Shown: in pieces, positions 1-64,000 of the stretch | Layout of the letters: each line of letters starts with the position of its first letter | Position numbering within the stretch: position 1 is the stretch's first letter | Origin: Escherichia phage alia | DNA length: 64,000 nt | Direction: 5' to 3' (one strand) | Sequence record: NC_052655.1 | Notes under the pieces: generated by a model | Databases searched by the model: none | What the model saw: the letters and a program-made list of their open reading frames with translations, nothing else | What the model was told of the DNA's origin: nothing | Position numbers and translations under genes: made by a program

Positions 1-1
1 T

Positions 2-2566
2 AATTTAGGTGCTGTCTTAACTGATCAATCTGGTGGTTATGCTTCAGAATTAAGTGTGTACACTGAAAGTCTATCGGCTATGGATGTAGGCACTACTCAA
101 CAGTTGGTTGCTACAATCAGTCCAGAAGGTGCTAAAGACCTTCCAGATATGGTAATTACATACACCACAACAGATCCAGAAGTAGCTACTGTAAGCCCTA
201 CAGGGTTAATAACTGCTCTTAAAGATGGCGGTTGCCGTATAGGTTGTACTGCAACGTATCAAGGAACAGTTGTGGCCTCTGATAGTTCTTATTTAGGTGT
301 TAATGCTATTCCTGTTATTTCTAATGTAACAGCCGTGGCAAACAGCTATGGAGACGTTCGTGTTGCTTGGGATGTAGCTGATCCGCTAGACGGTGATACT
401 TATACTGTAGAAGTATTAGATTTAAGTGATAATAGTGTCCAGTGGACTACAACAACCACGAATACTTACGCCTATTTTGATATCTCTGACTCTATTCCTC
501 TTTATGGGTTTGCTCCAACATACCTTAAAATTAATGTTAAGAGCACCAAAGCAGCAGCCGTTATCTTTAATAACTCAATAGCTACAGATGATTCATTCAT
601 TAAAGAAGTTATTGTCTTTGCTGGACAAGATAACGTAAATGCACACTTTACAGAACTATCTGGTGCAAATAAAGCAGCAATGGGTAGCACAACAGCCCGT
701 AATGCATATGCTACGCAACGTGGTTTAGCAAATGCTGAAGTTCTTCCGTTAAATACAGCTTCTGGATCATCAGCAGCAGATAAATATGCTGACGATAAAG
801 CTGGAACAGGTACACCAGATAACTACTGGTATGATCTGGATAACACAGCAGATGGGCCATGCTTAACTAACTTTATCACTAAAGTCACACCTTATGCAAG
901 TAAGGTTAAAGCGATTATTTGGGGACAAGGTGAAAATGATGCTGTATCAGCATCTTCTACTGTTGCAGGTAGGTACAGTAACACTACACGTTACCATGAT
1001 GCTACGATAGCCATCTTTGATAAGATGCGTACAATAGTTCCTGCTTCTCAAGCAAAAATTGTTTGGCAGATCCTAGGACGTTCTTATTTATATGGTGTAG
1101 AAGTTAATGGTGTGGATTGGCAGAAGTACAGAAATGTACAAAGAACCATCTCTACAGCACGTGATGATGTTATCATTGGTTCTTGGGTAGATGGTGCTGA
1201 ACGTTACAGTGGTTATGTTTATGAAGAAGGTATTGATGGTCGTATCCATTATGTTTCTTCTGTATACCAAACAGCAGCTACAAAACTTGCTAAATCAGCA
1301 GCAGACGGTACAGACTTAACATCAACGTCACCTGTTTGGGTTGATATGGCTGTTCCAACTGGAGCAACAGCTACTTCCCAACCTAATCAAGATACAATTT
1401 TAGCATGGGATGCTCAAGGCTATAGTAAACACTACTTCCGTAATATTAACGTCTTAACTGCATCTGTATTAACTGAACAAACGCTTAATACGAACAGTTA
1501 TACGTTTACCTATGCAGATCAAGTAGAACAATATGGTTTTGCAGCAGGAACTACTATATTTGATGTTGCATATTATGACGAAGCAAATGATGTGTTATCT
1601 CCTTTAGTACGTTTTAATGTTAACGTTACAGCAGGAACCGTAGAAGATAAACCTGTCGTGATGGACTATGATTTGACGCAAGAAACTCTTCCATCAGATG
1701 TTAAGGTTAATGGTGGGAACTCTTTTGCTCGTGCTTCTGGAGATAAACTTGTAGCCACTAACACCTTGGTTGCTCCGTTGGAGTATGTTGGTACTACCCC
1801 TGTAGGTAGACGTGTAACAGCTAACACAGCTACACAAATTTTTGTCAACAACGCCTTAACAAGCGCAAGCCCGTGGATAAAGACCAAATTAACTGTTGCA
1901 GCTTCATCTGATAACTCTCCGGCTGGAACTACTGCTAATGTATTCAAATTAACTCCGACTACAACCTCTGGTAGTCATATCTTAACTGCAACATATACTA
2001 ACGCGTACAACATATCTGCCGGACGTAACTGGTCTGCCTCTGTTTTCTTGAAAGCGAACGGGATTACTAAGGCCAAACTAAGATTAAAAGCAGGAACTGA
2101 AGTTAATGAGGGTACTTTTGATTTAGCAGCAGGTACATTCACAGGAAGTGAAGCTAATATTATATCTATGGGCAACGGTTGGTATCGTGCTATTCTGCAT
2201 AAAACAGGGATAGCCAAACAGTCCTCCATAAGTTTTGAAATAATTGCCTTGGATGCAACTGGTGCGGAGATTTTCGCTGGAGATGGTACTAGTAACCTTG
2301 CAGTTTGGTTGCCACAGCTTGAAGGTGCTTCTACAGGAGAAACATCAAAAGCTGGATCGCCTTATGTCTGCATATATCCTGGAAATTTAGGAGGAGTATC
2401 CTTCACTATACCAAGGAACGGACATACTGGTGTGGATGTTTACTATTCCAACGGAGACGTTGTTCGTGACGTATTCTCTGGTACGGCATCTACTTGGACA
2501 ATAAACTACTCCAGCTTGTACGATTGGGGATCAGTCTTTATTACAGGTTTGAAATATTACGACTAA
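2..2566 (+). CDS. tail fiber / receptor-binding protein, 5' end outside window; N-terminal Ig-like (Big_2-type) segment, possible carbohydrate esterase-like segment
   Basis: Frame is open from the window edge; track start 56 is an internal GTG. 'TTTDPEVATVSPTGLITALKDGGCRIGCTATYQG' resembles a bacterial Ig-like domain; 'VIVFAGQDN' and 'IIWGQGENDA' resemble SASA/SGNH esterase motifs; Thr/Ser/Asn-rich C-terminus typical of fibers. Confidence 0.55.
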   Translation, partial: NLGAVLTDQSGGYASELSVYTESLSAMDVGTTQQLVATISPEGAKDLPDMVITYTTTDPEVATVSPTGLITALKDGGCRIGCTATYQGTVVASDSSYLGVNAIPVISNVTAVANSYGDVRVAWDVADPLDGDTYTVEVLDLSDNSVQWTTTTTNTYAYFDISDSIPLYGFAPTYLKINVKSTKAAAVIFNNSIATDDSFIKEVIVFAGQDNVNAHFTELSGANKAAMGSTTARNAYATQRGLANAEVLPLNTASGSSAADKYADDKAGTGTPDNYWYDLDNTADGPCLTNFITKVTPYASKVKAIIWGQGENDAVSASSTVAGRYSNTTRYHDATIAIFDKMRTIVPASQAKIVWQILGRSYLYGVEVNGVDWQKYRNVQRTISTARDDVIIGSWVDGAERYSGYVYEEGIDGRIHYVSSVYQTAATKLAKSAADGTDLTSTSPVWVDMAVPTGATATSQPNQDTILAWDAQGYSKHYFRNINVLTASVLTEQTLNTNSYTFTYADQVEQYGFAAGTTIFDVAYYDEANDVLSPLVRFNVNVTAGTVEDKPVVMDYDLTQETLPSDVKVNGGNSFARASGDKLVATNTLVAPLEYVGTTPVGRRVTANTATQIFVNNALTSASPWIKTKLTVAASSDNSPAGTTANVFKLTPTTTSGSHILTATYTNAYNISAGRNWSASVFLKANGITKAKLRLKAGTEVNEGTFDLAAGTFTGSEANIISMGNGWYRAILHKTGIAKQSSISFEIIALDATGAEIFAGDGTSNLAVWLPQLEGASTGETSKAGSPYVCIYPGNLGGVSFTIPRNGHTGVDVYYSNGDVVRDVFSGTASTWTINYSSLYDWGSVFITGLKYYD

Positions 2567-2573
2567 TAAAAAA

Positions 2574-2598
2574 GGAGCCATTAGGCTCCTTTTCTTTT
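2574..2598. terminator. bidirectional intrinsic terminator hairpin (GGAGCC-atta-GGCTCC) between convergent genes
   Basis: Perfect 6-bp GC stem flanked by an A-run upstream and T-run downstream, 8 nt after the fiber stop codon. Confidence 0.6.
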
Positions 2599-2601
2599 AT
2601 C

Positions 2602-3033
2602 TTAGTCAGTGAAAATTACGCTTACATCTTCTTTAGAAAAGAGTTTATGATCTTCACCTTTTGTCTCAAGAGTTTCATACAGGTTAAGAAGTTCTGAAAC
2701 ATCTTTCTCTACCAGTTTCTTCAATGTTGCAATTTTCTGTTTGCGACTCTTAATACGTTCAGCTACAACCTTACGCTGGTATCCGGCAGTACGATAACCT
2801 GAGAAAGTTACACCAGTGAGACTTGCAGTTACAGGATCGTAGTGACGTTCAATCTGAAATTTATTAAAAGGTACAGCGTCATCACGAATAATCTTACCGC
2901 CATTACTTACTTGACGAAGACCAGTAACTTGTTCCAGTCGTGCCATAGAAATCTTTGGAGACAGACCAGAGTCCAGGTTCATACCGTTGTTAATCAGTGC
3001 TTTCAGGGTGATTTTGCTGTTCAGTGTACTCAT
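2602..3033 (-). CDS. hypothetical protein
   Basis: 143-aa ORF with a GGAGG Shine-Dalgarno site upstream of the ATG; no motif recognised. Confidence 0.5.
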   Translation of the reverse strand: MSTLNSKITLKALINNGMNLDSGLSPKISMARLEQVTGLRQVSNGGKIIRDDAVPFNKFQIERHYDPVTASLTGVTFSGYRTAGYQRKVVAERIKSRKQKIATLKKLVEKDVSELLNLYETLETKGEDHKLFSKEDVSVIFTD

Positions 3034-3721
3034 TTAGTCGTTCCTCCGCTTGCTTAAAAATATTTACATCGGCTTCACAGCCTAAGTATTCTCTACCTGT
3101 TAAAAGTGCCGCAACTTGTGTTGTTGCACTTCCAGAGAAGAAGTCTAAGACTACATCTCCTTCGTTGGTGTGTATATTAATAAGGTCACAAAACAAAGTC
3201 AAGTGTTTTTGTGTTGGATGAAAACGATCTGCTCCTTGATAGATAGGATACTCAAACACACCCTTATGGTAGGAAGCATTGAAGGTTGGCTTCGAACCTT
3301 TAACACAAACAATAGCCATCTCTTTAGCGTTACTAAGATAGTTAACACCACTGTTGATGGGTACAGGGTTTGTTTTAATCCATTCGATAGTACGGAACAT
3401 ACGAAAACCAAGTGGTTCAAGGATTTCACGTAGTTCTTGGATCTTCCAGATATCATACCAAACGATGCAAGTACCACCTTTTCTAAGCACCCTGTAGGCT
3501 TCTTTGAATACTTCTTTAAAGTAAGGAATATCTACAACATCCCAATCACCAAAGTTGTAAGATACACGGAATCTATCCGTATCTTTTCCAGTCGGCTCTC
3601 CAGATTGAAAATTTGTGTCACGAGAAATAGCATATGGTGGGTCAGTAAGAATCAAATCTACACTATTGCTTTCGAGGGTTTGCAGGTAGTTTAATGCGGT
3701 GTTGTTTACAAATTCGCTCAT
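2990..3721 (-). CDS. DNA methyltransferase, beta-class (N6-adenine or N4-cytosine)
   Basis: 'TDPPYA' (motif IV) near the N-terminus and 'DFFSGSATT' (FxGxG-like motif I) near the C-terminus give the IV-TRD-I order of beta-class amino-MTases; strong RBS. Confidence 0.8.
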   Translation of the reverse strand: MSEFVNNTALNYLQTLESNSVDLILTDPPYAISRDTNFQSGEPTGKDTDRFRVSYNFGDWDVVDIPYFKEVFKEAYRVLRKGGTCIVWYDIWKIQELREILEPLGFRMFRTIEWIKTNPVPINSGVNYLSNAKEMAIVCVKGSKPTFNASYHKGVFEYPIYQGADRFHPTQKHLTLFCDLINIHTNEGDVVLDFFSGSATTQVAALLTGREYLGCEADVNIFKQAEERLNEYTEQQNHPESTD

Positions 3722-3741
3722 TATATCTCCTTCAAAGAAAA

Positions 3742-3766
3742 GGAGCCGTTAGGCTCCTTATATTCA
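3742..3766 (-). terminator. intrinsic terminator hairpin (GGAGCC-gtta-GGCTCC) downstream of the SSB-like gene
   Basis: Same stem sequence as the hairpin at 2574; T-run follows on the minus strand. Confidence 0.5.
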
Positions 3767-3781
3767 CACAATATTTAACTA

Positions 3782-4729
3782 TTAGAAACAGTGCAGGAAG
3801 TTTCGACCATACTGCAAACCAATAGGAGCAAATGGGATATCATCATCGAAATCTTGAACAACAGGTTCTGGTTCTTTCGGTGCTGGCTCTTTCTTCTCTA
3901 CTTTTTTAGTTTCTTTCTTAACTTCTTGTACCGGGGTAGACATTCCACGGATAGCAGCAGCTACTTTATCAGACAAAGCAAGAACTTCACGAGCAGCTTC
4001 AATAATCTCTTCTGCCGTTACAGTTTTACCTGTATGATCACGACAAGCGTTAAGAATTGCGTGTCCAACTGAAGCACCAAGATCATAGTCAGTCACATCA
4101 ACGCCACGATCTTTAGCAATTTCTGCTTTCAGAGTAACAGTTGCAGATTGTACCACACCAGCCAAGTCGAAAGCATCACCTTTCACACCAGCACGTAGAA
4201 GCTCCAGAGCGCCGTTTACAGCGTGTCCTGTTTCAATCCCTACGGTATCACGTTTTTTGTAGTTAGGCTTGCTACCTTCGTTATTAGATGGCTTATTTCC
4301 ACCTTTTGAAGAAGATTGTGCTTGCTGAACACCTTCTGTTGAAAGAATAGTGATTTTACCTTTAGAGGAATTGTAGTATGTTTTGCCATTCCATTCAGAA
4401 GGTTTAACATCCATAGTTAGTTCTACACCTTTTTCGATAGTAACCCACTTATCACCATCTTTAACTTGCAGGTTTTCATGTTCTGGGTGCAGTTTAACTT
4501 CACCTAGGCTAACCCAAACACCTTTATCATCAGCACCAGCACCTTTCTCTTTAATAAGCAGGGATGCTTTGTGAGTTGATTCAATTTTCTTATCTGGCTG
4601 ACCTGCAACCTTAATATAAGAGACTTTCATTTCATCAAACTTATCCAGTTTGACATATTCAACGATACCTTCAGCCCAGAATGCTTCTTTTTTAGTACGA
4701 CGGTCGATTTCAGAATTAATTACTGGCAT
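3782..4729 (-). CDS. SSB-like protein with acidic 'DFDDDIPF' motif
   Basis: 'QDFDDDIPF' matches the E. coli SSB C-terminal tail, but here it is followed by 15 more residues; the N-terminal region is not obviously an OB fold. Confidence 0.45.
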   Translation of the reverse strand: MPVINSEIDRRTKKEAFWAEGIVEYVKLDKFDEMKVSYIKVAGQPDKKIESTHKASLLIKEKGAGADDKGVWVSLGEVKLHPEHENLQVKDGDKWVTIEKGVELTMDVKPSEWNGKTYYNSSKGKITILSTEGVQQAQSSSKGGNKPSNNEGSKPNYKKRDTVGIETGHAVNGALELLRAGVKGDAFDLAGVVQSATVTLKAEIAKDRGVDVTDYDLGASVGHAILNACRDHTGKTVTAEEIIEAAREVLALSDKVAAAIRGMSTPVQEVKKETKKVEKKEPAPKEPEPVVQDFDDDIPFAPIGLQYGRNFLHCF

Positions 4730-4745
4730 AAATTCTCCTCTATAA

Positions 4746-5144
4746 TTACATTACTTTAACACAAAACTCTCGTAAAAGAGTAGCGTCAGTTTCTTCCAAC
4801 AGGTATTTACCAAGACCAATACCAAATCCTATTTCACCACTTTCGAAATGGAGGATTTGTATCTTTTCTCCACCAAGGTTAATTACTTTTGCTTTTCCAG
4901 GATTATCCAAAACATCTCGTATTGTATCCTGTAGTAGCATTAGTTCACGCTTTGTGATAGTGGTTTCAGATATCTCTTTGTTTTCTACCCTCACTGTTAA
5001 ACGATTGTATCCACCAAAGAGACATAGTATTTGAATAAAAAAGGTATTATCTTGAGGTTCAACATCTTTTTTAGTTAGCTCAAGACGATTAGTTTCTCTA
5101 CTGTAGAACGTCTCGACTAAGATTTTAGAACGATTATCTGTCAT
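4746..5144 (-). CDS. hypothetical protein
   Basis: 132-aa ORF, same strand, tight spacing. Confidence 0.5.
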   Translation of the reverse strand: MTDNRSKILVETFYSRETNRLELTKKDVEPQDNTFFIQILCLFGGYNRLTVRVENKEISETTITKRELMLLQDTIRDVLDNPGKAKVINLGGEKIQILHFESGEIGFGIGLGKYLLEETDATLLREFCVKVM

Positions 5145-5187
5145 TCAAGTCCTCATAATAACACATAATTATAATGTTTGTCAACAC

Positions 5188-5802
5188 TTAAATCTTAAAT
5201 TCTTCGTTGTTAAATGAATCCAGTGTACGTACTTCTGGTTCTTTGGGAATGAAAACGTCTTTTACAAAGCGGAACATAGGGAAACGTTCTGCCATTTTAC
5301 GGACGTGTGCTTCTTTACCTGTGTATCGGTGATTAATAGTGCAAATATTAGTTTTCAATGCAAAGTCAAAATCTGGATGATATACATAATTTTGACCATC
5401 CCAGTAACACAAGCAAATAGCTACATCAAAGTTCCATACGATTTCACTGCGTACACCTTCTTCCATGATCATAAAGTTAAACTTAAGATCTTTATAGTAT
5501 GCTTCAAATACCCATTTCAAATGTGGTAGTTCGGCATAAGTGTGTTCTGTTTGCTTAGTAAGTTGTTTAACATTACGTGCACCAACACCCAACATCAAAA
5601 ATTTCTCTACTAGTACGAGTGTATTGTGGTTAGGCATACGCAAGTAAATGTCAATATCTTGCGCAGGTTTCTCTAATCGCCAGTCACGTACAGCGCCGCC
5701 AGCTACAATTGCAAACGGATCTACCAGTTGGCACATACGTAATACTTCTAAAGCTCGTACTTTTTGATCTTCAATATTCATATTTTCTCCTATCGTGTCC
5801 AC
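5188..5802 (-). CDS. putative Pol-beta-type nucleotidyltransferase (CCA-adding/poly(A) polymerase head-like)
   Basis: 'VAGGAVRDWRL...DIDIY' resembles the GGxVRD...DxD head motif of the tRNA nucleotidyltransferase family; only 204 aa. Confidence 0.4.
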   Translation of the reverse strand: MDTIGENMNIEDQKVRALEVLRMCQLVDPFAIVAGGAVRDWRLEKPAQDIDIYLRMPNHNTLVLVEKFLMLGVGARNVKQLTKQTEHTYAELPHLKWVFEAYYKDLKFNFMIMEEGVRSEIVWNFDVAICLCYWDGQNYVYHPDFDFALKTNICTINHRYTGKEAHVRKMAERFPMFRFVKDVFIPKEPEVRTLDSFNNEEFKI

Positions 5803-6386
5803 TCTTTATGTTGTTCTACATGCTCAAGCATTTCATTATACAGTGCTTTAAGATGTGGAACAACTCTTTCATCTTCAGTTTCAAAGAATTTTGTAAGCTG
5901 TTCTGCCTTAGCTTTCAACCAGCAAAGATGCGCTTCAATTTCAGTATTAAAACGTCCCAGTGTTATAACACGTCCATCACGTTGAATATGGGCTTTATAC
6001 TTTTTACGATCTTTTTCGTAACTACATCCTACCATAGTCCCATGAGATCTTTTACTTACTCTATAAGCTAAGAACTTGTTAAGATCTCCTGTTACTAAAA
6101 GACAGGTATCGGGAGAGTAAACTCTCCCTCCTATAATATCTTTATCAAGTTCTAAGTTTTCCCAGTTATCCCAAGTTTGCAACCAGGAGTAGAAATTGGA
6201 GAACAGTTTCCATTCTTCACAAACCGTCACCCCATTATAACAAGGATCACGTTCTTGTTGACAAGGGGAGTAACACCTCCCCAACATAGCCATCCATTTC
6301 ATATAATGCGGCGTTAGTTTCTTACTACCAGGTAGCGTACTCTCGCCTTCCAAATCATTAATACCTTCACCATATACGGTAAGCAT
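5790..6386 (-). CDS. AP2-domain protein, homing-endonuclease-like
   Basis: 'YKAHIQRDGRVITLGRFNTEIEAHLCW' resembles the AP2 DNA-binding domain common in phage HNH homing endonucleases; sits directly upstream of the DNA polymerase gene. Confidence 0.5.
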   Translation of the reverse strand: MLTVYGEGINDLEGESTLPGSKKLTPHYMKWMAMLGRCYSPCQQERDPCYNGVTVCEEWKLFSNFYSWLQTWDNWENLELDKDIIGGRVYSPDTCLLVTGDLNKFLAYRVSKRSHGTMVGCSYEKDRKKYKAHIQRDGRVITLGRFNTEIEAHLCWLKAKAEQLTKFFETEDERVVPHLKALYNEMLEHVEQHKEWTR

Positions 6387-6413
6387 AAAAACTCCTTTAA
6401 AATCAAAGAGATG

Positions 6414-8993
6414 TCAGTGACAAGACGCCCATGAGTTACCAACATCGTAACCAGCAGTGAGAGGTACATTAAGATTGTAATACTCACCAGCTTTATTAAC
6501 AGCGATAGATGCTAATTCTCCAGCACGACTGTAGGCTGTAAACCAACCACCTTTCGGAGATTCATGTACGTTAGCCCAAATCTTGCCAGTACGTTTCTCT
6601 TCCTCTTCTTTCCAGGCATTAACTTTATCCAAACATTCTTTATCAATTTTCTTTTGTTCTTCTGGATCATCAACTTGAGTCCAACCTAAAGATTCTTTAG
6701 AGAACCATTTAAAATGCACTAGATCACGAGTAACTTCAAGCTGTGCTTCATCGTGATATGCAATCATTTGTTGAACGAATGACTTATTTTTCCAGTCATC
6801 AACAAAAAAGTCAACAGCTAATCCTTCTTCTTCGATAAGATCGTCGTAGATAACCATTGCTCTTTTTGCACAAATAACACCACCACTCTGGAACAGAGAG
6901 TTAAGTATTGCGTGTGCAGATCGTGTAGGTACTTTCCTACCATCAATACCAAGAATGTATTTCTTACCTGTTTTAACCCAAAAGTCATGCAGACGTTCTT
7001 TAAGAAGCGCAAGAGGTTTTGCAGCTTCCCAGAAAGCATCGTATACAAGCTGTCCTGTATACATATCACTACCTATAGTTTTTGCTACTTTTGCAGCTTG
7101 AGCACCATAAGTAATACCATACTTAACAGATTTAGCAGGGCTTCGTTCAAACTTACGACCAATAGTGTCAGAAATACGTCGAGCCATCATTGTATGAACA
7201 TCATTAGGTTTTTCCAATAATAGAGCATTACAATATTCGTGTGGTTCCTGCTCGTACCGCCAACAGTAGTGCGATTCTATTTTTGCCTCAAGAGAATCAA
7301 AGTCATAACCAATTTGGAAGTATTTTGGAACTTCTACACCAAATAAGTTACGCATTTCATATCCGTACAGAGATGTTACACGTGGGATATTTGCTACTAA
7401 CCTATGTTTCATACGAGACGTAGCTGCATCACACGTTGCAGCAGGAGTTGGTATACGACCATCAGCCCTTACTGCTGCCAGATAACCTTTATCGTAATCT
7501 TCTTCATCTTCTTCCCAATCAGCACCACCCCCTAGAATAGAGTTCCTACGGTGTTTATACGTAAGATACTGCACAATCTGCGTAGCATAAGGAAACTTTT
7601 CACCTAGTGCTTCCAAGTTAGGACAAATATCTTTCTCTTGCCCTTTTGTAAAGGAAGGGTTAGTAAGCACTTTAACACCACGACCTTTAGCTTTAGCAAT
7701 ACGATCTCTTAGTTTCCATTCCAAAGTTTCTGGTGTGCACTCCAGATGATCACATCTGTCCTGGCAAAAGTTAGATGCTAACGTTTGATCAACATAATCA
7801 CGAATAGCTTTCTCCATTTGTGCTTCATCTTTCTTAATCTTAGTGCCAGATTTAAGAGTGATATCTTTATCTTTATATTCAGATGGACTCCAACCTAAAC
7901 CAACTAACCAGTTTTTAATATGTGTAGTGTCGTCTAAAGTAGCAGGTACTGTAGGATCACAAATAGGTTCTTCTGCTGGAATAGGTAGTTTAAACTCTTT
8001 ACCTAGTGCAAATAACCACCAACCATCTTCTTTTTGTACAAGTTCACCAGAATGTTTCTCTGCAAACTTTATCATGTTACTTGAAGGTTCACCATTCTTT
8101 TTAAACTGTAGTTTAGGTGGAATGAATGATTTCAAATAACCTTTAGTAGCAGGTTTAGGAGGTAGCACAGGTTCTGCCTCTAAACGACATGCTTCCATTC
8201 GAGCATCCAGATCACGAATATTATCTTCTGCTTGTTTCATGTTGAAAGCAAAGCCACGGTGCTCTTGACGTGTAATAATATCAGCTACACGTTGTTCTAA
8301 GTTAAATGGTTCAGACCACTTATTATAATCACCCCACTCTTCCATCAAATAACGGAACACTGCGGTGTTAGCTTTGTTATCGTAAATACAGTAATACAGC
8401 ATATCTGCTGCAAATGTTTTAAATCTTTCAGTTTCAGGAATGTTTTTTCTAAAATCAATTTTAACATCCCCTCCAGCTTTCTTAGATAACTCTGCCAGAC
8501 TATGACCACCGAAGCGATCAGGGTTTAGTGTCTTACTTAAGATCATAGTATCACAAATTTCAATGTTACTATTACCCCAAGTATTGTACTTAATACTGTA
8601 GTTGAGTTTAAAAAATAATTTAATTGCCAGTAAGTCAAAGTTAATGATGTTATGTCCAACTACTTTGGTAATTTTATAGTTTGAATTACCTTTAAATTTA
8701 CCTGTTCCATTTACAAAATCAGGAAAATCTTTAAGAGGGAAATGGGTATATTCTAAATGCTCATATTCCTCCAGTCGGTATTCATACTTTCCGTCAGTCT
8801 CAACATACGGACGACCATCGAAAAGATATTTATCACCATCATGGAAAGCAATAATCTCTCCAGTATCATGACTTTCGCACACAATACAGTGCATTGCAAA
8901 ACTATCTTTTAAACGATATGGACTTGCCAAGTAATCTACACTTTCGTCATTAAGCAAGTTGTTACTTTCAATGTCGAAAGTAAAAGCTCCCAT
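6414..8993 (-). CDS. DNA polymerase, family A, with N-terminal 3'-5' exonuclease
   Basis: 'FDIES' (exo I), 'DFDSLEAKI' (motif A-like), 'KSVKYGITYGAQ' (motif B) and 'YHDEAQ' (motif C); 859 aa; AAGGAGGG RBS. Confidence 0.9.
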   Translation of the reverse strand: MGAFTFDIESNNLLNDESVDYLASPYRLKDSFAMHCIVCESHDTGEIIAFHDGDKYLFDGRPYVETDGKYEYRLEEYEHLEYTHFPLKDFPDFVNGTGKFKGNSNYKITKVVGHNIINFDLLAIKLFFKLNYSIKYNTWGNSNIEICDTMILSKTLNPDRFGGHSLAELSKKAGGDVKIDFRKNIPETERFKTFAADMLYYCIYDNKANTAVFRYLMEEWGDYNKWSEPFNLEQRVADIITRQEHRGFAFNMKQAEDNIRDLDARMEACRLEAEPVLPPKPATKGYLKSFIPPKLQFKKNGEPSSNMIKFAEKHSGELVQKEDGWWLFALGKEFKLPIPAEEPICDPTVPATLDDTTHIKNWLVGLGWSPSEYKDKDITLKSGTKIKKDEAQMEKAIRDYVDQTLASNFCQDRCDHLECTPETLEWKLRDRIAKAKGRGVKVLTNPSFTKGQEKDICPNLEALGEKFPYATQIVQYLTYKHRRNSILGGGADWEEDEEDYDKGYLAAVRADGRIPTPAATCDAATSRMKHRLVANIPRVTSLYGYEMRNLFGVEVPKYFQIGYDFDSLEAKIESHYCWRYEQEPHEYCNALLLEKPNDVHTMMARRISDTIGRKFERSPAKSVKYGITYGAQAAKVAKTIGSDMYTGQLVYDAFWEAAKPLALLKERLHDFWVKTGKKYILGIDGRKVPTRSAHAILNSLFQSGGVICAKRAMVIYDDLIEEEGLAVDFFVDDWKNKSFVQQMIAYHDEAQLEVTRDLVHFKWFSKESLGWTQVDDPEEQKKIDKECLDKVNAWKEEEEKRTGKIWANVHESPKGGWFTAYSRAGELASIAVNKAGEYYNLNVPLTAGYDVGNSWASCH

Positions 8994-9083
8994 TCTCCCT
9001 CCTTAAAATATTTCTAAAGTCTTAATTTGTTAATACTGTACCACAAATTAATTGTTTTGTAAAGGGGCTTTCGCCCCTTCTTG

Positions 9084-9479
9084 TTATTTATTGTCAGCAC
9101 TTAGTTGTACTTTAATAAGGCAATTAGGGACACCATTGGTATTTCTCAAGCCTACACGTTCAATTTTAACAGTGCCTGTCAAACCATTAAAAGTGGAAAC
9201 AATGTTATTAATGTTTTCATCCTTACTAGTGATATCAAGAATAACTTTATCACTGACATTTTTCAACATACGATCTACAAGCTCTCCCACAAAACCACTG
9301 GTAGTTTGAATGAGAAGGTATAGACAACCATCCTCAAACCACAAATGTTCACCATAAGCATAACCGTATGGTTCTAATTCCGATCCATCTTGAAATTTAA
9401 ACTTAGCAATAGTTTTCGTATAATCATACGCTAAAGCAGAAGGGCATACCCCATAGAGGATATTTTCGTTGTCTTTCAT
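9084..9479 (-). CDS. hypothetical protein
   Basis: Track ORF 9084-9608 overlaps the primase-helicase; start moved to internal Met 'MKDNEN' at 9479. Confidence 0.4.
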   Translation of the reverse strand: MKDNENILYGVCPSALAYDYTKTIAKFKFQDGSELEPYGYAYGEHLWFEDGCLYLLIQTTSGFVGELVDRMLKNVSDKVILDITSKDENINNIVSTFNGLTGTVKIERVGLRNTNGVPNCLIKVQLSADNK

Positions 9480-9489
9480 ATTTTTCTCC

Positions 9490-11262
9490 TTAATAAGAAC
9501 CAGCAGAAATATTTTCTGGGTTACTCGTGTATTGATCGTAATCGTGAAGTGTAGCTGTTTTAATCTCATAGAAGAAACTACCTGCTGCACCAGTCTCTGA
9601 GAACTCACGGTTCTTTAGAATGTAGCAATATGTGCGGTTACGTTCCATAGGATCTTCAGCTTGTTTATCACGCTCCAGCGCAATTGTGATACCAGCACCT
9701 TTAGCAAGGAAGCTACTACCCATTGCATCATCTTCTACAATATGTTCATTACTATTGTTAGAAGACTTTTTAACGTGTGAAATTACAACAATGGTTATTG
9801 CATACTCTTTCATAATGCGTTTGAGCCACGTCGCAAGTTCCTCTTGTTGTGACACGTCCATACCAGAAAGCAAGTCAGAATAAGGGTCGATAACAAGAAT
9901 GGTTACTCCGAAATAAATAATCATTTCCAGAACCTTCTCTTTAATCACATCTACGTTAGCTCCACGATCATCACAAACATAGAAACGTGGTGTTCCATCT
10001 TCTCGTTCGTAAAAATCACGAATCTTTTCTTCATTATCTTTTAAAATCTTTTCCTTCTCTTCTTTTGTTTTACGGTGAAGAGGGATGTGCAAGAATGAAG
10101 ACAGTAAGTTACGAGAATACTTCTTATACGTTGCCTCCAAAGATAAAATACCAAGAGTATGTTCTGGGTGTGCAAGAATAATGTGCTTCGTAATCTCGTT
10201 AACCAACAGTGTCTTACCAATACTTGTTTTTGCAAGTATAACAGTAATTTCTTCTTCTACCAAGCCTCCACCTAACATATTAGAAGCAACACGCATGAAT
10301 GGAGGAAGGGTGATCATTTTAGCTTCCAGGCATTCCAAGGCTGCTTCATACAGTACGTTAGAAGCGTAAACACCAGCAGGTGTGTACAGTTTAGCTTTGA
10401 AAAAGCGATCAATAAAATGATCAATTTTTCCTTCTACTAGTGCCTGGTTAGGATCTTTAACATCCGTTAGTTCCATCACGTAAACTTTATTACGTGGTAA
10501 GATTTTAACACATTTCTCAACTGCTGCACGTCCAGCTTCATCATTATCCATACATAGAACAATCTTTTTAAATTGATCTAAGAATTTATAACGATGTTGA
10601 AGCTGCTTATGCAGAGATGTTTCGCCACAAGTACCAGATACTACAGCAGGAACAGGATATTTACCACCCTTGTTATAATCTTTTAGCATCTGTGTTGCAG
10701 CCAGCATATCGTGTTCACCACCAACGATTAGAATAGTACCGCTGTGGTTACGATATTTAAACTCCCCAAAAAGATCACAATCCTTTCCTGTTTCACCGAT
10801 AGGATGTGAGAAATCTTTTGGATCGATACGTTGTTTATACCCAGCAATATTGTAATCTTTAGTTGTAGGGTATAGTGTTGAAATTACTTCGCCAGTAGCT
10901 TCATCGTACATATAACGTACACCGAAAGGCTTAGAGATATCTTCACGAATACCGCGATAACCTTTTGGATTAGTTCCAGTGCTGGCTTTTAGTTTATCAT
11001 GTACTTCTGGATTAAACTCACTACCCAAGATATCCTCCTCTTCAATTTCTTCGCCGTGTGCATTTAACCATTTTTGATCAGGGATAGTAAAGCCACAAGA
11101 AAAACAATGTGCGCCTCGATGGTCTTCATCGGCATCTAAGCCATATACCATCAAATTGTTTTGTGATCGATCACGCCCTCCTTTCATACAACGAGGACAC
11201 CCAGTATGTCCTTCTTGACTTAGATCAATGTTATACCCATATTTATTTACAACATAAGACAC
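9490..11262 (-). CDS. primase-helicase (T7 gp4-like: zinc ribbon, TOPRIM, DnaB-like helicase)
   Basis: Cys4 element 'CPRCMKGG...CFSCG', TOPRIM-like 'IVLCMDNDEAGRAA', Walker A 'LAKTSIGKT'; 590 aa. Confidence 0.85.
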   Translation of the reverse strand: MSYVVNKYGYNIDLSQEGHTGCPRCMKGGRDRSQNNLMVYGLDADEDHRGAHCFSCGFTIPDQKWLNAHGEEIEEEDILGSEFNPEVHDKLKASTGTNPKGYRGIREDISKPFGVRYMYDEATGEVISTLYPTTKDYNIAGYKQRIDPKDFSHPIGETGKDCDLFGEFKYRNHSGTILIVGGEHDMLAATQMLKDYNKGGKYPVPAVVSGTCGETSLHKQLQHRYKFLDQFKKIVLCMDNDEAGRAAVEKCVKILPRNKVYVMELTDVKDPNQALVEGKIDHFIDRFFKAKLYTPAGVYASNVLYEAALECLEAKMITLPPFMRVASNMLGGGLVEEEITVILAKTSIGKTLLVNEITKHIILAHPEHTLGILSLEATYKKYSRNLLSSFLHIPLHRKTKEEKEKILKDNEEKIRDFYEREDGTPRFYVCDDRGANVDVIKEKVLEMIIYFGVTILVIDPYSDLLSGMDVSQQEELATWLKRIMKEYAITIVVISHVKKSSNNSNEHIVEDDAMGSSFLAKGAGITIALERDKQAEDPMERNRTYCYILKNREFSETGAAGSFFYEIKTATLHDYDQYTSNPENISAGSY

Positions 11263-11274
11263 ATGATTCTCCTA

Positions 11275-11544
11275 CTAAAATGATTCGTTTGTCTCCATAA
11301 TATATTGCATTTCCAAATCTTCCATATGTTTCTTAAATTGGTAAACAATTTCCGATGGGGAAATATCTATATCAAAAAGTTCTTTTGTACCAGAATAAAA
11401 CCTAATACCATCAACAATAAGACCACCATAATAATCCCAATCACTTTCTCGTGAGAAAGGATTAGGTTCTTCATAATAGTAATCTACTTCAACAATAATA
11501 GGTTCTTTATTATCTTGTTTATACTCAAAATCAAAAGTGTTCAT
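11275..11544 (-). CDS. hypothetical protein
   Basis: 89-aa acidic ORF. Confidence 0.4.
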   Translation of the reverse strand: MNTFDFEYKQDNKEPIIVEVDYYYEEPNPFSRESDWDYYGGLIVDGIRFYSGTKELFDIDISPSEIVYQFKKHMEDLEMQYIMETNESF

Positions 11545-12488
11545 TATAAATCCTCGATAAGCAGTCTGCGGGTTTCATTTAAATCATCAATATTGTAGTT
11601 ATCTCTTACATACTTAGCAAGAGCCAATCCTTTCTCAATACAAACATCAGGAGATTCGATTAAGTATTCTACAATATCTTTCCACTCTTTAACTGAATCA
11701 GCAAAGAAGATTAGATCTTTAAATTCTTCAGTATAATAGTTCTCTCGTGGCGAACAAACGAGTGGCAAACCTTTAGCACCAGCTTCAAGAATTTTTAAAT
11801 TACTTTTGGCATTATTAAAATGATTATTTACTAATGGAGCTATGGAGATTTGATGACCATCGTATGCTTCCATATAACACTCATAAGGACGAATACCTTC
11901 ATAAACACAATCTGGTTGAATATTTTCTTTAATTTGCAACCATTGAGCACTACTTAACTCTTCATGATCTCTACGAAATCCACATAAAGTTAAATCTTTA
12001 CCAAAATCAGGAAGAATTGCTAAATCATGTTTATGTGTTTCACTTCCCGCCCAAACCAGTGGACTTTTAGAATAACGGTCTTTCGTAAGAACAAACTGTC
12101 CTTCATCAAAAGGTAATCCGTTAGGCACAATATGTACATTATCATTGTATTGGCTTAATTCAACCTTTAATGCTGGAGTTGTTGTAGTTACAAGATCGCT
12201 TCTTTCAAGGAACCATTTTAGATCATCTCGGATTTGATTTTCAAATAATCCTTCAAGCATATGCCCTTCAGGAATAATTAAAGAATCATCCAGATCCATT
12301 ACCAATTTAAACCCAAGTTGTTTAAGAGCCAGGAAACCTGGCTTTCCACGTGTTGGTACTCCATTGAACACAAAAATATTATGCTTAGGATTAATGGTCA
12401 GTTTGCGTTTATATGGCAAAATGATCCTATGAAAATCACATACACTATACTTTTCATTTCCGCGTGTGTCAAGAATAATATTAGGCAT
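11544..12488 (-). CDS. putative glycosyltransferase, GT-B-like (paralog 1)
   Basis: 'KSNLKILEAGAKGLPLVCSP' resembles the GT1/GT4 C-terminal motif; clear paralog of the next gene. Confidence 0.5.
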   Translation of the reverse strand: MPNIILDTRGNEKYSVCDFHRIILPYKRKLTINPKHNIFVFNGVPTRGKPGFLALKQLGFKLVMDLDDSLIIPEGHMLEGLFENQIRDDLKWFLERSDLVTTTTPALKVELSQYNDNVHIVPNGLPFDEGQFVLTKDRYSKSPLVWAGSETHKHDLAILPDFGKDLTLCGFRRDHEELSSAQWLQIKENIQPDCVYEGIRPYECYMEAYDGHQISIAPLVNNHFNNAKSNLKILEAGAKGLPLVCSPRENYYTEEFKDLIFFADSVKEWKDIVEYLIESPDVCIEKGLALAKYVRDNYNIDDLNETRRLLIEDL

Positions 12489-12499
12489 ATAACTCCTTG

Positions 12500-13474
12500 T
12501 TAAAGACTTTCAATAACTTGACGACGCAGTTCATTGGCATCTGCAAGATTATAATTAAGACGAACGTGTTCTGCAAGCATCATACCACGATCTTCTGTGT
12601 ATCTAGGGTTCCTCATTAGCTTGACAACTTCATAATGCCAAGATGCTTTAGAGTCTGCATAGATAACAGCCTTTGCATCTACCGGATTGAAGTACGGCAG
12701 CACAGGAGAACAGATAATAGGAAGACCCTTTGCACCTGCTTCCAAAATCTTCAAATTGCTTTTACAGTTGTTGAAGTCATTATCTACCAGGGGAGCAATT
12801 GCAATACTGTGACCGTCATACACAGACATATACTCACCTAAATTTTTAATAGCTGGTTTATACTGTGCATTTGGAATTTTACGTTTTATTTTAACCCACT
12901 CCGCAGTAGTTAGATACTGACTATTATTTCCAACAGGTGCAGAAGGATACACTTCATACCCTGCAATTGTCAATAGTGTATCATCAAATGTATTAGCTAC
13001 AAGAGATAAATCAGGCTCATGGCTTGCTCCTCCAGCCCAGATAATAGGTGTGTCAGAACTACGGTCTTTTGTCAAAGTAAATTGACCTTCGTCGTAAGGT
13101 AGTGCGTTTCTAATTACGACAACATTACGATTTAAATGACGAATTTTGTAAGCTAGGTATTCTGTTGTTACAGTAACAACATCTGCTAACTTAACCATCT
13201 CTACAATAGTCTTTGAATGATTAGTAAATACGCCAGCCATATAATGTTCAGGATTAAGTGAATAAAAATCATCTAAATCAACAATAATCTTAACACCTTG
13301 TGCCTTCAGGCGTTTAACCTCGTCTGCTCCACGAGAATACACTCTATTAAAAACTAAAACGTCTTTCTTAGGTTTAAACGTATTTCCAGCAAATGGCATT
13401 ACAATACGATGGTAATCACAACCACTGCCTAACTTATTATCACACTTAAGTACAGGAGTATTAGGATTTACCAT
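12500..13474 (-). CDS. putative glycosyltransferase, GT-B-like (paralog 2)
   Basis: 'KSNLKILEAGAKGLPIICSP'; start set at 'MVNPNTPV', which aligns with the paralog start and has a GAGGAGG RBS. Confidence 0.5.
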   Translation of the reverse strand: MVNPNTPVLKCDNKLGSGCDYHRIVMPFAGNTFKPKKDVLVFNRVYSRGADEVKRLKAQGVKIIVDLDDFYSLNPEHYMAGVFTNHSKTIVEMVKLADVVTVTTEYLAYKIRHLNRNVVVIRNALPYDEGQFTLTKDRSSDTPIIWAGGASHEPDLSLVANTFDDTLLTIAGYEVYPSAPVGNNSQYLTTAEWVKIKRKIPNAQYKPAIKNLGEYMSVYDGHSIAIAPLVDNDFNNCKSNLKILEAGAKGLPIICSPVLPYFNPVDAKAVIYADSKASWHYEVVKLMRNPRYTEDRGMMLAEHVRLNYNLADANELRRQVIESL

Positions 13475-14147
13475 ATTTTTGAGCCTCCTCATAAGAGATA
13501 AAAGTTTTACCATTGCGAAGATCCTCCAGGGATTGTTTATATTGTTCCCAGTTTACACCAATCCCCTGTTCTTTCTCTTCTTTTGACAGATTCGCAAAAG
13601 GTAAAGGATTGTCTCCAAATACATCATCAGGATGGATAAACGCCATAATTCGAATAGGACATGGCACGCCTTGAATACCTCGGTTCAAACCTGCCAGTGG
13701 AACGCGATGAATCCACTCTGCATCTTCATATCCATAACCGTGGGTGTATGAGCGGAAATAGCCAGCTTTCTCAATAACTGCACGGGAATACATACCAAAC
13801 TGGCACATACCTAGTTCCCAAATAACCACTTCCCCTTCAATACCTTTTACTTTATCTTTAAAGTATTCAGGCATACCAAAGAAATCCCAACCATTTTCCT
13901 TCGCCTGTTTTACAAAATATGTTTCCCAACCTTGAACAACAGGATAGCAATCATCATCAAAAATAAACCAGTAATCATACCCTTCATCATAAAACTTTTT
14001 CATCAGTTCATTACGAGCATATGCAACACCTTTTCGCTCCCGATCATACTGCACAACAAAAGTAGCATTAGGATCAGTCACAAGATAATCTTTAAGAGGA
14101 CGCTTACCTACAGTAATAACACCAACACCAATTTTTGTATTTTCCAA
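13461..14147 (-). CDS. putative glycosyltransferase, GT-A-like
   Basis: Possible DxD motif in 'WFIFDDDCYP'; 228 aa. Confidence 0.4.
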   Translation of the reverse strand: MENTKIGVGVITVGKRPLKDYLVTDPNATFVVQYDRERKGVAYARNELMKKFYDEGYDYWFIFDDDCYPVVQGWETYFVKQAKENGWDFFGMPEYFKDKVKGIEGEVVIWELGMCQFGMYSRAVIEKAGYFRSYTHGYGYEDAEWIHRVPLAGLNRGIQGVPCPIRIMAFIHPDDVFGDNPLPFANLSKEEKEQGIGVNWEQYKQSLEDLRNGKTFISYEEAQKYGKS

Positions 14148-14156
14148 AATAACTCC

Positions 14157-14720
14157 TTAAATAATTTTATTCATGTCTTGACAATGTAAAAGGTGTGAAA
14201 TAGCTTTTCTAGGATCATCATTACCTAAACGGTATGTGTGAAATAAATATAACCCACGTAGTAAACCTAGCCTTTTATTGTTAGCGTGCAATGCTTTAGA
14301 GAAAATTATATCAAACTGTATTGATCTTTCCTCAAAAGGGATTTCATTCCACAGACTCTTACGAAAGAGAAGAAAGAATCCTGCTAAGATAGCATCTGTA
14401 GGTACTTCCTCTATTGAGTTTCCCCATTCTAGATGTGCTCTTTTTGCAATCTCAATGTGGTGTAATATATTTGGATCTTCACTTCTTTCATTATTAAATA
14501 ATTGATATGTTGATCCCAATCTATTACAAGATGCACCAAGAACATCAAAATCAGGATTTGAACGGACTATTGATTCCAGCCAAGCAGGTTGTTCTGGAAG
14601 AAGAAACATTGTATCAATGTCTCTTAGGCAAATCCAACTATCTTCTGGTAAAACACTTATTGTGTCATTGATACCTTTTCCAATATCTCCAGAAAGATAG
14701 GGAGTTATGTGAAATATCAT
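14157..14720 (-). CDS. hypothetical protein, possible small glycosyltransferase
   Basis: 'RDIDTMF' could be a DxD-like motif; weak. Confidence 0.35.
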   Translation of the reverse strand: MIFHITPYLSGDIGKGINDTISVLPEDSWICLRDIDTMFLLPEQPAWLESIVRSNPDFDVLGASCNRLGSTYQLFNNERSEDPNILHHIEIAKRAHLEWGNSIEEVPTDAILAGFFLLFRKSLWNEIPFEERSIQFDIIFSKALHANNKRLGLLRGLYLFHTYRLGNDDPRKAISHLLHCQDMNKII

Positions 14721-14777
14721 ACTCCCTCCGTATTATTACTTTAGCATTTTTAGACTAAAAAGTCCAAATGGTTTTAC

Positions 14778-14972
14778 CTATTGATTACGTTTTGCGAGTT
14801 CCATTTGGATAGCTAAACTGTGATCTCGTGCTTCCATATACTCTTTATATGTTTCATTAAGATGATCACGACAAACATCACGCAGTTTAATCAGTTTATC
14901 TGTAGGGATACCACTAAGATCATCCCAAGATTTTACAACTTCACCAGTATCATTGATCCCAATGGTTTTCAT
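14778..14972 (-). CDS. hypothetical protein
   Basis: 64-aa ORF. Confidence 0.35.
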   Translation of the reverse strand: MKTIGINDTGEVVKSWDDLSGIPTDKLIKLRDVCRDHLNETYKEYMEARDHSLAIQMELAKRNQ

Positions 14973-15228
14973 CTACAACCTCCTTAATTGCTACAGCACA
15001 GTTTTTGCAGATACACTGCCCTTTACCTTTAGAAATCTGGATGTAAGGTTCATTTTCATTTTCGCCCTTACGTGAGTCATATATTACAGAATTGAAGCAC
15101 ACAACGCAAATATTTTTTAAGATTGTATACTTATCAACTTTCTTTTTTGTTTTAAAGTTAACTTCAATAACATCAGCCATCAGTGTAACACTCCCAGTAT
15201 GTTGCTTTGTGACATAACCATAGAACAT
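14950..15228 (-). CDS. hypothetical Cys-rich protein
   Basis: 'CVVCFN...CICKNC' suggests a zinc-binding motif. Confidence 0.35.
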   Translation of the reverse strand: MFYGYVTKQHTGSVTLMADVIEVNFKTKKKVDKYTILKNICVVCFNSVIYDSRKGENENEPYIQISKGKGQCICKNCAVAIKEVVDENHWDQ

Positions 15229-15458
15229 TCAACATTATCGTGACTACGTGAAAAACGTTCCCAAACATCTTCATCGACTCGTAAAGCTATACAAGGATAG
15301 ACGTTATCATTGATCATTTCAATTGAATAAACATCCACATTGTCTTCGTCTTCGATGAACATCATTGCAAACTGTTCTAAATGTTTCCTAATGTAATGTA
15401 CATCCTCTTCTGTAAGACCAATAACAAGATAACTTGCAACGATAACGCCATCTTTCAT
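15180..15458 (-). CDS. hypothetical protein
   Basis: 92-aa ORF. Confidence 0.35.
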   Translation of the reverse strand: MKDGVIVASYLVIGLTEEDVHYIRKHLEQFAMMFIEDEDNVDVYSIEMINDNVYPCIALRVDEDVWERFSRSHDNVECSMVMSQSNILGVLH

Positions 15459-15468
15459 CTATATCTCC

Positions 15469-15978
15469 TTAGCGATAGAATTGATGTTCTTTGTAGCGGT
15501 ACACTAGAACCATATCTTTTTCCCAGTGTGCTCTTATTGTAGATTTTTTAAAGTATAATGCTCCTTTTGTAATATCTAATGCAATTCGTAATTCTGGAAA
15601 ATGCGTATCGAGATAAAGTAGACGTTCTGCTATAGCCTTAGCTTCCTTCCACTTATCACGTTCCATAACGTTGAATGTCTTTGTGTAAGAGAATTGTCCT
15701 TTTTGAAACAAAACTTCTTTTATAGTATCAGGGAAATATGAATCTCTAGCCCTATTCAATACTACATTACCAACAGCAGACATACCGCGCTTTCCTTGAT
15801 TACGACTTTCTGCATAGATTGCACAAGCTAATAGATTTTCTTTACTATCACGCTTTGTACACTTGTGAACTACTTTAGCAGTTTTTACGTTTGCAGCTTC
15901 GGCTTGCGCCACGACAGGTGTAAATGTAAAAGCAGTTAAGGATAGTAACGCAATTGCGACAAAGGTTTTTATTGACAA
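15469..15978 (-). CDS. secreted SleB-type cell wall hydrolase
   Basis: N-terminal signal peptide 'IKTFVAIALLSLTAFTFTPVVAQA'; 'CAIYAESRNQGKRGMSAVGNVVLNRARDSYFPDTIKEVLFQKGQFS' matches the SleB/Hydrolase_2 core; TTG start with AGGAGG RBS. Confidence 0.65.
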   Translation of the reverse strand: MSIKTFVAIALLSLTAFTFTPVVAQAEAANVKTAKVVHKCTKRDSKENLLACAIYAESRNQGKRGMSAVGNVVLNRARDSYFPDTIKEVLFQKGQFSYTKTFNVMERDKWKEAKAIAERLLYLDTHFPELRIALDITKGALYFKKSTIRAHWEKDMVLVYRYKEHQFYR

Positions 15979-16071
15979 ACTTGCCTCCTATTTTGTTAAA
16001 CGAACTTTTATTGTAACACAGAAGAGGCTGTTTTGCAAGTGGAGGGGGGATAATCCCCCTCTTACACCCTG

Positions 16072-16674
16072 TTAGATGTTGTAAACCTTCGTATGAGTTA
16101 CTACACCATCTTCTACAAAATCAATACGTTCTTGATCCGTAACTAGTGCAGACAACACTTTAAATTTAATTGTTACACGTTCAAAAGCTGGTTGACCATC
16201 TTTAAGATAATTATGTTCAGTTGTTACTGTCTTGTTTACAAAATCAACTTTCGCTTTACCGTTTTCGCGCAAGTGGAATGTTTTTCCTGCTTTATACACA
16301 ATTTCAACATTACCTTCGAGAGTAATTCCTTCAAAAAGTTCGCCCTCTTCTTCATTTTCTTCACTTTTGAACAGACGACGAAACTCTTCCATATCAAGAT
16401 AAACAACATCTTCAGAATAACTATCAGTAAGGTATGTCTTACCATCCATTAACCCGAAATATTGCCAGATCGCAGAATAAACATCACTAGTTGATCCAAG
16501 GGTATCTCTGAGTTTAGTTCCACGGATTACTTCATAAACTTCAAAATTGAAACCAGACTGCAAAGCATTAAACAGTACATCACTAACTTCTAAAGCATAA
16601 TCTTCATTGTTGTCAATATCCACAAGAAAATTGCCGCTACGAATAAGTTTTTGACCTTCTAAAGTAATACTCAT
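16072..16674 (-). CDS. hypothetical protein
   Basis: 200-aa ORF immediately upstream of the TerD-like gene. Confidence 0.5.
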   Translation of the reverse strand: MSITLEGQKLIRSGNFLVDIDNNEDYALEVSDVLFNALQSGFNFEVYEVIRGTKLRDTLGSTSDVYSAIWQYFGLMDGKTYLTDSYSEDVVYLDMEEFRRLFKSEENEEEGELFEGITLEGNVEIVYKAGKTFHLRENGKAKVDFVNKTVTTEHNYLKDGQPAFERVTIKFKVLSALVTDQERIDFVEDGVVTHTKVYNI

Positions 16675-16701
16675 TGTTTTCTCCTCTTCTATTTAAAATA
16701 T

Positions 16702-16726
16702 GCGCCCCGAAGGGCGCTATGATTTA
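16702..16726 (-). terminator. intrinsic terminator hairpin (GCGCCC-cgaa-GGGCGC)
   Basis: GC hairpin just downstream of the TerD-like stop codon. Confidence 0.4.
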
Positions 16727-17323
16727 TTACTCGAACCAATCGTCGCCAGCGCCAAACGCTTTAACTACATCATAAATGTCAAGTCCAGCTTTACCTACAC
16801 CATATGCTTTCAGTTTCCATTCGTTATCTTCCCGCACCAGGGAGGCAACGTGGCAAATGGTATTACCTGCAAGTTCTGGAGCCAAGAAGTCAAAGTCCAG
16901 CAGTTCAACGTTACGTTCATCATCGAAGATTTTAAGGAAACCTTCGGTAGCGTGACCAAGGCGTTTCTTACCCGTTTCGTCATCAATAGTAATTACGAAT
17001 GCAATTTCCTGTGCTTCAGCAGAGATATTATCCAGTGTAACATCAATCTGCTCCATTTGCCCTACACCGTCACGAACATCTTCACCTGCAAAAGTAGAAC
17101 GTTCAGGATCAAATTTCTGTGCGTAGCATACCAGGTGGCGAGGAGACAACAGTTCCGGCAGACCAGATGCATTGTGTCGGCAAATCAGAGCACTAACATC
17201 CAGATCCAGTTTTTCGTTAGATTTCCAAGAGAATTCCAGACGAATGCGTTTCAGTGCTGGTGCAATCTTTTTCAGAGAAACTTTTTCGCTAGAACCTTTT
17301 TTCAGGGAAATTTTCTGAGTCAT
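16727..17323 (-). CDS. TerD-family protein
   Basis: 'ISLKKGSSEKVSLKKIAPAL', 'DLDVSALI', 'FVITI' and 'NEWKLKAYGVG' align with E. coli TerD; AGGAGG RBS. Confidence 0.85.
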   Translation of the reverse strand: MTQKISLKKGSSEKVSLKKIAPALKRIRLEFSWKSNEKLDLDVSALICRHNASGLPELLSPRHLVCYAQKFDPERSTFAGEDVRDGVGQMEQIDVTLDNISAEAQEIAFVITIDDETGKKRLGHATEGFLKIFDDERNVELLDFDFLAPELAGNTICHVASLVREDNEWKLKAYGVGKAGLDIYDVVKAFGAGDDWFE

Positions 17324-17395
17324 AATTTATTACCTCCTTTGTTGTTAATTTACGTTGTCTATTTTACTAATCTTTTCTACAAAGTCAAGCGTTTT

Positions 17396-18190
17396 TTACG
17401 CTTTTGCTCCAAATTTTTTAACCCACTCGCCAAACTCTTCAGATAGCAGTTTATCGTAAAGTTCTTCGTCAGACAAGGACAAATCTGCAATACCGATAAA
17501 ATCAACATTATCGTATTCTTTTGCCAAGTCTTTCAGGAATTTAAAGTTTGCATTACCTACACCGACCATAAACCAGTAAACAGGAGTGTTGCGGTGTTTG
17601 TTCAGCAAACTACGTACTGCTGAAGTATCCATGTTCTCCCCGTCAGTTTGGAAGAAAATCATTGCAGGAGTACGATCAACTTGTGCATCAGTATCTACAA
17701 CCTGTTCTATAACAGTACGTGTAACTTCTACAAGTTCTTTTTTACCAGTTAGTTTAGCAAGGAAACCCTTAGCCGGAACTTCTTCATACTCAACGACTTG
17801 GCGTGTAATATTTTTCATAGGTACACTACCGAAGTATGTATCATAGATCTCTTGCATTACTGGAGCATAAGCAGTACCACCATTGATGCAAACATTAGAC
17901 ATACAAGAGCCGACATAATCATCATATACATCAGCCGTTGCAGGAGGCAGTTCAAAAGAAGAACTATTGAAAGCCCACATGTCAATCTGTGCATTATCAT
18001 CAAACTTCATACCAAACGGCAGCAGCTTACCTACAAAATCACTAACAGTGCCATCACGATACAGCTCACACATACTACCCGAAATATCTAAGGCGCTTCC
18101 GACACGAAGAACAACATCGTTAATCTTTTTCTTACGCAGAGATACGGTAAGAGTTTCTTGACGTTTTTTAAGACTGATTTTATTGGACAT
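17396..18190 (-). CDS. von Willebrand factor A domain protein (TerY-like)
   Basis: MIDAS motif 'DISGSM'; N-terminus 'ISLKKRQETLTVSLRKK' echoes the TerD N-terminus. Confidence 0.65.
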   Translation of the reverse strand: MSNKISLKKRQETLTVSLRKKKINDVVLRVGSALDISGSMCELYRDGTVSDFVGKLLPFGMKFDDNAQIDMWAFNSSSFELPPATADVYDDYVGSCMSNVCINGGTAYAPVMQEIYDTYFGSVPMKNITRQVVEYEEVPAKGFLAKLTGKKELVEVTRTVIEQVVDTDAQVDRTPAMIFFQTDGENMDTSAVRSLLNKHRNTPVYWFMVGVGNANFKFLKDLAKEYDNVDFIGIADLSLSDEELYDKLLSEEFGEWVKKFGAKA

Positions 18191-18191
18191 A

Positions 18192-18461
18192 TTATTTCTC
18201 CTTTCTGAGTGTAATGTTAGTAACTTCTAAATCCACTTCTACCATTTCTGTATCATATGAAATACAGCTAAGTTGACCTCTTTGTGAACCGTTCAGACAC
18301 ATTGCTTGGTTTGTATTAACTTTAATAAACACTAAGTTTCTGAACGTATCTAAACCAGAATCTTGATACGCAACATAATATACAAATGTATCACCTGCAT
18401 CAAGTTCTCCAAAACATTTAGGTTCATCTGATTCGTCGTCTTTGATATTAAATTTAAGCAC
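18192..18461 (-). CDS. hypothetical protein
   Basis: 89-aa ORF. Confidence 0.4.
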   Translation of the reverse strand: MLKFNIKDDESDEPKCFGELDAGDTFVYYVAYQDSGLDTFRNLVFIKVNTNQAMCLNGSQRGQLSCISYDTEMVEVDLEVTNITLRKEK

Positions 18462-19017
18462 TATCTTCTCCTTTACCTGCTCTCAAGCCTAAATAGAAAG
18501 CCTCTCTGGTGATCTTTTGCAACTCGTTTAAAGAGATAGTTACAACTAAATCATCTTCAATTTCTAGCTTTGAGTCTTCTTCTGTCTCAATGCAAGTATT
18601 ATGCACTTTGTGGTAAGGATTGTCAACACGTTTAAATTTATTATTTTCAGTGCTGAAGAAGCAATCTGGATCTTCTTCCCCATCACCCCAACCCTGGTTA
18701 GGATCTTCTTCAGATCTTTCTGTTGGGATCTCGCCTGTAAAGTGCTCTTCTAATACCAGAGCAATCCCATCTCCAAGATCGGAAGAGAACATCAAATTAC
18801 AAACTTCTTCCCAAGGCATAGACCACTTAAATCTTTTACGATTGCCATGTTTATCTTCTTCGTTAGAGAAAACACTACCATAGCTATCATAATTCCCATA
18901 CATCTCTTCGATAACCTTACCACCTTTCAAAAGAAATAGGTAGCAAGGAGAGCCATCGAAAGAGGTAGAAAGAGCAGCATTACCAGACTCTTTGCACAAG
19001 AAACTAAAACATCCCAT
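18454..19017 (-). CDS. hypothetical protein
   Basis: 187-aa acidic ORF. Confidence 0.45.
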   Translation of the reverse strand: MGCFSFLCKESGNAALSTSFDGSPCYLFLLKGGKVIEEMYGNYDSYGSVFSNEEDKHGNRKRFKWSMPWEEVCNLMFSSDLGDGIALVLEEHFTGEIPTERSEEDPNQGWGDGEEDPDCFFSTENNKFKRVDNPYHKVHNTCIETEEDSKLEIEDDLVVTISLNELQKITREAFYLGLRAGKGEDSA

Positions 19018-19217
19018 TATACACCAGCCTTAAGATCAATTATAGCCAAAGTTGTTTCAGAGTGTGTTTGCTCGTCTACAGGTGCAGTCATATGATAATA
19101 CAAAAAGTCTTCGGCATCATACCAATCTGACTCTTGACCTTGTTTCCAACCATCAATGAAAGCATCTTCCATAATGGTTTGTAACTCTTCACGAGTTAAG
19201 TGAATATCTTTACTCAT
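19017..19217 (-). CDS. hypothetical protein
   Basis: 66-aa ORF; start overlaps the upstream stop. Confidence 0.4.
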   Translation of the reverse strand: MSKDIHLTREELQTIMEDAFIDGWKQGQESDWYDAEDFLYYHMTAPVDEQTHSETTLAIIDLKAGV

Positions 19218-19450
19218 TACACATTCTCCTCTTTTACCAATTCCATCGTTGAACTATCAAAACCATCTTTAGAAGAATAGGTATAGACAGAACGTAGTTC
19301 TCGCAGGACAGTGAATACATTAGGATCATCTAACCAAGCATCCTGGAGGAGAACATAACGATCTTCATTGTCGTACTGGACGGCAATCATAGAACCAGAC
19401 AGTTTGTAAATTTTAATATTCATAATATATTTCTCCTTAAAGTAGACCAC
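19217..19450 (-). CDS. hypothetical protein
   Basis: 77-aa ORF. Confidence 0.4.
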   Translation of the reverse strand: MVYFKEKYIMNIKIYKLSGSMIAVQYDNEDRYVLLQDAWLDDPNVFTVLRELRSVYTYSSKDGFDSSTMELVKEENV

Positions 19451-20540
19451 GTTTAACAGTTTGAATCATACCATCTTCAAGAGATTGTACTTCTTGGATG
19501 TAATCAATACGAGCAGCACGGGCTTCAGTATTGATTCGGTTAGTTTCTTCTAACATTTTAACTAAGTTTTCTTGATCGCGACGTAATGTTTCAATATCCA
19601 ATACTTGACGATTAGCAAGTTGTGTAGCTTCAATTTGGTTTTGTGCAGCCAGATCACTACCCATTGCAATAGCAGCATTAAATTCGTTCAGTACATTGTT
19701 CTGTGTATCTGCTGCTTTCTTCTGGCGTAGACTTTCAATATACATAGAAAAGTTTGCAGAGTAAGCAGGGATAACATTATTCACAATATTACGGGCTGAT
19801 CGCATCAAACTTGCAGATACTTTCTGCATACTTTGTACACGTGGCCCCATCTGAACACACAGTAAACGCAAGGCTTTCAGGTCTGCAATACGAATTTCAA
19901 GCAGATCCATAGTATCACGAGTACGTTGACGCTCTTCTACTTCATTTTCAGGTAGTGTATTAAGGCGAACTTCTTCTTTTTCATAAGTAGCTGTTAGAAG
20001 CTCTATATCCCTGTTTAAGCTAAGAGCATATTTTGCAATAGCCTCTTCTAAACGTTGCAGATATCGTAAAGAATCTTCTTCTTTTTTCAAGTCTGTTTGG
20101 AGTGTCTTTACCAAACCTTCAATACGATTATTGATGGTGTCAAATTCTCCAAACAAATCTTCTTTCATACCTAAAACTTTCTTAAATAGTTTACCTAAAC
20201 CTTTAGATTGTTTAATAGAATTAGGATCAAGTTGCTTTGCTTGCTTAATAAGTGCGGTTAAACGTTCACTCATTTCATCTCCCTGGGATGAACGCTGGTG
20301 TTTAAGCACTTCGGCATTAAGGTTACGAAGAGTAAGTCCTGCATCAGCACCAACTTGTTCAATCTCTTCACGAGACATTGGAGGCAGCATTTGTACAGGT
20401 CGTGCAACAGCAGGGGCATATACAGGGCTTGCATCCATAGCACTTGGAGCAAACAAAGACTTACTTTTTTCTGTTGTTGCCGTGAATACACTCATTTCAG
20501 ACGGTTTGCTTTTTACGGCACTGATAAAAGGACTGGACAT
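19437..20540 (-). CDS. TelA-like protein (toxic anion resistance family), tentative
   Basis: 367-aa helical protein of TelA size sitting between the TerD/vWA and TerC genes; GGAGG RBS. Family call is by context and composition only. Confidence 0.45.
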   Translation of the reverse strand: MSSPFISAVKSKPSEMSVFTATTEKSKSLFAPSAMDASPVYAPAVARPVQMLPPMSREEIEQVGADAGLTLRNLNAEVLKHQRSSQGDEMSERLTALIKQAKQLDPNSIKQSKGLGKLFKKVLGMKEDLFGEFDTINNRIEGLVKTLQTDLKKEEDSLRYLQRLEEAIAKYALSLNRDIELLTATYEKEEVRLNTLPENEVEERQRTRDTMDLLEIRIADLKALRLLCVQMGPRVQSMQKVSASLMRSARNIVNNVIPAYSANFSMYIESLRQKKAADTQNNVLNEFNAAIAMGSDLAAQNQIEATQLANRQVLDIETLRRDQENLVKMLEETNRINTEARAARIDYIQEVQSLEDGMIQTVKRGLL

Positions 20541-20608
20541 TCAATTTCCTCCATATTCTTTAGTAGATGGTGATACCTCTGTACCACCATCATAACACAA
20601 ATTAAGTA

Positions 20609-21460
20609 TTAAACAAACATATCTAAATAATTTGTAGTAATAAATGCTCCATCTGCTTCCAGATTAACATAACCAGTAGCATTAGTGGTTAAGAAATCCA
20701 GATCGAAGGACTCTTTAACACCCCGTACCTCAACACGAGAGATATCGAATACAGGTAGTGTAACAGCCTCTTCGTGCAATACCGTACCTTTGTAGGTTGC
20801 CTTAATGATAAACTTGATATTACCCGTTCCAGCATCATACAAAACACTTTCAAACCCTTTGAGAGTATACTTATCACCAGAAGTGAAGTGCAAAGTTGCT
20901 TTGTTTACAGTACGTTTCTTACGAGGAGTTCCTTTCACACGTTTATGATCACTACGTTTTTTGTACTTAGGAATGAATACAAACGATACACTATCAAGAA
21001 AGGTATCAACATCAAGGATTTTAATATCCTCTGTTGCAGCAAATTTTGAAGTCGTTGCATCAAAATGCTTTTCCCTGCGATCATACATAAAGATATCAAA
21101 ACGATCTTCTAAATCAAACAAATTATGTATCTTAATTTCAGAATGCTTGCACATTGCAGCAACCTTAAACTCTTCAAAACGTGGGTGTTCTACCAGTTCT
21201 TCAAGTTTTACACCAAAGACAGTATATGGCTTCGAAGTTTTTTCTGGCGTTGGCATTACAGAAGCATAATCACCGATTGCGCTTTTAAAGCAAAATTGTT
21301 CTTGACCTGTATTTTTACCAACGAATTTACAATATTCGTCATCGTGCATACTTTCTTTGGTAGTACCAACAAACTCAAAACCATCTTTATTCTTCTCAAG
21401 AATTTCTTGATTAAAGATCCAACCTTCCAGGCGATACACTTTACCAACTTCTAGTTTCAT
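20609..21460 (-). CDS. hypothetical protein
   Basis: 283-aa ORF. Confidence 0.5.
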   Translation of the reverse strand: MKLEVGKVYRLEGWIFNQEILEKNKDGFEFVGTTKESMHDDEYCKFVGKNTGQEQFCFKSAIGDYASVMPTPEKTSKPYTVFGVKLEELVEHPRFEEFKVAAMCKHSEIKIHNLFDLEDRFDIFMYDRREKHFDATTSKFAATEDIKILDVDTFLDSVSFVFIPKYKKRSDHKRVKGTPRKKRTVNKATLHFTSGDKYTLKGFESVLYDAGTGNIKFIIKATYKGTVLHEEAVTLPVFDISRVEVRGVKESFDLDFLTTNATGYVNLEADGAFITTNYLDMFV

Positions 21461-21495
21461 CTGTTTCTCCTTCTTATTTAATCTGTATTAAATTA

Positions 21496-22086
21496 TTAAC
21501 GACGACGTGAGCTACTAAAACTACGTTTCGACGAAGAATAACTTTTCGAAGACTTACTATAAGAGCTAATAGGACTTGAGTAAGACTTACGAGCAGAGTA
21601 ATCACTATTCACTTTTGTTGTTGATGGGCGTGAATACGTTTGTACACTTTGCTGCTTAATTGTGTTTTGTTTAGTGGTTGTATATGTATTTACAGGTTTA
21701 TCATAAAAACTACGCTTTTGTGTTGTATATGATTTACTGTTAGTTGTAGGAGCAGCATTGTTATTAATAATGGTTGTGTTGCTACCACCATCTCTATAAC
21801 CACCACCGCCACTATTACCACTCAACATATGACCAAGAAGCATACCTGTAGCAAAGTCACCTACACCAGAAGAACCACTACCACCTCCTTGCACAACAAC
21901 TGTGGAAGGTTGTGCAGGTGCTGCTTGAACAACTTGAGGTGCAGGTTGATTTACATATTGTTCATCTACCATCTGATTTGGTGTTTGTTGGTAACGTTGA
22001 TTTTGTACATTTTCAGAATCATCACAACCTACCAGCAATGCACTACCTAAAACAACTGCAACAATAAAAGATTTAATGTTTTTCAT
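21496..22086 (-). CDS. putative lipoprotein, low-complexity Gly/Ser/Thr/Tyr-rich
   Basis: 'MKNIKSFIVAVVLGSALLVGC' is a signal peptide with lipobox LVGC; start moved to the internal Met with a GAGAGG RBS. Confidence 0.55.
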   Translation of the reverse strand: MKNIKSFIVAVVLGSALLVGCDDSENVQNQRYQQTPNQMVDEQYVNQPAPQVVQAAPAQPSTVVVQGGGSGSSGVGDFATGMLLGHMLSGNSGGGGYRDGGSNTTIINNNAAPTTNSKSYTTQKRSFYDKPVNTYTTTKQNTIKQQSVQTYSRPSTTKVNSDYSARKSYSSPISSYSKSSKSYSSSKRSFSSSRRR

Positions 22087-22279
22087 TTGTAACCCTCTCA
22101 TTTAAAGTCTCAACACAATTTTTAAAATCCCTAGAGAAACAATACATCTGTTCTCCGTTCCTGTTGATAGTAATTGTATGGTTATCAATATATGTTGTCA
22201 AGATAAAAATCAAACAAAATAACCCTAAAGCAAAACAAATATTTTCAAACAGAATCCAAAGAACACGTAAAACCACCAT
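22073..22279 (-). CDS. hypothetical small membrane protein
   Basis: 68-aa hydrophobic ORF. Confidence 0.35.
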   Translation of the reverse strand: MVVLRVLWILFENICFALGLFCLIFILTTYIDNHTITINRNGEQMYCFSRDFKNCVETLNERVTNEKH

Positions 22280-22289
22280 CAGATCACCT

Positions 22290-22310
22290 CAACAAAGCCC
22301 CCGAAGGGGC
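22290..22310 (-). terminator. intrinsic terminator hairpin (GCCCC-cgaa-GGGGC)
   Basis: GC hairpin 8 nt downstream of the TerC-like stop. Confidence 0.45.
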
Positions 22311-22318
22311 TTAATGAA

Positions 22319-23296
22319 TTAAGCAACAGTCTGGTCTTCTTTTTCAGGGAAGATTAAACTTGCAACAACACCCAACCCAAGAGTACCTAACACAATATAC
22401 ATACTGATCGTCGGATCAATGTGTGCTGGCAGGAAACTCATTTTTGCGTGCAGAGTTTCTGCAAACGGGTGATACATCAGTTTTACACCCACAAATACCA
22501 GGACTACGATAACTGCTTTCTCCAGATGAACCAAATACTTCAGTGCAACACTAAGAACAAAGAACAGAGCACGTAAACCTAAGATTGCACAGAGCATCGA
22601 AGAGAACACCAGCAGAGGTTCTTGTGTCACTGCAATTACTGCTGGAACAGAGTCTACTGCAAAGATTACGTCAACCATTTCCATTACAAACACACAAACC
22701 AGAGCCGGAGTTGCTACACGAACACCATTCTTGATTGTGAAGAACTTCTCACCATCCATCTGATCAGATACAGGGAACAGCTTACGAACAATGCGAGTAG
22801 CCCAGTGTTTAGAGTAATCAACTTCTGCATCATTATCTCCAGCGAATACCATTTTAGCCGCACAGAAAAGGATGACAGCACCGAAGAAGATATTAACATA
22901 CCAGCCCAAACTCAACAAGTAAGTGCCTACTGCTACAAACACACCTCGGAAGACAATCGCACCTGCAATACCCCAAAGTAGAATTTTGTGCTGCAAGTGT
23001 GTGCTTTTAATACCAAAACTTGCGAAGACTGCCACAAATACTACTAAGTTATCTACAGAAAGAGATTTCTCCAACACATACCCACTCAAGAACAAGCTCG
23101 CAAAATCAGCACCGTGTTGGAAGTATACAAAACCATAGTAGGCTAATGATACCCCAATCCAGAAAATTGACCAACCAACTGCCGATTTAAATGAAATCTC
23201 TTTGTTTTCTCTGTGTCCAAAGAAATCAATACAAATCGACAAGACTAAAATACCCACTAAAACAACCACATCAATAATTGGGAAACCCAGTTGCAT
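22319..23296 (-). CDS. TerC-family integral membrane protein
   Basis: Multi-pass hydrophobic protein with 'LSVDNLVVFVAVF' and 'DVIFAVDSVPAVIAVT', the two signature motifs of TerC; AGGAGA RBS. Confidence 0.8.
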   Translation of the reverse strand: MQLGFPIIDVVVLVGILVLSICIDFFGHRENKEISFKSAVGWSIFWIGVSLAYYGFVYFQHGADFASLFLSGYVLEKSLSVDNLVVFVAVFASFGIKSTHLQHKILLWGIAGAIVFRGVFVAVGTYLLSLGWYVNIFFGAVILFCAAKMVFAGDNDAEVDYSKHWATRIVRKLFPVSDQMDGEKFFTIKNGVRVATPALVCVFVMEMVDVIFAVDSVPAVIAVTQEPLLVFSSMLCAILGLRALFFVLSVALKYLVHLEKAVIVVLVFVGVKLMYHPFAETLHAKMSFLPAHIDPTISMYIVLGTLGLGVVASLIFPEKEDQTVA

Positions 23297-23373
23297 TCTT
23301 TTCTCCTCTTTAATGCGGAGGACAATCCTCCGCTCTATGTCGTATACTATAAACTGTTTTTAAAGAAAGTCAA

Positions 23374-23622
23374 CTAGTTCAGTTCTGTAATTTTAAGTTT
23401 ATCTTCTTTGTTAATGATAGGGAAAGCTACAGCATCACCTACATCATCAATAAAGCAAATAGCAAGACCACCTTCCACTTTGCTAACCTGACCATTAAAG
23501 GCGTGATACGGGGCAGGAACAATATCTCCATCTTCAAGGAGAATAGCCTCATAAACCTTACCAATAGTACAATCACGAGTGTTTTTAAATTTTTCAAGCA
23601 CTTCAACATTTACTTTACGCAT
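23374..23622 (-). CDS. hypothetical protein
   Basis: 82-aa ORF. Confidence 0.4.
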   Translation of the reverse strand: MRKVNVEVLEKFKNTRDCTIGKVYEAILLEDGDIVPAPYHAFNGQVSKVEGGLAICFIDDVGDAVAFPIINKEDKLKITELN

Positions 23623-23636
23623 ATAAAGATCCTCTC

Positions 23637-23843
23637 TTATTTGTTAGATTGAAAGATACCACGAAGTACCGCAAGAATGAACGTCACACAGACTACACTC
23701 CAAAACGTTACAGGAACATGATGCCAGTCTAAACCGATAATGTCAATCATATAGTTGTATGCTAAAAGCAGTAGCCAACTAGGGATTAACACAATCAAGA
23801 ACACAACAATAAAACAACCTAATACTGCTAAAACACCTGCCAT
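23637..23843 (-). CDS. hypothetical small membrane protein
   Basis: 68 aa, two hydrophobic helices. Confidence 0.4.
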   Translation of the reverse strand: MAGVLAVLGCFIVVFLIVLIPSWLLLLAYNYMIDIIGLDWHHVPVTFWSVVCVTFILAVLRGIFQSNK

Positions 23844-23852
23844 ACTTTCTCC

Positions 23853-24569
23853 TTATTTCAGTTTGTAAACAATTACATTTAAACCTTTGTTCACTAGAGT
23901 TTCTTCGATCATAAGTTTTACAATATTCCAAGAACCTCCAGCCAAACCACAACCAAGCATTGGTAAACCTACAATTTTACCGCCTGAAGATACAACATCG
24001 TCTCCCATACTATCTAACGCATTGTAGATAGCTTCATAATTCAGGTCACGCTTACCTTCCTCACGACGACTATAACCATATTGTCCATATAAATTATAAA
24101 TTGTCAAATTGTTTTCTGTATATTTGGTAAACGTACCTAATTTTTTATAATCACCACGTTTAGTGGCACAATCTGCTTTAAACGCACCAGGCCACTTGCT
24201 TTTAATTTTTGGTGCAATACCACTACCCATAGTGCAAAAACAGTTACAGCAGTGTGCTATAGCGTCTATATCGCCTCTCTCGGCTGCTGCTAAAAGATCA
24301 CCGTATACCTCAATGATACCTGCCGGATAACTTGTTACAATTTCATCTTCCCAATACATTTTCTCTACACCACCGATCAGTGCAAAGTTTTGTGTAATGC
24401 GATCATCAATATAGTTAAGACCTGAAACATACACAGCGTATTCATCCTGTGCTGTAATACCTTGCACACGAATTCTTAAGACACCATCTTTATCTGTTGC
24501 TACACGCCCAAAATCTTTTTCTGTAATATTGGTGATAGGATCTCCGAAAGTCATTACTTTATTAGACAT
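23853..24569 (-). CDS. macro-domain protein (putative ADP-ribose binding/processing)
   Basis: 'DAIAHCCNCFCTMGSGIAPKI' and 'GKIVGLPMLGCGLAGGSW' resemble macro-domain motifs; start set at 'MSNKVMTF', just past the upstream stop. Confidence 0.55.
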   Translation of the reverse strand: MSNKVMTFGDPITNITEKDFGRVATDKDGVLRIRVQGITAQDEYAVYVSGLNYIDDRITQNFALIGGVEKMYWEDEIVTSYPAGIIEVYGDLLAAAERGDIDAIAHCCNCFCTMGSGIAPKIKSKWPGAFKADCATKRGDYKKLGTFTKYTENNLTIYNLYGQYGYSRREEGKRDLNYEAIYNALDSMGDDVVSSGGKIVGLPMLGCGLAGGSWNIVKLMIEETLVNKGLNVIVYKLK

Positions 24570-25419
24570 AATAATCCCCTTTAACATTAGGTTTGTTGAT
24601 AATGTTGCTTTCAAAAAATTGACGTAGGAAATCAAAGTTCTCTTTGTATTTTTCAATGTTATTGTAACCTTCTGCAAGGCAACCAAAGAACAGTTGTTCT
24701 ACATAATACAAAGGAAGTTGTGAAAGTGCAATTTTAAAATCAACTTCGCTTTGACTCATTAGATACTTAATAGGACGAACCAAACATTTAGCATCAGCTT
24801 CTTGCTTAATCATTTTAATAAAAGCTGCCAGATTATTGATATAGTTGAAGTTAAGTGCAGCTTCGGTGTTGGCTTCTGTACCTTCATACTTTGCAAAGTA
24901 CAGGAAAAACGTATCGTTTTCAACACCTTCTTTGTCTAAAATTTCAATAAGTTTTTCTTCGTGTGTTCCTGTAATATTAACATCATCAATGAAAATCAGA
25001 GTTTTATTACCCCAGAAATCACGATTGATAGAGAAAGTGTCACCATCGATCAAAGCCTTACGATCTTCTTTGCTAAGAAATCCATAATCATTGATATAGC
25101 TCACTTTACGATGAACGATATCCCACTCCACTGCTTTACCCCCTTTGATAGAGATTAGGTAGTTGAGGTGATCTACAAAATGTTCAGATAACACTGTAGC
25201 TGCATTTTTCACATAGTTATATGGAGATGGAATAACAACAAAACTTTCATTTACCAGTCGTTCTTCATACTTAGAAAAGAAACTTTCAGCCAGAATGCGT
25301 CCCATTCTTTTTGCTGCCTGGTTACTACCAAACTTCAGTTTGGAATAATCTGCAATGTTAAATTTTGCTTCCTTCAGGTTAGTAAAAGTATTAGCAAAAT
25401 GTTGAATTTGATTACGCAT
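24562..25419 (-). CDS. type I phosphoribosyltransferase-like protein
   Basis: PRPP-binding-like motif 'TLIFIDDVNITGTH'. Confidence 0.6.
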   Translation of the reverse strand: MRNQIQHFANTFTNLKEAKFNIADYSKLKFGSNQAAKRMGRILAESFFSKYEERLVNESFVVIPSPYNYVKNAATVLSEHFVDHLNYLISIKGGKAVEWDIVHRKVSYINDYGFLSKEDRKALIDGDTFSINRDFWGNKTLIFIDDVNITGTHEEKLIEILDKEGVENDTFFLYFAKYEGTEANTEAALNFNYINNLAAFIKMIKQEADAKCLVRPIKYLMSQSEVDFKIALSQLPLYYVEQLFFGCLAEGYNNIEKYKENFDFLRQFFESNIINKPNVKGDYYV

Positions 25420-26068
25420 TAATAAGTTCCTCTTTTTTAAGTTTAGCCAACAAGTCTTCTGGATTAATAATATGACAGAACTTCATCCCTATGTCAACAG
25501 CTTTCCCATCATAGATCAAACTATCTCCAACGTGTAAAATCTCCTCTGGTGCGAGATCAAACGTTACCATTTCATCAAAAGAGAGTTTAAAAAACCTGGG
25601 ATCTGGTTTACACAAGCAAAACTCATCAGAAAAATGCATAAAATCGAATGGTAATTTTGTCAAGCCAGAATATACAGCTAAGAAACTACCAGGTACAAAA
25701 TTGGTATTGCTTTTAATACTCAAAGAATAGGTTGAACTTAGCTCTTCCAACTTCTTGCAAAGTTCAGGGTTTAATATTGGAGGATGTTTTATAAACATTG
25801 CTAAACAGTCTCTTTTTAACCCATCTACTTTATCAAGATCAATGTTCAAATGAGCAGAAAGTGTTTCCCAAGCATTTCTAGATGTTCCACAAATGCCTTT
25901 TTCTGCTTTTAAATCCAGGAGAGTTTTTACCTCTTTATATACGGTAGCTGCTTCTGCCTCAGAACAAGAGGCATACTCGGCAATAACCTTGTTGCGCTCT
26001 TCTGCATACAAAGGATTAGCAGTAATAAGAGTATTCCATACATCAAAAGAAATATGCTTAACAGTCAT
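25412..26068 (-). CDS. HAD-superfamily hydrolase
   Basis: 'FDVWNTLI' (motif I-like) and 'VGDSLIYDG' (motif IV-like); start moved to 'MTVKHISFD' with a GGAGG RBS. Confidence 0.5.
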   Translation of the reverse strand: MTVKHISFDVWNTLITANPLYAEERNKVIAEYASCSEAEAATVYKEVKTLLDLKAEKGICGTSRNAWETLSAHLNIDLDKVDGLKRDCLAMFIKHPPILNPELCKKLEELSSTYSLSIKSNTNFVPGSFLAVYSGLTKLPFDFMHFSDEFCLCKPDPRFFKLSFDEMVTFDLAPEEILHVGDSLIYDGKAVDIGMKFCHIINPEDLLAKLKKEELINA

Positions 26069-26237
26069 TTTTAATCCTCCGTCCAAAAGAATATCATCTG
26101 CTTAATTTTATTGATTTCTTGATGTAGTAACTTTCCAGCATGTGATTGATCTTTAATATTGACAGCAAGAATTTCAAGTTCCGTTAGTTTTTCTTGGATA
26201 GCTTTATATTCATCATCTGTAAGCATTTTCTTCCCCT

Positions 26238-26441
26238 TTAGAATGGTAATCTTTGTATGTCACTTATCCCCACACCCAGAAGTCTAGCAATATCCTTATC
26301 TAAAAGCAACTCTTTTTGTTCTAAAATGTTAATCAAATCTCCTAATACTTCTTTAATGTCACGATCATTTTTAGCAACGTGACCACCTGCGGTATCAACT
26401 TTATCTTTAAAAACAAAATAATGATCCATAATACCCTCCAT
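26238..26441 (-). CDS. hypothetical protein
   Basis: 67-aa ORF; no clear RBS. Confidence 0.3.
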   Translation of the reverse strand: MEGIMDHYFVFKDKVDTAGGHVAKNDRDIKEVLGDLINILEQKELLLDKDIARLLGVGISDIQRLPF

Positions 26442-26450
26442 ATAAATAAA

Positions 26451-26475
26451 GGAGGCTTTCGCCTCCTTTTATCAC
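26451..26475 (-). terminator. intrinsic terminator hairpin (GGAGGC-tttc-GCCTCC)
   Basis: Perfect 6-bp stem with flanking T-run, directly downstream of the ATPase stop. Confidence 0.5.
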
Positions 26476-27636
26476 TTAGTAAGAACGACCACCAAACACA
26501 TACTCTGTGTAGTTTTTACGTTCTTTGTTTTTAATAACAACTTCAATGTTGTTACCTTTATCATCGGTGAACATAAAGTGATAACCGTCACCACCCATTG
26601 TACGGATGTGTTTTTCATCATACGTCAGCAAGATACGGTCTACACCCCAGTAGTAGTCACCTTCTTCATCTTTATCTTCTACGGTAACAATCCCTTCCAT
26701 TTCAGGAAGATGCTCTTCACCTAGTTTATGGTCTACAGCTACAACATAACGATTACCGCTAAACAAACCTTGTGCTGTCATACCGTCAATATCGGTATCT
26801 GCCGAAACATCTCCTGTACGATCTACACCGTTAACTTTCAGAAGTTTAACCTCTTTTGCAGCATAGCGGTGTTCAGTAATACTGATACCCATTAATGCAA
26901 GTGCATCAGAGAATTTGTCATTAGGATAACGGTTAAGTTCTTCTACTAATGACTGAACAATATCAAAGTTCAAGTCCACGGACAGATTATAAAGCGTTTC
27001 AAAATCTGGTAAAAAGGCTTTGTTCTCCAGATTTTTAGCCAGATAATCATCCATAGTAGCTTTAGGTAGTTTCTTATAGCTAAAGCTGTAGAAAATACGG
27101 CTAGGGCGATTACGCAAAAATTCTGATACATAACCATCATTTTTAGTCAATACAAACAGCTTGTCATAGCCACCAACACCATCCAGCAGGGTAAGCAAAC
27201 CATCCTGTGCATCTTTTTCAGCATACAGTTTATCAAATTCATCGATCATAATCATCACAGGTTGTGTGATTTTAGACATAAAATTGATAAAGCCTTCACC
27301 ATTAAAAGCACTACCGATAGAAATAGTAGGAATACCCATTTCACGAAGAGCAGAAGACAGCATTTTAGCTTGCAAAGTTTTACCGCTACCCTTCGTACCC
27401 TCAAGGAGAACACCTGTGTTTTTACCTTTGCGGCTAAGGAACGTCTTGATAATACGTTCTGATTTATCATCAGTATCACCGTATGTTACTGAAGGGACTT
27501 CCATATCGTTTTTAGGATACAGGAAGAACTCACCACTTTGAGTAACACCTACACCAAAAGTTCCTGCTGGAATTTCTTCGATATCTGTACCAGACTTCTG
27601 ACGCAGGAAGATTTGATTGCCGAATACTGTAAACAT
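26476..27636 (-). CDS. P-loop NTPase (AAA-like), paralog A
   Basis: Walker A 'GTKGSGKT', Walker B 'MIMIDEFD'; about 50% identical by eye to the plus-strand ORF at 41617-42744. Confidence 0.7.
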   Translation of the reverse strand: MFTVFGNQIFLRQKSGTDIEEIPAGTFGVGVTQSGEFFLYPKNDMEVPSVTYGDTDDKSERIIKTFLSRKGKNTGVLLEGTKGSGKTLQAKMLSSALREMGIPTISIGSAFNGEGFINFMSKITQPVMIMIDEFDKLYAEKDAQDGLLTLLDGVGGYDKLFVLTKNDGYVSEFLRNRPSRIFYSFSYKKLPKATMDDYLAKNLENKAFLPDFETLYNLSVDLNFDIVQSLVEELNRYPNDKFSDALALMGISITEHRYAAKEVKLLKVNGVDRTGDVSADTDIDGMTAQGLFSGNRYVVAVDHKLGEEHLPEMEGIVTVEDKDEEGDYYWGVDRILLTYDEKHIRTMGGDGYHFMFTDDKGNNIEVVIKNKERKNYTEYVFGGRSY

Positions 27637-27656
27637 AGTTTTCTCCTCTATTTAAT

Positions 27657-28127
27657 TTAGTCAGATTCCCAAATGTTGTCTTTCTTAATCCACATTCGTT
27701 GATTATCTGAACCTCTATAACGTTTCGTTGTTGGTTGATTCATATCATACTTACCATCTATCACTATGTCAACCAGTTTTTTAATTTTTTCTGGAATTTC
27801 TTCAAAAAGATATCCTGTATATAAGACAATATCTTTTTTGTTTCCAAAACAATCTCTTACCTTCTCAAGAACATACTCTACAGTGTCAATGTTCTCTTTG
27901 TCAAGAGGTTCACCACCTAAAACTGTTAATCCTTTAATGAAAGGTCGAGATAAATCTTTCAAGATAAGATCTAATGTTTCAGTAGTGAACTCTTGTCCGT
28001 AGTTATACGACCAGGCTTTCTGGTTGAAGCAGCCACGGCAACCGTGGCTACAACCGCTCACCCACAAAGAGCATCTTACACCGTCACCGTTGAGCATGTC
28101 AACAGGTTCATATCCGGCATAATTCAA
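27657..28127 (-). CDS. nrdG: anaerobic ribonucleotide reductase activating protein (radical SAM)
   Basis: 'CSHGCRGC' radical-SAM CxxxCxxC cluster; 156 aa; immediately downstream of NrdD. Confidence 0.8.
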   Translation of the reverse strand: MNYAGYEPVDMLNGDGVRCSLWVSGCSHGCRGCFNQKAWSYNYGQEFTTETLDLILKDLSRPFIKGLTVLGGEPLDKENIDTVEYVLEKVRDCFGNKKDIVLYTGYLFEEIPEKIKKLVDIVIDGKYDMNQPTTKRYRGSDNQRMWIKKDNIWESD

Positions 28128-29923
28128 AAATGTTTCTCCCTTTCCAGTACCTCTTGCATTTTACCTTTATTATAAGGGCGAGAGTTAGGGGCAGACAGGT
28201 ATCCTGACACTCTTCTGATTACAGATATAGATTCTTCCTCATGATTGCCACAACTTGGACACTCGAAGCCTTTAGCTGTTGCCTTAAATTCACCATGAAA
28301 ACCACATTTGAAACACTGATCTACAGGTTGGTTCACGCCAAAATAAGGAATTTTGTTGTAGGCATAATCTACAAGAGTTTCCAGTGCTTGCAAGTTATTT
28401 TTAAGGTTTGGTGTTTCTACATAACCTATGTTCCCACCATTACTGATTTGTGCAAAACCTTCCTCATAATCCCACTTTTGGAACGGGGTAGTGTGCATCC
28501 ACACAGGTTGATGGAAAGAGTTTGTCAAGTAGTCACGATCAATAGAACCAGGATAGCGATCATTTAATGCTTTGGCAAATTTATAGCACAAGGATTCTGC
28601 TGGTGTTCCATACAAACTAAAAGCTAAACCAGAACGTTCTTTAAATGTGCCACAGATATCCTTCATATATTGAAGGATGTTTTTACCCATTGCTTTTGGA
28701 TTGGTGTTACCTGGGTATAAAATCTCCATAGCTTCTGCTAAACCTACATAACCGATACTAATAGAGGCATAACCACCTTCGAATAGTTTACCAATCTCTT
28801 CATTAGCTTCTAGTCGAGCTAAAGCCCCTTCCATAAACAATGTAGGGTTTTGGGATGCTTTGGTATGTCTAATACGGTTAACACGTAGTATATGTGCCTT
28901 ATACGCCATCTCCATATGTTGTTCCAACAGTTCAGTAAATAAGATGCCCTTTTCACGGGACTCTGCTGCAATGATAGGTAAGTTTAAAGAAACTACACCT
29001 AAGTTGAAACGACCATCATATTTTTCACCTTGCTCTGTTGCATAGTATGACAAGAAGCTACGGCAACCCATGCTTGTGACGCGACCATCTGAAGATCCTG
29101 TAACTTCTTTGTTTAAAGGTACAGAGATAAAATCAGGATAAATGCGTTCAGCACAACACTCCATTGCCAGTTGCTTCAAATCATAGTTTGGATCGCCAGC
29201 TTTCATGTTAACACCATCTTCCAAGAAGAAGATAACTTTAGGAAACACAGGAGTTACCCTATCTTTTCCTAATCCTTGTTTGTGCACCATTAGGTAGTTT
29301 TTAGTGATCATTCTACCAAAAGCAGAGGTATCCAAACCTAAACTAATTGTTATAAAAGGTGACTGACCATTTACACTCATTAGGGTGTTCACCTGGTAGA
29401 TTAAAGTTTGCATTGCATCATAGACCTGTTTATCTACCATACGCATAGCAATATCATAATCGCCAACATCGGCATATATTTTGTTAAAACTTGCTTTAAC
29501 GTATTGACTAAGCCCAGTATCAATATGTGCACAAGTTTGTCCACCATATTGGCTAGAAGCTACTGCTTGAATAATTTGAGTTAGGACAGTAGTTGCTACA
29601 CCTATAGACTTTGGTTTTTCAATATGTGCATTACCAATACGGAAACCGTTCTCAAGCATATCTTGGTAATTTACCAGGCAACAATTAGTTAGAGGTGAGA
29701 GTAAATAATCTAAATCGTGAATGTGACCATACCCACTTTTGTGCCATTCTGCCAGATCATCCGGTAAAATATGGGTCATTGCCATGTGCTTGCTTAGGAT
29801 ACCTGCTAGTAAGTCTCGGTGAGTATTAACAATCATTGCAGGTTTGTTTGCATTTTCACGAGTAAATTCTTCGGATGTTTGTTCGAGGAATCCGATTACA
29901 TCCTCATATAGTTTTTGGGTCAT
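28124..29923 (-). CDS. nrdD: anaerobic ribonucleoside-triphosphate reductase
   Basis: C-terminal glycyl-radical motif 'RVSGY' preceded by the Cys cluster 'CFKCG...CPSCG'; start moved to the Met with a GGAGGA RBS (track start 29953). Confidence 0.9.
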   Translation of the reverse strand: MTQKLYEDVIGFLEQTSEEFTRENANKPAMIVNTHRDLLAGILSKHMAMTHILPDDLAEWHKSGYGHIHDLDYLLSPLTNCCLVNYQDMLENGFRIGNAHIEKPKSIGVATTVLTQIIQAVASSQYGGQTCAHIDTGLSQYVKASFNKIYADVGDYDIAMRMVDKQVYDAMQTLIYQVNTLMSVNGQSPFITISLGLDTSAFGRMITKNYLMVHKQGLGKDRVTPVFPKVIFFLEDGVNMKAGDPNYDLKQLAMECCAERIYPDFISVPLNKEVTGSSDGRVTSMGCRSFLSYYATEQGEKYDGRFNLGVVSLNLPIIAAESREKGILFTELLEQHMEMAYKAHILRVNRIRHTKASQNPTLFMEGALARLEANEEIGKLFEGGYASISIGYVGLAEAMEILYPGNTNPKAMGKNILQYMKDICGTFKERSGLAFSLYGTPAESLCYKFAKALNDRYPGSIDRDYLTNSFHQPVWMHTTPFQKWDYEEGFAQISNGGNIGYVETPNLKNNLQALETLVDYAYNKIPYFGVNQPVDQCFKCGFHGEFKATAKGFECPSCGNHEEESISVIRRVSGYLSAPNSRPYNKGKMQEVLEREKHF

Positions 29924-29934
29924 TAATCCTCCGT

Positions 29935-29964
29935 GGAAAATAAAAGCCAGCATTAAGCTGGCTT
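29935..29964 (-). terminator. intrinsic terminator hairpin (AAGCCAGC-attaa-GCTGGCTT)
   Basis: 8-bp stem followed by a T-run on the minus strand, downstream of gene 30013-30963. Confidence 0.5.
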
Positions 29965-30012
29965 TAGGGTGGATCTTTATTTTAAATCTTTTTCGTAAGA
30001 TTGTCCTTGATC

Positions 30013-30963
30013 TTAGTCAAGGTTTTTGGTAATACGTGTACAACCGTCAGAAGTCAAACCGTCAACTTGAGTTTCCCAAGTGCCATGAATATTTCGGAAC
30101 AATGTTGTTACACCTTTTGGTTCATTAATAATGATTGCCATAACAAGTTTAGGATCGATAACAGACATAATCTTTTCCTCAATACCCTCTGTAATAACAT
30201 TATTACGCACAATATTAATTACATCTTCTTGTACAGTAAGGGTACTTACGTTCTTAAGAGTATATACCTGCTGCGTAGTGTAAATGATACGAACATAGCT
30301 TACAGAACGAGTAGGCACAGGTTTACGCGGTCGGCGAAAACGTGGTTTTGGTGAAGATTCAGTCTTACTTTCATTTTTTGAATAATACTCCTCAAACAGT
30401 TTAGTAAATGTTTTTACATCAACTACAAACCGATCTTTCCTATATGGAGAATTCTTATGTGCACCATTAATACCACTGTTTTCATCGAAGAAAGTAATGT
30501 TTTCTTCAGTTGAATACATTAGATAATGATCTGCATTTTTCCAATGTGGTTGTGGACAATGAGGATTACAAACGGAAAGCAAATAACTAATATTTTCTTC
30601 CGTGGCCTCAGTATCCAGGAAACACGTATTATGCACAGTCAGTTGTACTTTTTCAGCCATATCTTTTTCTTTATCCTCTTTAGTAAGATATTCAGTACGA
30701 ATAATCTCCAGAAAACCTTCAGGTGTTACTTCCATAAATTTATATTCAGGATGAAGCTCCATATATTCAAACCCACAACCATCTAACTGCTGTAGGAAGT
30801 TAGGGTAGAAGAACAAATCATTAACACTGTGAATCAGATCATTGATTTCTGCTTCAGTTGTGTAACCAAAACTCTTGTGAATTGCTTCGTTAAGAATATG
30901 CAGGATACCCATCTCTTCTGCTGCTTTTTTAACTTCCAGTTTATTAGCGTAAAATGCAATCAT
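30013..30963 (-). CDS. hypothetical protein
   Basis: 316-aa ORF. Confidence 0.5.
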   Translation of the reverse strand: MIAFYANKLEVKKAAEEMGILHILNEAIHKSFGYTTEAEINDLIHSVNDLFFYPNFLQQLDGCGFEYMELHPEYKFMEVTPEGFLEIIRTEYLTKEDKEKDMAEKVQLTVHNTCFLDTEATEENISYLLSVCNPHCPQPHWKNADHYLMYSTEENITFFDENSGINGAHKNSPYRKDRFVVDVKTFTKLFEEYYSKNESKTESSPKPRFRRPRKPVPTRSVSYVRIIYTTQQVYTLKNVSTLTVQEDVINIVRNNVITEGIEEKIMSVIDPKLVMAIIINEPKGVTTLFRNIHGTWETQVDGLTSDGCTRITKNLD

Positions 30964-30980
30964 TATGTTCTCCTTCTAAA

Positions 30981-31415
30981 TTAGTTTAAAATTTCTTTTG
31001 CAATGGTAGAAGCAAGTTTTCCATCATATTGATTCGGATACTCTGCTTTAAGGTGTTTCATCATATCTGGCATTTTCTTGCCTGTCAAGGCAAATTCTTC
31101 AGCAATAGCTCGAAGATCATCTTCAGATAGCATTTCTGGCAAATATTTTTCCAGAGTGGTGATATCACGCATAGCTCGCTCACACTTGCTAATGGAGGCA
31201 TTAACTTTCTTAAGCGAGTCTAGTTCCTCTTTAGCGTGTGCAATACCAATCTTAACAATGTTAATCATAATATCGTCTTCTGATTTATTTAGATTTGCCT
31301 TTTGAGTACGAGCAAGGTCAAACTCACCAATAATATTAGTTAACAAAGCAAAAGCACCCTTATCGGTTGTACGTGCTAAAATACGATCTGCTTTCATTTG
31401 TGTCACAATAGACAT
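30981..31415 (-). CDS. GatB/YqeY-domain protein
   Basis: 'LEKYLPEMLSEDDLRAIAEE' matches the YqeY consensus ('LE.YLPEQLSEEEL'). Confidence 0.6.
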   Translation of the reverse strand: MSIVTQMKADRILARTTDKGAFALLTNIIGEFDLARTQKANLNKSEDDIMINIVKIGIAHAKEELDSLKKVNASISKCERAMRDITTLEKYLPEMLSEDDLRAIAEEFALTGKKMPDMMKHLKAEYPNQYDGKLASTIAKEILN

Positions 31416-31427
31416 TCTATTCTCCTC

Positions 31428-32000
31428 TTATTTGCTAATGCTTTGAGTCTTGTTTACAACACGGTTTATTGCCAGTGAAGCCCTAGGCTCTGCAATACCT
31501 GTTGCATAGATATAAGGATGACCTTTTGGAGACTCCCTCATACCGAATGAACCTAATTCTAAACCATATTCATCCTCTACGTCAACCCCAATATTAGTGG
31601 GTACTAAATATGTTTTAACTCCGTAATAAGTAGAGAAGAAACAGCGCATAGCGTTAGCATACTCTTCAATTGTAGCATCAGGGTAGAACTCAATCAACTC
31701 CAATTTCAAGAAAATATTAAAATGGGTATCATCTAAATTTTCTTCTGTGCGGTAACATGGTGTTAGTGCCATATACGGATTACCTACTGCAAATTCAAAA
31801 CCATCCTTCTCCATTTGCAGGAAAGATTGTTCTGCACTAGCTACATAGTATTTACCGTTAGGATGCCCTAATGGGCGATCCTCTTTATTTTCTGGTAGTG
31901 TATACGCCAGTATATCAGCATCCACGAGATATGGAACTTCTAACATTTGTGCAAATCGACCATAGTAATCAATAGCTTGAGCTATTACTGCAACATTCAT
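31428..32000 (-). CDS. hypothetical protein
   Basis: 190 aa; 'PCYRTEE' is reminiscent of class II aaRS motif 2 but the match is weak. Confidence 0.45.
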   Translation of the reverse strand: MNVAVIAQAIDYYGRFAQMLEVPYLVDADILAYTLPENKEDRPLGHPNGKYYVASAEQSFLQMEKDGFEFAVGNPYMALTPCYRTEENLDDTHFNIFLKLELIEFYPDATIEEYANAMRCFFSTYYGVKTYLVPTNIGVDVEDEYGLELGSFGMRESPKGHPYIYATGIAEPRASLAINRVVNKTQSISK

Positions 32001-32248
32001 GATCGACCTCCATTGCGGAATGCACGTTTAGTAATGTTTGACATAGTGATCAAATCTTGAAGCGTCATACCAGGAAAATGCTGTTCAAGAACACCTTCAA
32101 CAGCACCTACAATATCTGATAACTCAATAAGTTGCATCAGCTTGCAATCTTGATCAATAGCATCTTGAAGTTCATAAAGCTCTTCTTGAATCTTAGCAAC
32201 AGAACCATATTTCTCTTTGCTAATCTCCTTCAGATGATACCCTGCCAC
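31997..32248 (-). CDS. hypothetical protein
   Basis: 83-aa ORF. Confidence 0.4.
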   Translation of the reverse strand: MAGYHLKEISKEKYGSVAKIQEELYELQDAIDQDCKLMQLIELSDIVGAVEGVLEQHFPGMTLQDLITMSNITKRAFRNGGRS

Positions 32249-32258
32249 TTTAACCCCC

Positions 32259-33995
32259 TTAGTTTACCAGTTTATTTATGTCTGGTAAAAGATTTATTTC
32301 ACCTAAGAAATCACCTTCACCTTCCTCTAGCCAACTCTCATATGCTTGTGCATGATTATAGTTACCATCAAAAGAATCTGCAACAAATTTTTCTACAGTT
32401 TTTCGAGATGTGCCAGCGCCAAATACACCAAGTTTAATACCATTGATCGGTAAAGTGGTACTTGTGGGTACTTTCTCTGTTGCAACACGGTTGATATCTA
32501 TAATCTCCTGTACGGTTGTGTTCCATTGTAAGCATTTAACACAACGGGTATGCGCTACATACAGTAGGTTTCGCTCTGCCTCTTCTAGTCCTACCCATTC
32601 ACCAGTCTTTTTATCATAGTTGGAAGGAAAATCATTAGCAACAATAACCTGATCCCACTCCAAACCTTTAGACTTATGTGCTGTAGTCAGTGTGACTTTT
32701 GCTGTAGGAGAATTTCTATGCGTTCTAAGTGTATGTGCTATAGTGTTTGCCTTACCAGAAACTACGATGTTTAACAAGCGTTTAGCATCTGGATCAGCCT
32801 CTGCACACTCAACAAATTCATTCCAGTCTGCGTAAGGTAATACAGTTTCATGTTTTACTTTCTCAATATCTCCTCTCCGAAGAGCATTAACACTATCTAC
32901 CATAGAGATAAAATCCCTGGTATCTACGTTAATAATAATTTCTTCCCCATCTGCAATACGATCCATTGCCTCCATAAGCAAGGTTAAATTCTTGCGAAAG
33001 ATGATAGTGTAAGGTTTTGTATAGTCTACAACATCTGATTTGTAGCTACCTACTACAGTATCAAAGCCTTTACCAACCAAAGGGTGACGCAAAGGTTCTT
33101 TATCGCTTAAAATCATATTGGCAATGTTTGCCACTTTGGGGCCAAAACGGAAGCAAGCAGTTAATGGAAGCTCTGCCCCATATGTAGATGTTTCCTTCAT
33201 CATATTTTGGCTTCCACGGAACTGGTAGATGCTCTGATATTCGTCACCCACCACTACTACTTGTTTTGCAGATTTAGCATTTCGCAGAATAGACAAAAAT
33301 GCAGGGTTAACATCCTGGAATTCATCACCAAAAATAATATCATAACCAAGATCAGCACCAGACAATTCAAATAATTTTACATAGGTGTCATGCGTCATCA
33401 AAGTATCTGTGTTAGGATCGATGCGCTCTCGCCACAATTGTTTTGCATACTTAACTACTTCTGTAATTAGTTTGTGTTCGTTAATACCTTTTCTTTTAAT
33501 ATCTGCAAGATGTACACTAGGAAAATGTTTACGGCTGATAAAAGGATCATCCGAAAATTCAAACTTACCTACGGTTTGTTTGATCATTAAACCAATCATA
33601 GCACGAGTTAAAAGTGTTTTCCCTCGTTTATCAATAAGATTATTAATCTTAAATTTCTTTGCTATCTCACTACCTGTACCTGCAACGTTAACATACTGTC
33701 CTTCTGGTCGTGATAGTTTTGCACGTAAACGATGATCCAGGAATTGATAGCAAATAGAATGCAATGTACGGCATTCTACATTTAGTGGCATCTTACGTCG
33801 TGCTTCTTCTGCCATGCTTTTATTGAAAGCTAAGTAAAGAATGCGATCTTCTGTACTGTTAGCCAGCAAATAAAGTGTTGACGTTTTGCCTGATCCAGAT
33901 TTAGCTTGGATAGTTAAAAAGCGATGGTCTGGAAAAGCCTCCTTAATAGCTGTTTGCTCTTCTGTTGGAGTGAAGCTCAACTCTTTCTTAGCCAT
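32259..33995 (-). CDS. UvrD/PcrA-like superfamily 1 helicase
   Basis: Walker A 'AKSGSGKTSTL', 'VVVVGDEYQSIYQFRGS' (motifs II/III); start moved to 'MAKKELSF'. Confidence 0.8.
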   Translation of the reverse strand: MAKKELSFTPTEEQTAIKEAFPDHRFLTIQAKSGSGKTSTLYLLANSTEDRILYLAFNKSMAEEARRKMPLNVECRTLHSICYQFLDHRLRAKLSRPEGQYVNVAGTGSEIAKKFKINNLIDKRGKTLLTRAMIGLMIKQTVGKFEFSDDPFISRKHFPSVHLADIKRKGINEHKLITEVVKYAKQLWRERIDPNTDTLMTHDTYVKLFELSGADLGYDIIFGDEFQDVNPAFLSILRNAKSAKQVVVVGDEYQSIYQFRGSQNMMKETSTYGAELPLTACFRFGPKVANIANMILSDKEPLRHPLVGKGFDTVVGSYKSDVVDYTKPYTIIFRKNLTLLMEAMDRIADGEEIIINVDTRDFISMVDSVNALRRGDIEKVKHETVLPYADWNEFVECAEADPDAKRLLNIVVSGKANTIAHTLRTHRNSPTAKVTLTTAHKSKGLEWDQVIVANDFPSNYDKKTGEWVGLEEAERNLLYVAHTRCVKCLQWNTTVQEIIDINRVATEKVPTSTTLPINGIKLGVFGAGTSRKTVEKFVADSFDGNYNHAQAYESWLEEGEGDFLGEINLLPDINKLVN

Positions 33996-33996
33996 T

Positions 33997-34473
33997 TCAA
34001 CCTCTCTTAATTTGTTTAACAAGCATAGGAACAAAATCTCGTTTTAAAATTTGTTCAATAATATGATCAGGTAGCTGTTGGAAATTATAATTAAAAGCTA
34101 CTGTCTCACCTTTAGGTGTTTCTACCCGCACATATAACATGTTACGAAGTTTATCCACTTGTGCTGTGTATTCTAAACCATGTAATTGATGCATTGCAAA
34201 CATCAAATCATCAGTTTCAGTTTGGAATCTATCCCTTCCCTGCATCAAGGACAAGGAAAAAGGTAGATTTTCTCTAAGAGCCACCTTCTTAGGCACTAGT
34301 GAAGGGAAATATTCCCCAATAACTGCCTGTGTAAGCTGAATACACTCTTTTTCAAGCTGGTTTTGTTCCTTGAGTTCACAAACACTCTTTTGTAAAGTGT
34401 TAACCTCTTTTTGCAAAGCTGCTAGTTGAGCACTTAACTTTCTTTTTTGATTACGACCAAAACGTTTAGACAT
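33997..34473 (-). CDS. hypothetical protein
   Basis: 158-aa ORF with a coiled-coil-like N-terminus. Confidence 0.45.
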   Translation of the reverse strand: MSKRFGRNQKRKLSAQLAALQKEVNTLQKSVCELKEQNQLEKECIQLTQAVIGEYFPSLVPKKVALRENLPFSLSLMQGRDRFQTETDDLMFAMHQLHGLEYTAQVDKLRNMLYVRVETPKGETVAFNYNFQQLPDHIIEQILKRDFVPMLVKQIKRG

Positions 34474-34482
34474 ATTTTCCCC

Positions 34483-34998
34483 CTAGTAAAACCCTTTAAC
34501 AATCTGTATTAACTCGGCACAACGGTTGACCAACTTTTCCTCATACAATACACGTTGTGGCATATGTTGTATAATATACTCCATTTGCTCATGCCATGTC
34601 CACTTTTCTTTTTTGTCTGGGATAACATCACTAGCACGAGAATTATCTTTTAATGTTTGTATAATCCAATTGCTTGGAAAGTGCTCTCCACCTTTCTTAA
34701 ATGGTTTATAGTGGCCTAGAGTGAATTGAGAATCCCCTGTTAGAGCACCCAATTTATTTAGATGGATAATCAAACTACGAAACACATAATATTCATAAAT
34801 GTTATCCACCGTATAGCAAGCATAATATTTCAAGATGCCCTTATCTCGCGGATACTTACCAACATCCAGATTGCACCAGTTGACATTTTCTGGATCATAG
34901 TGGTGTTCCTTAAGCCATATTTCTCTTTCATCAAAGTCTGGATATATTACCGCTCTGCTTACAGAGTCAACAAGTGGGGATTGAGCATCAAAAAACAT
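34483..34998 (-). CDS. hypothetical protein
   Basis: 171-aa ORF. Confidence 0.45.
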   Translation of the reverse strand: MFFDAQSPLVDSVSRAVIYPDFDEREIWLKEHHYDPENVNWCNLDVGKYPRDKGILKYYACYTVDNIYEYYVFRSLIIHLNKLGALTGDSQFTLGHYKPFKKGGEHFPSNWIIQTLKDNSRASDVIPDKKEKWTWHEQMEYIIQHMPQRVLYEEKLVNRCAELIQIVKGFY

Positions 34999-35019
34999 TA
35001 TATTTTCCTTATTGGTTTG

Positions 35020-35385
35020 TTAAACGTTTTCTAAATCTTTTAAGGCATTACCCAACGTTAGAACAATAACATCGTTTGCTGCCTCTTCCCCGTTGATATT
35101 GGTGAAATTTGGTGTGACAAAAGTAACCATATAAAACTCGTCCACCTGGAAGACAGCAATAACACCATCCATCTTAACATCTTGACGAAAGGAAAAACCA
35201 ATCATCTTCTCTTGCAAAGGCATATCCCCTTCCTTCATTACCGCTAGGGAGTTTTCAGGAATGTTATATTTATCTGCTCCGATGTAGATGTACGTAATGT
35301 TATCTTTATCGTGATGATACAGGGTTGCTTTTTCCATATCTAAACCTGACAGATCAAATACGTTAATTTCTTGTGTAGTCTTCAT
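35020..35385 (-). CDS. hypothetical protein
   Basis: Start moved to internal 'MKTTQEINVF' with a GGGAGGA RBS. Confidence 0.4.
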   Translation of the reverse strand: MKTTQEINVFDLSGLDMEKATLYHHDKDNITYIYIGADKYNIPENSLAVMKEGDMPLQEKMIGFSFRQDVKMDGVIAVFQVDEFYMVTFVTPNFTNINGEEAANDVIVLTLGNALKDLENV

Positions 35386-35773
35386 AAATATCCTCCCAAA
35401 TCCAATAATCATCTGTGTAAGTAGGATGCCTTTTATCCCACTCTGCTCTAGCCCAAGCAACCGCTGCTACCAACACATCACCATGACAAGGTTGAGGTGC
35501 GCAGAAGCAAACTAAGTCTTTCCCTTCTAATTCTAACAAATCATCAAGAGTGATTTTACCACAACGAATTTGTTTCCACAACCACTCTTTATATCTTTGT
35601 ATAGTTGACCCTCGTGGTTCATCATCCTTTAACTTAAAAGGATTTGCAAACTTTGAGGCTTTTAACCCCATAAGAGGCATAGCTCTGCCAATGTAAACTG
35701 CACCTTCAGGTATTACTTTACCTAAGTGGTAAAAATTTAATACTTTCATATTAACCCAAACACATCTGTGCAA
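35363..35773 (-). CDS. DUF4326-like protein
   Basis: 'GRAMPLMGLKASKFANPF...DLVCFCAPQPCHGDVL' resembles the DUF4326 family. Confidence 0.4.
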   Translation of the reverse strand: MHRCVWVNMKVLNFYHLGKVIPEGAVYIGRAMPLMGLKASKFANPFKLKDDEPRGSTIQRYKEWLWKQIRCGKITLDDLLELEGKDLVCFCAPQPCHGDVLVAAVAWARAEWDKRHPTYTDDYWIWEDIYEDYTRN

Positions 35774-36101
35774 TCAAGCCCTGTATAAATTTATTAGCTT
35801 CTTTACTGTCGTAGTCAGTCTCTTCTGGATATCCATCTTCATCGTACACAACTGTACCTTCAATATACCCTGCCTCAATTAAGGCGCGGATCATATCAAA
35901 TTGCCAGCATGAGTTACCAAATGGACGTTTACCATTAAAACACTCTTCTTCTCTCCATAACGTAGAGAGTAGTTGTCGGAAATATTCCCGTACAGTGACA
36001 GTACCAAGATCTGAATCCTCAAACATAACATCCAGGGCATCAGGATTGCTTTTCTCTACATAAGGAATGTATTTAACACCATTAATAGTTACATCAAGCA
36101 T
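35751..36101 (-). CDS. hypothetical protein
   Basis: 116-aa ORF. Confidence 0.4.
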   Translation of the reverse strand: MLDVTINGVKYIPYVEKSNPDALDVMFEDSDLGTVTVREYFRQLLSTLWREEECFNGKRPFGNSCWQFDMIRALIEAGYIEGTVVYDEDGYPEETDYDSKEANKFIQGLIAQMCLG

Positions 36102-36464
36102 TTATTTCTCCTTATCATCATATTCTAGGAACATGTCTGCACGATATGCTTTACGCTCTTCAAACTTAGCAGGATTTACAACAATAAGCAATACAAGGTT
36201 AACATCTAAATACTTCTTAACAAATAGAAATAAATCTTTTCCACAGTTAAAACCTACACCAGTATAGGCATCCCCATATTGATCTACTGATTTAATCTTC
36301 TTACTAACCGTACATTCTATGCTATTCTTTTCTTCTTGGTATAAGGCTTTCCCACCCCAATATGTAAAGAATTTAGTACCGTCAGCACCAAGTTTAAAAC
36401 CTTCTGTTGCATGTCCAGCAAATGAAAGTAAACATAACCAAGTGATCATCAGGTACTTTAGCAT
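36102..36464 (-). CDS. hypothetical secreted protein
   Basis: Signal peptide 'MLKYLMITWLCLLSFAGHA' at the internal Met. Confidence 0.45.
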   Translation of the reverse strand: MLKYLMITWLCLLSFAGHATEGFKLGADGTKFFTYWGGKALYQEEKNSIECTVSKKIKSVDQYGDAYTGVGFNCGKDLFLFVKKYLDVNLVLLIVVNPAKFEERKAYRADMFLEYDDKEK

Positions 36465-36465
36465 T

Positions 36466-36948
36466 TTAACCACCCAATTGCAAATGTTTAGAAAGAACAA
36501 TATCCCATTGATCACCACAACCGTTATCTATGCGGAACATAATGTACGTATCATCTTCTTCTACAATATACCGTACCTCATAGGAATTACAACAGCCTTC
36601 CCAATTTTTAACGGCTTCTGGTGTATGATGTGTAAGAATTTCATTACCATCATATGACCAAAACAAAGGAGTAAGGTTTTCGAAGGTCAGTGAAGTAGGG
36701 TTTACTTCATCTTTAACTGCTTCCTCATATTCTTTATGCGTTTGTACTGCTTTAGTTAGTGTACTCATGTCTATCTCCTTTTCTCCTTCTTGACTATGGA
36801 GGATAGCAAACTCTCTAAACTCCACTTCACGCCATGTTTTCAGGTAGTGCTTTATAATTTTATCAACATCTGCCTGTTCAACATTACTTTTCAAGCAATA
36901 GTAATCATGGTCTTCGCCCATTCTACCCCATATGCTATACATTGTCAT
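36466..36948 (-). CDS. hypothetical protein
   Basis: 160-aa ORF. Confidence 0.45.
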   Translation of the reverse strand: MTMYSIWGRMGEDHDYYCLKSNVEQADVDKIIKHYLKTWREVEFREFAILHSQEGEKEIDMSTLTKAVQTHKEYEEAVKDEVNPTSLTFENLTPLFWSYDGNEILTHHTPEAVKNWEGCCNSYEVRYIVEEDDTYIMFRIDNGCGDQWDIVLSKHLQLGG

Positions 36949-37216
36949 CTGATTGATCCTTTACATTGTCCTTGGCATACACAGGAATAACATCATCATG
37001 ATCTTTATTACTTTCATCTGTTAAAGCCCAAAACAACTTACCTGCTGGATGTTTAAAGATGTAAGCAATAGGTTCCTCTTCCTGTGCTTCTTTGCTACGG
37101 ATGCCATCCCGCCAGGCAAGCCAAGTGTAGATCATCATCTCTTGACGTTCTTCTTCATTAGGCCACAGATGTGGTAGAAAGTTTTTATCAAACCATTGCT
37201 TAAACTCTTCAGTCAT
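36935..37216 (-). CDS. hypothetical protein
   Basis: 93-aa ORF. Confidence 0.4.
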   Translation of the reverse strand: MTEEFKQWFDKNFLPHLWPNEEERQEMMIYTWLAWRDGIRSKEAQEEEPIAYIFKHPAGKLFWALTDESNKDHDDVIPVYAKDNVKDQSDDNV

Positions 37217-37451
37217 AATCTACTCCTTAGCGTACAAAGTTAACTTCTGCTTCTTTCAGCTTTGACACTTCTACATAACCACCATGATCATCTTTAATCC
37301 ATTCTTTTCCTTTACGGATGATAACAGGGTAGGTAGAGTGAGTAAGTTTAGGTACAGATCTTTTTGTTTTAGTAATAGAAATGTTTTGCATAGTAGTCTC
37401 CTTAGTAAATTTTACATAGAGTCTAGCTTATTTAGTAGATAGAGTCAATAA

Positions 37452-37718
37452 CTAATTACTGTTAGATCTGTACTCTGTCTTCCATTCACAATGGTAAACT
37501 TCAACAGGTTCTAACTTCCAATGTTCAGGAACTAATTCAGGACAATATCTACAAAAGAGAAATAGATAGATAACTAAGACAGGTATTAAATAGTAAAATG
37601 GTATACGATCATAACCATACTTACGAGATAACATGTAGACATATAGATAGGGTATAACAATTAATCCTATAACTATAAGTAAGAAGAGAAGTATAAACCT
37701 TAGTGTAGTAACATCCAT
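37452..37718 (-). CDS. hypothetical membrane protein
   Basis: Two hydrophobic helices. Confidence 0.4.
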   Translation of the reverse strand: MDVTTLRFILLFLLIVIGLIVIPYLYVYMLSRKYGYDRIPFYYLIPVLVIYLFLFCRYCPELVPEHWKLEPVEVYHCEWKTEYRSNSN

Positions 37719-37882
37719 AGTATTCTCCTATACAGTAATATACTCTGTTCCTGCCCCTCCATGAGTGACAGGAACAATATCTATAGAGAATACTAACTCG
37801 CTTCGCTCGTCACCTTTCAGGTTTAGGGTAGCATGTTTTTCTGAAAAAGTCAATACTCTCCACAAAACTTTACAAAATACTT

Positions 37883-38155
37883 TTACATAGGTACAACAGA
37901 GTCTGTTTTGAAGTCGTACATATGATTTACACCTGTGATTTTTGACATAGAGATTGCACGTTTAACACCTGCAATTACCTGGTCTGTCTTCTTAATCTCT
38001 TCACGGAACTTACGTACAGTTAGAGAGAAGAAACGATGATCCATCCATTGACGATTCACACGATCACGCTTGAAGTGACGGAAATCTTCAATCTGCTTAT
38101 TGCGCAATCGGCGCAGTACATGCAATAGTTGATAGTAAGGGTGTTTATTTTTCAT
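37883..38155 (-). CDS. hypothetical protein
   Basis: 90-aa basic ORF. Confidence 0.4.
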   Translation of the reverse strand: MKNKHPYYQLLHVLRRLRNKQIEDFRHFKRDRVNRQWMDHRFFSLTVRKFREEIKKTDQVIAGVKRAISMSKITGVNHMYDFKTDSVVPM

Positions 38156-38158
38156 AAA

Positions 38159-38587
38159 TTATTCTCCAAATCGAAAGTCGTCAATATCATCAAACCATAC
38201 ACAATGGCGAGTCCTTTCTTTTTCTGTTGCAGACATTGTTTCAACAGCTTTAGGACTAAGCACAACAGGAATGTAACGAACAGGTCGTTCATAATAGTAG
38301 CCATACTTTTCTGTATTAGCTGCCTCAAAGACTTTACGGCGTTCTTCAAGATCTTCTATGGTGAATCCTACCATATAACCATCATGTTTGCTACCCCATC
38401 CTTCCTCACTTTCAACAATCGGGATATAAAAGCCGTTACGCGTCCCTGACGCTGGTTCTTCTTGAGCCTGAAGGCAAGCCTCCCATCCTGCTTTAAAGAT
38501 GTTATAGAGCGATTTACGCACGTTATGAGTGCCGCTTTCGCTTGCTGGATAGAGTTCATTAAATTTGTCTTGGATTTGTTGCGTCAT
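38159..38587 (-). CDS. hypothetical protein
   Basis: 142-aa ORF. Confidence 0.45.
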   Translation of the reverse strand: MTQQIQDKFNELYPASESGTHNVRKSLYNIFKAGWEACLQAQEEPASGTRNGFYIPIVESEEGWGSKHDGYMVGFTIEDLEERRKVFEAANTEKYGYYYERPVRYIPVVLSPKAVETMSATEKERTRHCVWFDDIDDFRFGE

Positions 38588-38730
38588 ACTCGCCCCTTAG
38601 TGATTATTTGACCAGCTAAACAAATAGCTTGCAGTACAGTAAAGAAATAGCCTAATTTTACACCACCCAATACCCAGAATGCAATGTTTGCAAACAAACA
38701 AAAAGCAATATTAAGTCTAAAGAATAACAT

Positions 38731-38997
38731 TTAATCCCCTTCATATTTAGGTAAAGGCATATATGCCACAATGGGAGGGTAATCAAAGTGAAAATGATGG
38801 TTCACCACAATAATCTTACCAGACATACTTTTATGCACTTCACAATACCCTTTTTCACCATCTTCCATTACCACCACATACTCACCTAGTGGAATATCGT
38901 ATGGATCTTCTACTTTTACCCATTCTGTCATTTTGTAAACTCCTCGTAGTAAGGTAAAGCCTTGATTAGTTGTTCTGAAGTGCCATTTTGCACCCAC
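38731..38997 (-). CDS. hypothetical protein
   Basis: 88-aa ORF. Confidence 0.4.
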   Translation of the reverse strand: MGAKWHFRTTNQGFTLLRGVYKMTEWVKVEDPYDIPLGEYVVVMEDGEKGYCEVHKSMSGKIIVVNHHFHFDYPPIVAYMPLPKYEGD

Positions 38998-39095
38998 GTA
39001 ACACCATTGTCAACAGAAACATACCCTTTTTTGTCAATAAATTTACGCAGACAGCCAGTGAACTTATTTTTGTAGATAGCCATGTTTACTCCTTG

Positions 39096-39452
39096 TTACA
39101 TCCACAGATTATGAAAATACTTAGCAAACAAAATGCGACCTTCTAAACGATCTTGCCGCTGTTTTTCATTAACCTCTTCTGGTGGAGTTGAGTCCTTAAA
39201 AGAAGACTCCATTTTTTCAAGAATTTCTAACCAGTGTTCTGTTGCTCGTTCTTCCATGTAAGGTAGATAGTCACCTTTAGCGTGTGGGTACATCCGACGA
39301 AGTAACCCACTAGGAATTTTAACATTGTTTGTGGCTATCACTTTTGCACGATATGTAGAAAGTGCATTGTAGATCAGTTTACTTAGTGTCACATCTAAGT
39401 CAAGAAGATCACTCTCTTCAAATTGAATTTCATCGTGTACAATTTTCATCAT
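39096..39452 (-). CDS. hypothetical protein
   Basis: 118-aa ORF. Confidence 0.4.
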   Translation of the reverse strand: MMKIVHDEIQFEESDLLDLDVTLSKLIYNALSTYRAKVIATNNVKIPSGLLRRMYPHAKGDYLPYMEERATEHWLEILEKMESSFKDSTPPEEVNEKQRQDRLEGRILFAKYFHNLWM

Positions 39453-39733
39453 GCTTTCTCCCGATCTGCCTCTAATTTCAATAAGAAAGCTGTATACTCT
39501 TCCGAGCCTTGATGTAAAAACATGCGATAAGAGCTTACTAGTTTCTTCGTTGTCGTATAACGTTCCATTTCCCCAACAACACCTCCACCCAAGGTGTAGA
39601 GCACAACACCCTCAAAACCAACATGAGTTACTACTTCAATCAAATCTGTGTTATCCCAATGGTAGTTAGGTGACACAATAAGATCGCCAACTGCCAATTT
39701 AATGTTTGCTGCTTCGTTTTGTGAATAATACAC
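39449..39733 (-). CDS. hypothetical protein
   Basis: 94 aa; start/stop overlap with neighbour. Confidence 0.4.
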   Translation of the reverse strand: MYYSQNEAANIKLAVGDLIVSPNYHWDNTDLIEVVTHVGFEGVVLYTLGGGVVGEMERYTTTKKLVSSYRMFLHQGSEEYTAFLLKLEADREKA

Positions 39734-39745
39734 TTGGTTCTCCTC

Positions 39746-40036
39746 TCACATTAAAACACGTTTTGCATTGCTTGGTGCATTGTCGAACATGTTTATCACT
39801 TTGTCAAGTTTGTGTATTAACTCGTTCGTAATGTTCCACTCTTTGTATGATCTCCATTGTTTCTTATTCTCACCTACCTGGTGTAAAACTTTGATGGGTG
39901 CATTCAAACGTACATTGCGTTCTTTGTCCTCTTCAAAAGAGGCTAACCATTTTTCGTTATGCCCATGAACAGCAATAATAATGCCAAAACCATCAAAAGT
40001 TTCTGTAATATTCTTAGTTGCTAGTGTGATGTTCAT
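39746..40036 (-). CDS. hypothetical protein (first gene of the minus-strand block)
   Basis: 96-aa ORF at the strand-switch point. Confidence 0.4.
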   Translation of the reverse strand: MNITLATKNITETFDGFGIIIAVHGHNEKWLASFEEDKERNVRLNAPIKVLHQVGENKKQWRSYKEWNITNELIHKLDKVINMFDNAPSNAKRVLM

Positions 40037-40155
40037 ATCTAACCTCTTTTGTTACGATGCACACAGAGTACCAGAAATTAATTTCAGATCAAGTATTGAC
40101 ATACTGTTTTATTGTGCTAATCTTAATGTATACACAAATGAGAGGAGATAAACGA
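40037..40155. promoter_or_regulatory. divergent intergenic region (strand switch)
   Basis: About 120 bp separating the divergent gene blocks; contains TTGACA near 40095 and a GAGGAG RBS before the plus-strand ATG. Confidence 0.4.
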
Positions 40156-40707
40156 ATGCAAAACATCGATCTTACTTGGATAGAAGCCAAAGAAGCAATG
40201 TTAAAAGGCAAACGCGTTAAACATAAATACTTTTGCGAAGGAGAATGGTTTGAAATGCGTAACCGATCCATTGTAGATGAAAAAGGGAATGACATGCAAC
40301 AATGGTTCAAAAATGAAATTTGGCAGGGAACAGGTTGGTCTGTAGTTGAAGAGCAGCCTAGCTCAAGCGCACTGTTTAGCCCTATTATGTATCGCGTTAT
40401 CGGTGCTTTAGTTGTTGATCACGGGATTGCAGTGGAAAAAGAATGCTGGGAAGAGGTATCTTTTTTCAACCTGGCTTCTTATGCAAAAAGCCATATGCAC
40501 TTGTTTGAAGAAGGGGATGAATTTGTTCTTCGTATGCGATATGGCAAAGAATTCAGATTACCACTTGATAATGATGTAGACACTGTTGTAAAATGGTTAG
40601 CAGAGCATTACGCTTACGATGCAATTTGTGGTCGCAGCTTCGGCAACGAACGCTGGGACATGATTTGTGAAAAATATGATTTTGAGCCGGAGTACGGAGT
40701 TTTATAA
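40156..40707 (+). CDS. hypothetical protein
   Basis: Start set at 'MQNIDL' with a GAGGAG RBS (track start 40057 is in the same frame). Confidence 0.45.
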   Translation: MQNIDLTWIEAKEAMLKGKRVKHKYFCEGEWFEMRNRSIVDEKGNDMQQWFKNEIWQGTGWSVVEEQPSSSALFSPIMYRVIGALVVDHGIAVEKECWEEVSFFNLASYAKSHMHLFEEGDEFVLRMRYGKEFRLPLDNDVDTVVKWLAEHYAYDAICGRSFGNERWDMICEKYDFEPEYGVL

Positions 40708-40958
40708 TGTTAAGTATCAAACCTAAAATGATAACAGAAGACGAAGCAGACTTTATTTTCAAATGTGGACGTGTATGGAGAGAATTCACAAAAGGGAATG
40801 AAGTGGTTGTTGTTGTCGAACACAAGATATCTATCCAGGATCTGTTTGGACAATATGTTGATGTTATTAAATTAGGTATTGACAAGGGTTTAGTTGAGGT
40901 GTTAACATTAGATCAAGTTGAAGCAGAGCACCTCGATAAAGTGGTGGTTGAATTTTAA
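40707..40958 (+). CDS. hypothetical protein
   Basis: 83 aa; ATG overlaps the upstream stop. Confidence 0.45.
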   Translation: MLSIKPKMITEDEADFIFKCGRVWREFTKGNEVVVVVEHKISIQDLFGQYVDVIKLGIDKGLVEVLTLDQVEAEHLDKVVVEF

Positions 40959-40978
40959 AATACAGACGGGAGAAAGGT

Positions 40979-41152
40979 ATGAGTTTCTTTGTTACAGTAT
41001 TTATGGCTATCTGGATTGTAGTCTCACTCGTTCTTTTCCTGGTGGGTTGTCTGGAAGAGATTAAGAAAGCGGTTATTTGCGGTTTCTTTGGCTTTATTAT
41101 CTCTCCTGCCTGGATGTGGTTCTTCATTATGATTGGTTTCCTTAAAAGGTAA
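40979..41152 (+). CDS. hypothetical small membrane protein
   Basis: 57-aa hydrophobic ORF (below track cutoff) with RBS GGGAGAAAGG. Confidence 0.35.
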   Translation: MSFFVTVFMAIWIVVSLVLFLVGCLEEIKKAVICGFFGFIISPAWMWFFIMIGFLKR

Positions 41153-41166
41153 GTGAGGAATAAAGA

Positions 41167-41604
41167 ATGAGTAAAACAAACGCAATTACAGATAAAGCAA
41201 CTGATGTACTTCTGAACATGGTTAACGTCACTATTCAAACAATGAGTGATGTTGTAGAGTTTGGAAAACAACAAATTCCAGAAGTAATTCATCAATTATT
41301 AATGTGGAAAGCAGTATCCGCAGGTTTATGGCAATTTTTTGGTATTTGCTTTATGTTTATTGCTTTTATTGCTGTGCGGAACCTCATAAAAGCAATTAAA
41401 GATAAAGAATGCCTGTGGTCACGAGATCGCTATGGTGGAGTATCTGCTTTGCCTATTGTTGGTCTTGTTGTCTCTGCTTTCTTTTTCCTTTTAGGATTTA
41501 TTATTTTCTTTTCGAATTTCGATTGGCTAAAAATTATTATTGCACCAAAAGTGTATCTGATTGAATTTGCTGCTGATTTAATTCGTTCATCTCAACAAAG
41601 ATAA
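41167..41604 (+). CDS. hypothetical membrane protein
   Basis: 145 aa with hydrophobic helices. Confidence 0.45.
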   Translation: MSKTNAITDKATDVLLNMVNVTIQTMSDVVEFGKQQIPEVIHQLLMWKAVSAGLWQFFGICFMFIAFIAVRNLIKAIKDKECLWSRDRYGGVSALPIVGLVVSAFFFLLGFIIFFSNFDWLKIIIAPKVYLIEFAADLIRSSQQR

Positions 41605-41616
41605 AAAGGGGTTAAA

Positions 41617-42744
41617 ATGAAATACACTATTTATGGTGATATTGTAAGTGTAAATAAAGATATGGGCGTGGAATCTAACTATCTTCCACCTGGATTCTAT
41701 ACTGTTAGTCGTGATCCCCTTGGCAATTACTTTTTAAGCCGTGGTAATCTAACAGGTGTACCGGATGTTCTGTATGGTGAAACAGAAAAACGAGCAAATC
41801 ACGTTATTCGTACATTCCATCGCCGGAGTGCACAAGGTAAAAATACAGGTTTGCTCCTGACAGGAACTAAGGGCAGTGGTAAAACTATGTTAGCCAAACT
41901 CATTAGTCGTGACCTTGTAGAAGAAGGTATTCCAACTATTATGGTTACTCAAGCCTACAGTGATGCTAATTTCATTGAACTTATTAGCAAGATCACCGAC
42001 AAAGCAGTGATTATTTTTGACGAATTTGATAAAGTATATGAGAAGAAACAAGATCAAGAAGCACTTCTCACTTTGTTAGATGGTACTGGCAGTGGTAATA
42101 AACTGTTTATTCTAACTAAAAACAGTGGCTTTATCTCTGAATTCTTTCTAAATCGTCCTAGTCGTGTGTTTTATAATTTTAATTATGATAAAATCTCACT
42201 AGAAACTATGATTGACTATTTAGATAAAAACCTGGATAACAAAGCACACTTTGATAATTTCCAAAGACTTTGGGATGTAAGTTTAGAGTTGTCCTTTGAT
42301 GTGATCCAAGGTATAGTAGAAGAACTTAATTTCTACCCTGATTTATCCTTTAAAGAATGCATCTCTATGATGGGCGTTTCTTTAGGTGGTGGTAATAAAT
42401 GGGATATTAGCAGTGTTGTTATTAATGGAAAACTTCAGAAAGTTAGCTGGGTATCTAGTTGGCATAACTTCACACCTGCAATCTTTTTAGGTGGTTCGTG
42501 CACACTGGACGTGTACTTGTCATCTCCAAGTGATGCAGACTCTAAAGAAGCCCTTGCTAATAGCTCTTACGTGGTTTTTGATGATGAAGGCGATGCTCGA
42601 ATTCCATTGAATGCGACAAAAATGAAAGCAGATCTTATTACAGGCGGTAAAATCGTTGTGTTTAGTGATGATCCAGAAGATTCTTTCCGTATTGTTCTGG
42701 AACCAACTATCACCAATGGTGCAACTTTGGCAAGTGTGTTTTAA
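41617..42744 (+). CDS. P-loop NTPase (AAA-like), paralog B
   Basis: Walker A 'GTKGSGKT', Walker B 'VIIFDEFD'; collinear similarity to 26476-27636 ('LLTLLDG', 'NRPSR.FY', 'DVIQ.IVEELN'). Confidence 0.7.
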   Translation: MKYTIYGDIVSVNKDMGVESNYLPPGFYTVSRDPLGNYFLSRGNLTGVPDVLYGETEKRANHVIRTFHRRSAQGKNTGLLLTGTKGSGKTMLAKLISRDLVEEGIPTIMVTQAYSDANFIELISKITDKAVIIFDEFDKVYEKKQDQEALLTLLDGTGSGNKLFILTKNSGFISEFFLNRPSRVFYNFNYDKISLETMIDYLDKNLDNKAHFDNFQRLWDVSLELSFDVIQGIVEELNFYPDLSFKECISMMGVSLGGGNKWDISSVVINGKLQKVSWVSSWHNFTPAIFLGGSCTLDVYLSSPSDADSKEALANSSYVVFDDEGDARIPLNATKMKADLITGGKIVVFSDDPEDSFRIVLEPTITNGATLASVF

Positions 42745-42763
42745 GTAAGCCAGCAAATAAAAA

Positions 42764-42783
42764 CCCGCTCCGGCGGGTTTTCT
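42764..42783 (+). terminator. intrinsic terminator hairpin (CCCGC-tccg-GCGGG-TTTTC)
   Basis: GC stem plus T-run 20 nt after the ATPase stop. Confidence 0.55.
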
Positions 42784-42818
42784 TGTATTGATGCCAGATT
42801 TAATAAGAGGAGTAATAG

Positions 42819-44216
42819 ATGACAGCACCAAAATCATGGGAACAATATAAAGAAGAATTAACACCCCTTGCTAAAAATCACAATATTCAAATCCTGGGTT
42901 ATGTTGGGGAATGGAAAGGGAGCAAGACTAAACTTAAACTATCTTGCCCTGATCATGGAGAGTGGGAAAGTACCGTAATCACTAACTTTAAAACTAGAGG
43001 CGGTAAATGTTGCCCCGATTGCAATGGTCATAGAAAAGTAACAGAAGAAAAGGAATGTATTTCCCTTGTTGATGTTGCTAAAGAAAGAGGGTTTACTTTT
43101 ATAGGTCTTGCCGAGGAGTGGCGAGGTGTACGAACAAAAATTCGCATAATTTGCCCTAAACATGGAGAGTGGAACACCACAAATATTATTAGTTTTAGGA
43201 ATGGACATGGTTGTCCGACATGTGCAAGTAATAAGCCGTTAACATGGGAAACAGAATTACCGATCTTGGAAGAGATAGCACAGAAGAAGGGGTATCAAGT
43301 GTTAGGGTACGTTGGAGAATGGAAAAGAAATAAAACAAAACTTGATTTGTTGTGTCATTGTGGTTATAAATGGGATACTACAAGTATTAACAGTTTTAAA
43401 CGTGGTAGTGGTTGTCCTTTATGTGGGTATAAGAATACAGGTAAGTCACAAACAATATCCGACGATCAACATATTGCAGATTTCTTTTCTACTGGTGTCT
43501 TCCCTGAAGGCACTATCTTCACTAACACAGGAGCACGGGGGAAAGGATGTGGGCATATTATCTGGATGGTTGAATGTCCTGTTTGCTCTCATGATGAATA
43601 TGTTCAAGCAGGTGTTTGCGATGGTAAATTTTACTCTAAAGGATATAACCTTAAACGAGGACACATGCCGTGTCGTTGTGGAAACTATCATTATACAGAA
43701 GACCAGATCACCTACAAAGTGAGAAAGGAAGTAGAGAGTAAAGGGTATATTTGGGTAGGATGGATCAGTAAACCTAGTGCAAAAGGCAAGTTTAAATATT
43801 GGTGCAATAAACACGGGGAGCAAATTGGAAATGCTGATAGTTTGATACATAGGGGAGCTGGGTGTCCACAGTGTGCTGGTCATAGTCAACAGCAATTATA
43901 TATTAATATTGTTAAAGATAATGATATTATAGTTGCTCTTAAGTTTGGTATAGCTAAAGATAGCGATAGACGATTAAACCGTCAAAATAACCATAATATG
44001 TTTTTTATGGAGCGTATTTGTTTATATGATTTTAGTACAACGAAACAGTGTAAGGCTGCTGAAAGAGCTATAAAGAAAAAATTAAAAACTGGTATCTTAA
44101 CAGCAAGAGAGTTGAAAGACGGTTATACAGAAACAGTAAGTGTTTCTGATTTGGAAAATCTTCAAAAAATTATTACACAATATGGTGGCAAATTAGTATA
44201 TAGTAAGGAGGTGTAA
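42819..44216 (+). CDS. Zn-ribbon repeat protein, possible GIY-YIG/T5orf172-like C-terminal domain
   Basis: Four to five tandem ~45-aa repeats of the form 'GYVGEWKG.KTKL.L.CP.HGEW......F..G.GCP.C'; C-terminus 'ALKFGIAKDSDRRLNRQ'; GAGGAG RBS. Confidence 0.45.
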   Translation: MTAPKSWEQYKEELTPLAKNHNIQILGYVGEWKGSKTKLKLSCPDHGEWESTVITNFKTRGGKCCPDCNGHRKVTEEKECISLVDVAKERGFTFIGLAEEWRGVRTKIRIICPKHGEWNTTNIISFRNGHGCPTCASNKPLTWETELPILEEIAQKKGYQVLGYVGEWKRNKTKLDLLCHCGYKWDTTSINSFKRGSGCPLCGYKNTGKSQTISDDQHIADFFSTGVFPEGTIFTNTGARGKGCGHIIWMVECPVCSHDEYVQAGVCDGKFYSKGYNLKRGHMPCRCGNYHYTEDQITYKVRKEVESKGYIWVGWISKPSAKGKFKYWCNKHGEQIGNADSLIHRGAGCPQCAGHSQQQLYINIVKDNDIIVALKFGIAKDSDRRLNRQNNHNMFFMERICLYDFSTTKQCKAAERAIKKKLKTGILTARELKDGYTETVSVSDLENLQKIITQYGGKLVYSKEV

Positions 44217-44768
44217 ATGCGGATTACTGACAAGTATGTATTCTTCTTCTCAGCAAAAGATGAATTTAGCAACTGGTATCTATCATCTTTTATTGAACCT
44301 TTAGCACCCAAGTATAATAATTCTATTACAAATTCTGTTGAATTTACTTGTGTGGAACAATATATGATGTGGAGAAAAGCATGTTTATTTTATGATTACA
44401 ACATTGCATCCTCTATTTTAACCGGAGATCTAAGATATACAGGAGAAAAAGAACAAGCATATTATAAACGACTAGGCAGATTAGTTAAAGATTATGATGA
44501 AGATACCTGGACTTCTTTACGGGAGAAGATTGTCAAGCGTGGTTTGTATCTTAAATACACACAAAATGAAGATCTCAAAAATAAACTTATCGCTTACGCA
44601 GATAAGGAGTTTGTAGAAGCAAGCCCTTATGATTCTATTTATGGTATCAAAATGGGGATGTGGGATCGGGACGTGGAAAATAAGGATTGTTGGAAAGGAC
44701 AAAATCTTTTAGGAAAATGGCATACAGACCTTGCTGTTTATCTAAAAGCACAATCTGATATTTCCTGA
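44217..44768 (+). CDS. NADAR/YbiA-family protein
   Basis: 'FFFSAKDEFSNWYLS', 'EQYMMWRKACLF', 'LGRLVKDYDEDTW', 'KYTQNEDLKNKLI', 'FVEASPYDSIYGIKMG' follow the YbiA/DUF1768 pattern. Confidence 0.65.
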   Translation: MRITDKYVFFFSAKDEFSNWYLSSFIEPLAPKYNNSITNSVEFTCVEQYMMWRKACLFYDYNIASSILTGDLRYTGEKEQAYYKRLGRLVKDYDEDTWTSLREKIVKRGLYLKYTQNEDLKNKLIAYADKEFVEASPYDSIYGIKMGMWDRDVENKDCWKGQNLLGKWHTDLAVYLKAQSDIS

Positions 44769-44983
44769 TATTTTGAAAATTTTTATTTCTATAAAAAGGG
44801 GTGTGGGTTTCATGTACGGAAATTCACCCTCTGCACAGTATATCCAGAGTAAGTAGTATTCTGTACTCTGTTAATAAAGTATTTAATTTGTTTGTTGGAT
44901 TATGGTAGCTGATCTTTAAAAGGCATACTATCTCTTAACTACTACTTATAACAGAACAGTAAAATCGTTTTTATAAAAAGGAC

Positions 44984-45191
44984 AAAATTATTTAAAGTTT
45001 TTACAGATTTTTGGATACAAATTTTGAAAATGAAAAGTTCAAGTTTGGTCAAAATTATTTAAAGTTTTTGTACGTATTTCTATCCAGATTTTGAAAATGA
45101 AAACTTCAATTTTTTAAAAATTCCCCAGTTTATTTAAAGTTTTTTTGCCTTTTTCCGTAGAAAAATCAAAAATGAAAAGTTCAATTTCGTG
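44984..45191. repeat. three tandem ~67-bp direct repeats
   Basis: Units starting near 44984, 45051 and 45129, each '(A)AAATTATTTAAAGTTTTT-(N20-30)-GAAAATGAAAA(G/C)TTCAA'; AT-rich, non-coding. Confidence 0.7.
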
Positions 45192-45208
45192 TTTTTATAG
45201 GTATGCGT

Positions 45209-45319
45209 ATGATAATCATTCTCATTTGTAAATGAGAATCATTATCATTTAATTATGTAAGTGATAATCATTCTCAGTAAGAGAATGAGAATCATTAGCA
45301 AATGAGAATTTTCTCATTT
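45209..45319. promoter_or_regulatory. cluster of three Fur-box-like palindromes
   Basis: 'TGATAATCATTCTCATTTG-TA-AATGAGAATCATTATCA', 'GATAATCATTCTCA...GAGAATGAGAATCATTA' and 'AATGAGAA-TT-TTCTCATT'; core GATAATCATT matches the Fur-box half-site. Confidence 0.45.
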
Positions 45320-45580
45320 AGAGAATAACGCGCAGGGGCGGTGTTTGTCTCGCGCTCCCGTGTCCCCTCGCCATACAATAAGAATAGCATAACCAACAAC
45401 AAAAGCAAGCGATTATTTTTATCTTTACATTTCTTTACAAATTTATTTTAGACGAGCTACCGGCGATCAACCTTCCAACCAGTGCCCCCTGGTATGTTAG
45501 CCCCGCCTTTACGCCGTGGGGGTGGCGCTTCCTCTTCTGTATGTAAAACAGTATAAGCCCGATCCCTGGGCTTGTCAAGA

Positions 45581-45847
45581 TTATTTTTTGTTTTCTTGCC
45601 AGGATAGGACACCTAACCAAAAATACATGTCGCCCCGCGCCCCTGGCGGGATCTTGCTTTCCCCGCCGCCACTGCAAGCCCATAGATAACCATTAGCGAA
45701 CGGATCAAAATGATCTATTTCTTCCACCTTATAATCGCCCAGGTTGAGAACGGTTTCAACCTTTAAGCCCGTTGCGCTTGCTACCTGGTGCACCGTGCCG
45801 CCTTGCCAGCCCAATGAGTGCATGAGATGTAAAGGAGTATTTGTCAT
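45581..45847 (-). CDS. candidate small ORF inside a GC-rich island
   Basis: 88-aa ORF ('MTNTPLHLMHSLGWQGGTVHQV...') in a clearly more GC-rich stretch (about 45330-46100); several overlapping minus-strand ORFs make the coding call uncertain. Confidence 0.3.
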   Translation of the reverse strand: MTNTPLHLMHSLGWQGGTVHQVASATGLKVETVLNLGDYKVEEIDHFDPFANGYLWACSGGGESKIPPGARGDMYFWLGVLSWQENKK

Positions 45848-46217
45848 GGTATCGCCCTTTCTTTGATGTGCGCCCTGGTTGGCGCGGTAGAAAGATAATA
45901 GCCGTTTCCTTTATAGATAGCAAGCAAAAAAGAAATGAAAAAAGATTAAAAAAATGGTTGACGTTCCTCACCTGGTAGCGTAGTATTCATCTTGTCGAGG
46001 GGGGCGAGGCACAACGACAATAAACAAAAGGAGGGCGCAATGTAGGACGGGCAAAGGTGAGGATCTCCACAATCCACCGTCACAATAACATTACTTATAA
46101 AAGGTTGATAACGATGATCAAGAAAGAAAACAGCTTGACGGTTGGAACGATTAACGCTATCATTCTTGCCGTTCCATTTTGGGTTGTAGTAGCGGTTATT
46201 ATTTTTAAAAAATATTC

Positions 46218-46275
46218 TTGACAACGTTTTTTAATCTGATAAGATGTATCACATAGGGCGGCAATAGTGCCGCTC
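46218..46275 (+). promoter_or_regulatory. promoter + 5' stem-loop module
   Basis: TTGACA-N16-TAAGAT followed by 'CACATAGGGCGGCAATAGTGCCGCTC' (stem GCGGCA/TGCCGC), 22 nt upstream of the ATG. Confidence 0.6.
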
Positions 46276-46297
46276 ATAACAGAAGAGAGAAATAATC

Positions 46298-46570
46298 ATG
46301 GCATCATATAGCGCATCAATGATTGTAATGGGTATCACTGGTAAACCTATGCGCGGTGGCGGATCTTTCGCTAATATTAATATTGATGGACGTTTATCCC
46401 TGGACGCAGCGATCACAGTGGCACGGGAAACGTTTAAAAAAGAATGTAATTTCAATAAACAAGATTATCTCGGCTTCGTTATTGAAAAAACCGCGCGCTT
46501 TGTTGATTATAAAAGCCCGAAAATGATCGACACTACACTAAAGGCGCAAGATGTAGCTTTTTTGCTTTAA
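46298..46570 (+). CDS. hypothetical small protein (cassette gene)
   Basis: 90 aa; RBS GAGAGA. Confidence 0.5.
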   Translation: MASYSASMIVMGITGKPMRGGGSFANINIDGRLSLDAAITVARETFKKECNFNKQDYLGFVIEKTARFVDYKSPKMIDTTLKAQDVAFLL

Positions 46571-46573
46571 GGC

Positions 46574-46633
46574 TTGACACTGAAAAATAATTTGGTAATA
46601 TATACCACATAAGGCGGGAAATGGTTTCCCGCC
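46574..46633 (+). promoter_or_regulatory. promoter + 5' stem-loop module
   Basis: TTGACA-N17-AATATA followed by 'GGCGGGAAATGGTTTCCCGCC' (9-bp stem). Confidence 0.6.
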
Positions 46634-46658
46634 AGGCCATCAAAGAAAGGGTAACACA

Positions 46659-47021
46659 ATGAGCAAGCAAATCAATACTATCATGTTAAACCTGGTATCT
46701 TTCCGCGACGACGTGAAAAATCTTCCACGTGATGCAGTGGATGCACGGATCGAAAGCTATCGCTCACAGATCGCAACGCTACCGCTAAAACGTGATCAAC
46801 ATGCCGCTAATATGATGCTTAATGCTATGCTTAAAAAGATGATTCAATGTGATCTTACTCTGGCTTATGAATATGCTGGCGATCTTTTTGTAACATATAA
46901 CAAGCCCGTTCCAGGTATGAGCACCACGGAAGAATTGCATGCCTTAAATCTGCGACAAGATGCATGGGATAACATGCGCCGTGTTATGGTATGGGTAGAA
47001 AGCGGTAAAATTTACGAATAA
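46659..47021 (+). CDS. hypothetical small protein (cassette gene)
   Basis: 120 aa; RBS AAAGGG. Confidence 0.5.
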   Translation: MSKQINTIMLNLVSFRDDVKNLPRDAVDARIESYRSQIATLPLKRDQHAANMMLNAMLKKMIQCDLTLAYEYAGDLFVTYNKPVPGMSTTEELHALNLRQDAWDNMRRVMVWVESGKIYE

Positions 47022-47027
47022 AAACGG

Positions 47028-47080
47028 TTGACATTGCACTAAAACCTGATAAGCTATCTTAAAGCGGGAATAGTTCCCGC
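47028..47080 (+). promoter_or_regulatory. promoter + 5' stem-loop module
   Basis: TTGACA-N16-TAAGCT followed by 'GCGGGAATAGTTCCCGC'. Confidence 0.55.
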
Positions 47081-47099
47081 TTACATAGGATAAAACTTT

Positions 47100-47246
47100 A
47101 TGAAACAATATGTAATGAGTATTCACACCAAAAACGGCGCTACTGTTACGACTCCGGCACGGTTTGCACTTGTAAACCGTTGCAAGAGACTAAAACGAGA
47201 GCTAAAAAACAACCGTGCAACGGGCTTTAAACGCTGGGGAGGATAA
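47100..47246 (+). CDS. hypothetical small basic protein
   Basis: 48-aa ORF (below track cutoff) directly after the module. Confidence 0.35.
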   Translation: MKQYVMSIHTKNGATVTTPARFALVNRCKRLKRELKNNRATGFKRWGG

Positions 47247-47248
47247 TC

Positions 47249-47521
47249 TTGTTTTTTCTAAAAGTTTTTGATAATGTGATCGCTTTTGAACATGCTGCAA
47301 CGTTCAACCTGGCGAGATACGCTATCAGGTTTAAAGATAATGTTTATCCCCGTGCTGGTGGCGGTTACACTATCTTTAATCATCGTAACGCTCAATTAAC
47401 GGATATAACGAATCCAGATCCTGGAGTGTATCGCATAGGTTGGCTACCGTCAAAAGACGCGGCAAGCATGTTTAAGGTGTGTAAACTACTAACAGAAGAG
47501 GCGAACGAACATGGGGCGTGA
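47249..47521 (+). CDS. hypothetical small protein
   Basis: 90 aa, TTG start, GGAGGA RBS 8 nt upstream. Confidence 0.45.
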   Translation: MFFLKVFDNVIAFEHAATFNLARYAIRFKDNVYPRAGGGYTIFNHRNAQLTDITNPDPGVYRIGWLPSKDAASMFKVCKLLTEEANEHGA

Positions 47522-48065
47522 ATATGTGATCCAGTCCTGGGTAAAGCATGATGCTGATGATCCGCGCATAATACCAGATGACATGATCGATCACATGGTA
47601 GGGTATAGCGGGGAGCAGATAGGAAATCGAGCGGCAAAGAGCAACGGCAACACAAAGGCGCGATCCGTTCGCCCTGGTTGGCTGGCAAATGGTAACGCTG
47701 ACATTGCAAGCGCCGCAGATCCAAGCGATGACGCTAAAACTAATCCCTTATACAGCATTGATCCGGCTTTTAAGGTGTTAGAAGAGTATCCCGCTAAATT
47801 AGCCGCACTAGATAAGGCATACGAAGAAAAGCGCATGGCATGGACTGTATACAACACCGCTAAAATGGTGCTAGATGCAAAATTGATTAAAGCCCAGGAG
47901 AAGATCAATAAACTTGTTACCATAGTGCAAGAGGAAGACCAGGACGACCAGGAGGAAGAGGAAGAAATCATGCCTAACCTGGAAGAGGAAGAGATCCAGC
48001 CATACATGCCGACGGAAGAGGAAAAAAGACAAGCCCTAAAAAATTATGAAAATTGTCTTGTGTAA
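47511..48065 (+). CDS. hypothetical protein with acidic low-complexity tail
   Basis: 184 aa; 'QEEDQDDQEEEEEIMPNLEEEEIQ'. Confidence 0.5.
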   Translation: MGREYVIQSWVKHDADDPRIIPDDMIDHMVGYSGEQIGNRAAKSNGNTKARSVRPGWLANGNADIASAADPSDDAKTNPLYSIDPAFKVLEEYPAKLAALDKAYEEKRMAWTVYNTAKMVLDAKLIKAQEKINKLVTIVQEEDQDDQEEEEEIMPNLEEEEIQPYMPTEEEKRQALKNYENCLV

Positions 48066-48068
48066 GGC

Positions 48069-48125
48069 TTGACATATGCAAACAAGCCCCGTAATATGTA
48101 CCACATAAAGCGGGGCAACGCCCCA
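48069..48125 (+). promoter_or_regulatory. promoter + 5' stem-loop module
   Basis: TTGACA-N17-TAATAT followed by hairpin 'GCGGGGCAACGCCCC'. Confidence 0.55.
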
Positions 48126-48147
48126 TAAGGTGAAATAAAAAAATCAC

Positions 48148-48175
48148 TTGACACCTGAAATCAGTAAGCTATAAT
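48148..48175 (+). promoter_or_regulatory. consensus sigma70 promoter (tandem, second)
   Basis: Perfect TTGACA-N16-TATAAT; no stem-loop. Confidence 0.6.
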
Positions 48176-48212
48176 GCTTATATAGATTGAAACATTACTA
48201 AGGAATAAAAGC

Positions 48213-48392
48213 ATGGCTATTATTGCAAAGACTGAGATCGTAGGTTTAGATTCTATCATCCTGGCATATGAGGAAGCTATAGAAATGTATGTGGTTTCCT
48301 ATGGTGATTATATCCGTGAATATAAATCTATTGATCTAGCTTTTGAATGTTATATTCGCCAGGTCAATAAAGCCTATGATGATTATCGTTAA
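48213..48392 (+). CDS. hypothetical small protein
   Basis: 59-aa ORF (just below track cutoff) downstream of the tandem promoters. Confidence 0.35.
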   Translation: MAIIAKTEIVGLDSIILAYEEAIEMYVVSYGDYIREYKSIDLAFECYIRQVNKAYDDYR

Positions 48393-48411
48393 AAGTTTTA
48401 GTCTTGTGCTA

Positions 48412-48440
48412 TTGACAACGAACGATAGTACAAGCATAAT
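48412..48440 (+). promoter_or_regulatory. sigma70-like promoter
   Basis: TTGACA-N17-CATAAT; no stem-loop. Confidence 0.5.
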
Positions 48441-48487
48441 AACTTTTATCGGGAATACTCCTAACTAATCAAAAGAGATTAAAGACT

Positions 48488-48853
48488 ATGGCTAAAAATA
48501 TCAATGTTTCTGCTTATGCTACCCTGGCTAACACTGCTAAAATTGAACTATCCAGCATTGAAGCGGTACATATTAGCGCCCGTCGCTGGTTTCAAAAGTC
48601 TTATGGTAATACTTATTTCTCTTTGATGGTTGACGTTGAGATCGGCGGTAAACTGATTGAAGTCGTTAACGTTCCGTTTCAATATGGTTATGGTGATCAT
48701 TTTGATACCGTTGCCCTAGAAGAGTTTAGCAAGGTTATCAACCTGGAAGGTAAAGACTTTTCAAATTATGCTTACCTTTCCCGTTTTTGCCGTGACAATG
48801 GGATCGCTGTATACAGTCATGCAAGCGATGTTAAACGTAAAAAAGATTTATAA
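48488..48853 (+). CDS. hypothetical small protein (cassette gene)
   Basis: 121 aa. Confidence 0.5.
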   Translation: MAKNINVSAYATLANTAKIELSSIEAVHISARRWFQKSYGNTYFSLMVDVEIGGKLIEVVNVPFQYGYGDHFDTVALEEFSKVINLEGKDFSNYAYLSRFCRDNGIAVYSHASDVKRKKDL

Positions 48854-48859
48854 AAAGCA

Positions 48860-48917
48860 TTGACAGCACGAATAAAAAGCATATAATACTTATATCGAGA
48901 GCGGGAATAGTTCCCGC
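48860..48917 (+). promoter_or_regulatory. promoter + 5' stem-loop module
   Basis: TTGACA-N16-TATAAT followed by 'GCGGGAATAGTTCCCGC'. Confidence 0.65.
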
Positions 48918-48941
48918 CTCACTGAAAAAGAGATTAACATC

Positions 48942-49181
48942 ATGGCTAAATCTAAAATGTACAACGGTCACAAAAATAAAACTCATTGGAATGTAAGCCT
49001 TTGGATCAACAACGATGAAGGTTTTTATAATCTTGCGCGTGAATTTATCGCAGCTAACACCAATAAGAATGACGCAGCGCGTGATATGATGTTATTTCTT
49101 GAAAGTATGGATCAAGATAAAACGCCAGACGGATTCAAGTTCAGTAAAACTGCAATCCGTGCCGCTATGGTTGGAATGTAA
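48942..49181 (+). CDS. hypothetical small protein (cassette gene)
   Basis: 79 aa. Confidence 0.5.
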   Translation: MAKSKMYNGHKNKTHWNVSLWINNDEGFYNLAREFIAANTNKNDAARDMMLFLESMDQDKTPDGFKFSKTAIRAAMVGM

Positions 49182-49194
49182 AGGAGACATAAAA

Positions 49195-49275
49195 ATGAAA
49201 CATCGTTCGACCTATCTGACAAAACGTTTTAGCTTAGATCATAAATTAGGCTATTACGGAAGAAATAGAAAATAA
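49195..49275 (+). CDS. hypothetical micro-ORF
   Basis: 26-aa ORF with a GGAGA RBS; may be non-coding. Confidence 0.2.
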   Translation: MKHRSTYLTKRFSLDHKLGYYGRNRK

Positions 49276-49276
49276 T

Positions 49277-49336
49277 TTGACAACGTTTAAAATTAGTGTA
49301 AGATGTATCACATAGGGCGGGAAATGGTTTCCCGCC
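49277..49336 (+). promoter_or_regulatory. promoter + 5' stem-loop module
   Basis: TTGACA-N16-TAAGAT followed by 'CACATAGGGCGGGAAATGGTTTCCCGCC'. Confidence 0.6.
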
Positions 49337-49358
49337 AAATCAAAGAAAGGTTATCATT

Positions 49359-49586
49359 ATGGCTATCGTTATTGTTCGCGTATCCGGTACGGTTGGGATC
49401 TCCCAGGTAGTAGCAGTTATCACCGAGAAGAAAGGAGATGATCTTCACTCCTCCTTGAATAGCTGGGCGGTCGCTAACTTTGGGCAATGGTCGAGCGTTG
49501 AGTACATCGAATCCTACCAGGTGCCAACGATTAGCCTAACCGATCTAAATGTTGATCGCTTGTTGTGCCTGGATCAATTAAACTAA
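49359..49586 (+). CDS. hypothetical small protein (cassette gene)
   Basis: 75 aa. Confidence 0.5.
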   Translation: MAIVIVRVSGTVGISQVVAVITEKKGDDLHSSLNSWAVANFGQWSSVEYIESYQVPTISLTDLNVDRLLCLDQLN

Positions 49587-49594
49587 AAATAATA

Positions 49595-49652
49595 TTGACA
49601 AGATAACTAAAATCAGTAAAATGTAATGCATAGGGCGGCAATAGTGCCGCTC
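49595..49652 (+). promoter_or_regulatory. promoter + 5' stem-loop module
   Basis: TTGACA-N16-TAAAAT followed by 'GCATAGGGCGGCAATAGTGCCGCTC'. Confidence 0.6.
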
Positions 49653-49673
49653 CTAGTGAGAGAGATTATCAAG

Positions 49674-49889
49674 ATGGCTAATATCCGCACACTGTTAAAA
49701 AATGCAAGTCAAGTTTTATTTTCAGATGACGAGTATTTCAACAAAGACATTACAGGCGTGAAAAATTTAAAAGACGTGAAGGATGTTATCGGTATCCGTG
49801 GATCTTTACGTAAAGGTGACATATACGGTAACAAGGTGCAATATAAACTGTCAAAAGATTATGATTTTACTTTGACATTTATTTCATAA
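49674..49889 (+). CDS. hypothetical small protein (cassette gene)
   Basis: Start at 'MANIRT' (track start 49626 lies inside the stem-loop). Confidence 0.5.
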   Translation: MANIRTLLKNASQVLFSDDEYFNKDITGVKNLKDVKDVIGIRGSLRKGDIYGNKVQYKLSKDYDFTLTFIS

Positions 49890-49895
49890 AACCGC

Positions 49896-49956
49896 TTGCA
49901 ATACTGCAAAAATAAAGTAAACTGTATTCATCAAGGCGGTGGAATAGCCCACCGCC
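49896..49956 (+). promoter_or_regulatory. promoter + 5' stem-loop module
   Basis: TTGCAA-N16-TAAACT followed by 'GGCGGTGGAATAGCCCACCGCC' (8-bp stem). Confidence 0.5.
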
Positions 49957-49979
49957 TAACAAAGAGAAGAGGAAACATC

Positions 49980-50150
49980 ATGATCACTTTCGCTACCCGT
50001 GAAGCCGCTCGCAACGTTGCACGTAAAGTTAACGCCGCCAACCTGGGCGCTACGCTTAAAGCCCCGGTAAAAGATGAATCAGGTAAATGGATCTTCCCTG
50101 GTCTGCGTCACGCTGATAAGCTGGGAACGTTAACGCTAAAAAATAAATAA
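49980..50150 (+). CDS. hypothetical small protein (cassette gene)
   Basis: 56 aa, start at 'MITFATRE' with a GAGGAAA RBS. Confidence 0.45.
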   Translation: MITFATREAARNVARKVNAANLGATLKAPVKDESGKWIFPGLRHADKLGTLTLKNK

Positions 50151-50157
50151 AATCCGC

Positions 50158-50216
50158 TTGACAGTAGCATCATTTATAAGTAAAGTAACAACAACGGCGG
50201 GAAATGGTTTCCCGCC
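50158..50216 (+). promoter_or_regulatory. promoter + 5' stem-loop module
   Basis: TTGACA-N17-TAAAGT followed by 'GGCGGGAAATGGTTTCCCGCC'. Confidence 0.6.
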
Positions 50217-50236
50217 ATCAATAAAGAGATAAGATC

Positions 50237-50596
50237 ATGAAATCAGTAAAAGCAATTAAAACTTACATTGTGTCGGCTATTTCTTTTGATGGTACTACAA
50301 CCGAAAAAGAAAAGATCACCGAACTGATGCGCCGTTTTAACTCTGAATACTGGTATCCCGATAATCAAAAACGTTACAATTATAACGTGATCAAGGCGAT
50401 AGCCTCATGGTTACAAGGTTTACCGTCAGAAATCAATATTGCTTTTGATTATAACGAGATCGATCACTTGTTAATTGAATGGAAGTACATAAAAGAAACA
50501 AGCAAAGAAACAACCGTTACCCGTGAGCGGGAAAATTATTGGTTATATATTGCAAGCATGATCGTAATCCTGGCAAAACAGCATAACGTGGCGTAA
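50237..50596 (+). CDS. hypothetical small protein (cassette gene)
   Basis: 119 aa. Confidence 0.5.
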   Translation: MKSVKAIKTYIVSAISFDGTTTEKEKITELMRRFNSEYWYPDNQKRYNYNVIKAIASWLQGLPSEINIAFDYNEIDHLLIEWKYIKETSKETTVTRERENYWLYIASMIVILAKQHNVA

Positions 50597-50611
50597 TTAA
50601 GAGGAAGAAAC

Positions 50612-50749
50612 ATGAACGCATCACAGCAGATCGAAAAATTCAACCGCAGCAAGGCGCGTAAAGATTGGAACGAAGAGATCACCAAAAAAGGCGACAAGCG
50701 GAACAAAACAAAGAGAGATCGCAGCACAAAAAGATACTGGAACGAATAA
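50612..50749 (+). CDS. hypothetical small Lys/Arg-rich protein
   Basis: 45-aa ORF with a GAGGAAGAAA RBS. Confidence 0.35.
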   Translation: MNASQQIEKFNRSKARKDWNEEITKKGDKRNKTKRDRSTKRYWNE

Positions 50750-50756
50750 CAAAAAA

Positions 50757-50777
50757 GGGCGCAATAAGCGCCCTTTT
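50757..50777 (+). terminator. intrinsic terminator (GGGCGC-aataa-GCGCCC-TTTT)
   Basis: Perfect 6-bp GC stem plus T-run. Confidence 0.6.
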
Positions 50778-50867
50778 AGCTTATATAGAGGCTTGTTACC
50801 CATAGGCAATGGTAACGCCAGGATAAGCCTATAAACCACGTTAGACAGCTTTACAGGAGCTTTAAAA

Positions 50868-51050
50868 ATGAAATTAGAAGAAATAAGCAAGGCACTAGCC
50901 CAGGGGCAAAGGTTAAACGCCCGTTATCGTGATCAATATGGCTTCATAACCAGCGGCGTGATCCTGGGGATTGAAGGCAATAAGATTTTTATTGACACGT
51001 TGAAAAACGTTGTATATAGTGACAATATAATCTCAATAAAACATATATGA
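50868..51050 (+). CDS. hypothetical small protein
   Basis: 60 aa; upstream hairpin 'GTTACC-cataggcaat-GGTAAC' near 50797. Confidence 0.45.
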   Translation: MKLEEISKALAQGQRLNARYRDQYGFITSGVILGIEGNKIFIDTLKNVVYSDNIISIKHI

Positions 51051-51058
51051 GGCAAGAA

Positions 51059-51460
51059 ATGAAAAAATTATTGATCGCTGGTTTAATCTCTTTTGGCATG
51101 GTTGGAACATCTAGCGCGGCGATATCCTCCACAGTAGCAGAATTAAGCGCCGTTGATGCAATGGAAAACGTCATGCTTATTAATAATGCGATCCCCGATG
51201 AAATCATGGAGGATTCACACATGATCGCTTATGGTGCTGTTACACAACTAACGGCAAAAATAGATAAATCTATTGCTAATGGCTTAAATGAAGATGTACC
51301 ATGTGAAATTATTACCAGTGTGCTAACGACTCAAAATTTTACGCCGTGGTTAAAAAGTATTCAAAAGGTACACAGCACCGCCGCAGATCGTAGCAATGAA
51401 AAACTGGTGTCAGCACTTGCAACGTATACCCTAGCAAAATGCACCGAAATAAAAGATTGA
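51059..51460 (+). CDS. hypothetical secreted protein
   Basis: Signal peptide 'MKKLLIAGLISFGMVGTSSAA'; start moved from 51047. Confidence 0.5.
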   Translation: MKKLLIAGLISFGMVGTSSAAISSTVAELSAVDAMENVMLINNAIPDEIMEDSHMIAYGAVTQLTAKIDKSIANGLNEDVPCEIITSVLTTQNFTPWLKSIQKVHSTAADRSNEKLVSALATYTLAKCTEIKD

Positions 51461-51484
51461 CAACATAGAAAGCACGTTATAAGA
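51458..51484 (+). promoter_or_regulatory. sigma70-like promoter
   Basis: TTGACA (overlapping the upstream stop)-N15-TATAAG; GGAGAA RBS follows. Confidence 0.35.
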
Positions 51485-51507
51485 TACACACAACAAAGGA
51501 GAACTAC

Positions 51508-51810
51508 ATGAACGGCATAGCTAAAACGTTTTTTCTTTTTTCTGGTGTAAATAATCCATCAATAAAAGTCGATAGTGTAAAAGAAAACAATACTATCACC
51601 GCTAAATTGTTTCAAGATGAAACAAATAACGTGCTAATCATTAATCTTAAAGAAATAACGAAAGGTTATTATACTATTGCTTACCATGCGATCTATCATG
51701 CGGGTACTAGTGAGGAAGTGCAAACAAGCAACAACGAAAGCGCGGCGCTACCTGGTGATCTGGTGCTGGGTGTTATCAGTTTAATTGTCAATGATTTTTT
51801 TAAGGAGTAA
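51508..51810 (+). CDS. hypothetical protein
   Basis: 100 aa. Confidence 0.45.
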   Translation: MNGIAKTFFLFSGVNNPSIKVDSVKENNTITAKLFQDETNNVLIINLKEITKGYYTIAYHAIYHAGTSEEVQTSNNESAALPGDLVLGVISLIVNDFFKE

Positions 51811-52068
51811 AACCATGCCCTATTTACATTTATTTTTCGGGATCTTATTGTCAGGATCTTTTTTCTTCTGTATACTTGTTTCTATTGTAAACCACGTTTT
51901 AAGACATTAAGGAAACAGCATGAAAATTATTCCCGTACAATATAGCGTAATAAATCCAGCATACGAGGAAGGAAGGAAAACAAGCATGGCTTTATGTTGT
52001 ATTGCTACTATAGCCATGTTGTTATGCATTGTGTTTTAATAGGTTTTATAGTTGTACGCTTTAAAGGC

Positions 52069-52097
52069 TTGACAATTTTTTGTTATGCTTTAAACTA
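52069..52097 (+). promoter_or_regulatory. sigma70-like promoter
   Basis: TTGACA-N17-AAACTA; weak -10. Confidence 0.35.
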
Positions 52098-52139
52098 TAT
52101 CTTGAAAACGGCAAAGGCCGCAAACAAAAGGGTAAAATT

Positions 52140-52463
52140 ATGAAATCTGTGATCGGTGTTTATTTGGATAACTCTGATTTTTTCTATCATCGTGCTCGTT
52201 TCCTTGATGCGATTGAAATGATAGAATCAGGCTTTAAAGAGTATCGCCTTGCACATGATGACCTGGAAGCATTACAGGGCAATAGTGTTTTTACATTGCA
52301 AGCTAAAGCACTATGCAAAAGCCGGATCGACATTGCGAGCAAAAAGATAGAACGCGGCATGTCCTGGTTACGCACCGCAGAAATCAACATGGGGCAATGG
52401 TACGGCGAAAACTTAGAAAATAAACATGCTTTTGTCAATGTAGAAAATATTGAAGATTATTGA
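52140..52463 (+). CDS. hypothetical small protein (cassette gene)
   Basis: Start at 'MKSVIGVY' (track start 52080). Confidence 0.45.
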   Translation: MKSVIGVYLDNSDFFYHRARFLDAIEMIESGFKEYRLAHDDLEALQGNSVFTLQAKALCKSRIDIASKKIERGMSWLRTAEINMGQWYGENLENKHAFVNVENIEDY

Positions 52464-52525
52464 TTGACAGCACACCTGATAAGGAGTATATTGTATCTCA
52501 TAGAGCGGGGAAATGGTTTCCCCGC
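52464..52525 (+). promoter_or_regulatory. promoter + 5' stem-loop module
   Basis: TTGACA-N17-TATATT followed by 'GCGGGGAAATGGTTTCCCCGC'. Confidence 0.6.
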
Positions 52526-52545
52526 CTTAACAGAAGAGATAAGAT

Positions 52546-52830
52546 ATGAAGATCACAAAAGCACTTTCCAACTATGCAGCACGTCGCGGATTATGCTTAT
52601 CCGTTGAAAACTTAGGGAAAGAAGATTTTTTGTGCTTTTGGGAGCTTGAGAATGATAATGAGTGGATCTTCTCTTATTCTATCTGCGAAGATCAAAACGG
52701 TTGTTTATTAACCTGGCGCGGTAATATCTATCTACCGGAAGAAATCAAAGAAGAATTGCCAGGCACGATCATGACTGAGAAACAGCTTAAGGAAGTGATT
52801 AATTTTGTAGGGCAAAACATTAAAAAATAA
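52546..52830 (+). CDS. hypothetical small protein (cassette gene)
   Basis: 94 aa. Confidence 0.5.
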   Translation: MKITKALSNYAARRGLCLSVENLGKEDFLCFWELENDNEWIFSYSICEDQNGCLLTWRGNIYLPEEIKEELPGTIMTEKQLKEVINFVGQNIKK

Positions 52831-52831
52831 T

Positions 52832-52891
52832 TTGACACTAGGCAAACAACGTAGTAAAGTTTATCACATAGGGCGGGAAATGGTTTCCCGC
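52832..52891 (+). promoter_or_regulatory. promoter + 5' stem-loop module
   Basis: TTGACA-N17-TAAAGT followed by 'CACATAGGGCGGGAAATGGTTTCCCGC'. Confidence 0.6.
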
Positions 52892-52914
52892 TCACAACAG
52901 AAGAGAAACACATC

Positions 52915-53085
52915 ATGATCCCGACTATGTTTTACGTATCGCGCAAAGGTCACAATATTTTTTGGTCTGAAGATTTAAATGAAGCCATGACGTTTGCCCG
53001 TGATCGTGTTGCTATCGGTGGCGTTAACATTACCGTAACCGATGAAAACGGCATTGAATACTATAACGGCGACGATGAAGAGTAA
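52915..53085 (+). CDS. hypothetical small protein
   Basis: 56-aa ORF (below track cutoff). Confidence 0.4.
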   Translation: MIPTMFYVSRKGHNIFWSEDLNEAMTFARDRVAIGGVNITVTDENGIEYYNGDDEE

Positions 53086-53092
53086 TTAATAA

Positions 53093-53113
53093 GGCGGGGG
53101 AGTATTCCCCGCC
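53093..53113 (+). promoter_or_regulatory. 5' stem-loop without an obvious -35/-10
   Basis: 'GGCGGGGGAGTATTCCCCGCC' 20 nt upstream of the next ATG. Confidence 0.4.
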
Positions 53114-53132
53114 GTCAATAAAGAGGTAAATC

Positions 53133-53402
53133 ATGAAAATATCTTTGGACGTTGCAATCAAGGCCATCGAATCCGGTTACACCCTGGTAAAAGATGATAA
53201 GGCTAAAACCGTGCACCACGTTAACAAGGAAACAGGCGAAAGCATGATCACATATAAAGCCGCCTACTTTCTCCAATCAGTAGCAGATCCGCGCGTACAA
53301 CGCCAGGTTACAGCGGCTATTGCTAAAAAATTATGTGCTTTACAGGGCACAAGTTTTAACGAGATCGCCCCGTGTTTTGACTGGTCGAGCTTGAAAAAAT
53401 AG
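53133..53402 (+). CDS. hypothetical small protein (cassette gene)
   Basis: 89 aa. Confidence 0.5.
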   Translation: MKISLDVAIKAIESGYTLVKDDKAKTVHHVNKETGESMITYKAAYFLQSVADPRVQRQVTAAIAKKLCALQGTSFNEIAPCFDWSSLKK

Positions 53403-53403
53403 T

Positions 53404-53461
53404 TTGACAACAATTATAAATCGGGTAGAATGTATTTCGTAGGGCGGCAATAGTGCCGCTC
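53404..53461 (+). promoter_or_regulatory. promoter + 5' stem-loop module
   Basis: TTGACA-N16-TAGAAT followed by 'GGGCGGCAATAGTGCCGCTC'. Confidence 0.6.
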
Positions 53462-53482
53462 ACAACTAAAAGAGAAATCAGC

Positions 53483-53677
53483 ATGGCGCTTAAAAAACTA
53501 ACAAGCAATACTCGTTGGGATGAAATCGACGGAGAAGTTTACATTTTCGCCCGTAAACCAGGTGATCAAAAATGGTCAAAGGCTTTTACTTGCCACCCTG
53601 CAACAATAGATCTAATAAAAAGTAAAGGTTTACGTGAAGCAGTAGCGAGAAGTTTACTGATCCCTTATAAAAAATAG
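53483..53677 (+). CDS. hypothetical small protein (cassette gene)
   Basis: Start at 'MALKKLTS' (track start 53453). Confidence 0.45.
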   Translation: MALKKLTSNTRWDEIDGEVYIFARKPGDQKWSKAFTCHPATIDLIKSKGLREAVARSLLIPYKK

Positions 53678-53678
53678 T

Positions 53679-53740
53679 TTGACAATATGCTGTTATCTGG
53701 TAAAGTGTACGACATAGGGCGGGGCAATAAGGCAACGCCC
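53679..53740 (+). promoter_or_regulatory. promoter + 5' stem-loop module (variant loop)
   Basis: TTGACA-N16-TAAAGT followed by 'GGGCG-gggcaataaggcaa-CGCCC'. Confidence 0.5.
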
Positions 53741-53758
53741 ATTAATGAGGGTAGAATC

Positions 53759-53863
53759 ATGTTAGAGAAAATTTTCACGGTTGTAATAGTGGGCCTGGCG
53801 TTATCGGTTGGATTGGTTGCAACTATGGCTAACATGATCCTATCTTCCCACGGTATTGGATAA
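53759..53863 (+). CDS. hypothetical hydrophobic micro-protein
   Basis: 34-aa ORF 'MLEKIFTVVIVGLALSVGLVATMANMILSSHGIG'. Confidence 0.3.
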   Translation: MLEKIFTVVIVGLALSVGLVATMANMILSSHGIG

Positions 53864-53873
53864 GGTGAATCAA

Positions 53874-54089
53874 ATGATCACGAATAAGACAGGTAAAACA
53901 GAATTTTTACGCGGCTTGCAAATAGGTAAACCTGAGATCTGGCATTGCACTAAATCCGCGCATAATGAAATGAAAGATTTTACCGCTACTTTACAACGTG
54001 TTAAAATATCTATCACACAGAAAAAAGCCTTGTTAGTAGTAGAAAACGAGATCCCGCAAACCATTATTATTGTCGAGCGTACAGCATGA
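53874..54089 (+). CDS. hypothetical small protein
   Basis: Start at 'MITNKTG' (track start 53856). Confidence 0.45.
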   Translation: MITNKTGKTEFLRGLQIGKPEIWHCTKSAHNEMKDFTATLQRVKISITQKKALLVVENEIPQTIIIVERTA

Positions 54090-54472
54090 AAACTGAAATC
54101 ATTAACGAAATGATCAACGGCTATAAAGAAGCCTTTATTTTTGCCGAACCAGCGACGGATCACAATGGGGAATATATTGAGAATCTAGACGATTATGATT
54201 TTTCTCCTAGCGCCCTGAAACGTATTACCAGCGATGTGACCGCCTTTTGTAGTGCCAATGTTGCCGCTATCTCTGAGGCAATGAGCGACGGCGCAACAGC
54301 AAACCAGATCGGGAATGACTTACATTTCACCCGTAACGGTCACGGCGTAGGCTTTTGGGATCGCCCTGAAATATACACTACTAACACCGCCAACCGCCTA
54401 ACAAATGCAGCTAAATTAATGCCATCGGTGCATGCTTACATTGGTGAAGATAATTTGATTTATATTGAATAA
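54086..54472 (+). CDS. hypothetical protein
   Basis: 128 aa; ATGA start/stop overlap. Confidence 0.5.
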   Translation: MKTEIINEMINGYKEAFIFAEPATDHNGEYIENLDDYDFSPSALKRITSDVTAFCSANVAAISEAMSDGATANQIGNDLHFTRNGHGVGFWDRPEIYTTNTANRLTNAAKLMPSVHAYIGEDNLIYIE

Positions 54473-54478
54473 AAAGTA

Positions 54479-54537
54479 TTGACACCGATCCCCAATATGG
54501 TATTATTTACCACGTAGGCGGGAAATGGTTTCCCGCC
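54479..54537 (+). promoter_or_regulatory. promoter + 5' stem-loop module
   Basis: TTGACA-N16-TATTAT followed by 'GGCGGGAAATGGTTTCCCGCC'. Confidence 0.6.
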
Positions 54538-54560
54538 AGGTAATCAAAAAGGTAAATACT

Positions 54561-54950
54561 ATGCGCAACCTGGTTTCTGTTTCTAACGTTGAAAAATTCC
54601 AATCTTTACAGGGTATCGTTAACAACGTAGCGCCTTTTTTAGTAAACGGCTTGATTGCAAAGATGAAAAATAAACATCATGCGGCATGGTCTGCTTATTG
54701 CTTTGATAATGATGAAAAAGCGGCTGAAATGATGTTAGATATGCTGTTAGATAGTGTAGAAACATCTTTACCGGAAAACATCGCAGAAGAGATCACCTAT
54801 CGTTATAATATGGCGATCACTTACCAGGAGGTTGCGCAATTCAACATGATGGATGATGACGAACAACAGGATCAAGAAATGTTTTGGGAGTATGCAGATC
54901 GTCAATCGGCTTTTGATGAAAAGTTAGCGATGTATTATAACGAATATTAA
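54561..54950 (+). CDS. hypothetical small acidic protein (cassette gene)
   Basis: Start at 'MRNLVSVS' (track start 54525). Confidence 0.5.
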   Translation: MRNLVSVSNVEKFQSLQGIVNNVAPFLVNGLIAKMKNKHHAAWSAYCFDNDEKAAEMMLDMLLDSVETSLPENIAEEITYRYNMAITYQEVAQFNMMDDDEQQDQEMFWEYADRQSAFDEKLAMYYNEY

Positions 54951-54967
54951 TACACGGTAAAAGAAAG

Positions 54968-54990
54968 GGGCGCACTAAGCGCCCTTTTTT
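54968..54990 (+). terminator. intrinsic terminator (GGGCGC-actaa-GCGCCC-TTTTTT)
   Basis: Same stem as the terminators at 50757 and 56137. Confidence 0.65.
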
Positions 54991-55335
54991 GTATTCTTTT
55001 TTCACGATGGAAACAACACGTAAAGAATAGGCGTAAAGGTGGCGTAAAACAGTCTAAAACCGATTATAACCGCTTAAACAAGGTAACAATGACTAATCAC
55101 CTTGCCAGGATGAAAAAGCTGTTAGAAAGCTGTTTAGAGCGTTTAAAGCACATAGGAAATAACTTGCTTTTTATCTTGCCTTTTATCCTGCTTTTGATTA
55201 TTATTATGGAACGGGCGGCACCTGGGGACAGGGGAAGATAATCACCGGAAGATCTTATCATATATTGATAGCTTCCCCCTATCAAACAACAAAACATTAA
55301 AGAGATAAACTATCAAATCTTTACAATCCTACCTA

Positions 55336-55364
55336 TTGACCGATAAATCACAACAGTTTAATAT
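55336..55364 (+). promoter_or_regulatory. sigma70-like promoter
   Basis: TTGACC-N17-TAATAT, about 48 nt upstream of the ATG at 55413. Confidence 0.4.
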
Positions 55365-55412
55365 TGTTTTTAGAGGTTAGAATATTCCCCAAACGAAAAC
55401 AGGAAAAAGAAA

Positions 55413-55649
55413 ATGAAAGAAGTCATGATCCTCAAAAAATCACCTATTTTACGTGGCGGTTTTATCGCTTACTCTGATGATCTGTTAATTGCAACAGTTG
55501 CAAAAATACTAAAATCAGAAGAGGATAGTAAAAACGGCGTTTATCGTATCTGTTTCACCCGTGGAAAATTACAAGGCAAGATCGCCTATGCCTTTGATTT
55601 ACAAGATGTAAATGATAAAATCTGCGCTGTTATTGATTATGCAAAATAA
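55413..55649 (+). CDS. hypothetical small protein
   Basis: 78 aa. Confidence 0.45.
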   Translation: MKEVMILKKSPILRGGFIAYSDDLLIATVAKILKSEEDSKNGVYRICFTRGKLQGKIAYAFDLQDVNDKICAVIDYAK

Positions 55650-55661
55650 TTAACTTTCTTA

Positions 55662-55690
55662 TTGACACCGGATCACGCTTACATTATTAT
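55662..55690 (+). promoter_or_regulatory. sigma70-like promoter
   Basis: TTGACA-N17-TATTAT; downstream 'CACGTAGGGCAAATC' looks like a degenerate copy of the stem-loop. Confidence 0.5.
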
Positions 55691-55736
55691 TTATCACGTA
55701 GGGCAAATCATTTTAAACGGTAAACGAGGAAACACC

Positions 55737-56120
55737 ATGAGCAATATCATCAACCTGGCGGCTACTGTAAACGGTAAAGATTTTAACGGCGCTGTAGATC
55801 GTGATCCTATGTGGTGCTTATCAGTGTTTAAAGGCGATCTGGTTGAAGTTAGAACAACCGAAGGGTATAGCGATGATTATAAATGCGAGATCCATTTACA
55901 TAACTGGTACACGGGTAAAACTTATGCGCTGAATCATGCGTTTATCGGGAAAATTGAATATCGCGAGATGATCGACGAAGAAACGGGGCAAGATTTTAGC
56001 GAGCATGTTTATATTCGTTCAGAAACATTAGCCGAACGTTTGATCGAGAAAATGAAAGCAAAAAATAAAATTAATTTATCTCATTGGATTGATATAACAA
56101 ACGATCCGGCTTATCAGTAA
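55737..56120 (+). CDS. hypothetical small protein (cassette gene)
   Basis: Start at 'MSNIINLA' (track start 55662) with a GAGGAAA RBS. Confidence 0.5.
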   Translation: MSNIINLAATVNGKDFNGAVDRDPMWCLSVFKGDLVEVRTTEGYSDDYKCEIHLHNWYTGKTYALNHAFIGKIEYREMIDEETGQDFSEHVYIRSETLAERLIEKMKAKNKINLSHWIDITNDPAYQ

Positions 56121-56136
56121 ATAACATTTCATACAA

Positions 56137-56162
56137 GGGCGCTTATTGCGCCCTTTCTTTTT
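56137..56162 (+). terminator. intrinsic terminator (GGGCGC-ttatt-GCGCCC-TTTCTTTTT)
   Basis: Third copy of the GGGCGC/GCGCCC stem; closes the cassette region. Confidence 0.65.
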
Positions 56163-56364
56163 ACCTAAATAAAGATGATAGCTTTTACCTATCAAAAACG
56201 TTCACCGAAAAAAGTGAATAGATCGCGGTATCGAGCTAATCAAGGAGCAGATGAACAACCATACCATGAAGATCATAAGGCGCTTACAGCGTGTTTTAGA
56301 CCGCTTATTTTTAATTTCTTCATGTAACTATCTGGCAAAAACAGCCTTTTTCTTGTCTTTCCTC

Positions 56365-56445
56365 TTAAATGATAATCATTCTTATTTATAGCTGATTATT
56401 TATGCAATAAACTGCATAATGCAATAATGATAATCATTCTTAACT
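56365..56445. promoter_or_regulatory. Fur-box-like repeats
   Basis: Two copies of 'AATGATAATCATTCTTA' separated by about 40 nt. Confidence 0.4.
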
Positions 56446-56819
56446 TAAGACCATCTAACTTATAAAATAATAAGTTATCTAACTAAATTAAAGCTAATTA
56501 TCTTACTTTTATTTATAACATACTGTTACTATCTTATTGATAACCTTATATTAAACAACAATAATCAATGTAAATCATTACTAAGCTAACTATAATCTAT
56601 CTAACCCTTAAAACTACAATTATAATCTATCAAATTGTTGCACAAAGTAACTATTAAATTGTTAGTAACATTGCTAAATAATTAATATCCTATCTATTTA
56701 TGATCTAATCTTTACCTCCCTATCTATTACCTAAATAACCATTTCATGTGGTAATCATTTCATACAATAACTATAACAAGAAATATAATTCGCAAGCGTA
56801 TCATTAGCAGCCTATGCCG

Positions 56820-56985
56820 GACACATAGGCGGCTAATAATAACGCAACTACACACCCCACATAATAACCATCACCGATAGTTATTATTTGTGCTTATGTA
56901 GCTTGCAACAATTGCAAGCGCAACAATATACATGGTATATTGTATCCCTTACATTGTTGCGGTGCGTTATTATTAGCTAATGTTT
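56820..56985. repeat. inverted repeats around a TTGCAA-caa-TTGCAA palindrome
   Basis: 'GCTAATAATAACGCA' with its reverse complement 'GCGTTATTATTAGC' about 130 nt away; central 'GCTTGCAA-caa-TTGCAAGC'; hairpin 'GCCTATG-ccggaca-CATAGGC'. Confidence 0.5.
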
Positions 56986-57282
56986 AGAACATTGGCTATA
57001 ATATAAGCTAAGTAATAAGCTAGTCAATAATAAACATAATGAATAATGACATTAATGATCATAATGCGCCACCCTCCAGGGGGCGCTATGTGAACACAAA
57101 GAAATCATTCTTGTCAAGAAAAATATCACCCTATTGCGCAAAATTATTTATATCTGAATAGATGATTTTTCATACTATTGCCCCCTATAACATACCTCAT
57201 TTGTTGAGCCTACTTTCTTAAAAGCGCAATAAAGTAGAATTATCTTGATTTTTAGTCGGTTTTATAGTACAGAAAGTATGCA

Positions 57283-57298
57283 AATGATAATCATTATC
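57283..57298. promoter_or_regulatory. near-consensus Fur box
   Basis: 'AATGATAATCATTATC' matches 16 of 19 positions of GATAATGATAATCATTATC. Confidence 0.45.
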
Positions 57299-57462
57299 AG
57301 CTATCCTCCAGGGTGGCACTATTTCACGCCAGATCATTTCATTTGGCAAGGTGTATATAGATGTTTAGAAATGCCAAGCCATTGATTTACTTAGAATTTA
57401 TCTGTTTTGTTGTGAGTAGTACCTTTCTTGCTTAGAAAATAATCAAAAGTCTTATAAGTCAT

Positions 57463-57498
57463 TGAATGATAATGCAAATGATAATTATTCTCATTGAT
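57463..57498. promoter_or_regulatory. Fur-box-like hexamer array
   Basis: 'TGAATGATAATGCAAATGATAATTATTCTCATTGAT'. Confidence 0.4.
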
Positions 57499-57940
57499 AT
57501 TTGAGGGGGACGGTCGGCAGAAATCGGGGGGCGCTGAAAATCGCGTTAAGCACCTCTCGCAAGCGAGCAGTATTTTGCGGCAAGTTATTGATATTATTGA
57601 CTTTACGCTTATGAAAAGGGGTGTGTCGAAATAAATCGGGTATACCGGAAAATTTTTTGTGGCATAGATATTTATTTGTCTATATTATGTACAAAGGGGT
57701 GTGTTAAAAATAATAGGTATATATAGAATAATTGATAGGGAAATCCTATACTAAATCCTTCATTAATGATGTTCCTATGTTGCTGTTCTTGTAACAGATG
57801 AAAAGACGCTGTATGATGTGTAGCATGAGACGTAAATTTATAAGATGCAAATAATGCTTGCATTGAATAGAAATGTCTGTACACTGTGTTCCATAAGATA
57901 TGCAATATCGCGCATAACAAACTACTAATGAGAGGTGTAA

Positions 57941-58258
57941 ATGAGAACCTTAGCTTTGTATATTGATCCTCACTCCATTCGAGAAATGCGAGATGTACAA
58001 CAGGATTATGAATTCTACCCAGAAATTTGTGAACGCTATGAAACTATTCTTAGTTCTGTAGAAGATCCAGATACTAGTGAAACAGGTGCTTCCCACTTAC
58101 TGTGGATGTTGAATGAAATTCAGGATGGGTGTAATGATATGTCTGAAACCAAACGCCATCGTTGGCTAGGCTATATTCAGGGTGTTATGGTTATGAAAAA
58201 CCTTATTACAGTGAACGATGAACGTAACGCTACACGCCCCGTCTTTAATGGAGCATAA
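57941..58258 (+). CDS. hypothetical protein (first gene of a coupled operon)
   Basis: 105 aa; GAGAGG RBS. Confidence 0.5.
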   Translation: MRTLALYIDPHSIREMRDVQQDYEFYPEICERYETILSSVEDPDTSETGASHLLWMLNEIQDGCNDMSETKRHRWLGYIQGVMVMKNLITVNDERNATRPVFNGA

Positions 58259-58259
58259 C

Positions 58260-58475
58260 ATGAAAAGCATTCAGGTGTGTATTGAAAATAATTGTGGTTA
58301 TCTGGGATTGACACACGTTGCTTTCCCTCTTATGTTAAATGCCGATATCGCTTACAGCGGAGTTGCTTATGTGTCATTCAAGACAATGAGCCAAGTACCT
58401 GGCTGGAAGTGGGAAGTAGTTGATGTTGTTGAAGGAGAAGACTATGTTTTCCTTCCACACGAATATACTGTTTAA
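58260..58475 (+). CDS. hypothetical protein
   Basis: Start 'MKSIQVC' two nt after the upstream stop (track start 58218). Confidence 0.45.
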   Translation: MKSIQVCIENNCGYLGLTHVAFPLMLNADIAYSGVAYVSFKTMSQVPGWKWEVVDVVEGEDYVFLPHEYTV

Positions 58476-58490
58476 AGAGAGGAAAAGCAG

Positions 58491-58673
58491 ATGGATAAAC
58501 AAACTACTGTGTACTTAGTAACAAAGAATACCCTAGACTGGAACCAATGCAGCACTGTCCCTTACAAGATCTGTGCAACATTAGAACTAGCACAACGCGC
58601 AGAAGCAGAAGTGGATGCCATGCAAATGCAACACAGCTATGGTGAGATCATTCCTCTTACTCTTGAACAATAA
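58491..58673 (+). CDS. hypothetical protein
   Basis: 60 aa. Confidence 0.45.
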   Translation: MDKQTTVYLVTKNTLDWNQCSTVPYKICATLELAQRAEAEVDAMQMQHSYGEIIPLTLEQ

Positions 58674-58684
58674 GGATTTGTGTA

Positions 58685-59137
58685 ATGTTTGAAATTGGTA
58701 AAGTGTATCGTTTTAAGAACCCATCTTATATCCGTAAGTTTGCTAACATGTCTGAGTGCAATAGCAGGATTGCTTCTTTTTTAGGTGATTCCTATTTTCG
58801 TGTATTAGATGTGGATGATTGGTATGGTGTCACTGCTTTGCAATCCTTAGCAGGAGAACAAGAAATTATCGCTCAAAATGAAGGAGACTTTCTTCAGTGT
58901 TACACGTTGCTTGCAAAAAGTGAGTTTGAGTATTTTGTAGAAGTCTTAGAGGAAGCACCAAAAAGTAAACACGAAGAGAAATACCTGCTTGTAGTGGATG
59001 GAGTTCCGATCATGGAAACCATCTCCCGTGAGGAAGTTGAAAAAGAGGCGAAACGTTACAAGCTGGATCGTACACAGAGTGTAGTTGAAATCTATTCTCT
59101 TATTGGTGTTGCAGATATTAGTGTGAACATCGTATAA
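58685..59137 (+). CDS. hypothetical protein
   Basis: 150 aa. Confidence 0.5.
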   Translation: MFEIGKVYRFKNPSYIRKFANMSECNSRIASFLGDSYFRVLDVDDWYGVTALQSLAGEQEIIAQNEGDFLQCYTLLAKSEFEYFVEVLEEAPKSKHEEKYLLVVDGVPIMETISREEVEKEAKRYKLDRTQSVVEIYSLIGVADISVNIV

Positions 59138-59140
59138 TAT

Positions 59141-59353
59141 ATGTGTAATGACAGATACATTCTTCGTGTATCTGATAAGTCTCCTATGTTTGACTGGCGG
59201 GGCTGGTGGCTACTAGCTCCGATGCAAGGTCTGACAGACGTGGAAAAGGAGGCTTATGTGTATACAAAAGAAGAGATAGAAGATAGTCTTTATTTGACAG
59301 ATAACATTAAGAATGGTATCTTTGAGTGTAAATTGAAAGGAGAGGAAGAATGA
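59141..59353 (+). CDS. hypothetical protein
   Basis: 70 aa. Confidence 0.45.
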   Translation: MCNDRYILRVSDKSPMFDWRGWWLLAPMQGLTDVEKEAYVYTKEEIEDSLYLTDNIKNGIFECKLKGEEE

Positions 59354-59649
59354 CTGTTACAGAAAAACTGCGTTGTATTGCAAAGCAAAGTGGAGAAGGC
59401 TTATGGTTTCCTATTGATGAAGTTATTCAGGACTGTTATGATCAGGCTAAGACTGGCAAATATTCCAAAGCATTTAAACCATCTGTTTTCGGTTTGGATG
59501 ACTATCCGACAAATGAACAAGCAAAGAAACGCCAAGTTGATTTGATTGATCTTGCTATGGAAGCACTACGAGAGCGTGGACTTAGTAAGGTGTATGCTTT
59601 AAACACCAAAGAGGGTTTTGTAGATTCAGTGATCGTAGACTGGTATTAA
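59350..59649 (+). CDS. hypothetical protein
   Basis: 99 aa; ATGA overlap. Confidence 0.5.
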   Translation: MTVTEKLRCIAKQSGEGLWFPIDEVIQDCYDQAKTGKYSKAFKPSVFGLDDYPTNEQAKKRQVDLIDLAMEALRERGLSKVYALNTKEGFVDSVIVDWY

Positions 59650-59658
59650 GGAGAAGTC

Positions 59659-60027
59659 ATGCAAGAAAATAATAAAGTGTGTAACATGAAAAGCAGCCCC
59701 TATTTGCTACAATTTTATGAGTGGTGGTTAGAACAAGAAGATACAAACTTTAGCAAAAAGCATTATGGTCTTTGCACGTGTCTTGTAGACTTCTTATACA
59801 ATATTGCTTGGATAAAAGATGTTGAGAGTGTATCAAAGCTCCAATCCTCTGTACGAGAGGAAATGAAGGAACAATTTAAGAAAGCGGGTTTGAACCATTT
59901 ACATCCGTTTAATACGGATTTCTCGCACTACTTTACGGAAACAGAGCTAGGCATTGCACACCTTAATAAAGAACGTGTACAATGGGTGATTGATCGTATT
60001 CGTGATATGGAGGAATACAATGGTTAA
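59659..60027 (+). CDS. hypothetical protein, paralog of 60937-61521
   Basis: Shares 'LLQFYEWWL', 'HPFN' and 'HLNKERVQWV' with the later ORF. Confidence 0.5.
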   Translation: MQENNKVCNMKSSPYLLQFYEWWLEQEDTNFSKKHYGLCTCLVDFLYNIAWIKDVESVSKLQSSVREEMKEQFKKAGLNHLHPFNTDFSHYFTETELGIAHLNKERVQWVIDRIRDMEEYNG

Positions 60028-60229
60028 GTTTAAAACTTTCTGTGCAATCACTGTTTGTCTTATTCTTGCATACGTGTTATTCTCTGGTATCGTTCGTTTA
60101 GGTGAGTATATGGCAAGAGAAGCTCGTGAAAGTGCAGCTAAAAAAGAACAGTGTATTGTGTTCAAGCATCAAAGAGATGCTGAAAAATTTCTTGAACAGG
60201 ATTGTGGGCGCTATGTGAATTATAATTAG
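60020..60229 (+). CDS. hypothetical membrane-anchored protein
   Basis: Start 'MVKFKTFCAITVCLILAYVLF' (track start 59990). Confidence 0.45.
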   Translation: MVKFKTFCAITVCLILAYVLFSGIVRLGEYMAREARESAAKKEQCIVFKHQRDAEKFLEQDCGRYVNYN

Positions 60230-60238
60230 GAGGGAGAT

Positions 60239-60487
60239 ATGTTAGATATTTTTACCTTTGATCGTGTTGGTACACCGATTACCGAAGAAGAACGTACCAA
60301 AATTGAACAAGAATTGGATGCTTTACGTGCGTCTCTTACAGACACAGCCTCACTACAACGTGAAGCTGCACATCTCACAGAGATCACTGGTATTCAGTGG
60401 AGCACGGAGTGGGTTGTAATTACAATTGAAGCGGATATTTGGGGACATGAAGAGACGCTACGTACCGGAGTAGTAACGATTTGGTGA
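60239..60487 (+). CDS. hypothetical protein
   Basis: 82 aa; GGAGGGAG RBS. Confidence 0.5.
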   Translation: MLDIFTFDRVGTPITEEERTKIEQELDALRASLTDTASLQREAAHLTEITGIQWSTEWVVITIEADIWGHEETLRTGVVTIW

Positions 60488-60533
60488 TAGATGTTATTCT
60501 TTTGTGTTTCTTGATATATAAATAGGAGGACTT

Positions 60534-60758
60534 ATGGTAAAACGTTTGGAATGGGATGCGTGTACTGCTCACGCTTGTCACTGCGATATTGTTGAAGATC
60601 CTAATGGAGAGATGGTGTATTATGAGGATTACGAAGCATTGCACAATGCTGTGATTGCTTTACTGGATGACATTAGCTCACGCTATCCAGGACAACAGTT
60701 TACGTGTCCACATATCCAACTATTAGCCAAACTTACGGAGTATCCAAGTGTTCCATAA
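60534..60758 (+). CDS. hypothetical protein
   Basis: 74 aa; GGAGGA RBS. Confidence 0.5.
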   Translation: MVKRLEWDACTAHACHCDIVEDPNGEMVYYEDYEALHNAVIALLDDISSRYPGQQFTCPHIQLLAKLTEYPSVP

Positions 60759-60759
60759 T

Positions 60760-60927
60760 ATGGGTGTCCCTGAACAACTGCTCTTTATTGTAGGATTAGT
60801 AGGCTTATTGGCGGCTGGCGCTAAAGCCGCTTCTCACACGCATCACATAATGTTAAGATTTCTATTCCTGCTCCCTTCTATCCTCGTACTACTAGTCATA
60901 CTGATCGATAACATTTTTCACAATTAA
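60760..60927 (+). CDS. hypothetical small membrane protein
   Basis: 55-aa hydrophobic ORF between track ORFs. Confidence 0.35.
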   Translation: MGVPEQLLFIVGLVGLLAAGAKAASHTHHIMLRFLFLLPSILVLLVILIDNIFHN

Positions 60928-60936
60928 GGAGAGGCT

Positions 60937-61521
60937 ATGAGTAAAATTATACCAAGCAGTTATGAATTATTGCAGTTTTATGTATATTACTTAGACTGGG
61001 TTAATAGATCGAATGTTAAAGACAATGCGATGTTTAGTAAAAACATCTGTTTAACAGAAAGTATCTTCCGTTATTGGCACACAGGCAGAAAGTGTACACA
61101 CAGTGAAGCTATGCGTATTGTAGGTGAATACCTGGAGCAATTGCAAAAAGCAGAACTTCCTGTCCTTCACCCATTCAATGAATCTAAAGAAGAATTAGAA
61201 CAAGAGTGTAGAGAAGGTAAGTGCCATTTGAATGAAAAACGTATCGAATGGGTGAGGCAACGTTTAGCCGATGCAGGAAAGACTCCTAGTGACTCTGACT
61301 ATACGTGGTATGATGTAGAGGGTTTAGTTCAAGGTTTTGAGGCTTGTGCTATAGATAATACAAACTTTGCCAAAGTTTTATGCGAGGCGTATGACCTGGC
61401 AGATAAAATCCGAAATCACGGATGGAAACAAGAGCATAAAGAATCATATGAACGCCTTGACAAGATTTTCAAACAGATCTATTCTAACCACAAGAAGATG
61501 TTCCAAATGGAGGATGTGTAA
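60937..61521 (+). CDS. hypothetical protein, paralog of 59659-60027
   Basis: 'LLQFYVYYL', 'HPFN', 'HLNEKRIEWV'; 194 aa. Confidence 0.5.
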   Translation: MSKIIPSSYELLQFYVYYLDWVNRSNVKDNAMFSKNICLTESIFRYWHTGRKCTHSEAMRIVGEYLEQLQKAELPVLHPFNESKEELEQECREGKCHLNEKRIEWVRQRLADAGKTPSDSDYTWYDVEGLVQGFEACAIDNTNFAKVLCEAYDLADKIRNHGWKQEHKESYERLDKIFKQIYSNHKKMFQMEDV

Positions 61522-61587
61522 TGAAAGAGATTATGTTTGAAGGGCATCGCATTGAATTGCTAAAACACGTTAAATAAGGAGAGTAAT

Positions 61588-61992
61588 ATGTGGTCTGTTA
61601 AAATCAAATATAATGCGCAGTATTATGGTGGAAAGCCTTACGAAGTTGTTATTTGTGACTGTATCTCTAAAGAAGTTGCACAGCTTTGTGGTGCTGGTGT
61701 TAGTGAAGCTATGAACAAAATGCATAACTCGACTGTGCGTTACCTGGATCAAGATATTCCAGAAGATGTAAATGACTATGCTTACGAAGTTATTTACAGT
61801 GAAGGTAAGAAGCTCTCTATTGAAGATGCACTTAAAGCACTACCTGTTATGTGCAGCCCAACACCAGAAGCAGTTAAAGAGATTTTACCAGAATCCAACC
61901 CCGATGAATATGCTTCTATGGTTGCTTCAGATATGTGGAATCTCTGTCGAGAAACTATGATTAAAAATCTTGTGGAAATGGCGCATGAGTAA
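61588..61992 (+). CDS. hypothetical protein
   Basis: 134 aa; GGAGAG RBS. Confidence 0.5.
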   Translation: MWSVKIKYNAQYYGGKPYEVVICDCISKEVAQLCGAGVSEAMNKMHNSTVRYLDQDIPEDVNDYAYEVIYSEGKKLSIEDALKALPVMCSPTPEAVKEILPESNPDEYASMVASDMWNLCRETMIKNLVEMAHE

Positions 61993-62203
61993 AACACACT
62001 TTATACATCCGTTTGATCCAAAGAACAAGGCGGTTATACACCGCCGTTGGACTGAAACGCGCATTACAAAATGTCCTGTGCCAGCAGCACAGGAATATAA
62101 CAAAACATATAAAGCAGAATTTGTGGAGTACACCTTTGTAAATAACAAAGGGAAGGAGGTTTATGTTCCAGAATACTGCCTTTGGATAAAATGGGAGGAA
62201 TAA
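61985..62203 (+). CDS. hypothetical protein
   Basis: Start 'MSKTHFIHPF' overlapping the upstream stop. Confidence 0.45.
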   Translation: MSKTHFIHPFDPKNKAVIHRRWTETRITKCPVPAAQEYNKTYKAEFVEYTFVNNKGKEVYVPEYCLWIKWEE

Positions 62204-62370
62204 TGCAAACATTTTTTATCGACAAGTTCAATAAAAGTATGAACACGTGGATGGCAACATTCACTATGCAATTTGCGTCATTTAAAGAAGCTCAAGAATG
62301 GTGCGATCAACACAAGGATTTTGATTTTTACTATCAAGTTAATGCAAACCTTTCTCCAGAGGAGAAATAA
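62203..62370 (+). CDS. hypothetical protein
   Basis: Start 'MQTFFIDK' with a GGGAGGAA RBS. Confidence 0.45.
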   Translation: MQTFFIDKFNKSMNTWMATFTMQFASFKEAQEWCDQHKDFDFYYQVNANLSPEEK

Positions 62371-62371
62371 T

Positions 62372-62716
62372 ATGTTAGCTGATATTGAAATCCTTATGTA
62401 CCGACAAGGTATGATCAAAATGTGGCTAGATTCTTTTAGCAACATATACTGCACAGTACGATCAGCAGACGAGCGTAAAACGCTTATTTTATCTGCTATT
62501 GTTGATAAACAACGTTTCTTCAAAGAAATTTTGCAAACAGGCTTCTCCGATGCAGGAGTAGAGATTGCAACGCTTAGTCTTGGAGTGCTGTCTTACTTGG
62601 AATCCGTTGTTTTATATGTCTTCTCTTTAGAAGAACACTTGCAATTTGAAGCATTAAAACTTATCTTAGATGCTGCAATTGACATAGAACAAAATCGAAT
62701 TGATTCTTTTGAATAA
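62372..62716 (+). CDS. hypothetical protein
   Basis: Start 'MLADIEIL' with a GGAGAGGAGAAA RBS. Confidence 0.45.
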   Translation: MLADIEILMYRQGMIKMWLDSFSNIYCTVRSADERKTLILSAIVDKQRFFKEILQTGFSDAGVEIATLSLGVLSYLESVVLYVFSLEEHLQFEALKLILDAAIDIEQNRIDSFE

Positions 62717-62732
62717 AAATAAGGAGGAAACT

Positions 62733-63191
62733 ATGCAAGAGGTTAAACATTATCCACATGGTCGTAGTTTTGTAGCTGTATGGCATGTTCCTGCTCGTAA
62801 TGAACTATTTTGTGCATCTTTTCATTACAAAGATGGACAATATTTCACCTATGACGAAACGATGGATGATTTTATCCCAGAGTGCGATCATGGGTATACA
62901 CCAATGTTCTTTAAACGTATGAAAGCTCGTTTCTTCGTTACAGATGTTGATGGTGAACCTACTTGGCACATCGAAGAAGATTGGCAAGATTCTGTGGATA
63001 TTAAAGAAGCCCCAGAATGGGCTACATTACTGGTACACGTCAAAACCCCTACTCTTGACGTTATGGCGTGGGTTAATCATGATGATACCCATTACCAATA
63101 CATAAATGGTAGCACAGAGATTTCTGGTGAGATTATTGGTCGTTGGAAGCCTACGAATCAGGTTGCTATTGTCGGGTATAAGACAGTATAA
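62733..63191 (+). CDS. hypothetical protein
   Basis: Start 'MQEVKHYP' with an AAGGAGGAAA RBS. Confidence 0.5.
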   Translation: MQEVKHYPHGRSFVAVWHVPARNELFCASFHYKDGQYFTYDETMDDFIPECDHGYTPMFFKRMKARFFVTDVDGEPTWHIEEDWQDSVDIKEAPEWATLLVHVKTPTLDVMAWVNHDDTHYQYINGSTEISGEIIGRWKPTNQVAIVGYKTV

Positions 63192-63192
63192 T

Positions 63193-63387
63193 ATGAAAAA
63201 TAATGTAGATTGGGATGATTTATCCGATTTTGAAAAATGGTTCTTAGGTAGTGGTTGTTATGCAGACGGGGATCTCGAAAGAGATCCTTCTGGAAACTAC
63301 ACTATGCCATTAACCCAAGGTTTTTATGAGTGCTGGTGCGCAGCACAAAACAACGTACTGAATAAGGAGACAACACAATGCAATTAA
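63193..63387 (+). CDS. hypothetical protein
   Basis: Start 'MKNNVDWDD' (track start 63106). Confidence 0.45.
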   Translation: MKNNVDWDDLSDFEKWFLGSGCYADGDLERDPSGNYTMPLTQGFYECWCAAQNNVLNKETTQCN

Positions 63388-63617
63388 ACATCGGACAACC
63401 AATTTTTGATGCAGATACTGGTCAATATGCAGTGATTGTTGCTCGTATGAGCGGTGATGACCTTATTGTTTCAGAACTACTCGGATCAGATCCGCAACTG
63501 CGCGTAGTATGTGACCTATATCTTCGAGACGAAAGTGATCGCATTGCACTGAAAGAAGATGGTATGCTCTACTACACCTGGACTAGAGATCCTGGAGTAA
63601 CGGAGGTAGAGGTATAA
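63378..63617 (+). CDS. hypothetical protein
   Basis: 79 aa; AAGGAGA RBS. Confidence 0.5.
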   Translation: MQLNIGQPIFDADTGQYAVIVARMSGDDLIVSELLGSDPQLRVVCDLYLRDESDRIALKEDGMLYYTWTRDPGVTEVEV

Positions 63618-63916
63618 TGGTAAGGAATAGGGGTTTACATAAAAGAAGACACCTTACTTACTGGCATCGTAAAGTACATGAACCTGTATCAAAGAAAGAA
63701 TGGCAATATCTGCCTTATGGGAAGGAGCGAAGAAAGTATTTGTTAGCTCATTTAAGGGTACATGGTTCTCTTCCTGTTAACAGTAAGTGGCAATTGCAAA
63801 CAGCTTATGACGAAGATATGAAATATCTGTTAAAGAGAGGCATTATTTGCCTTGTTAAGATCGGACGATGGAAATCTCGTCAATCTTATATCGTACTTAA
63901 ACAGGAGAAACGATGA
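63617..63916 (+). CDS. hypothetical basic protein
   Basis: 99 aa; start overlaps the upstream stop. Confidence 0.5.
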   Translation: MVRNRGLHKRRHLTYWHRKVHEPVSKKEWQYLPYGKERRKYLLAHLRVHGSLPVNSKWQLQTAYDEDMKYLLKRGIICLVKIGRWKSRQSYIVLKQEKR

Positions 63917-64000
63917 ATATCAAAGATGTTGTAGCATACGTAGAAGATGAAGTTAAAAACCATACAAGTTTACTGAAAGTAATGGTTGTGGTTAAAGATG
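63913..64000 (+). CDS. hypothetical protein, 3' end outside window
   Basis: ATG overlaps the preceding stop; frame stays open to the window edge. Confidence 0.35.
   Translation, partial: MNIKDVVAYVEDEVKNHTSLLKVMVVVKD

Follow-up and report, generated by a model that had tools for sequence, protein, structure and literature searches.

In Escherichia coli, Fur sites occur in clusters, as at yoeA, fhuF and fepB-entC. The yoeA cluster holds 12 sites in 95 bp, and overlapping sites in footprinted clusters lie 6 bp apart (Chen et al. 2007, PMC2189734). Such host clusters nearly always cover the σ70 promoters of iron genes. Fur boxes also occur on phage DNA: temperate phages carry them 5′ of cargo genes (sitABCD on lambdoid phages, PMC6969025; stx1), where they serve iron-related cargo operons as ordinary operators. 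Purified Fur gel-shifted the nohA site of a lambdoid prophage, a site also recovered by selection in vivo (PMC2189734).

The DNA analysed here (the window) is a stretch of 64,000 nucleotides from Escherichia phage alia (NC_052655.1), a Justusliebigvirus (phi92-like). This virulent phage of E. coli belongs to the phi92/phAPEC8 type. Like the temperate phages it carries host-type Fur boxes on phage DNA, but these are not beside iron-related cargo genes. An initial annotation had described palindromes at four sites, in ORF-poor DNA on either side of a small-gene array; all four are present, and the ORF map bears out their setting. It had also read one of them as a near-consensus Fur box, and that sequence, GCAAATGATAATCATTATC (57280-57298), is 2 mismatches away from the 19-bp Fur consensus. 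Sequence comparison and position together point to genuine arrays of host Fur-Fe2+ sites, at four fixed non-coding places, that would work in cis at the DNA ends and at a border (probability roughly 0.4). The features are collected in the table.

Table. Predicted Fur-site clusters, their palindromes and neighbouring features in the window
Feature	Position	Strand	Details
Three direct repeats	44968..45187	.	about 70-78 nt, rich in A/T tracts; directly left of cluster 1; from repeat search
Fur cluster 1	45205..45305	.	eight overlapping PWM sites (bits): 45205 (17.9), 45211 (16.4), 45228 (21.1), 45234 (15.3), 45257 (16.6), 45263 (10.4), 45281 (21.2), 45287 (8.1); four 7-1-7 units forming two large palindromes
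Palindrome 1 of 45209-45320	arms 45209-45227 and 45230-45248		95% complementary
Palindrome 2 of 45209-45320	arms 45262-45275 and 45281-45294
Palindrome 3 of 45209-45320	45301-45320		AAATGAGAATTTTCTCATTT; degenerate fifth palindrome of the cluster 1 area, 7-0-7, one base short
Conserved GC-rich non-coding element	45320..45545	.	deep conservation; invariant blocks include CGGTGTTTGTCTCGCG and CTACCGGCGAT
σ70 promoter, near-consensus	45550..45578	-	TTGACA-17-TATACT; A-rich upstream element
Right-terminal small-gene array	46135..56155	+	about 20 near-consensus TTGACA σ70 promoters, reading towards the right DNA end
Fur cluster 2	56365..56447	.	two units: 56365 (15.7 bits) and 56371 (13.2); 56423 (20.9) and 56429 (8.8)
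Repeated palindrome	copies at 56368 and 56426		AATGATAATCATTCTTA
Direct terminal repeat, 343 bp	57207..57549	.	mapped from the annotated DTR-L and DTR-R of phi92
Fur cluster 3	57274..57298	.	57280 (24.7 bits), 57274 (9.7)
Fur cluster 4	57468..57498	.	three sites in 6-bp steps: 15.4, 20.1 and 13.7 bits
Palindrome of cluster 4	57468-57498		GATAATGCAAATGATAATTATTCTCATTGAT

By every available sequence test, the palindromes are supported as Fur boxes. Scored with a position weight matrix (PWM) trained on 16 E. coli K-12 Fur-regulon promoters, the phage sites reach 15-24.7 bits, and the 16 E. coli sites, scored by leave-one-out, 8.2-22.9 bits (median 18.5); 13 phage sites score at least 13 bits, five of them 20.1-24.7 bits. 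Run over 50 kb of E. coli as a control, the PWM picked the known Fur sites and nothing else. Comparison with random AT-rich sequence, the check named in the initial annotation, places the sites far above chance: 5 sites of at least 20 bits stand in 3,142 bp of non-coding DNA, where 0.004-0.02 are expected, and a Markov model of this AT-rich non-coding DNA, run 1000 times, never gave 5 or more sites of at least 18 bits. Matches to the Fur consensus with up to 3 mismatches number 5 (0.00 expected, 100 shuffles); matches to AATGAKAATCATT with up to 1 mismatch number 14 (0.55 expected).

The architecture agrees as well. A hexamer (GATAAT) is arranged in 7-1-7 fashion into units of the form TGAKAATCATTMTCA, with tgtAAATGATAATCATTATCATTTaca as the 27-mer consensus, and neighbouring sites inside a unit are spaced by exactly 6 bp in every case. 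The phage-site and E. coli site matrices correlate at r = 0.94, and their flank preferences agree, including at bases not used in selection. The 19-bp/7-1-7 motif, the 6-bp phasing and the size of 25-100 bp are all shared with the E. coli clusters named above, whose sites the phage sites equal or exceed in information score. GAGAAT, which replaces the consensus GATAAT in half of the phage units, is over-represented relative to host sites; this variant is also present in a real E. coli site, fecI.

The location of the sites relative to the DNA ends is precise. The physical ends of the virion DNA, by mapping to the phi92 annotation, are the 343-bp direct terminal repeat; GTTR|AGC is read at both of its cut sites, and at least 6 sequence records begin at the base matching 57207. 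Cluster 3 lies 68-92 bp inside the left cut and cluster 4 lies 52-82 bp inside the right cut, so Fur sites stand at both virion DNA ends. (The initial annotation had overlooked this position in the terminal repeat, beside the physical ends.) The 57280 site of cluster 3 has the top Fur score of the genome, and the cluster 4 stretch is the portion of the repeat still alignable with Klebsiella relatives. Cluster 2 lies 3′ of the last terminator of the array (56135-56155) and about 0.8 kb ahead of the right terminal repeat; cluster 1 lies at the inner border of the array, with 12.3 kb, or 8.3% of the genome, between it and the right end. The sites are restricted to these places: the ~146-kb genome of a 97-98% identical relative, used for the whole-genome scan, contains no clustered Fur sites outside the four clusters, and one lone 20.8-bit site elsewhere, about the chance expectation.

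Position is conserved across genera. All four clusters hold their places in Phapecoctavirus tuntematon, of a second genus, despite diverged sequence; the counterpart of cluster 3 (L018 28311) scores 16.5 bits, and those of cluster 4 score 16.2 and 18.9 bits. Cluster 1 is also kept in a second subfamily, in Vequintavirinae PVP-SE1. Its unit number differs among relatives (2 in arall, 1 in PVP-SE1), and the palindrome at 45301-45320 is intact in PVP-SE1, L146 and FBKp34, scoring 15-17 bits there. The direct repeats left of cluster 1 have an analogue in PVP-SE1, at the same place but with a different sequence. To the right, the conserved GC-rich element contains a hairpin with a compensatory change (CC to AA/GG to TT), and Fur-like palindromes always precede its homologues: each of the 9 true homologues, which represent about 6 lineages, has cluster 1-type sites beside it, placed -36 to -135 relative to the core. 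The near-consensus promoter beyond the element, kept in all six lineages, reads leftwards, into the element and towards cluster 1; its upstream element is common to the + strand promoter at 46218, as an inverted repeat.

From position, we infer a function as a cis-acting Fur landing pad at ends and borders. The predicted Fur sites are kept at four places: two in the 343-bp repeat, one in sub-terminal non-coding DNA, and one at the inner border of the 12-kb immediate-early array. When the host has iron, some 13-17 Fur dimers per genome copy would coat stretches of 25-100 bp, and bound Fur could serve as a cis roadblock or marker at the DNA ends and the early-region border. In the simplest version, RNA polymerase would be barred from starting in, or crossing, the terminal repeat and border zones, which would be zones of convergent transcription. 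The packaging motor might also be slowed just ahead of the terminal cut. Against this model, the packaging motor or RecBCD would probably displace Fur. Moreover, cluster 1 is 12 kb from the end, and "end-associated" therefore excludes it unless the analogy with the T5 injection stop is used. These phages plate well on iron-replete laboratory media, so any Fur repression would be partial or limited to accessory functions.

Other phages were scored in the same way. In lambda, sites of at least 14 bits occur only at 48447-48471, as one double site ending 31 bp from the right end; this box is the counterpart of the nohA and nohB sites of lambdoid prophages, beside the cohesive ends. T5 has a site pair 228-252 bp from its first-injected left end, in the 12 kb examined, and DT57C has such a pair too. 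A T5 array (9549-9712) falls within the injection stop signal of the annotation, and 36 bp separate it from the major nick. (DT57C and tuntematon have an identical 28-mer in common.) T7, the control, has no Fur score above 12.5 bits. That the best-scoring sites of lambda, T5 (within the 12 kb examined only) and the phi92 type lie near DNA ends suggests a use of Fur by phages that is unreported; the literature searched does not describe Fur as a cis host factor at phage ends.

Several other explanations bear on the same observations. The sites might be bound by a phage protein or another host factor, or act by folding into hairpins as DNA or RNA, with the resemblance to Fur boxes being coincidental or convergent. 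We consider this quite unlikely. It could draw on large, perfect palindromes of 38-39 bp, which could extrude as cruciforms or form RNA hairpins, and on a slight extra preference of phage units, relative to host sites, for a C/G centre, GAGAAT and AAAT/ATTT flanks. Agreement with the Fur matrix nevertheless continues into flanks outside the selection. Phages unrelated to this one (T5-like, lambda) carry the motif too, as do viral contigs ranging from 21 to 52% GC, which is more simply explained by a universal host protein. No Fur homologue was found in the phage, nor any homologue of the DT57C terminal-repeat proteins in the phi92-like genome, a comparison that covered just the first 15 kb of a T5-like genome. 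A phage regulator, for which the initial annotation had offered the palindromes as operators, is thus an unlikely ligand. The half-site spacing differs from that of ArgR and Zur boxes. The lambdoid equivalent, finally, is bound by Fur in experiment (PMC2189734), and binding of host Fur to the phage sites is very likely. Granting this, the sites might be a decoy: hundreds of replicating copies, each with 13-17 strong sites, would titrate Fur and derepress host iron uptake, supplying iron for enzymes such as the phage class I ribonucleotide reductase. The annotation does include such an enzyme; the sites are many, strong, tandem and non-coding; the unit number of cluster 1 varies among close relatives, as for a dosage element; and the Fur titration assay rests on multicopy Fur boxes. 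However, a decoy does not need fixed positions at ends and borders, kept across subfamilies, and cluster 1 of PVP-SE1 is a single palindrome, as lambda has only one double site. T5 breaks down host DNA early (A1 annotation), so derepression of host genes cannot be the purpose there. A decoy is very improbable.

Another reading is that of classical operators, each cluster lying over a promoter, with phage transcripts repressed with iron and released under iron starvation; the candidate targets are a terminal-repeat promoter feeding the operon that starts at 57941, or the transcript of the conserved element by cluster 1. Some promoter-like sequence is suitably placed: TCTTGATT (-35-like) precedes the cluster 3 box at a distance of 27-29 nt and is conserved between the window and tuntematon; TTGAAT-18-TATTCT fits cluster 4 in the window; the PVP-SE1 palindrome fills the spacer of TTGAAT-18-CAGAAT directly 5′ of the conserved element; and a palindrome precedes that element at a fixed -42/-36 in three lineages. 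But the -35-like hexamers at cluster 1 lack conservation, and the cluster 4 spacing is shifted by 6 bp in tuntematon. Promoter-like sequences in the AT-rich non-coding DNA number 12, against 10.9 expected, and those overlapping clusters 2-4 are weak. The initial annotation had proposed iron control of phage genes. For the array this is not supported, since Fur scores stay at or below 8.5 bits within 30 bp of all 20 strong σ70 promoters checked; the palindromes do not serve as operators for promoters within the array. For the 57941 operon the case is weak: a conserved promoter-like site (TTGTAA-17-TATGAT, 57789-57817) does follow about 290 bp downstream of cluster 4, but without a Fur site. T5-like arrays, between convergent genes, and the lambda site, beside the cohesive ends, are not in promoter contexts either. 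Classical operators are unlikely.

A role as packaging or DNA-entry cofactor appears rather doubtful. Fur, bound 30-250 bp short of the end that is packaged last and injected first, would, as a brake or bend, help terminase to recognise the cut, as IHF does at lambda cosB; alternatively, Fur would mark or hold the entering end, with cluster 1 as counterpart of the T5 injection-stop region. The distances to the DNA ends in the window, lambda and T5/DT57C fit, as do the T5 array in the injection stop signal and the absence of sites from T7, whose ends are of a different kind. The distance of cluster 1 from the right end, as a share of the genome, also compares with the T5 repeat: 10,139 of 121,750 bp, or 8.3% (Davison preprint, 10.1101/866236), and 8.4% in the RefSeq record used here (NC_005859, annotated to 10,219). 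However, the comparison consists of three phage groups and one negative control, and the cut sites are unrelated to the palindromes. We know of no fur-dependent growth defect of lambda or T5. The T5 array, furthermore, lies right of the calculated shear point, in DNA still outside the cell at the stop (10.1101/866236).

The landing pad may belong to a wider pattern: Fur boxes would be a cis element common to phage chromosome ends in general and so far unnoticed, and phi92-like phages would have a T5-like terminal early region besides; this extension is unlikely. If it held, the best Fur sites of lambda, T5 and the phi92 type would lie just inside the last-packaged, first-injected end, where host Fur, loaded with iron, would serve as a brake or marker when packaging terminates or DNA entry begins. 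The phi92-like terminal early region would comprise 8.3% of the genome, with about 35 small genes under host promoters reading towards the end, and its inner border (Fur array, repeats and conserved element) would correspond to the injection stop signal of T5.

Compared with known systems, the phage clusters differ from the E. coli host clusters in their setting: the phage is virulent, they occupy its terminal repeat and border regions, and neither a promoter nor an iron-related gene can be demonstrated there. Cluster 1 and the injection-stop region of T5 (Repeat Region 3, in its left terminal repeat; 10.1101/866236) have several features in common: the same palindromes in an array, a non-coding location at about 8% of genome length from an end, a place between convergent transcription units, and a border with a terminal block of small early genes that read towards that end. 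The T5 array, however, lies within a 10-kb terminal repeat, beside paired DnaA boxes and a site-specific nick, whereas the repeat of the window measures 343 bp and DnaA boxes are not enriched in the window (TTWTNCACA, 11 against 10.8 expected; 0 in non-coding regions). Phi92-like phages are not known to transfer their DNA in two steps. The lambda, nohA and nohB sites resemble those of phi92-type phages in that a Fur box stands only tens of bp from where the phage DNA ends; each is a single double site by the cohesive-end site, interpreted as a host-gene promoter site, whereas phi92-like phages have four clusters and a direct terminal repeat. A further parallel is offered by IHF at lambda cosB and attP and by the DnaA boxes of the T5 repeat, where an abundant host DNA-binding protein is recruited to non-coding control DNA near phage DNA ends, as proposed here for Fur; unlike IHF, Fur would bring to these ends a binding that depends on iron.

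The palindromes were scored with a Fur weight matrix (symmetric, 19 bp, 16.3 bits) trained on 16 E. coli K-12 Fur-regulon promoter regions: fepA-fes, fepD-entS, fepB-entC, fhuA, fhuF, fecI, cirA, fiu, tonB, exbB, sodA, ryhB, fur, gpmA, yoeA, and nohD. The matrix recovers published Fur boxes; its hits in a 50-kb E. coli control region are known Fur sites only, including a second fepB site absent from training; and the host sites score 8.2-22.9 bits (median 18.5) when left out one at a time. Every palindrome listed in the initial annotation was found at its coordinates, and the check proposed there, matrix scoring against an AT-rich background, puts the phage sites at 13.7-24.7 bits. Within the 3,142 bp of non-coding sequence, five sites reach at least 20 bits (0.004-0.02 expected), and none of 1000 Markov simulations trained on the same AT-rich non-coding DNA reached five sites of at least 18 bits. 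Consensus searches of the window gave five matches to the 19-bp Fur consensus with at most three mismatches, against 0.00 expected from shuffles, and 14 matches to the core AATGAKAATCATT with at most one mismatch, against 0.55 expected; all 14 lie inside the four clusters. Shuffles and Markov nulls drawn from the same DNA thus rule out chance or AT-richness as the source of the palindromes.

The basic unit is a 7-1-7 palindrome, within which overlapping sites are spaced exactly 6 bp apart. The same 6-bp phasing occurs in footprinted Fur clusters (Chen et al. 2007, PMC2189734). Alignment of 28 non-redundant phage units, centred on the 7-1-7 register, yields the consensus AAATGATAATCATTATCATTT and a matrix that matches E. 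coli sites in the same register with r = 0.94. Phage and E. coli also agree in preferring A-A at positions -9 and -8, outside the bases used for picking units. Matrix scores, phasing, correlation, and flank agreement together identify the palindromes, by sequence, as top-grade Fur boxes, and Fur very probably binds them (roughly 0.85).

Fur-matrix sites and neighbouring features (window coordinates)
Feature	Position	Strand	Score (bits)	Remarks
Genes for a CapR repeats + T5orf172 domain protein (465 aa) and a NADAR-domain protein (183 aa)	42819-44768			two genes just upstream of cluster 1
Three direct repeats, ~70-78 nt	44968-45187			left of cluster 1; A/T-tract-rich, containing TTTTGAAAATGAAAAGTTCAA
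Cluster 1 site	45205		17.9	
Cluster 1 site	45211		16.4	
Cluster 1 site	45228		21.1	
Cluster 1 site	45234		15.3	
Cluster 1 site	45257		16.6	
Cluster 1 site	45281		21.2	
Conserved GC-rich non-coding element, ~220 nt	45320-45545			invariant blocks CGGTGTTTGTCTCGCG, CTACCGGCGAT
Near-consensus promoter TTGACA-17-TATACT	45578 to 45550	-		points into conserved element
Near-consensus sigma-70 promoters, ~20	46135-55690	+		perfect TTGACA; one per small gene
Cluster 2 site	56365		15.7	
Cluster 2 site	56423		20.9	
Second structured non-coding element	56800-57027			perfect 15-nt arms 56832-56846 and 56963-56977 around three hairpins
Promoter-like site TTGACT-16-TATATT	57027 to 57000	-		points into second structured element
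Cluster 3 site	57280		24.7	
Cluster 4 site	57468		15.4	
Cluster 4 site	57474		20.1	
Cluster 4 site	57480		13.7	
Promoter-like site of 57941 operon, TTGTAA-17-TATGAT	57789-57817			conserved; also in tuntematon

At 97-98% identity, the window matches Justusliebigvirus phages (subfamily Stephanstirmvirinae), among them EmilieFrey (Bas61), arall, and BME3; its relatives in this subfamily are phi92/phAPEC8-like myoviruses of ~146 kb. (Four or five "Campylobacter phage" records with C. jejuni as stated host, including A150, A145, C3, and A110a, are ~97% identical to the window phage; mislabelling or contamination is the probable cause.) Up to ~40 kb the genes are on the minus strand, and beyond that point on the plus strand. 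An array of ~35 small plus-strand genes is flanked by two stretches poor in ORFs (44.77-46.30 kb and 56.33-57.94 kb), and the sites lie in these stretches, as the initial annotation had it. One promoter per gene at a genome end is a pattern typical of an immediate-early host-takeover block. Promoters are called here as consensus matches; several of those in the array have the motif AAAAAATAWTCTTGACAA upstream. On the other side of cluster 1, one neighbouring gene encodes a NADAR domain, a type tied to reversal of DNA ADP-ribosylation. The remaining genome, scanned in EmilieFrey, contains no clustered sites. It contains a single isolated 20.8-bit site within a coding region, about the number predicted by chance (GATAATAAAATTCATTTTC, MZ501063 116011-116029, at the start of a putative glutaredoxin gene and without a 6-bp partner).

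Stephanstirmvirinae genomes end in direct terminal repeats (2025 paper, PMC12695924). Those annotated in phi92 (1-343 and 148270-148612) set the termini used here: phi92 position 1 corresponds to window 57207, and the repeat to 57207-57549. At least six records begin at the base equivalent to 57207, and the UAB_1 annotation gives the same repeat. BME3 (PP239276.1) has an annotated 342-bp repeat, 57280-57621, that starts exactly at the best Fur box, which would suggest a cut at the box itself. That idea was dropped: around the terminus, the BME3 sequence is arranged as A-B-A, and its annotated left repeat is offset by 73 bp from phi92 and at least five other records. Both repeat boundaries read GTTR^AGC, the caret marking the cut (57206/57207, TTGTTG^AGCCTAC; 57549/57550, GCGTTA^AGCACCT), a candidate terminase cut-site motif unrelated to the palindromes. 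The repeat contains cluster 3 at 68-92 bp from its left cut and cluster 4 at 52-82 bp from its right cut, so that each end of the virion DNA carries both. Cluster 2 precedes the right repeat by ~0.8 kb, and the distance of cluster 1 from the right end is 12.3 kb (8.3%); between these two, the small-gene array forms the right-terminal segment, with transcription towards that end. Upstream of the 57941 operon, three AAAGGGGTGTGTCGAAATAAATCGG-like boxes (57503-57717) lie across the right border of the repeat; Phapecoctavirus tuntematon retains them in part.

Tuntematon, which belongs to a different genus, has all four clusters at the same places in diverged sequence, with scores of 15-21 bits. 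Cluster 1 is part of a module that is kept far outside the Stephanstirmvirinae and comprises, in this order: ~70-nt direct repeats; one to four Fur-like palindromes; the GC-rich ~220-nt element; and the near-consensus minus-strand promoter, which points back to the palindromes. This layout places cluster 1 between convergent transcription units. The conserved element is common to the Stephanstirmvirinae and the Vequintavirinae phage PVP-SE1, and its homologues also include Klebsiella phage FBKp34; in all nine true homologues, Fur-matrix sites lie at -36 to -135 relative to the element core. The number of units varies, from four in the window to two in arall and one in PVP-SE1. The direct repeats, for which PVP-SE1 has a positional analogue of different sequence, might serve a lineage-specific protein as iteron-like sites.

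The conserved element may represent a non-coding RNA or belong to a replication origin. It contains a hairpin with a compensatory change (CC to AA, GG to TT); RNAalifold, applied to both strands, gave a positive covariation term and no clear case for a structured RNA. No known RNA families or tRNAs were found in the window's non-coding regions, and the element has no Rfam match. An origin at cluster 1 has no support, since the neighbouring genes encode the CapR/T5orf172 and NADAR proteins, not replication initiators. The second structured element shows compensatory changes against tuntematon (ACGCA/TGCGT to AGCCA/TGGCT); an IMG/VR scan with one of its 15-mers returned mainly chance matches.

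Searches with the palindromes (blastn) produced unexpected matches in T5-like phages, of which 12-15 kb per genome were scanned. In the DT57C terminal repeat, non-coding DNA between convergent genes contains sites of 16-21 bits, and one 28-mer there is identical to a tuntematon palindrome. In T5 (NC_005859), the annotated injection stop signal contains an array at 9549-9712 that reaches 21.0 bits and is 36 bp away from the major nick as annotated; a further pair lies 228-252 bp from the left end, which we take to be the first-entering end, and recurs at the same place in DT57C. Across these T5-like phages, the sites near that end and in the injection stop signal score 17-21 bits (in DT57C, 7365-7983 and 14697-14721 of the scanned segment). 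Phage saus47N has paired DnaA boxes followed by a Fur-matrix array. The palindromes and DnaA boxes of the T5 region were described by Davison, with no mention of Fur (preprint, 10.1101/866236). DnaA boxes as in T5 are not enriched in the window.

Lambda is the last of three phage groups on which the cross-family comparison rests, and T7, with nothing above 12.5 bits, its one negative control. (For lambda and T5, the direction of packaging and injection is assumed here.) In all 48,502 bp of lambda (NC_001416), the only sites of at least 14 bits are an overlapping pair at 48447 and 48453 (17.6 and 17.8 bits). The pair forms a perfect 7-1-7 TGATAATCATTATCA unit, 48447-48471, that ends 31 bp from the right end, just upstream of GGGTCCT, presumably cosQ. 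The same box is the K-12 "nohB/nohD" Fur site: this training site proved to belong to the DLP12 lambdoid prophage, in its cos region and at 35-55 bp from cosN. Chen et al. report a gel shift by Fur of the equivalent nohA site and cite its in vivo selection (PMC2189734). A palindrome scan of IMG/VR found at least 120 loci, 26 with at least four strong sites within 600 bp, the latter on contigs of 21-52% GC unrelated to the phi92-like or T5-like groups. In one 62-kb viral contig of 21% GC (IMGVR_UViG_3300026512_000013), 600 bp of non-coding DNA within 2200-3000 hold 11 sites of at least 15 bits, directly adjoining a DnaA-box-like repeat array (TTATCAACA, TTATTCACA), a Fur-plus-DnaA pairing as in the T5 repeat.

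Bacterial iron genes have Fur boxes as their textbook operators, and classical operators are one rival account of the clusters. The initial annotation had suggested that they could bring phage genes under iron control; within 30 bp of the ~20 array promoters, however, the best Fur score is 8.5 bits, so such control of the cassette genes is unsupported, and the boxes do not serve the array as gene operators. Boxes do lie upstream of the 57941 operon, as was also noted there; the operon's promoter-like site lies ~290 bp beyond cluster 4 and has no Fur box. The other initial suggestion, operators for a phage regulator, is unlikely. The motif occurs in unrelated contigs, so varied that a universal host protein is indicated rather than a lineage-specific phage regulator, and tblastn found neither a phage Fur homologue nor a protein shared with the T5-like terminal repeat. 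A different binding protein is another rival; the motifs of ArgR, Zur, TyrR, IHF, and FNR differ from the palindromes in half-site spacing or sequence. A packaging or entry cofactor would suit clusters 3 and 4 at the virion ends, set against a cut sequence that bears no relation to the boxes, and a Fur sponge is a further rival.

We infer the function of the sites from their position, in zones of converging transcription units: DNA ends; sub-terminal DNA; and the terminal early region's border. The best reading is a cis-acting landing pad for Fur. Iron-loaded Fur would cover the cluster stretches, serving as a roadblock or marker, and would limit transcription that starts in or crosses the terminal repeat and the border; it might also influence the packaging motor or the entering end. 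Open-access papers yielded none linking Fur with Phapecoctavirus or these phages, T5-like repeats, or the lambda cos region, an absence that is no proof.

Confinement of strong Fur sites to the terminal repeat and early-region border of a virulent phage suggests that Fur has a second use, in which this host factor acts on phage DNA. If so, infection steps such as DNA entry, packaging, or early transcription through the ends would be tied to host iron state, a link relevant in the iron-poor gut and for therapy with these broad-host-range phages. That lambda and T5 carry these boxes near their ends as well supports the second use. It would give a function to lambda's conserved palindrome, beside the right cohesive end, and a new candidate to the 50-year-old T5 injection-stop problem.

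Follow-up and report, generated by a model that had tools for sequence, protein, structure and literature searches.

Why does an AT-rich phage genome carry a compact island of GC-rich DNA? The question is raised by positions 45330-46100 of the window, the whole 64,000-nt stretch of DNA analyzed here, which comes from a phi92-like Justusliebigvirus. The initial annotation offered two answers, horizontally acquired DNA (a moron) and a structured non-coding RNA. The rV5-, PVP-SE1-, phAPEC8-, and phi92-like myophages have a broad host range, are widely isolated, and are used for therapy and biocontrol. To our knowledge, the early region of these phages is mostly unannotated, and we know of no location for their replication origin.

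With a probability of little more than one half (about 0.55), we read the island as one half, the GC-rich one, of a conserved control region that is mostly non-coding and transcribed leftward, and that holds gp224 and a stand-alone non-coding RNA gene whose RNA most likely acts with the adjoining palindromes and repeats (Table 1). The GC excess would then exist because selection holds GC-rich helices and invariant segments in an AT-rich genome, next to a gene that is GC-rich in all relatives. In an AT-rich phage, an island of high GC can be a sign of constrained RNA helices and not of foreign DNA.

Table 1 Features of the island and the adjoining module, in window coordinates.
Feature	Position	Strand	Sequence or layout	Basis or remark
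Three AT-rich direct repeats, iteron-like	44968..45187	.	~70 bp each, spacing 67 and 75 bp	Repeat finder
Palindrome array, E. coli Fur box-like	45207..45320	.	Four or more, AATGAGAATNATTMTCATT	Outside the coordinates of the initial annotation, same conserved module
GC-rich hairpin	45330..45372	-	Around invariant GAGACAAACACC, then UUAUUCUC	Conserved; left edge of the island
Second leftward promoter (putative)	45381..45408	-	TTGCTT-16-TATTCT	Hexamers conserved, spacer variable
Motif pair	45422..45440	-	Two TGTAAAGA, 11 nt apart, just upstream of the second promoter	Near-invariant in the alignment
Conserved structured RNA-like core	45450..45542	-	~93 nt, 60% GC	Covariance model, 102 bits, E = 9e-30
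Candidate RNA promoter, near-consensus sigma70	45550..45578	-	TTGACA-17-TATACT	11/12 consensus match
Terminator-like hairpin for gp224	45555..45573	-	AAGCCCAGGGAUCGGGCUU	Terminator scan
gp224-family gene	45581..45847	-	88 aa, predicted five-helix protein	Annotated as phi92 gp224
GC-rich 5'-UTR hairpin of the putative gp224 transcript	45870..45885	-	GCGCCAACCAGGGCGC, then AUCAAAGAAAGGG and ATG	Read from sequence
Promoter-like site for gp224	45895..45923	-	TTGCTA-17-TATTAT	Consensus scan 9/12, a weak match
Candidate rightward sigma70-type promoter	45958..45986	+	TTGACG-17-TAGTAT	Consensus scan 9/12; right edge of the island

Composition and the 88-aa gene

GC content averages 37.7% over the window and reaches 47.6% in the island. 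Among windows of equal size this corresponds to z = 3.8, with just 0.04% of windows as high, and the top GC peak of the 64 kb falls in the island at window sizes of 200, 300, 400, and 771 nt (maximum 55.5%, at 45482-45681). A second peak, of 53%, lies at 47500-47800 within another gene. The left flank (44900-45300) is the most AT-rich stretch nearby, at 22-25% GC, and so sharpens the contrast. The description of a GC-rich island of ~770 bp with overlapping minus-strand ORFs was accurate, and the island is extreme, yet not unique in kind. At its right edge, the rightward promoter would serve the plus-strand early genes downstream, and is followed by a 5' hairpin (TTGTCG...CGACAA), a Shine-Dalgarno sequence, and an ATG-TAG start-stop at 46040.

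Four minus-strand ORFs overlap in the island, at 45435-45683 (82 aa), 45457-45612 (51 aa), 45581-45847 (88 aa), and 45756-45971 (71 aa). Of these, the 88-aa ORF alone shows coding behavior and has homologs, in accordance with its having been singled out as the most protein-like. It is 95% identical to phi92 gp224 and matches PHROG 19316 (phrog_19316, hypothetical protein) over its full length; its homologs form 21 clusters down to 40% identity and 201 clusters in a profile search, and the protein is present in 150 records. Codon-position differences are concentrated at the third position (1329 vs 753 and 542 at the other positions), and the AlphaFold2 model has a pLDDT of 94. By its homologs and codon pattern, gp224 is a genuine conserved protein-coding gene with an uncharacterized product. 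Searches of Pfam, PDB, BFVD, and PADLOC give no significant match, and the best matches to XRE and repressor proteins (E = 0.8-9) are weak, as are the PDB profile matches (E at least 0.16). In our own reading of the sequence and the model, one stretch (TVHQVASATGLKVETILNL) looks like a helix-turn-helix, with no significant fold or profile match behind it. Profile matches to proteins of more than 1000 aa are leucine-rich-repeat artefacts.

Could gp224 have brought the GC-rich DNA with it? If the island were a recently acquired moron cassette of donor composition, gp224 would be expected to stand out, and it does: codon-usage analysis confirms an atypical composition (GC3 0.52 against a mean of 0.32, z = 2.9), its GC content is the highest among the 82 ORFs of the window, and it is a lone minus-strand gene with promoter- and terminator-like sites of its own, at consensus level. 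In Mydovirus and Seunavirus, moreover, the slot upstream of the RNA holds a small ORF unrelated to gp224 (hhalign probability 0.3%). However, blastn of 45300-46100 against 5,426 E. coli genomes gives no match, more than 110 related phages keep the whole island at 93-99% identity and all near relatives have it, and the non-coding element and hairpins contribute about half of the GC signal. In addition, the GC content of gp224 homologs stays at 45-53% in all carriers, even where amino-acid identity is 42-72% and the genomes are equally AT-rich. Because the excess is common to such diverged homologs, it is old. Together with the lack of an E. coli DNA match, this means that a recent horizontal acquisition is not supported, and we regard the moron as very unlikely; what survives of that proposal is the GC rank of gp224 and the slot whose content varies by genus.

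The plus-strand early gene at 46659 has a leader layout like that of gp224. We also considered gp224 as a constant partner of the RNA or as the palindrome-binding protein, and rejected it in both roles: among 27 copies of the element, only 12 have a gp224-family gene upstream of them in the same orientation.

A conserved RNA-like element beside gp224

The proposal of a structured non-coding RNA fares better. An RNA-like element with a conserved promoter and a covarying hairpin is present, but it lies beside the 88-aa ORF, not inside it (Table 1). With filters off, the covariance model finds no other copy in the window. About 238 phage records carry the element, mostly without annotation, and all carrier phages infect Enterobacterales. 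The core is near-invariant across Stephanstirmvirinae and Vequintavirinae and in 44 distinct sequences, including metagenomic contigs of ~145-152 kb; scans of IMG/VR with other conserved blocks added one new homolog. In distant genera whose flanking DNA fails to align, the element is 82-87% identical and unannotated. Almost unchanged across two subfamilies while nearby genes diverge beyond DNA alignment, the ~93-nt element is among the most constrained sequences of these genomes.

The element is non-coding, as judged from its variation: in 10 of 27 copies the length differences are not multiples of three, including a 1-nt indel in the first loop. The overlapping ORFs across it match no protein family, and no ORF lies downstream of it in any lineage. 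Rfam 15 gives no match for the window at gathering thresholds, for the element at E ≤ 5, or for six diverged homologous loci at E ≤ 1. A tRNA or tmRNA identity was rejected, as ARAGORN reports no gene in the whole window. The 120 bacterial matches to the invariant 15-mer are attributable to chance, with no full homolog among them. Neither the element nor its invariant sequence is mentioned in the literature searched, and the element is absent from annotations and from Rfam.

The candidate RNA promoter begins 2 nt past the gp224 stop codon, and the terminator-like hairpin of gp224 falls within its spacer. At 32 of 33 distinct homologous loci, a promoter scoring 9-12/12 is found at equal distance from the element; the opposite side averages 6.2/12 and has no such promoter. 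Its sequence varies across lineages while its position and strand are fixed, and a GC hairpin of differing sequence occupies the spacer in 32 of the 33 lineages. At the level of consensus match, the promoter is thus established; that the RNA is expressed, and where its transcript ends, we infer.

The predicted core consists of a purine-rich 5' tail, two hairpins, P1 (CGCC/GGCG) and the internal P3 (45496-45472), and a long-range helix (GGC/GCC), with a possible pseudoknot between a loop CCCC and GGGG. P3 shows compensatory changes in 7 of 9 pairs among the 44 distinct homologs: its sequence changes wholly, its pairing is kept, and its loop varies in length. In the 44 sequences, 91.6% of cells are paired, compared with 23-47% when the alignment is slid, and a plain MAFFT alignment gives 93% compared with 23-50%. 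The covariation score is reached in 0 of 500 shuffles, although such controls overstate the significance because the sequences are related. P1 and the CGCC/GGCG segments are invariant and hence beyond covariation testing. The long-range GGC/GCC helix is missing from ten 'type B' variants, of which only six have a fully complementary pseudoknot. Covariation-backed pairing therefore holds for one helix, the internal hairpin, while the other helices are invariant or partly supported. The folding energy is no better than that of shuffled sequence (z = -0.32 for the core and +0.36 for 221 nt). Wobble counts (9 G-U vs 7 A-C) do not tell the functional strand apart, so the strand is assigned from the promoter alone.

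Some of these properties would equally suit a block that acts as DNA, part of an origin, a packaging site, or a region that controls transcription, where it would bind proteins or form a hairpin or cruciform. What looks like an RNA fold would then reflect a constraint on single-stranded DNA or on protein recognition. Conservation is extreme even in the unpaired parts, thermodynamic stability is unremarkable, the wobble counts favor neither strand, and the block adjoins palindromes and iteron-like repeats. However, a promoter of variable sequence and fixed position and strand lies ahead of the block in 32 of 33 lineages, and the exchange of sequence with retention of pairing and variation of loop length in P3 is typical of RNA helices. 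The G-U pairs of the second hairpin (see below) point the same way, and we consider action as DNA unlikely.

An RNA that works in trans is a better candidate, and we hold it possible though clearly second in rank. The element would then be an early small RNA whose binding partner is the ribosome, a protein of host or phage, or a target mRNA, independently of the palindromes and repeats, and its location would reflect a common early non-coding region. The predicted strong promoter of its own and the consistent lack of a downstream ORF fit such an RNA. So do the long, purine-rich, unpaired invariant segments (ACAGRAG.., GGAAGGU, and AUCGCCGGUAG), which suit recognition by protein or RNA better than they suit a mere primer; GGA motifs and Shine-Dalgarno-like ones occur in them, and the 5' tail looks like the ribosome-binding regions of nearby early genes. 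The two copies of the element in Raoultella phage Ro1 are also easier to accommodate. Against this, no target or partner is identified, a clear terminator or Hfq-type 3' end is lacking, and the constant order of the element with the palindromes and three repeats in two subfamilies is left unexplained.

The ordered module and a possible origin

That order is promoter, element, TGTAAAGA pair, second promoter with GC hairpin, Fur-box-like palindromes, and three ~70-bp repeats, and it is kept in all lineages examined. Because the palindromes and then the three repeats, beside very AT-rich DNA, invariably come after the RNA, the RNA most likely works with that region, as the control-region reading holds. 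Synteny of the element with the repeats is no proof of functional coupling.

The TGTAAAGA pair and the GAGACAAACACC motif are each unique in the window. The second promoter reads TTGCAA-17-TATATT in most relatives. The hairpin beyond it is part of the minimum free energy fold, and comparison of 17 lineages shows A-U/G-C exchange in its outer stem along with many G-U pairs, the latter running in the same sense as the proposed RNA. It could serve the RNA as a leaky terminator, head a second transcript as its 5' hairpin, or do both. The U-tract after it is poor, the terminator scan does not report it, and no canonical intrinsic terminator was found for the RNA.

The window contains five matches to the Fur consensus at three or fewer mismatches, against zero expected. 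In the palindrome array, 45228-45246 and 45281-45299 have three mismatches to the 19-bp Fur box consensus, and two more sites have four. Across loci, palindrome density is 100-fold higher beside the RNA. Equivalents of the direct repeats, of 40-72 bp, occur in BIS47, PVP-SE1, CR3, nepoznato, Kashira, pEp_SNUABM_01, and SSBI34; there are two or three copies in nepoznato and three in the other six lineages, with a spacing of 63-78 bp where three copies are listed. The small 'hypothetical' ORFs annotated across the neighboring repeats in several GenBank records are probably spurious.

Three regularly spaced direct repeats beside DNA of 22-25% GC are what an iteron-type origin would present, and the control region is possibly a replication origin. 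No initiator gene was identified near the repeats, and GC skew in the window tracks the direction of transcription. The rV5 genome paper shows a 'non-coding' box without ORFs and reports that the origin could not be located by skew (PMC3606486).

We propose that host RNA polymerase would make the RNA early in infection from the sigma70 promoter, which would drive the ~93-nt core, predicted to form a small hairpin, an internal hairpin within the long-range helix, and possibly a pseudoknot. The transcript may end near 45330 at the GC-rich hairpin, giving roughly 215 nt in all. The RNA may form the structured 5' portion of a transcript that runs into an iteron-type origin and activates or primes it, with the palindromes as a protein-controlled gate. 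Any role in replication is, like expression, something we infer.

A sharper form of the proposal, which we consider distinctly improbable, is that the RNA, the Fur-box-like palindromes, and the triple 70-bp repeats constitute the unmapped origin or early switch of rV5-, PVP-SE1-, and phi92-like phages, in which host Fur, bound to the palindromes, would control whether a structured RNA, primer or activator, is transcribed leftward. If true, phage DNA replication would be adjusted to host iron status during infection. A connection between the iron regulation of a host and a virulent phage thereby becomes testable, and the element offers a concrete target for transcript mapping, compensatory mutagenesis, and partner pull-down.

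The HK022 put sites are cis-acting processive antitermination RNAs. By analogy, the element, once transcribed, could alter RNA polymerase and so enable readthrough of the downstream hairpin and of bound proteins. The conserved structured RNA would begin at about +1 of a predicted strong promoter, with terminator-like hairpins and candidate protein-binding palindromes ahead of the polymerase. The absence of downstream genes that need such readthrough speaks against it, and we rate this role as the most improbable of all.

Comparison with known systems

Four putative Fur sites adjoining the element match the E. coli Fur box (GATAATGATAATCATTATC) at 15-16 of 19 positions. The phage palindromes differ from it in having a consensus of their own (AATGAGAATNATTMTCATT), and in many lineages the best site has at least four mismatches. 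No report of Fur boxes in this phage group was found in the literature searched.

The T7 primary origin and T4 oriF and oriG are promoter-plus-unwinding-element origins, and RNA II of ColE1 is a primer. In these origins a promoter of host or phage type fires into very AT-rich DNA and the transcript, not a protein, is the output; the ColE1 RNA must fold specifically. The present region resembles them in that its predicted promoters are directed toward palindromes, three repeats, and DNA of 22-25% GC. It is unlike them in that no RNase H or primer site and no initiator was identified. Conversely, those origins have no near-invariant 93-nt structured RNA, Fur-box-like array, or three 70-bp repeats, and there is no sequence similarity.

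Pectobacterium phage phiTE carries both pseudo-ToxI and the present element. The pseudo-ToxI locus lies at 106,714-106,772, i.e., at 106.7 kb (PMC3475682). An identity of the two was rejected, as the homolog of the element is at about 39.7 kb in phiTE, 67 kb away from the escape locus, and TRF and the repeat finder detect no ToxI-type tandem repeats (about 36 nt) in 45330-45580. Unlike the antisense phage RNAs, the element is not antisense to a gene. With the small non-coding RNAs of phages (phiTE pseudo-ToxI, P1/P7 C4, P4 CI RNA, lambda OOP, and phi29 pRNA) it shares the character of a short phage RNA with a promoter of its own and a conserved, here predicted, fold.

Composition of the GC-rich island and status of gp224

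The island at 45330-46100 has a GC content of 47.6%, compared with a mean of 37.7% for the window (z = 3.8), a value reached by 0.04% of windows of the same length. The highest GC peak of the 64 kb lies inside it at all window sizes tried, with a maximum of 55.5% at 45482-45681, and the DNA to its left has a GC content of only 22-25%. Sliding-window analysis thus bears out the GC-rich island of the initial annotation, and the overlapping minus-strand ORFs, including the 88-aa ORF at 45581-45847 (gp224), are present as claimed there. The left edge of the island is a GC-rich hairpin. On the right, the island ends in a divergent promoter region (45848-46100), where both gp224 and the plus-strand early genes have GC-rich leader hairpins. 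With these edge hairpins, gp224, and the core of a conserved element mapped, the island therefore consists of one GC-rich gene together with invariant segments and RNA helices rich in G+C. A second GC peak (53%) is located at 47500-47800, within the 184-aa ORF 47511-48065, which has a highly acidic C-terminal part (EEDQDDQEEEEE) and, at 47%, the second-highest gene GC content in that part of the window. A start-stop mini-ORF (ATG TAG) preceded by a strong Shine-Dalgarno sequence (AAGGAGG) lies at 46028-46045, 3' of the rightward promoter 45958-45986 and 5' of a small membrane-peptide-like ORF.

Megablast with 44800-46300 matches 144 phage records, 51 of which are 96-98% identical over most of the query. 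The matching records come from the genus Justusliebigvirus (phi92-like Escherichia phages, Stephanstirmvirinae) and from relatives. In phi92, gp224 is annotated as a 'hypothetical protein', the lone minus-strand gene within a plus-strand block, surrounded by a ~1.5-kb region otherwise without annotated genes. The plus-strand genes upstream encode a NADAR-domain protein and an endonuclease that carries CapR and T5orf172 domains. In the window, these occupy 42819-44768, and the 465-aa endonuclease contains five CapR-homology repeats and the T5orf172 domain; its phi92 counterpart, gp222, is of different length, which suggests that the endonuclease is mobile. Five records of 146-151 kb labelled 'Campylobacter phage' (MG065639, MG065645, MG065650, MG065656, and MG065689) are 93-97% identical at the locus to phi92-/phAPEC8-like phages of E. 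coli, and their host labels look doubtful.

Gp224 is a real gene, and its homologs, third-position bias, and open frame agree with its earlier description as the most protein-like ORF. It matches PHROG 19316 over the full length, and its homologs form 21 clusters of similar length, down to ~40% identity. An exhaustive profile search yields 201 clusters; profile matches in very long proteins are discounted as leucine-rich-repeat artefacts. Across ten diverged copies aligned by codon, the frame is open throughout, with 1329 third-position differences versus 753 and 542 at the other positions. The AlphaFold2 model is confident and contains five helices (pLDDT 94, pTM 0.87). Gp224 has no Pfam or PADLOC family match and no significant PDB match by fold or sequence, and a viral structure library returns only its own relatives. 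We read the invariant segment LGWQGGTVHQVAxATGLxVxTILxL near the N terminus as resembling a helix-turn-helix.

The compositional discontinuity had been taken to suggest horizontally acquired DNA (a moron). Among the 82 window ORFs of at least 80 aa, gp224 has the highest GC content (50%), and its GC3 is 0.52 versus a mean of 0.32 (z = 2.9). However, a search of 5,426 complete E. coli genomes finds no match to the island DNA, and gp224 homologs have a GC content of 45-53% in every carrier phage, including copies of 42-72% identity from genomes that are just as AT-rich. In Av-05, the gp224-family gene has a GC content of 48% versus 37% over the remaining locus. The GC excess is common to diverged homologs and is therefore an old, maintained property of gp224; the comparison does not support a recent acquisition. 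One cassette-like feature remains: an unrelated ORF of 60-69 aa fills the gp224 slot in Mydovirus and Seunavirus phages. A foreign cassette is one of the less likely explanations of the locus.

A conserved element downstream of gp224

Sensitive blastn with 45330-45960 matches 237 phage records. In the distant ones, which are Vequintavirinae phages of Klebsiella, Proteus, Cronobacter, Pectobacterium, Salmonella, Erwinia, Serratia, and Raoultella, the alignment is limited to window positions ~45422-45547 (82-87% identity), usually over no annotated feature. A core of ~95 nt is nearly invariant across copies, between flanks that do not align. With a covariance model derived from 22 copies, a single copy is detected in the window (minus strand, 45450-45542; 102 bits, E = 9e-30), and a two-block pattern scan of metagenomes adds 20 copies, many on 145-152-kb contigs, for a total of 44 distinct sequences. 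None of 120 bacterial-genome matches to an invariant 15-mer is a real homolog. Raoultella phage Ro1 carries two copies ~750 bp apart (7033-7128 and 6295-6384 of its extracted locus, L079): the copy of common type has its 3' end swapped for unrelated sequence with an ORF start, and the copy of the variant class 'type B' is followed by the normal downstream module.

Judged by its sequence, the element is non-coding; length differences are not multiples of three in 10 of 27 copies, among them an indel of 1 nt in the first loop. ARAGORN recognises neither a tRNA nor a tmRNA, and Rfam 15 gives no match at gathering thresholds, none at E ≤ 5 over the element, and none at E ≤ 1 in six diverged loci. 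Identity with the pseudo-ToxI RNA of phiTE is rejected: in that phage, pseudo-ToxI is located at 106.7 kb and the element homolog at 39.7 kb, and a core without tandem repeats also contradicts it.

A promoter, TTGACA-17-TATACT (11/12 consensus match), is positioned 2 nt past the gp224 stop codon. Of 33 distinct homologous loci, 32 have a promoter with a 9-12/12 match that ends 3-7 nt before core position one; on the opposite side of the core, the mean match is 6.2/12. We infer that the element is an early non-coding RNA transcribed by host RNA polymerase. The promoter spacers vary in sequence by lineage and always contain a GC-rich hairpin, which a terminator scan identifies in the window as the terminator-like AAGCCCAGGGAUCGGGCUU. 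The promoter of the RNA thus seems to contain the terminator of the preceding gene. This design, at 45550-45578 within the 17-bp spacer and, with other hairpin sequences, in 32 of 33 lineages, is unusually compact. Wobble pairs (9 G-U versus 7 A-C) are of no help on strand, so the promoter is the sole evidence for the minus strand as the functional one. An element acting as DNA is a less likely reading of the block.

The structure model tested comprises a P1 hairpin (CGCC/GGCG), a pseudoknot that pairs CCCC in the P1 loop with GGGG further downstream, P2 as a long-range helix (GGC/GCC), and P3 as an internal hairpin. All statistics derive from related sequences. In a plain MAFFT alignment, the fairer control, 93% of cells pair, compared with 23-50% after the partners are shifted by 1-3 columns; in the model-based alignment of 44 sequences, which is biased towards the model, the values are 91.6% and 23-47%. 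The covariation score of the 44-sequence alignment is reached by none of 500 shuffles. Seven of nine P3 pairs change on both sides among the 44 sequences, with A-U/G-C in 26 and 17 sequences and entire stems replaced (e.g., GCAGGCCC...GGGCTGC). Comparison of the copies thus shows at least one covariation-supported helix. P1 allows no covariation test because it is invariant. P2 is absent from the ten type B variants, in which the loop is CCAA and its partner TTGG (six), CTGG or GTGG (three), or GGGG (one); support for the pseudoknot is therefore only partial. Predicted stability is no better than that of shuffled sequence (z = -0.32 for the core and +0.36 for 221 nt). The structured non-coding RNA proposed in the initial annotation is supported as a conserved element with a covarying P3 that adjoins the 88-aa ORF and does not lie within it. 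Overall, we rate the element as a putative phage-encoded structured non-coding RNA.

Palindromes and repeats of the downstream module

Coordinates of features in the window and in extracted loci (L numbers)
Feature	Location	Strand	Remarks
Two TGTAAAGA motifs			11 nt apart; downstream of core in RNA sense; unique in window
Second promoter	45408-45381	-	Hexamers conserved, spacer variable
GC-rich hairpin	45372-45330	-	Encloses invariant GAGACAAACACC, unique in window
Four palindromes	45207-45320		Form AATGAGAATNATTMTCATT; beyond island
Three ~70-bp AT-rich direct repeats, iteron-like	44968-45187		Past palindromes
Three iteron-like repeats of 40-78 bp	L004 (BIS47) 1094-1294; L006 (PVP-SE1) 1209-1417; L005 1087-1267; L378 1033-1211; L379 921-1136; L381 1018-1218		
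Two or three repeats of 72 bp	L384 (nepoznato) 1043-1252		
BIS47_205	L004 978-1322		Annotated small ORF over repeats
PVP-SE1 gene 202	L006 1139-1423		Annotated small ORF over repeats
GAP31_043A	L380 (GAP31) 1040-1321		Annotated small ORF downstream of element; placed by region, not by repeats
Small membrane-peptide-like ORF	46057-46221		Or start at ATG 46115

In the outer stem of the GC-rich hairpin, A-U is exchanged with G-C, and G-U pairs are numerous. Of the 19 positions of the E. coli Fur box, the palindromes match 15-16. In the window, the Fur consensus has five matches at up to three mismatches versus 0 expected, and the phage form of the palindrome has 14 strand-hits versus 0.47 expected, in three clusters. 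Fur-box-like clusters of this virulent phage are located at 45207-45320, 56368-56444, and 57280-57495, and the best match to the consensus is GCAAATGATAATCATTATC (57280-57298, two mismatches). Over all loci, Fur-like sites are 100-fold denser beside the element than elsewhere; in many lineages, the best site has at least four mismatches. Such palindromes are conserved beside the element in phages of many Enterobacterales. The palindromes suggest control by host Fur or by a phage regulator with a similar site. A second large non-coding region, 56300-57700, is very AT-rich (~30% GC) and contains several GC hairpins as well as Fur-box-like and promoter-like sequences; it may serve as a further control region or be close to a genome end.

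Direct repeats of 40-72 bp are found at the equivalent place in seven other lineages (BIS47, PVP-SE1, CR3, nepoznato, Kashira, pEp_SNUABM_01, and SSBI34), three in number with a spacing of 63-78 bp in all except nepoznato. The repeats share TTTTSAAAA and AAAAATTTTT motifs, and GATC pairs are present in each unit in several lineages and in none of the window's units. The small ORFs BIS47_205, PVP-SE1 gene 202, and GAP31_043A are probably spurious; the GAP31 record notes a poor ribosome-binding site for the last. Over two subfamilies, the module thus keeps one order: the element promoter, the element, the two TGTAAAGA motifs, the second promoter with its hairpin, the palindromes, and the three repeats.

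Possible roles of the element

The element is conserved and preceded by a promoter, and it always occurs together with palindromes and three repeats that lie next to very AT-rich DNA. There is no ORF downstream of it in any lineage. In the reading we prefer, to which we give about one chance in three, the element is the structured 5' part of a leftward transcript into an iteron-type origin. Transcription from the element promoter would enter the origin, where the RNA would serve as activator or primer transcript and a gate formed by the palindromes would be under protein control. A trans-acting RNA, with a protein, the ribosome, or mRNAs as its binding partner, is nearly as probable and would fit the long invariant purine-rich single strands of the element. 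A put-like antitermination RNA is among the less likely explanations.

In the rV5 genome paper, skew analysis failed to locate the origin, and a 'non-coding' box without ORFs is drawn that may or may not be the present region (PMC3606486). Gp224 is already annotated and ordinary; the element is unannotated in the records inspected and absent from Rfam 15. A literature search, with many subscription journals outside its reach, found no mention of the element or of its invariant sequence, and none of Fur boxes in this phage group. Three features make the element interesting: it is extremely conserved, widespread among phages in applied use, and always associated with an origin-like module. T7 and T4 have promoter-dependent origins, and ColE1 uses a folded primer, RNA II. 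The mechanism proposed for the element, a structured transcript entering an origin, would be like these systems in general terms.

Follow-up and report, generated by a model that had tools for sequence, protein, structure and literature searches.

What is the 10-kb stretch of the + strand (46.0-56.2 kb) of Escherichia phage alia, in which small genes follow a recurrent promoter and stem-loop, and what might the stem-loop do? The window analysed, 64,000 nucleotides of record NC_052655.1, belongs to a Justusliebigvirus, a phi92-like coliphage and myovirus with 95-97% identity to its relatives, and the stretch lies immediately ahead of the genome terminus, in phi92 just before the right terminal repeat. 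It serves about 30 small genes, where roughly 26 had first been counted, and a hairpin stands directly ahead of about half of them and not, as the original prediction had it, of nearly every one. The small genes had been put forward as candidates for host-takeover or anti-defence functions; for the encoded proteins every PHROG match was "unknown function", and only DUF7249 and Phage_30_8 passed the Pfam thresholds.

The promoter and hairpin array is real and far beyond chance. A scan of positions 46000-56200 for exact promoters (TTGACA, 16-17 nt, TAnnnT) returned 18 on the + strand and one on the - strand, against 0.14 +/- 0.39 expected from 500 dinucleotide-preserving shuffles, and in 11 of the 18 a GC-rich stem of 6 bp or more came 6-16 nt past the -10 (0.002 in the shuffles). 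Near-consensus promoters of the host sigma-70 type number about 21, 14 of them with a GC-rich hairpin at the predicted mRNA start. Direct reading of the sequence combined with a covariance model (CM) search gave 14 promoter and hairpin modules (1-4, 7-11, 15, 16 and 18-20, each range in Table 1 beginning with its -35), one promoterless hairpin, one truncated hairpin, six promoters lacking a comparable hairpin (48148, 48412, 50992, 51457, 52069 and 55336) and three canonical terminators. About 15 modules had originally been proposed.

Table 1. Promoters, hairpins and terminators of the array and the isolated family member (positions in the window; promoters as -35, spacer length, -10)
Feature	Position	Strand	Hairpin	Gene and remarks
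Leftmost promoter, TTGACG-17-TAGTAT	45958..45986	+	no family hairpin	precedes 31-aa ORF, ~46115-46210; fused to hairpin at 46256 by a deletion in BME3
Module 1, TTGACA-16-TAAGAT	46218..46300	+	A, 46256-46275 (GGGCGGCAAUAGUGCCGCUC); fold MFE -14.4, z -3.7	ATG 46298, 90 aa, ends 46570
Module 2, TTGACA-16-TAATAT	46574..46661	+	B, 46613-46633 (GGCGGGAAAUGGUUUCCCGCC)	ATG 46659, 120 aa; homologues in rV5-like phages and jumbo Asteriusvirus
Module 3, TTGACA-16-TAAGCT	47028..47102	+	C, 47062-47082; loop inverted in ESCO8 (TAG vs CTA)	ATG 47100; head of three-gene operon, 47100-48065
Module 4 (orphan), TTGACA-17-TAATAT	48069..48147	+	5 bp, 48112-48124; CM E 0.06; fold z -1.8, weakest	no ORF; abuts next promoter (tandem promoters)
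Promoter only, TTGACA-16-TATAAT (12/12 consensus)	48148..48215	+		ATG 48213, 59 aa; 92-94% nucleotide identity with Vequintavirus genes
Promoter, TTGACA-17-CATAAT	48412..48490	+	degenerate remnant of C only	ATG 48488, 121 aa
Module 7, TTGACA-16-TATAAT	48860..48944	+	C, 48901-48917	ATG 48942, 79 aa, DUF7249; gene and part of module 78% identical to jumbo phage G17
Module 8, TTGACA-16-TAAGAT	49277..49361	+	B, 49316-49336; top CM match, 51.9 bits	ATG 49359, 75 aa
Module 9, TTGACA-16-TAAAAT	49595..49676	+	A, 49633-49652	ATG 49674, 71 aa
Module 10, TTGCAA-17-TAAACT	49896..49982	+	D, 49934-49957 (GGCGGUGG/CCACCGCC, compensatory variant); MFE -18.7, z -4.9	ATG 49980, 56 aa
Module 11, TTGACA-17-TAAAGT	50158..50239	+	B, 50196-50216	ATG 50237, 119 aa then 45 aa
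Intrinsic terminator 1, canonical	50753..50777	+	AAAAGGGCGC-AAUAA-GCGCCCUUUU	
Promoter only, TTGACA-17-TATAGT	50992..51070	+		inside preceding 60-aa ORF; drives 130-aa signal-peptide protein
Promoter only, TTGACA-17-TAAGAT	51457..51510	+		short leader, ATG 51508, 100 aa, then two tiny membrane ORFs
Promoter, TTGACA-16-TAAACT	52069..52142	+	4-bp stem only (CGGCAAAGGCCG)	ATG 52140, 107 aa
Module 15, TTGACA-17-TATATT	52464..52548	+	B2, 52505-52525 (GCGGGGAAA/UUUCCCCGC, compensatory variant)	ATG 52546, 94 aa
Module 16, TTGACA-17-TAAAGT	52832..52917	+	B/A chimera, 52871-52893	ATG 52915, 56 aa
Promoterless hairpin, leader, RBS	53093..53135	+	53093-53113 (GGCGGGGGAGUAUUCCCCGCC); MFE -17.3	ATG 53133, 89 aa; between two co-transcribed genes
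Module 18, TTGACA-16-TAGAAT	53404..53485	+	A, 53442-53461	ATG 53483, 64 aa
Module 19, TTGACA-16-TAAAGT	53679..53762	+	F, interrupted, 53717-53740; CM E 0.06; MFE -16.8, z -4.3	ATG 53759, 34-aa membrane peptide, then two further genes up to 54472
Module 20, TTGACA-16-TATTAT	54479..54563	+	B, 54517-54537	ATG 54561, 129 aa
Intrinsic terminator 2, canonical	54962..54990	+		
Promoter only, TTGACC-17-TAATAT	55336..55415	+		ATG 55413, 78 aa; -35 is a recurrent recombination breakpoint (55340)
Module 22	55662..55739	+	truncated (..CACGUAGGGC|AAAUC..)	ATG 55737, 127 aa, T4 gp30.8 family; ESCO8 has full hairpin and extra gene, bordered by 15-nt repeat of 55688-55702
Intrinsic terminator 3, canonical	56135..56155	+		array end
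Isolated family member, TTGACT-16-TATAGT, ..GACAUAGA	23294..23385	-	23333-23315 (GCGGAGGAUUGUCCUCCGC); 42.4 bits (CM), fold z -3.9	outside array; leader, ATG

The cassette runs from an A-rich, UP-like tract with an upstream stop codon through a near-consensus sigma-70 promoter and a conserved start region (..CACAUAG) to the GC-rich hairpin and a purine-rich, unstructured leader with the Shine-Dalgarno (SD) sequence and an ATG (often ATGGCU), so that the predicted succession of promoter, stem-loop, leader and RBS before small genes was borne out. The hairpin always begins 8-14 nt downstream of the -10 hexamer and should therefore be transcribed from its own promoter; with start sites predicted from the position of the -10 alone, it would fall at the 5' end of the transcript, as had been claimed. 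In folds of the predicted 5'UTRs (z -2.9 to -4.9, module 4 apart) the hairpin is the sole structure, SD and AUG stay accessible, and the RBS is not occluded. The 20-25 nt formerly placed between hairpin and RBS need correction, since 19-28 nt reach the start codon and the SD begins only ~8-12 nt past the hairpin. The three predicted GGGCGC/GCGCCC terminators are present and, unlike the module hairpins, have A/T-run flanks and a U-tract.

The cassettes are strand-specific and confined to the array, plus the one isolated copy: the CM search, run on the window and on a complete 149-kb genome of a relative, found the hairpin family nowhere else, and scores on the sense strand were far above those on the antisense strand. 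This motif scan beyond the array, suggested with the original prediction, thus revealed no scatter of promoterless hairpins through the genome that would count against it. Instead of three sequence variants, at least seven were counted: A three times, B four times with two derivatives, C twice, and singletons at 49934, 53093, 53717 and 48112. In a set of 39 distinct sequences, pairing holds in 92.7% of cells and six of nine pairs show changes on both sides; this is more than in 498-500 of 500 shuffles and in every slid register, although both the relatedness of the paralogues and the model-fitted alignment inflate such measures. The stem is kept as structure, not as sequence, through compensatory changes. 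Loops inverted between orthologues (TAG/CTA, ATAG/CTAT) show that the loop sequence is dispensable. The asymmetry of G.U to A.C (12 to 8) does not reveal the selected strand, and the palindrome may therefore have a role at the DNA level.

Compared with six relatives, 22 of 28 indel breakpoints lie inside modules, although these make up only 21% of the region (P about 1e-10), and several events are bordered by 15-, 61-, 71- or 85-nt overlaps of module sequence. This concentration agrees with the proposed shuffling of the cassette, and exchange of recurring variants between sites, also proposed, is supported by the orthologous 52832 site, a B/A chimera here and pure type A in phage ESCO8. Among related phages the cassettes are the preferred places for gene deletion, insertion, replacement and conversion. 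The same layout, with other stems and a constant offset of 9-14 nt, occurs in Vequintavirus (FV3 and naswa, rV5-like) and in the jumbo Asteriusvirus G17, which has 18 modules within about 17 kb and different stems (GGGGAG, AGGGG, GAGGGG).

On balance, we consider it probable that the region is a terminus-proximal early-gene array of a phi92-like (Justusliebigvirus) myovirus, built from a repeated ~85 bp cassette, and that the role of the hairpin is to stabilise the 5' end of the mRNA or to insulate it, the two being judged jointly. Host RNA polymerase would start ~7-8 nt past the -10, and each early mRNA would have 2-7 unpaired nt at its start, ahead of a hairpin of -13 to -19 kcal/mol. Such a 5'-proximal hairpin would hinder 5'-end-dependent decay (RppH, then RNase E) and insulate each short mRNA from its surroundings; where transcripts read through, it would form a protected boundary between cistrons, which the promoterless hairpin at 53093 fits. 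Real termination would be reserved for the three canonical terminators, and the repeated cassettes would offer 15-85 bp of homology for the recombination that shuffles small genes, either as a by-product or as a selected property. RppH and RNase E require a single-stranded 5' end, and for this reason secondary structure at the 5' end makes E. coli mRNAs more stable (PMC3997798, section 6, a review). In the ompA and papA mRNAs of E. coli (Emory, Bouvet and Belasco 1992, reviewed in PMC3997798), a stable hairpin a few nt from the 5' end is followed, as in the array, by an unstructured leader and RBS, and blocks access of RppH and the RNase E 5' sensor (PMC3997798). However, these are single cellular genes, whereas the array repeats its hairpin as part of an exchangeable module on about 15 phage genes. 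The unpaired tail predicted here (2-7 nt, commonly 3-5 nt) is at or beyond the length said to give RppH and RNase E access, its common length somewhat past the classic protective limit, and protection might therefore be partial; the six hairpinless promoters of the same array also speak against the mechanism.

An unlikely alternative, although the best of the remainder, is that these are strict PeSLs (promoter-early stem-loops), the cassettes of the T4-type phages RB49/phi1, PST/T4 and nt-1/KVP40 (Arbiol et al. 2010, PMC2839356; Comeau et al. 2014, PMC4122927), whose stem-loops would attenuate or terminate transcription from the cassette upstream, each gene being expressed only from its own promoter. 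PeSLs share with the array the A-rich upstream tract with its stop codon, a strong sigma-70-like early promoter, GC-rich stem-loop, SD and ATG in a repeated intergenic cassette of ~70-100 bp, clustering in a variable region of small ORFans, and indel or replacement breakpoints that fall in cassettes between close relatives. Moreover, a PeSL stem-loop without an obvious U-tract acted as a strong terminator in a lacZ assay, cutting downstream expression as much as rrnB T1 (PMC2839356, section 14), so that on sequence alone attenuation by the array hairpins retains some weight. However, the five stem-loop positions listed for PeSLs are all upstream of the start site (PMC2839356), and in the phi1 sequences the stem-loop occupies the spacer between -35 and -10 or spans the -10, a geometry never seen in the array; placed inside the promoter, it acts only on transcripts arriving from upstream. 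In the array the hairpin belongs to the cassette's own predicted leader, where a terminator would be self-defeating, aborting its own transcripts at about +25, and it has no U-tract, whereas three canonical terminators stand at the points that evidently call for termination. In phage Paula (LR865361) automatic annotation calls several of the same hairpins "terminator", but on the strand opposite to the genes. The phage lineage (Stephanstirmvirinae), with the family A polymerase that had been claimed and that PF00476 confirms, is unrelated to T4-type phages. The resemblance to PeSLs originally noted is therefore supported for recombination at the cassettes and not supported for membership in that family, the array being PeSL-like in evolution and a different anatomical variant.

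Less probable still is that a dedicated trans-acting factor (a phage early protein, host protein, antiterminator, nuclease or repressor) binds the hairpin, either as RNA or as a DNA palindrome, and co-regulates all early transcripts, for example in an early-to-middle shut-off. The promoter-hairpin offset is fixed in three phage lineages, conservation covers the outer GCGG/CCGC pairs and the GGGAA/UUCCC top of the stem, with loops frequently AAU(A/G)G, and the family occurs with only one temporal class of genes. Nevertheless, at least seven stems coexist in one genome and those of G17 differ again, which makes a sequence-specific binder unlikely; the loop inversions do no apparent harm, no Rfam family matches the hairpin, and the PHROG and Pfam matches identified no candidate RNA-binding protein among the array genes. 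A palindromic repeat, selfish or neutral (REP- or MITE-like, or a recombination scar), that hitch-hikes with the promoter cassette and plays no part in expression is a very improbable reading of the hairpin, because, although GC-rich palindromes after (G/A)UAG recall REP elements, loop inversions and chimeras betray active palindrome dynamics and six promoters work without a hairpin, compensatory changes maintain the pairing, position is constant across lineages with little stem sequence in common, a search of 5,426 E. coli genomes gave no match, and the CM search found no copies off promoters or RBSs save the intercistronic one, which keeps leader and RBS.

Host-takeover or early-gene arrays adjoin the terminal repeats of large virulent phages such as SPO1 and T5. 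Jumbo phage CBB has RpoD-like promoters with UP elements ahead of short ORFs (PMC5259590). Like the present array, these combine many strong host-type promoters, each with one or a few small genes of unknown function, near a genome end; a conserved transcribed hairpin in the promoter cassette was not found described in the literature examined on them. In phAPEC8 (NC_020079) the repeat, with the same 20-mer GTAGGGCGGCAATGGTGCCG, is annotated as "putative promoter determined with PHIRE", and neither this annotation nor that of Paula recognised a leader hairpin linked to the sigma-70 promoter directly before it.

The repeated promoter and leader-hairpin units of Escherichia phage alia (modules, named here by the first position of their -35 element) are a new anatomical variant of an already known type of phage regulatory cassette, common to several large-coliphage lineages. 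Their array, which the original prediction had put at about 15 modules, is real and strongly non-random: a scan for exact TTGACA, a spacer of 16-17 nt and TAnnnT found 18 sites on the + strand and one on the - strand of positions 46000-56200, against 0.14 +/- 0.39 expected from 500 dinucleotide-preserving shuffles of the region, and ten sites, both strands summed, in the remaining 54 kb of the window. At 11 of these 18 sites the promoter is followed, within 6-16 nt, by a GC-rich stem of 6 bp or more (0.002 in the shuffles). A lenient scan for generic promoters gave a weak enrichment (48 vs 31); the signal resides in the near-consensus sites. Reading of the sequence, together with a covariance model, gave a tally of 14 promoter and hairpin modules, besides one promoterless and one shortened hairpin (Table), and six array promoters have no comparable hairpin. 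About 30 ORFs are served by the array, several of them grouped in short operons. The three terminators originally noted within it are also present, with runs of A and T that are absent from the module hairpins.

Aligned, the modules begin with an A-rich tract holding the upstream stop codon, followed by the promoter (TTGACA, a spacer of 16-17 nt, TAnnnT as the -10), a conserved segment similar to GUAUCACAUAG, and the hairpin. Its stem starts (G)GCGG and ends CCGC(C); GGAA/UUCC is frequent in the inner stem and AAU(A/G)G in the loop. The unit is completed by a leader rich in purines, which carries a Shine-Dalgarno (SD) sequence of the AAGAG or AAAGG type, and by an ATG, frequently within ATGGCU; the 20-25 nt first thought to separate the hairpin from the ribosome-binding site (RBS) reach instead to the start codon. 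All three hairpin variants of the original prediction (types A, B and C) exist and are the commonest, but the total is at least seven. In every module of the window the hairpin starts 8-14 nt after the -10. The hairpins behind the 14 promoters have energies of -9 to -19 kcal/mol and are followed by SD and ATG; in the predicted leaders the hairpin is the only structure formed (-13 to -19 kcal/mol, z -2.9 to -4.9), with the RBS and start codon unpaired, the orphan module 48069 being a weak exception (-8.7 kcal/mol, z -1.8). Rfam 15 gave no match at the gathering score, and its three sub-threshold hits were at chance level, none of them on a module hairpin. The type B loop AAAUGG (49324, 54525) contains an AUG that at 54525 shares the reading frame of the gene downstream (141 vs 129 aa); this is probably coincidental, since the AUG lacks an SD and is enclosed in the hairpin.

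Table. Positions of individual features of the array, its flanks and the phAPEC8 record
Feature	Position	Strand	Basis
Hairpin with leader and RBS, without promoter	53093	+	Sequence reading, covariance model
Module with hairpin cut short	55662	+	Sequence reading, covariance model
Canonical terminators, A- and T-runs present	50753, 54962, 56135	+	
Isolated full module outside the array	23294-23385	-	Covariance model
Fur-box-like palindromes, before the array	45208-45299		
Fur-box-like palindromes, after the array	56368-56441, 57280-57301, 57477-57495		
67-bp direct repeats (further partial copy to ~45200)	44983-45113		
phAPEC8 PHIRE-promoter features	556-575, 937-956, 1787-1806, 3202-3221		NC_020079

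No structure emerged from RNAalifold when whole modules were aligned with MAFFT, since unequal stem lengths shift the 3' arms out of register, and it was replaced by the covariance model, built from ten window hairpins with a hand-given structure. Searched against the window and the complete genome of the Justusliebigvirus ESCO8, this model matched 15 array sites and one isolated full module, with sense-strand scores far above the antisense ones; no further match fell below E = 0.01, and two marginal ones lay above it. The hairpin is therefore not common genome-wide without promoters in these sequences; other hairpins elsewhere in the two are mostly AAAGCCCC..GGGGCUUU-type terminators. Five phage genera supplied 39 distinct sequences of the sense strand, in which standard pairs fill 92.7% of cells and both-side changes occur at six of nine pairs (35 cells). 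All five covariation measures lie above those of 498-500 of 500 column shuffles and of every slid register, with the caveats that the sequences are related paralogues and that their alignment was fitted to the model. The varied stems of 51 distinct promoter-associated hairpins (GGCGGC/GCCGCC, GCGGGG/CCCCGC, GGCGGUGG/CCACCGCC, GCGGAGGA/UCCUCCGC, GUGGGG/CCCCAC, GGGGAG/CUCCCC, AGGGG/CCCCU and GGGGCAA/UUGCCCC among them) likewise show structure kept while sequence changes. The loop of the hairpin at 47062-47082 is exactly inverted relative to its ESCO8 orthologue (record position 72430; TAG vs CTA), with the stem unchanged, and an orthologous hairpin of PD114 presents the same exact inversion (ATAG vs CTAT) over an unchanged stem. 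The loop sequence is therefore not essential, and such inversions are the signature expected of palindrome-templated strand switching.

The original prediction had likened the modules to the promoter-early stem-loop (PeSL) cassettes of T4-type phages, in which a sigma-70-like promoter, an AT-rich upstream tract, a GC-rich stem-loop, an SD and an ATG are combined, and which are enriched beside ORFans and mediate recombination (PMC2839356; PMC4122927). The likeness stands for general composition and evolutionary behaviour: the window cassettes also have a sigma-70-like early promoter with an A-rich tract upstream of the -35, a GC-rich stem-loop within an intergenic cassette ending in SD and ATG, an enrichment beside small ORFans, with the family restricted, across a complete relative genome, to the array, and a role as crossover points of indels and replacements between close relatives. 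It fails on one anatomical feature, the position of the stem-loop. Five positions are described for PeSLs, all at or upstream of the start site (PMC2839356 section 14), namely in the AT-rich tract, over the -35, between -35 and -10, over the -10 and just before the start (PMC2839356), whereas the window hairpin follows the -10. In the genome of the T4-type phage phi1, we examined 17 intergenic regions from two variable-gene stretches, and the stem-loop lay in the promoter spacer or straddled the -10 in 14, lay upstream of the promoter in two and was missing from the promoter in one; none of the 17 resembled the arrangement in the window. Encapsidated mini-circles, arising from recombination between neighbouring cassettes, are a further feature of the T4-type elements.

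Evidence that the cassettes are shuffled between sites, as originally suggested, is good and comes from comparison of relatives. When 45500-56700 was aligned with six Justusliebigvirus relatives, 22 of the 28 unique indel or replacement breakpoints fell inside modules, which make up 21% of the sequence (binomial P ~1e-10), and two more lay within a few nucleotides of a module edge, with junction overlaps of module sequence of 15-85 nt. A 15-nt repeat from the -10/CACGUAGG segment of module 55662 flanks an extra gene of ESCO8, and 71 nt of module 48860 are repeated at the flanks of a gene inserted in BME3. Two genes lying between modules 52832 and 53404 were lost by phi92, where the junction has an overlap of 85 nt. 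Loss of a gene in BME3 left a remnant consisting of a module alone, comparable to the orphan 48069 of the window. Breakpoints at the -35 of promoter 55336 are common to three phages. At site 52832 the hairpin is a B/A chimera in the window and pure type A in ESCO8, which points to gene conversion. Some cassettes cross lineage boundaries. In DNA sequence, the gene for 59 aa at 48213 has 92-94% identity to Vequintavirus, otherwise much more distant, suggesting that one small gene has recently passed from one genus to another; the match (48201-48394) covers the gene and its SD and excludes the promoter, and the copy in the Vequintavirus naswa has a full module upstream, with the hairpin GGGGCAACAAGCCCC. 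The 79-aa gene at 48942 and part of its module are 78% identical to the jumbo phage G17.

Modules similar in sequence occur, several per genome, in 155 phage records of Stephanstirmvirinae and Vequintavirinae. Vequintavirus FV3 has six promoter and hairpin modules in 18 kb. The jumbo Asteriusvirus G17, which has homologues of two window proteins (120 and 79 aa), carries at least 18 promoter and leader-hairpin modules within ~17 kb (record ~1.8-19 kb, - strand). Its promoters are highly conserved (TTG(C/A)(A/C)A-16-TATAAT, then ..UUUACAUCAA), forming a 32-nt near-invariant GUACUUGCAAACUAUGUUUAAAAGCGUAUAAU, and each of its hairpins begins 10-14 nt downstream of the -10, on stems that differ from the window's. 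The strongest case for position and structure as the decisive properties is that position stays constant while stem sequence diverges. An exact type B hairpin word found only two IMG/VR contigs, both from the same phage group, a result uninformative on distribution. A host origin or a REP-like element was rejected, as a module had no BLAST match in 5,426 E. coli genomes.

Because secondary structure at the 5' end stabilises E. coli mRNAs, RppH and the RNase E 5' sensor needing single-stranded ends (PMC3997798 section 6), we propose that the hairpin would act as a 5' stabiliser and insulator of short early mRNAs. E. coli RNA polymerase with sigma-70 is predicted to start at a conserved C-A ~7-8 nt after the -10, which would leave the 5' triphosphate separated from the hairpin by an unpaired overhang of 2-7 nt, commonly 3-5. 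In read-through transcripts the hairpin would mark a protected boundary between cistrons, a role that fits the promoterless hairpin, with UAAUUAAUAA directly upstream. Known stabilising stem-loops at the 5' terminus (ompA type) have a stable hairpin a few unpaired nucleotides from the end of the transcript and prolong mRNA half-life in a way that depends on RppH and RNase E at the 5' end. Against a stabilising role, however, the predicted overhang is borderline long and six promoters of the array have no hairpin.

It is possible that the hairpin acts at the DNA level instead of the RNA level; the asymmetry between G.U and A.C, considered for RNA versus DNA and for the selected strand, was 12 to 8 and not significant. 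We regard as unlikely a broader reading, by which the hairpin would be an early-transcript tag shared by large virulent coliphages of unrelated lineages (phi92-like, rV5-like and Asteriusvirus jumbo phages) and read by specific machinery, be it RNA polymerase as it escapes the promoter, a host pathway of RNA decay or RNA sensing that the phage evades, or a phage timer of early shut-off; under it, the constant offset of 9-14 nt from the -10 would reflect a requirement of function and not inheritance, and promoter-hairpin-gene cassettes would pass between these lineages as units. The role proposed for PeSL stem-loops, that of a terminator or attenuator against upstream transcription (PMC2839356; PMC4122927), would be self-defeating here, because the hairpin lies in its own leader and has no U-tract, and canonical terminators stand where they are needed. 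Purine-rich leaders, with no U-tract, follow the module hairpins on the gene (+) strand, and T-runs directly after a GC hairpin, the mark of an intrinsic terminator, are confined to the three terminators. Other candidates were discarded, namely RNase III sites (the stems fall far short of ~20 bp), lambda nut boxB or HK022 put (the architecture differs, with one copy per promoter), N4-type hairpin promoters (here the hairpin lies downstream of a complete sigma-70 promoter) and translational operators (SD and AUG lie outside the hairpin). The module is a compact natural expression cassette with a strong promoter, a 5' hairpin and an open RBS, and the departure of its hairpin from the T4-type position predicts a different job, protecting or insulating the cassette's own mRNA and not stopping that of a neighbour.

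Earlier annotation touches these elements under other names. The phAPEC8 record (NC_020079) has the sigma-70 sites as host-dependent promoters and, right after them, the 20-mer GTAGGGCGGCAATGGTGCCG as 'putative promoter determined with PHIRE'; in the Paula record several hairpins carry the label terminator, on the antisense strand of the genes, and the phi92 record annotates RBSs only. The paper on rV5 lists 33 promoters and 20 terminators and nothing further of the kind. The labels 'PHIRE promoter' and antisense 'terminator' look mistaken, and GenBank annotations of the hairpin repeat could be corrected. The literature searched yielded neither a paper on the transcription starts or the leader hairpins of phi92-, rV5- or 121Q-like phages nor a description of the promoter-leader-hairpin cassette in them, which is absence of evidence within that literature only. 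Shuffling of the PeSL type would reach at least three groups of large coliphages beyond the T4-like ones, groups used in phage therapy collections, and would explain why near-identical isolates differ gene by gene in their early arrays.

Scanning of 29 array proteins against PHROG and Pfam matched all but three to PHROG families, all but one of 'unknown function', the exception being a 39-aa membrane peptide ('moron/host takeover'); Pfam gave DUF7249 (48942) and Phage_30_8 (55737), other hits being below curated cut-offs. Judged by their position and type of promoter, the genes may plausibly be expressed early and act in host takeover, and these ~30 small uncharacterised genes are obvious candidates for host-takeover and anti-defence screens. 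That the phage has a family A polymerase was confirmed by a PF00476 match. Over its full length 46218-56162 is 95-97% identical to Justusliebigvirus genomes (phi92-like myoviruses, ~146-150 kb), and its similarity to Phapecoctavirus and Vequintavirus is patchy. The phi92 record places the counterpart of the array (genes gp225-gp248) directly before the right direct terminal repeat, which begins ~1.1 kb after the last array gene; therefore, the window probably spans the physical genome end, which would fall inside the AT-rich (32% GC), non-coding 1.8 kb directly after the array (56160-57940).

Both flanks of the array bear Fur-box-like palindromes (AATGATAATCATTATC), identified with the E. coli Fur consensus; one, at 57283, matches it exactly (16/16), and 23 matches with up to three mismatches were found, against 1.9 expected. 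These clusters may possibly reflect control by host iron or titration of a factor near the genome end. Adjoining them, in the non-coding gap upstream of the array, are the 67-bp direct repeats (..UAUUUAAAGUUUUU..UUUUGAAAAUGAAAA.UUCAA..), which look like iterons or origin-like repeats.
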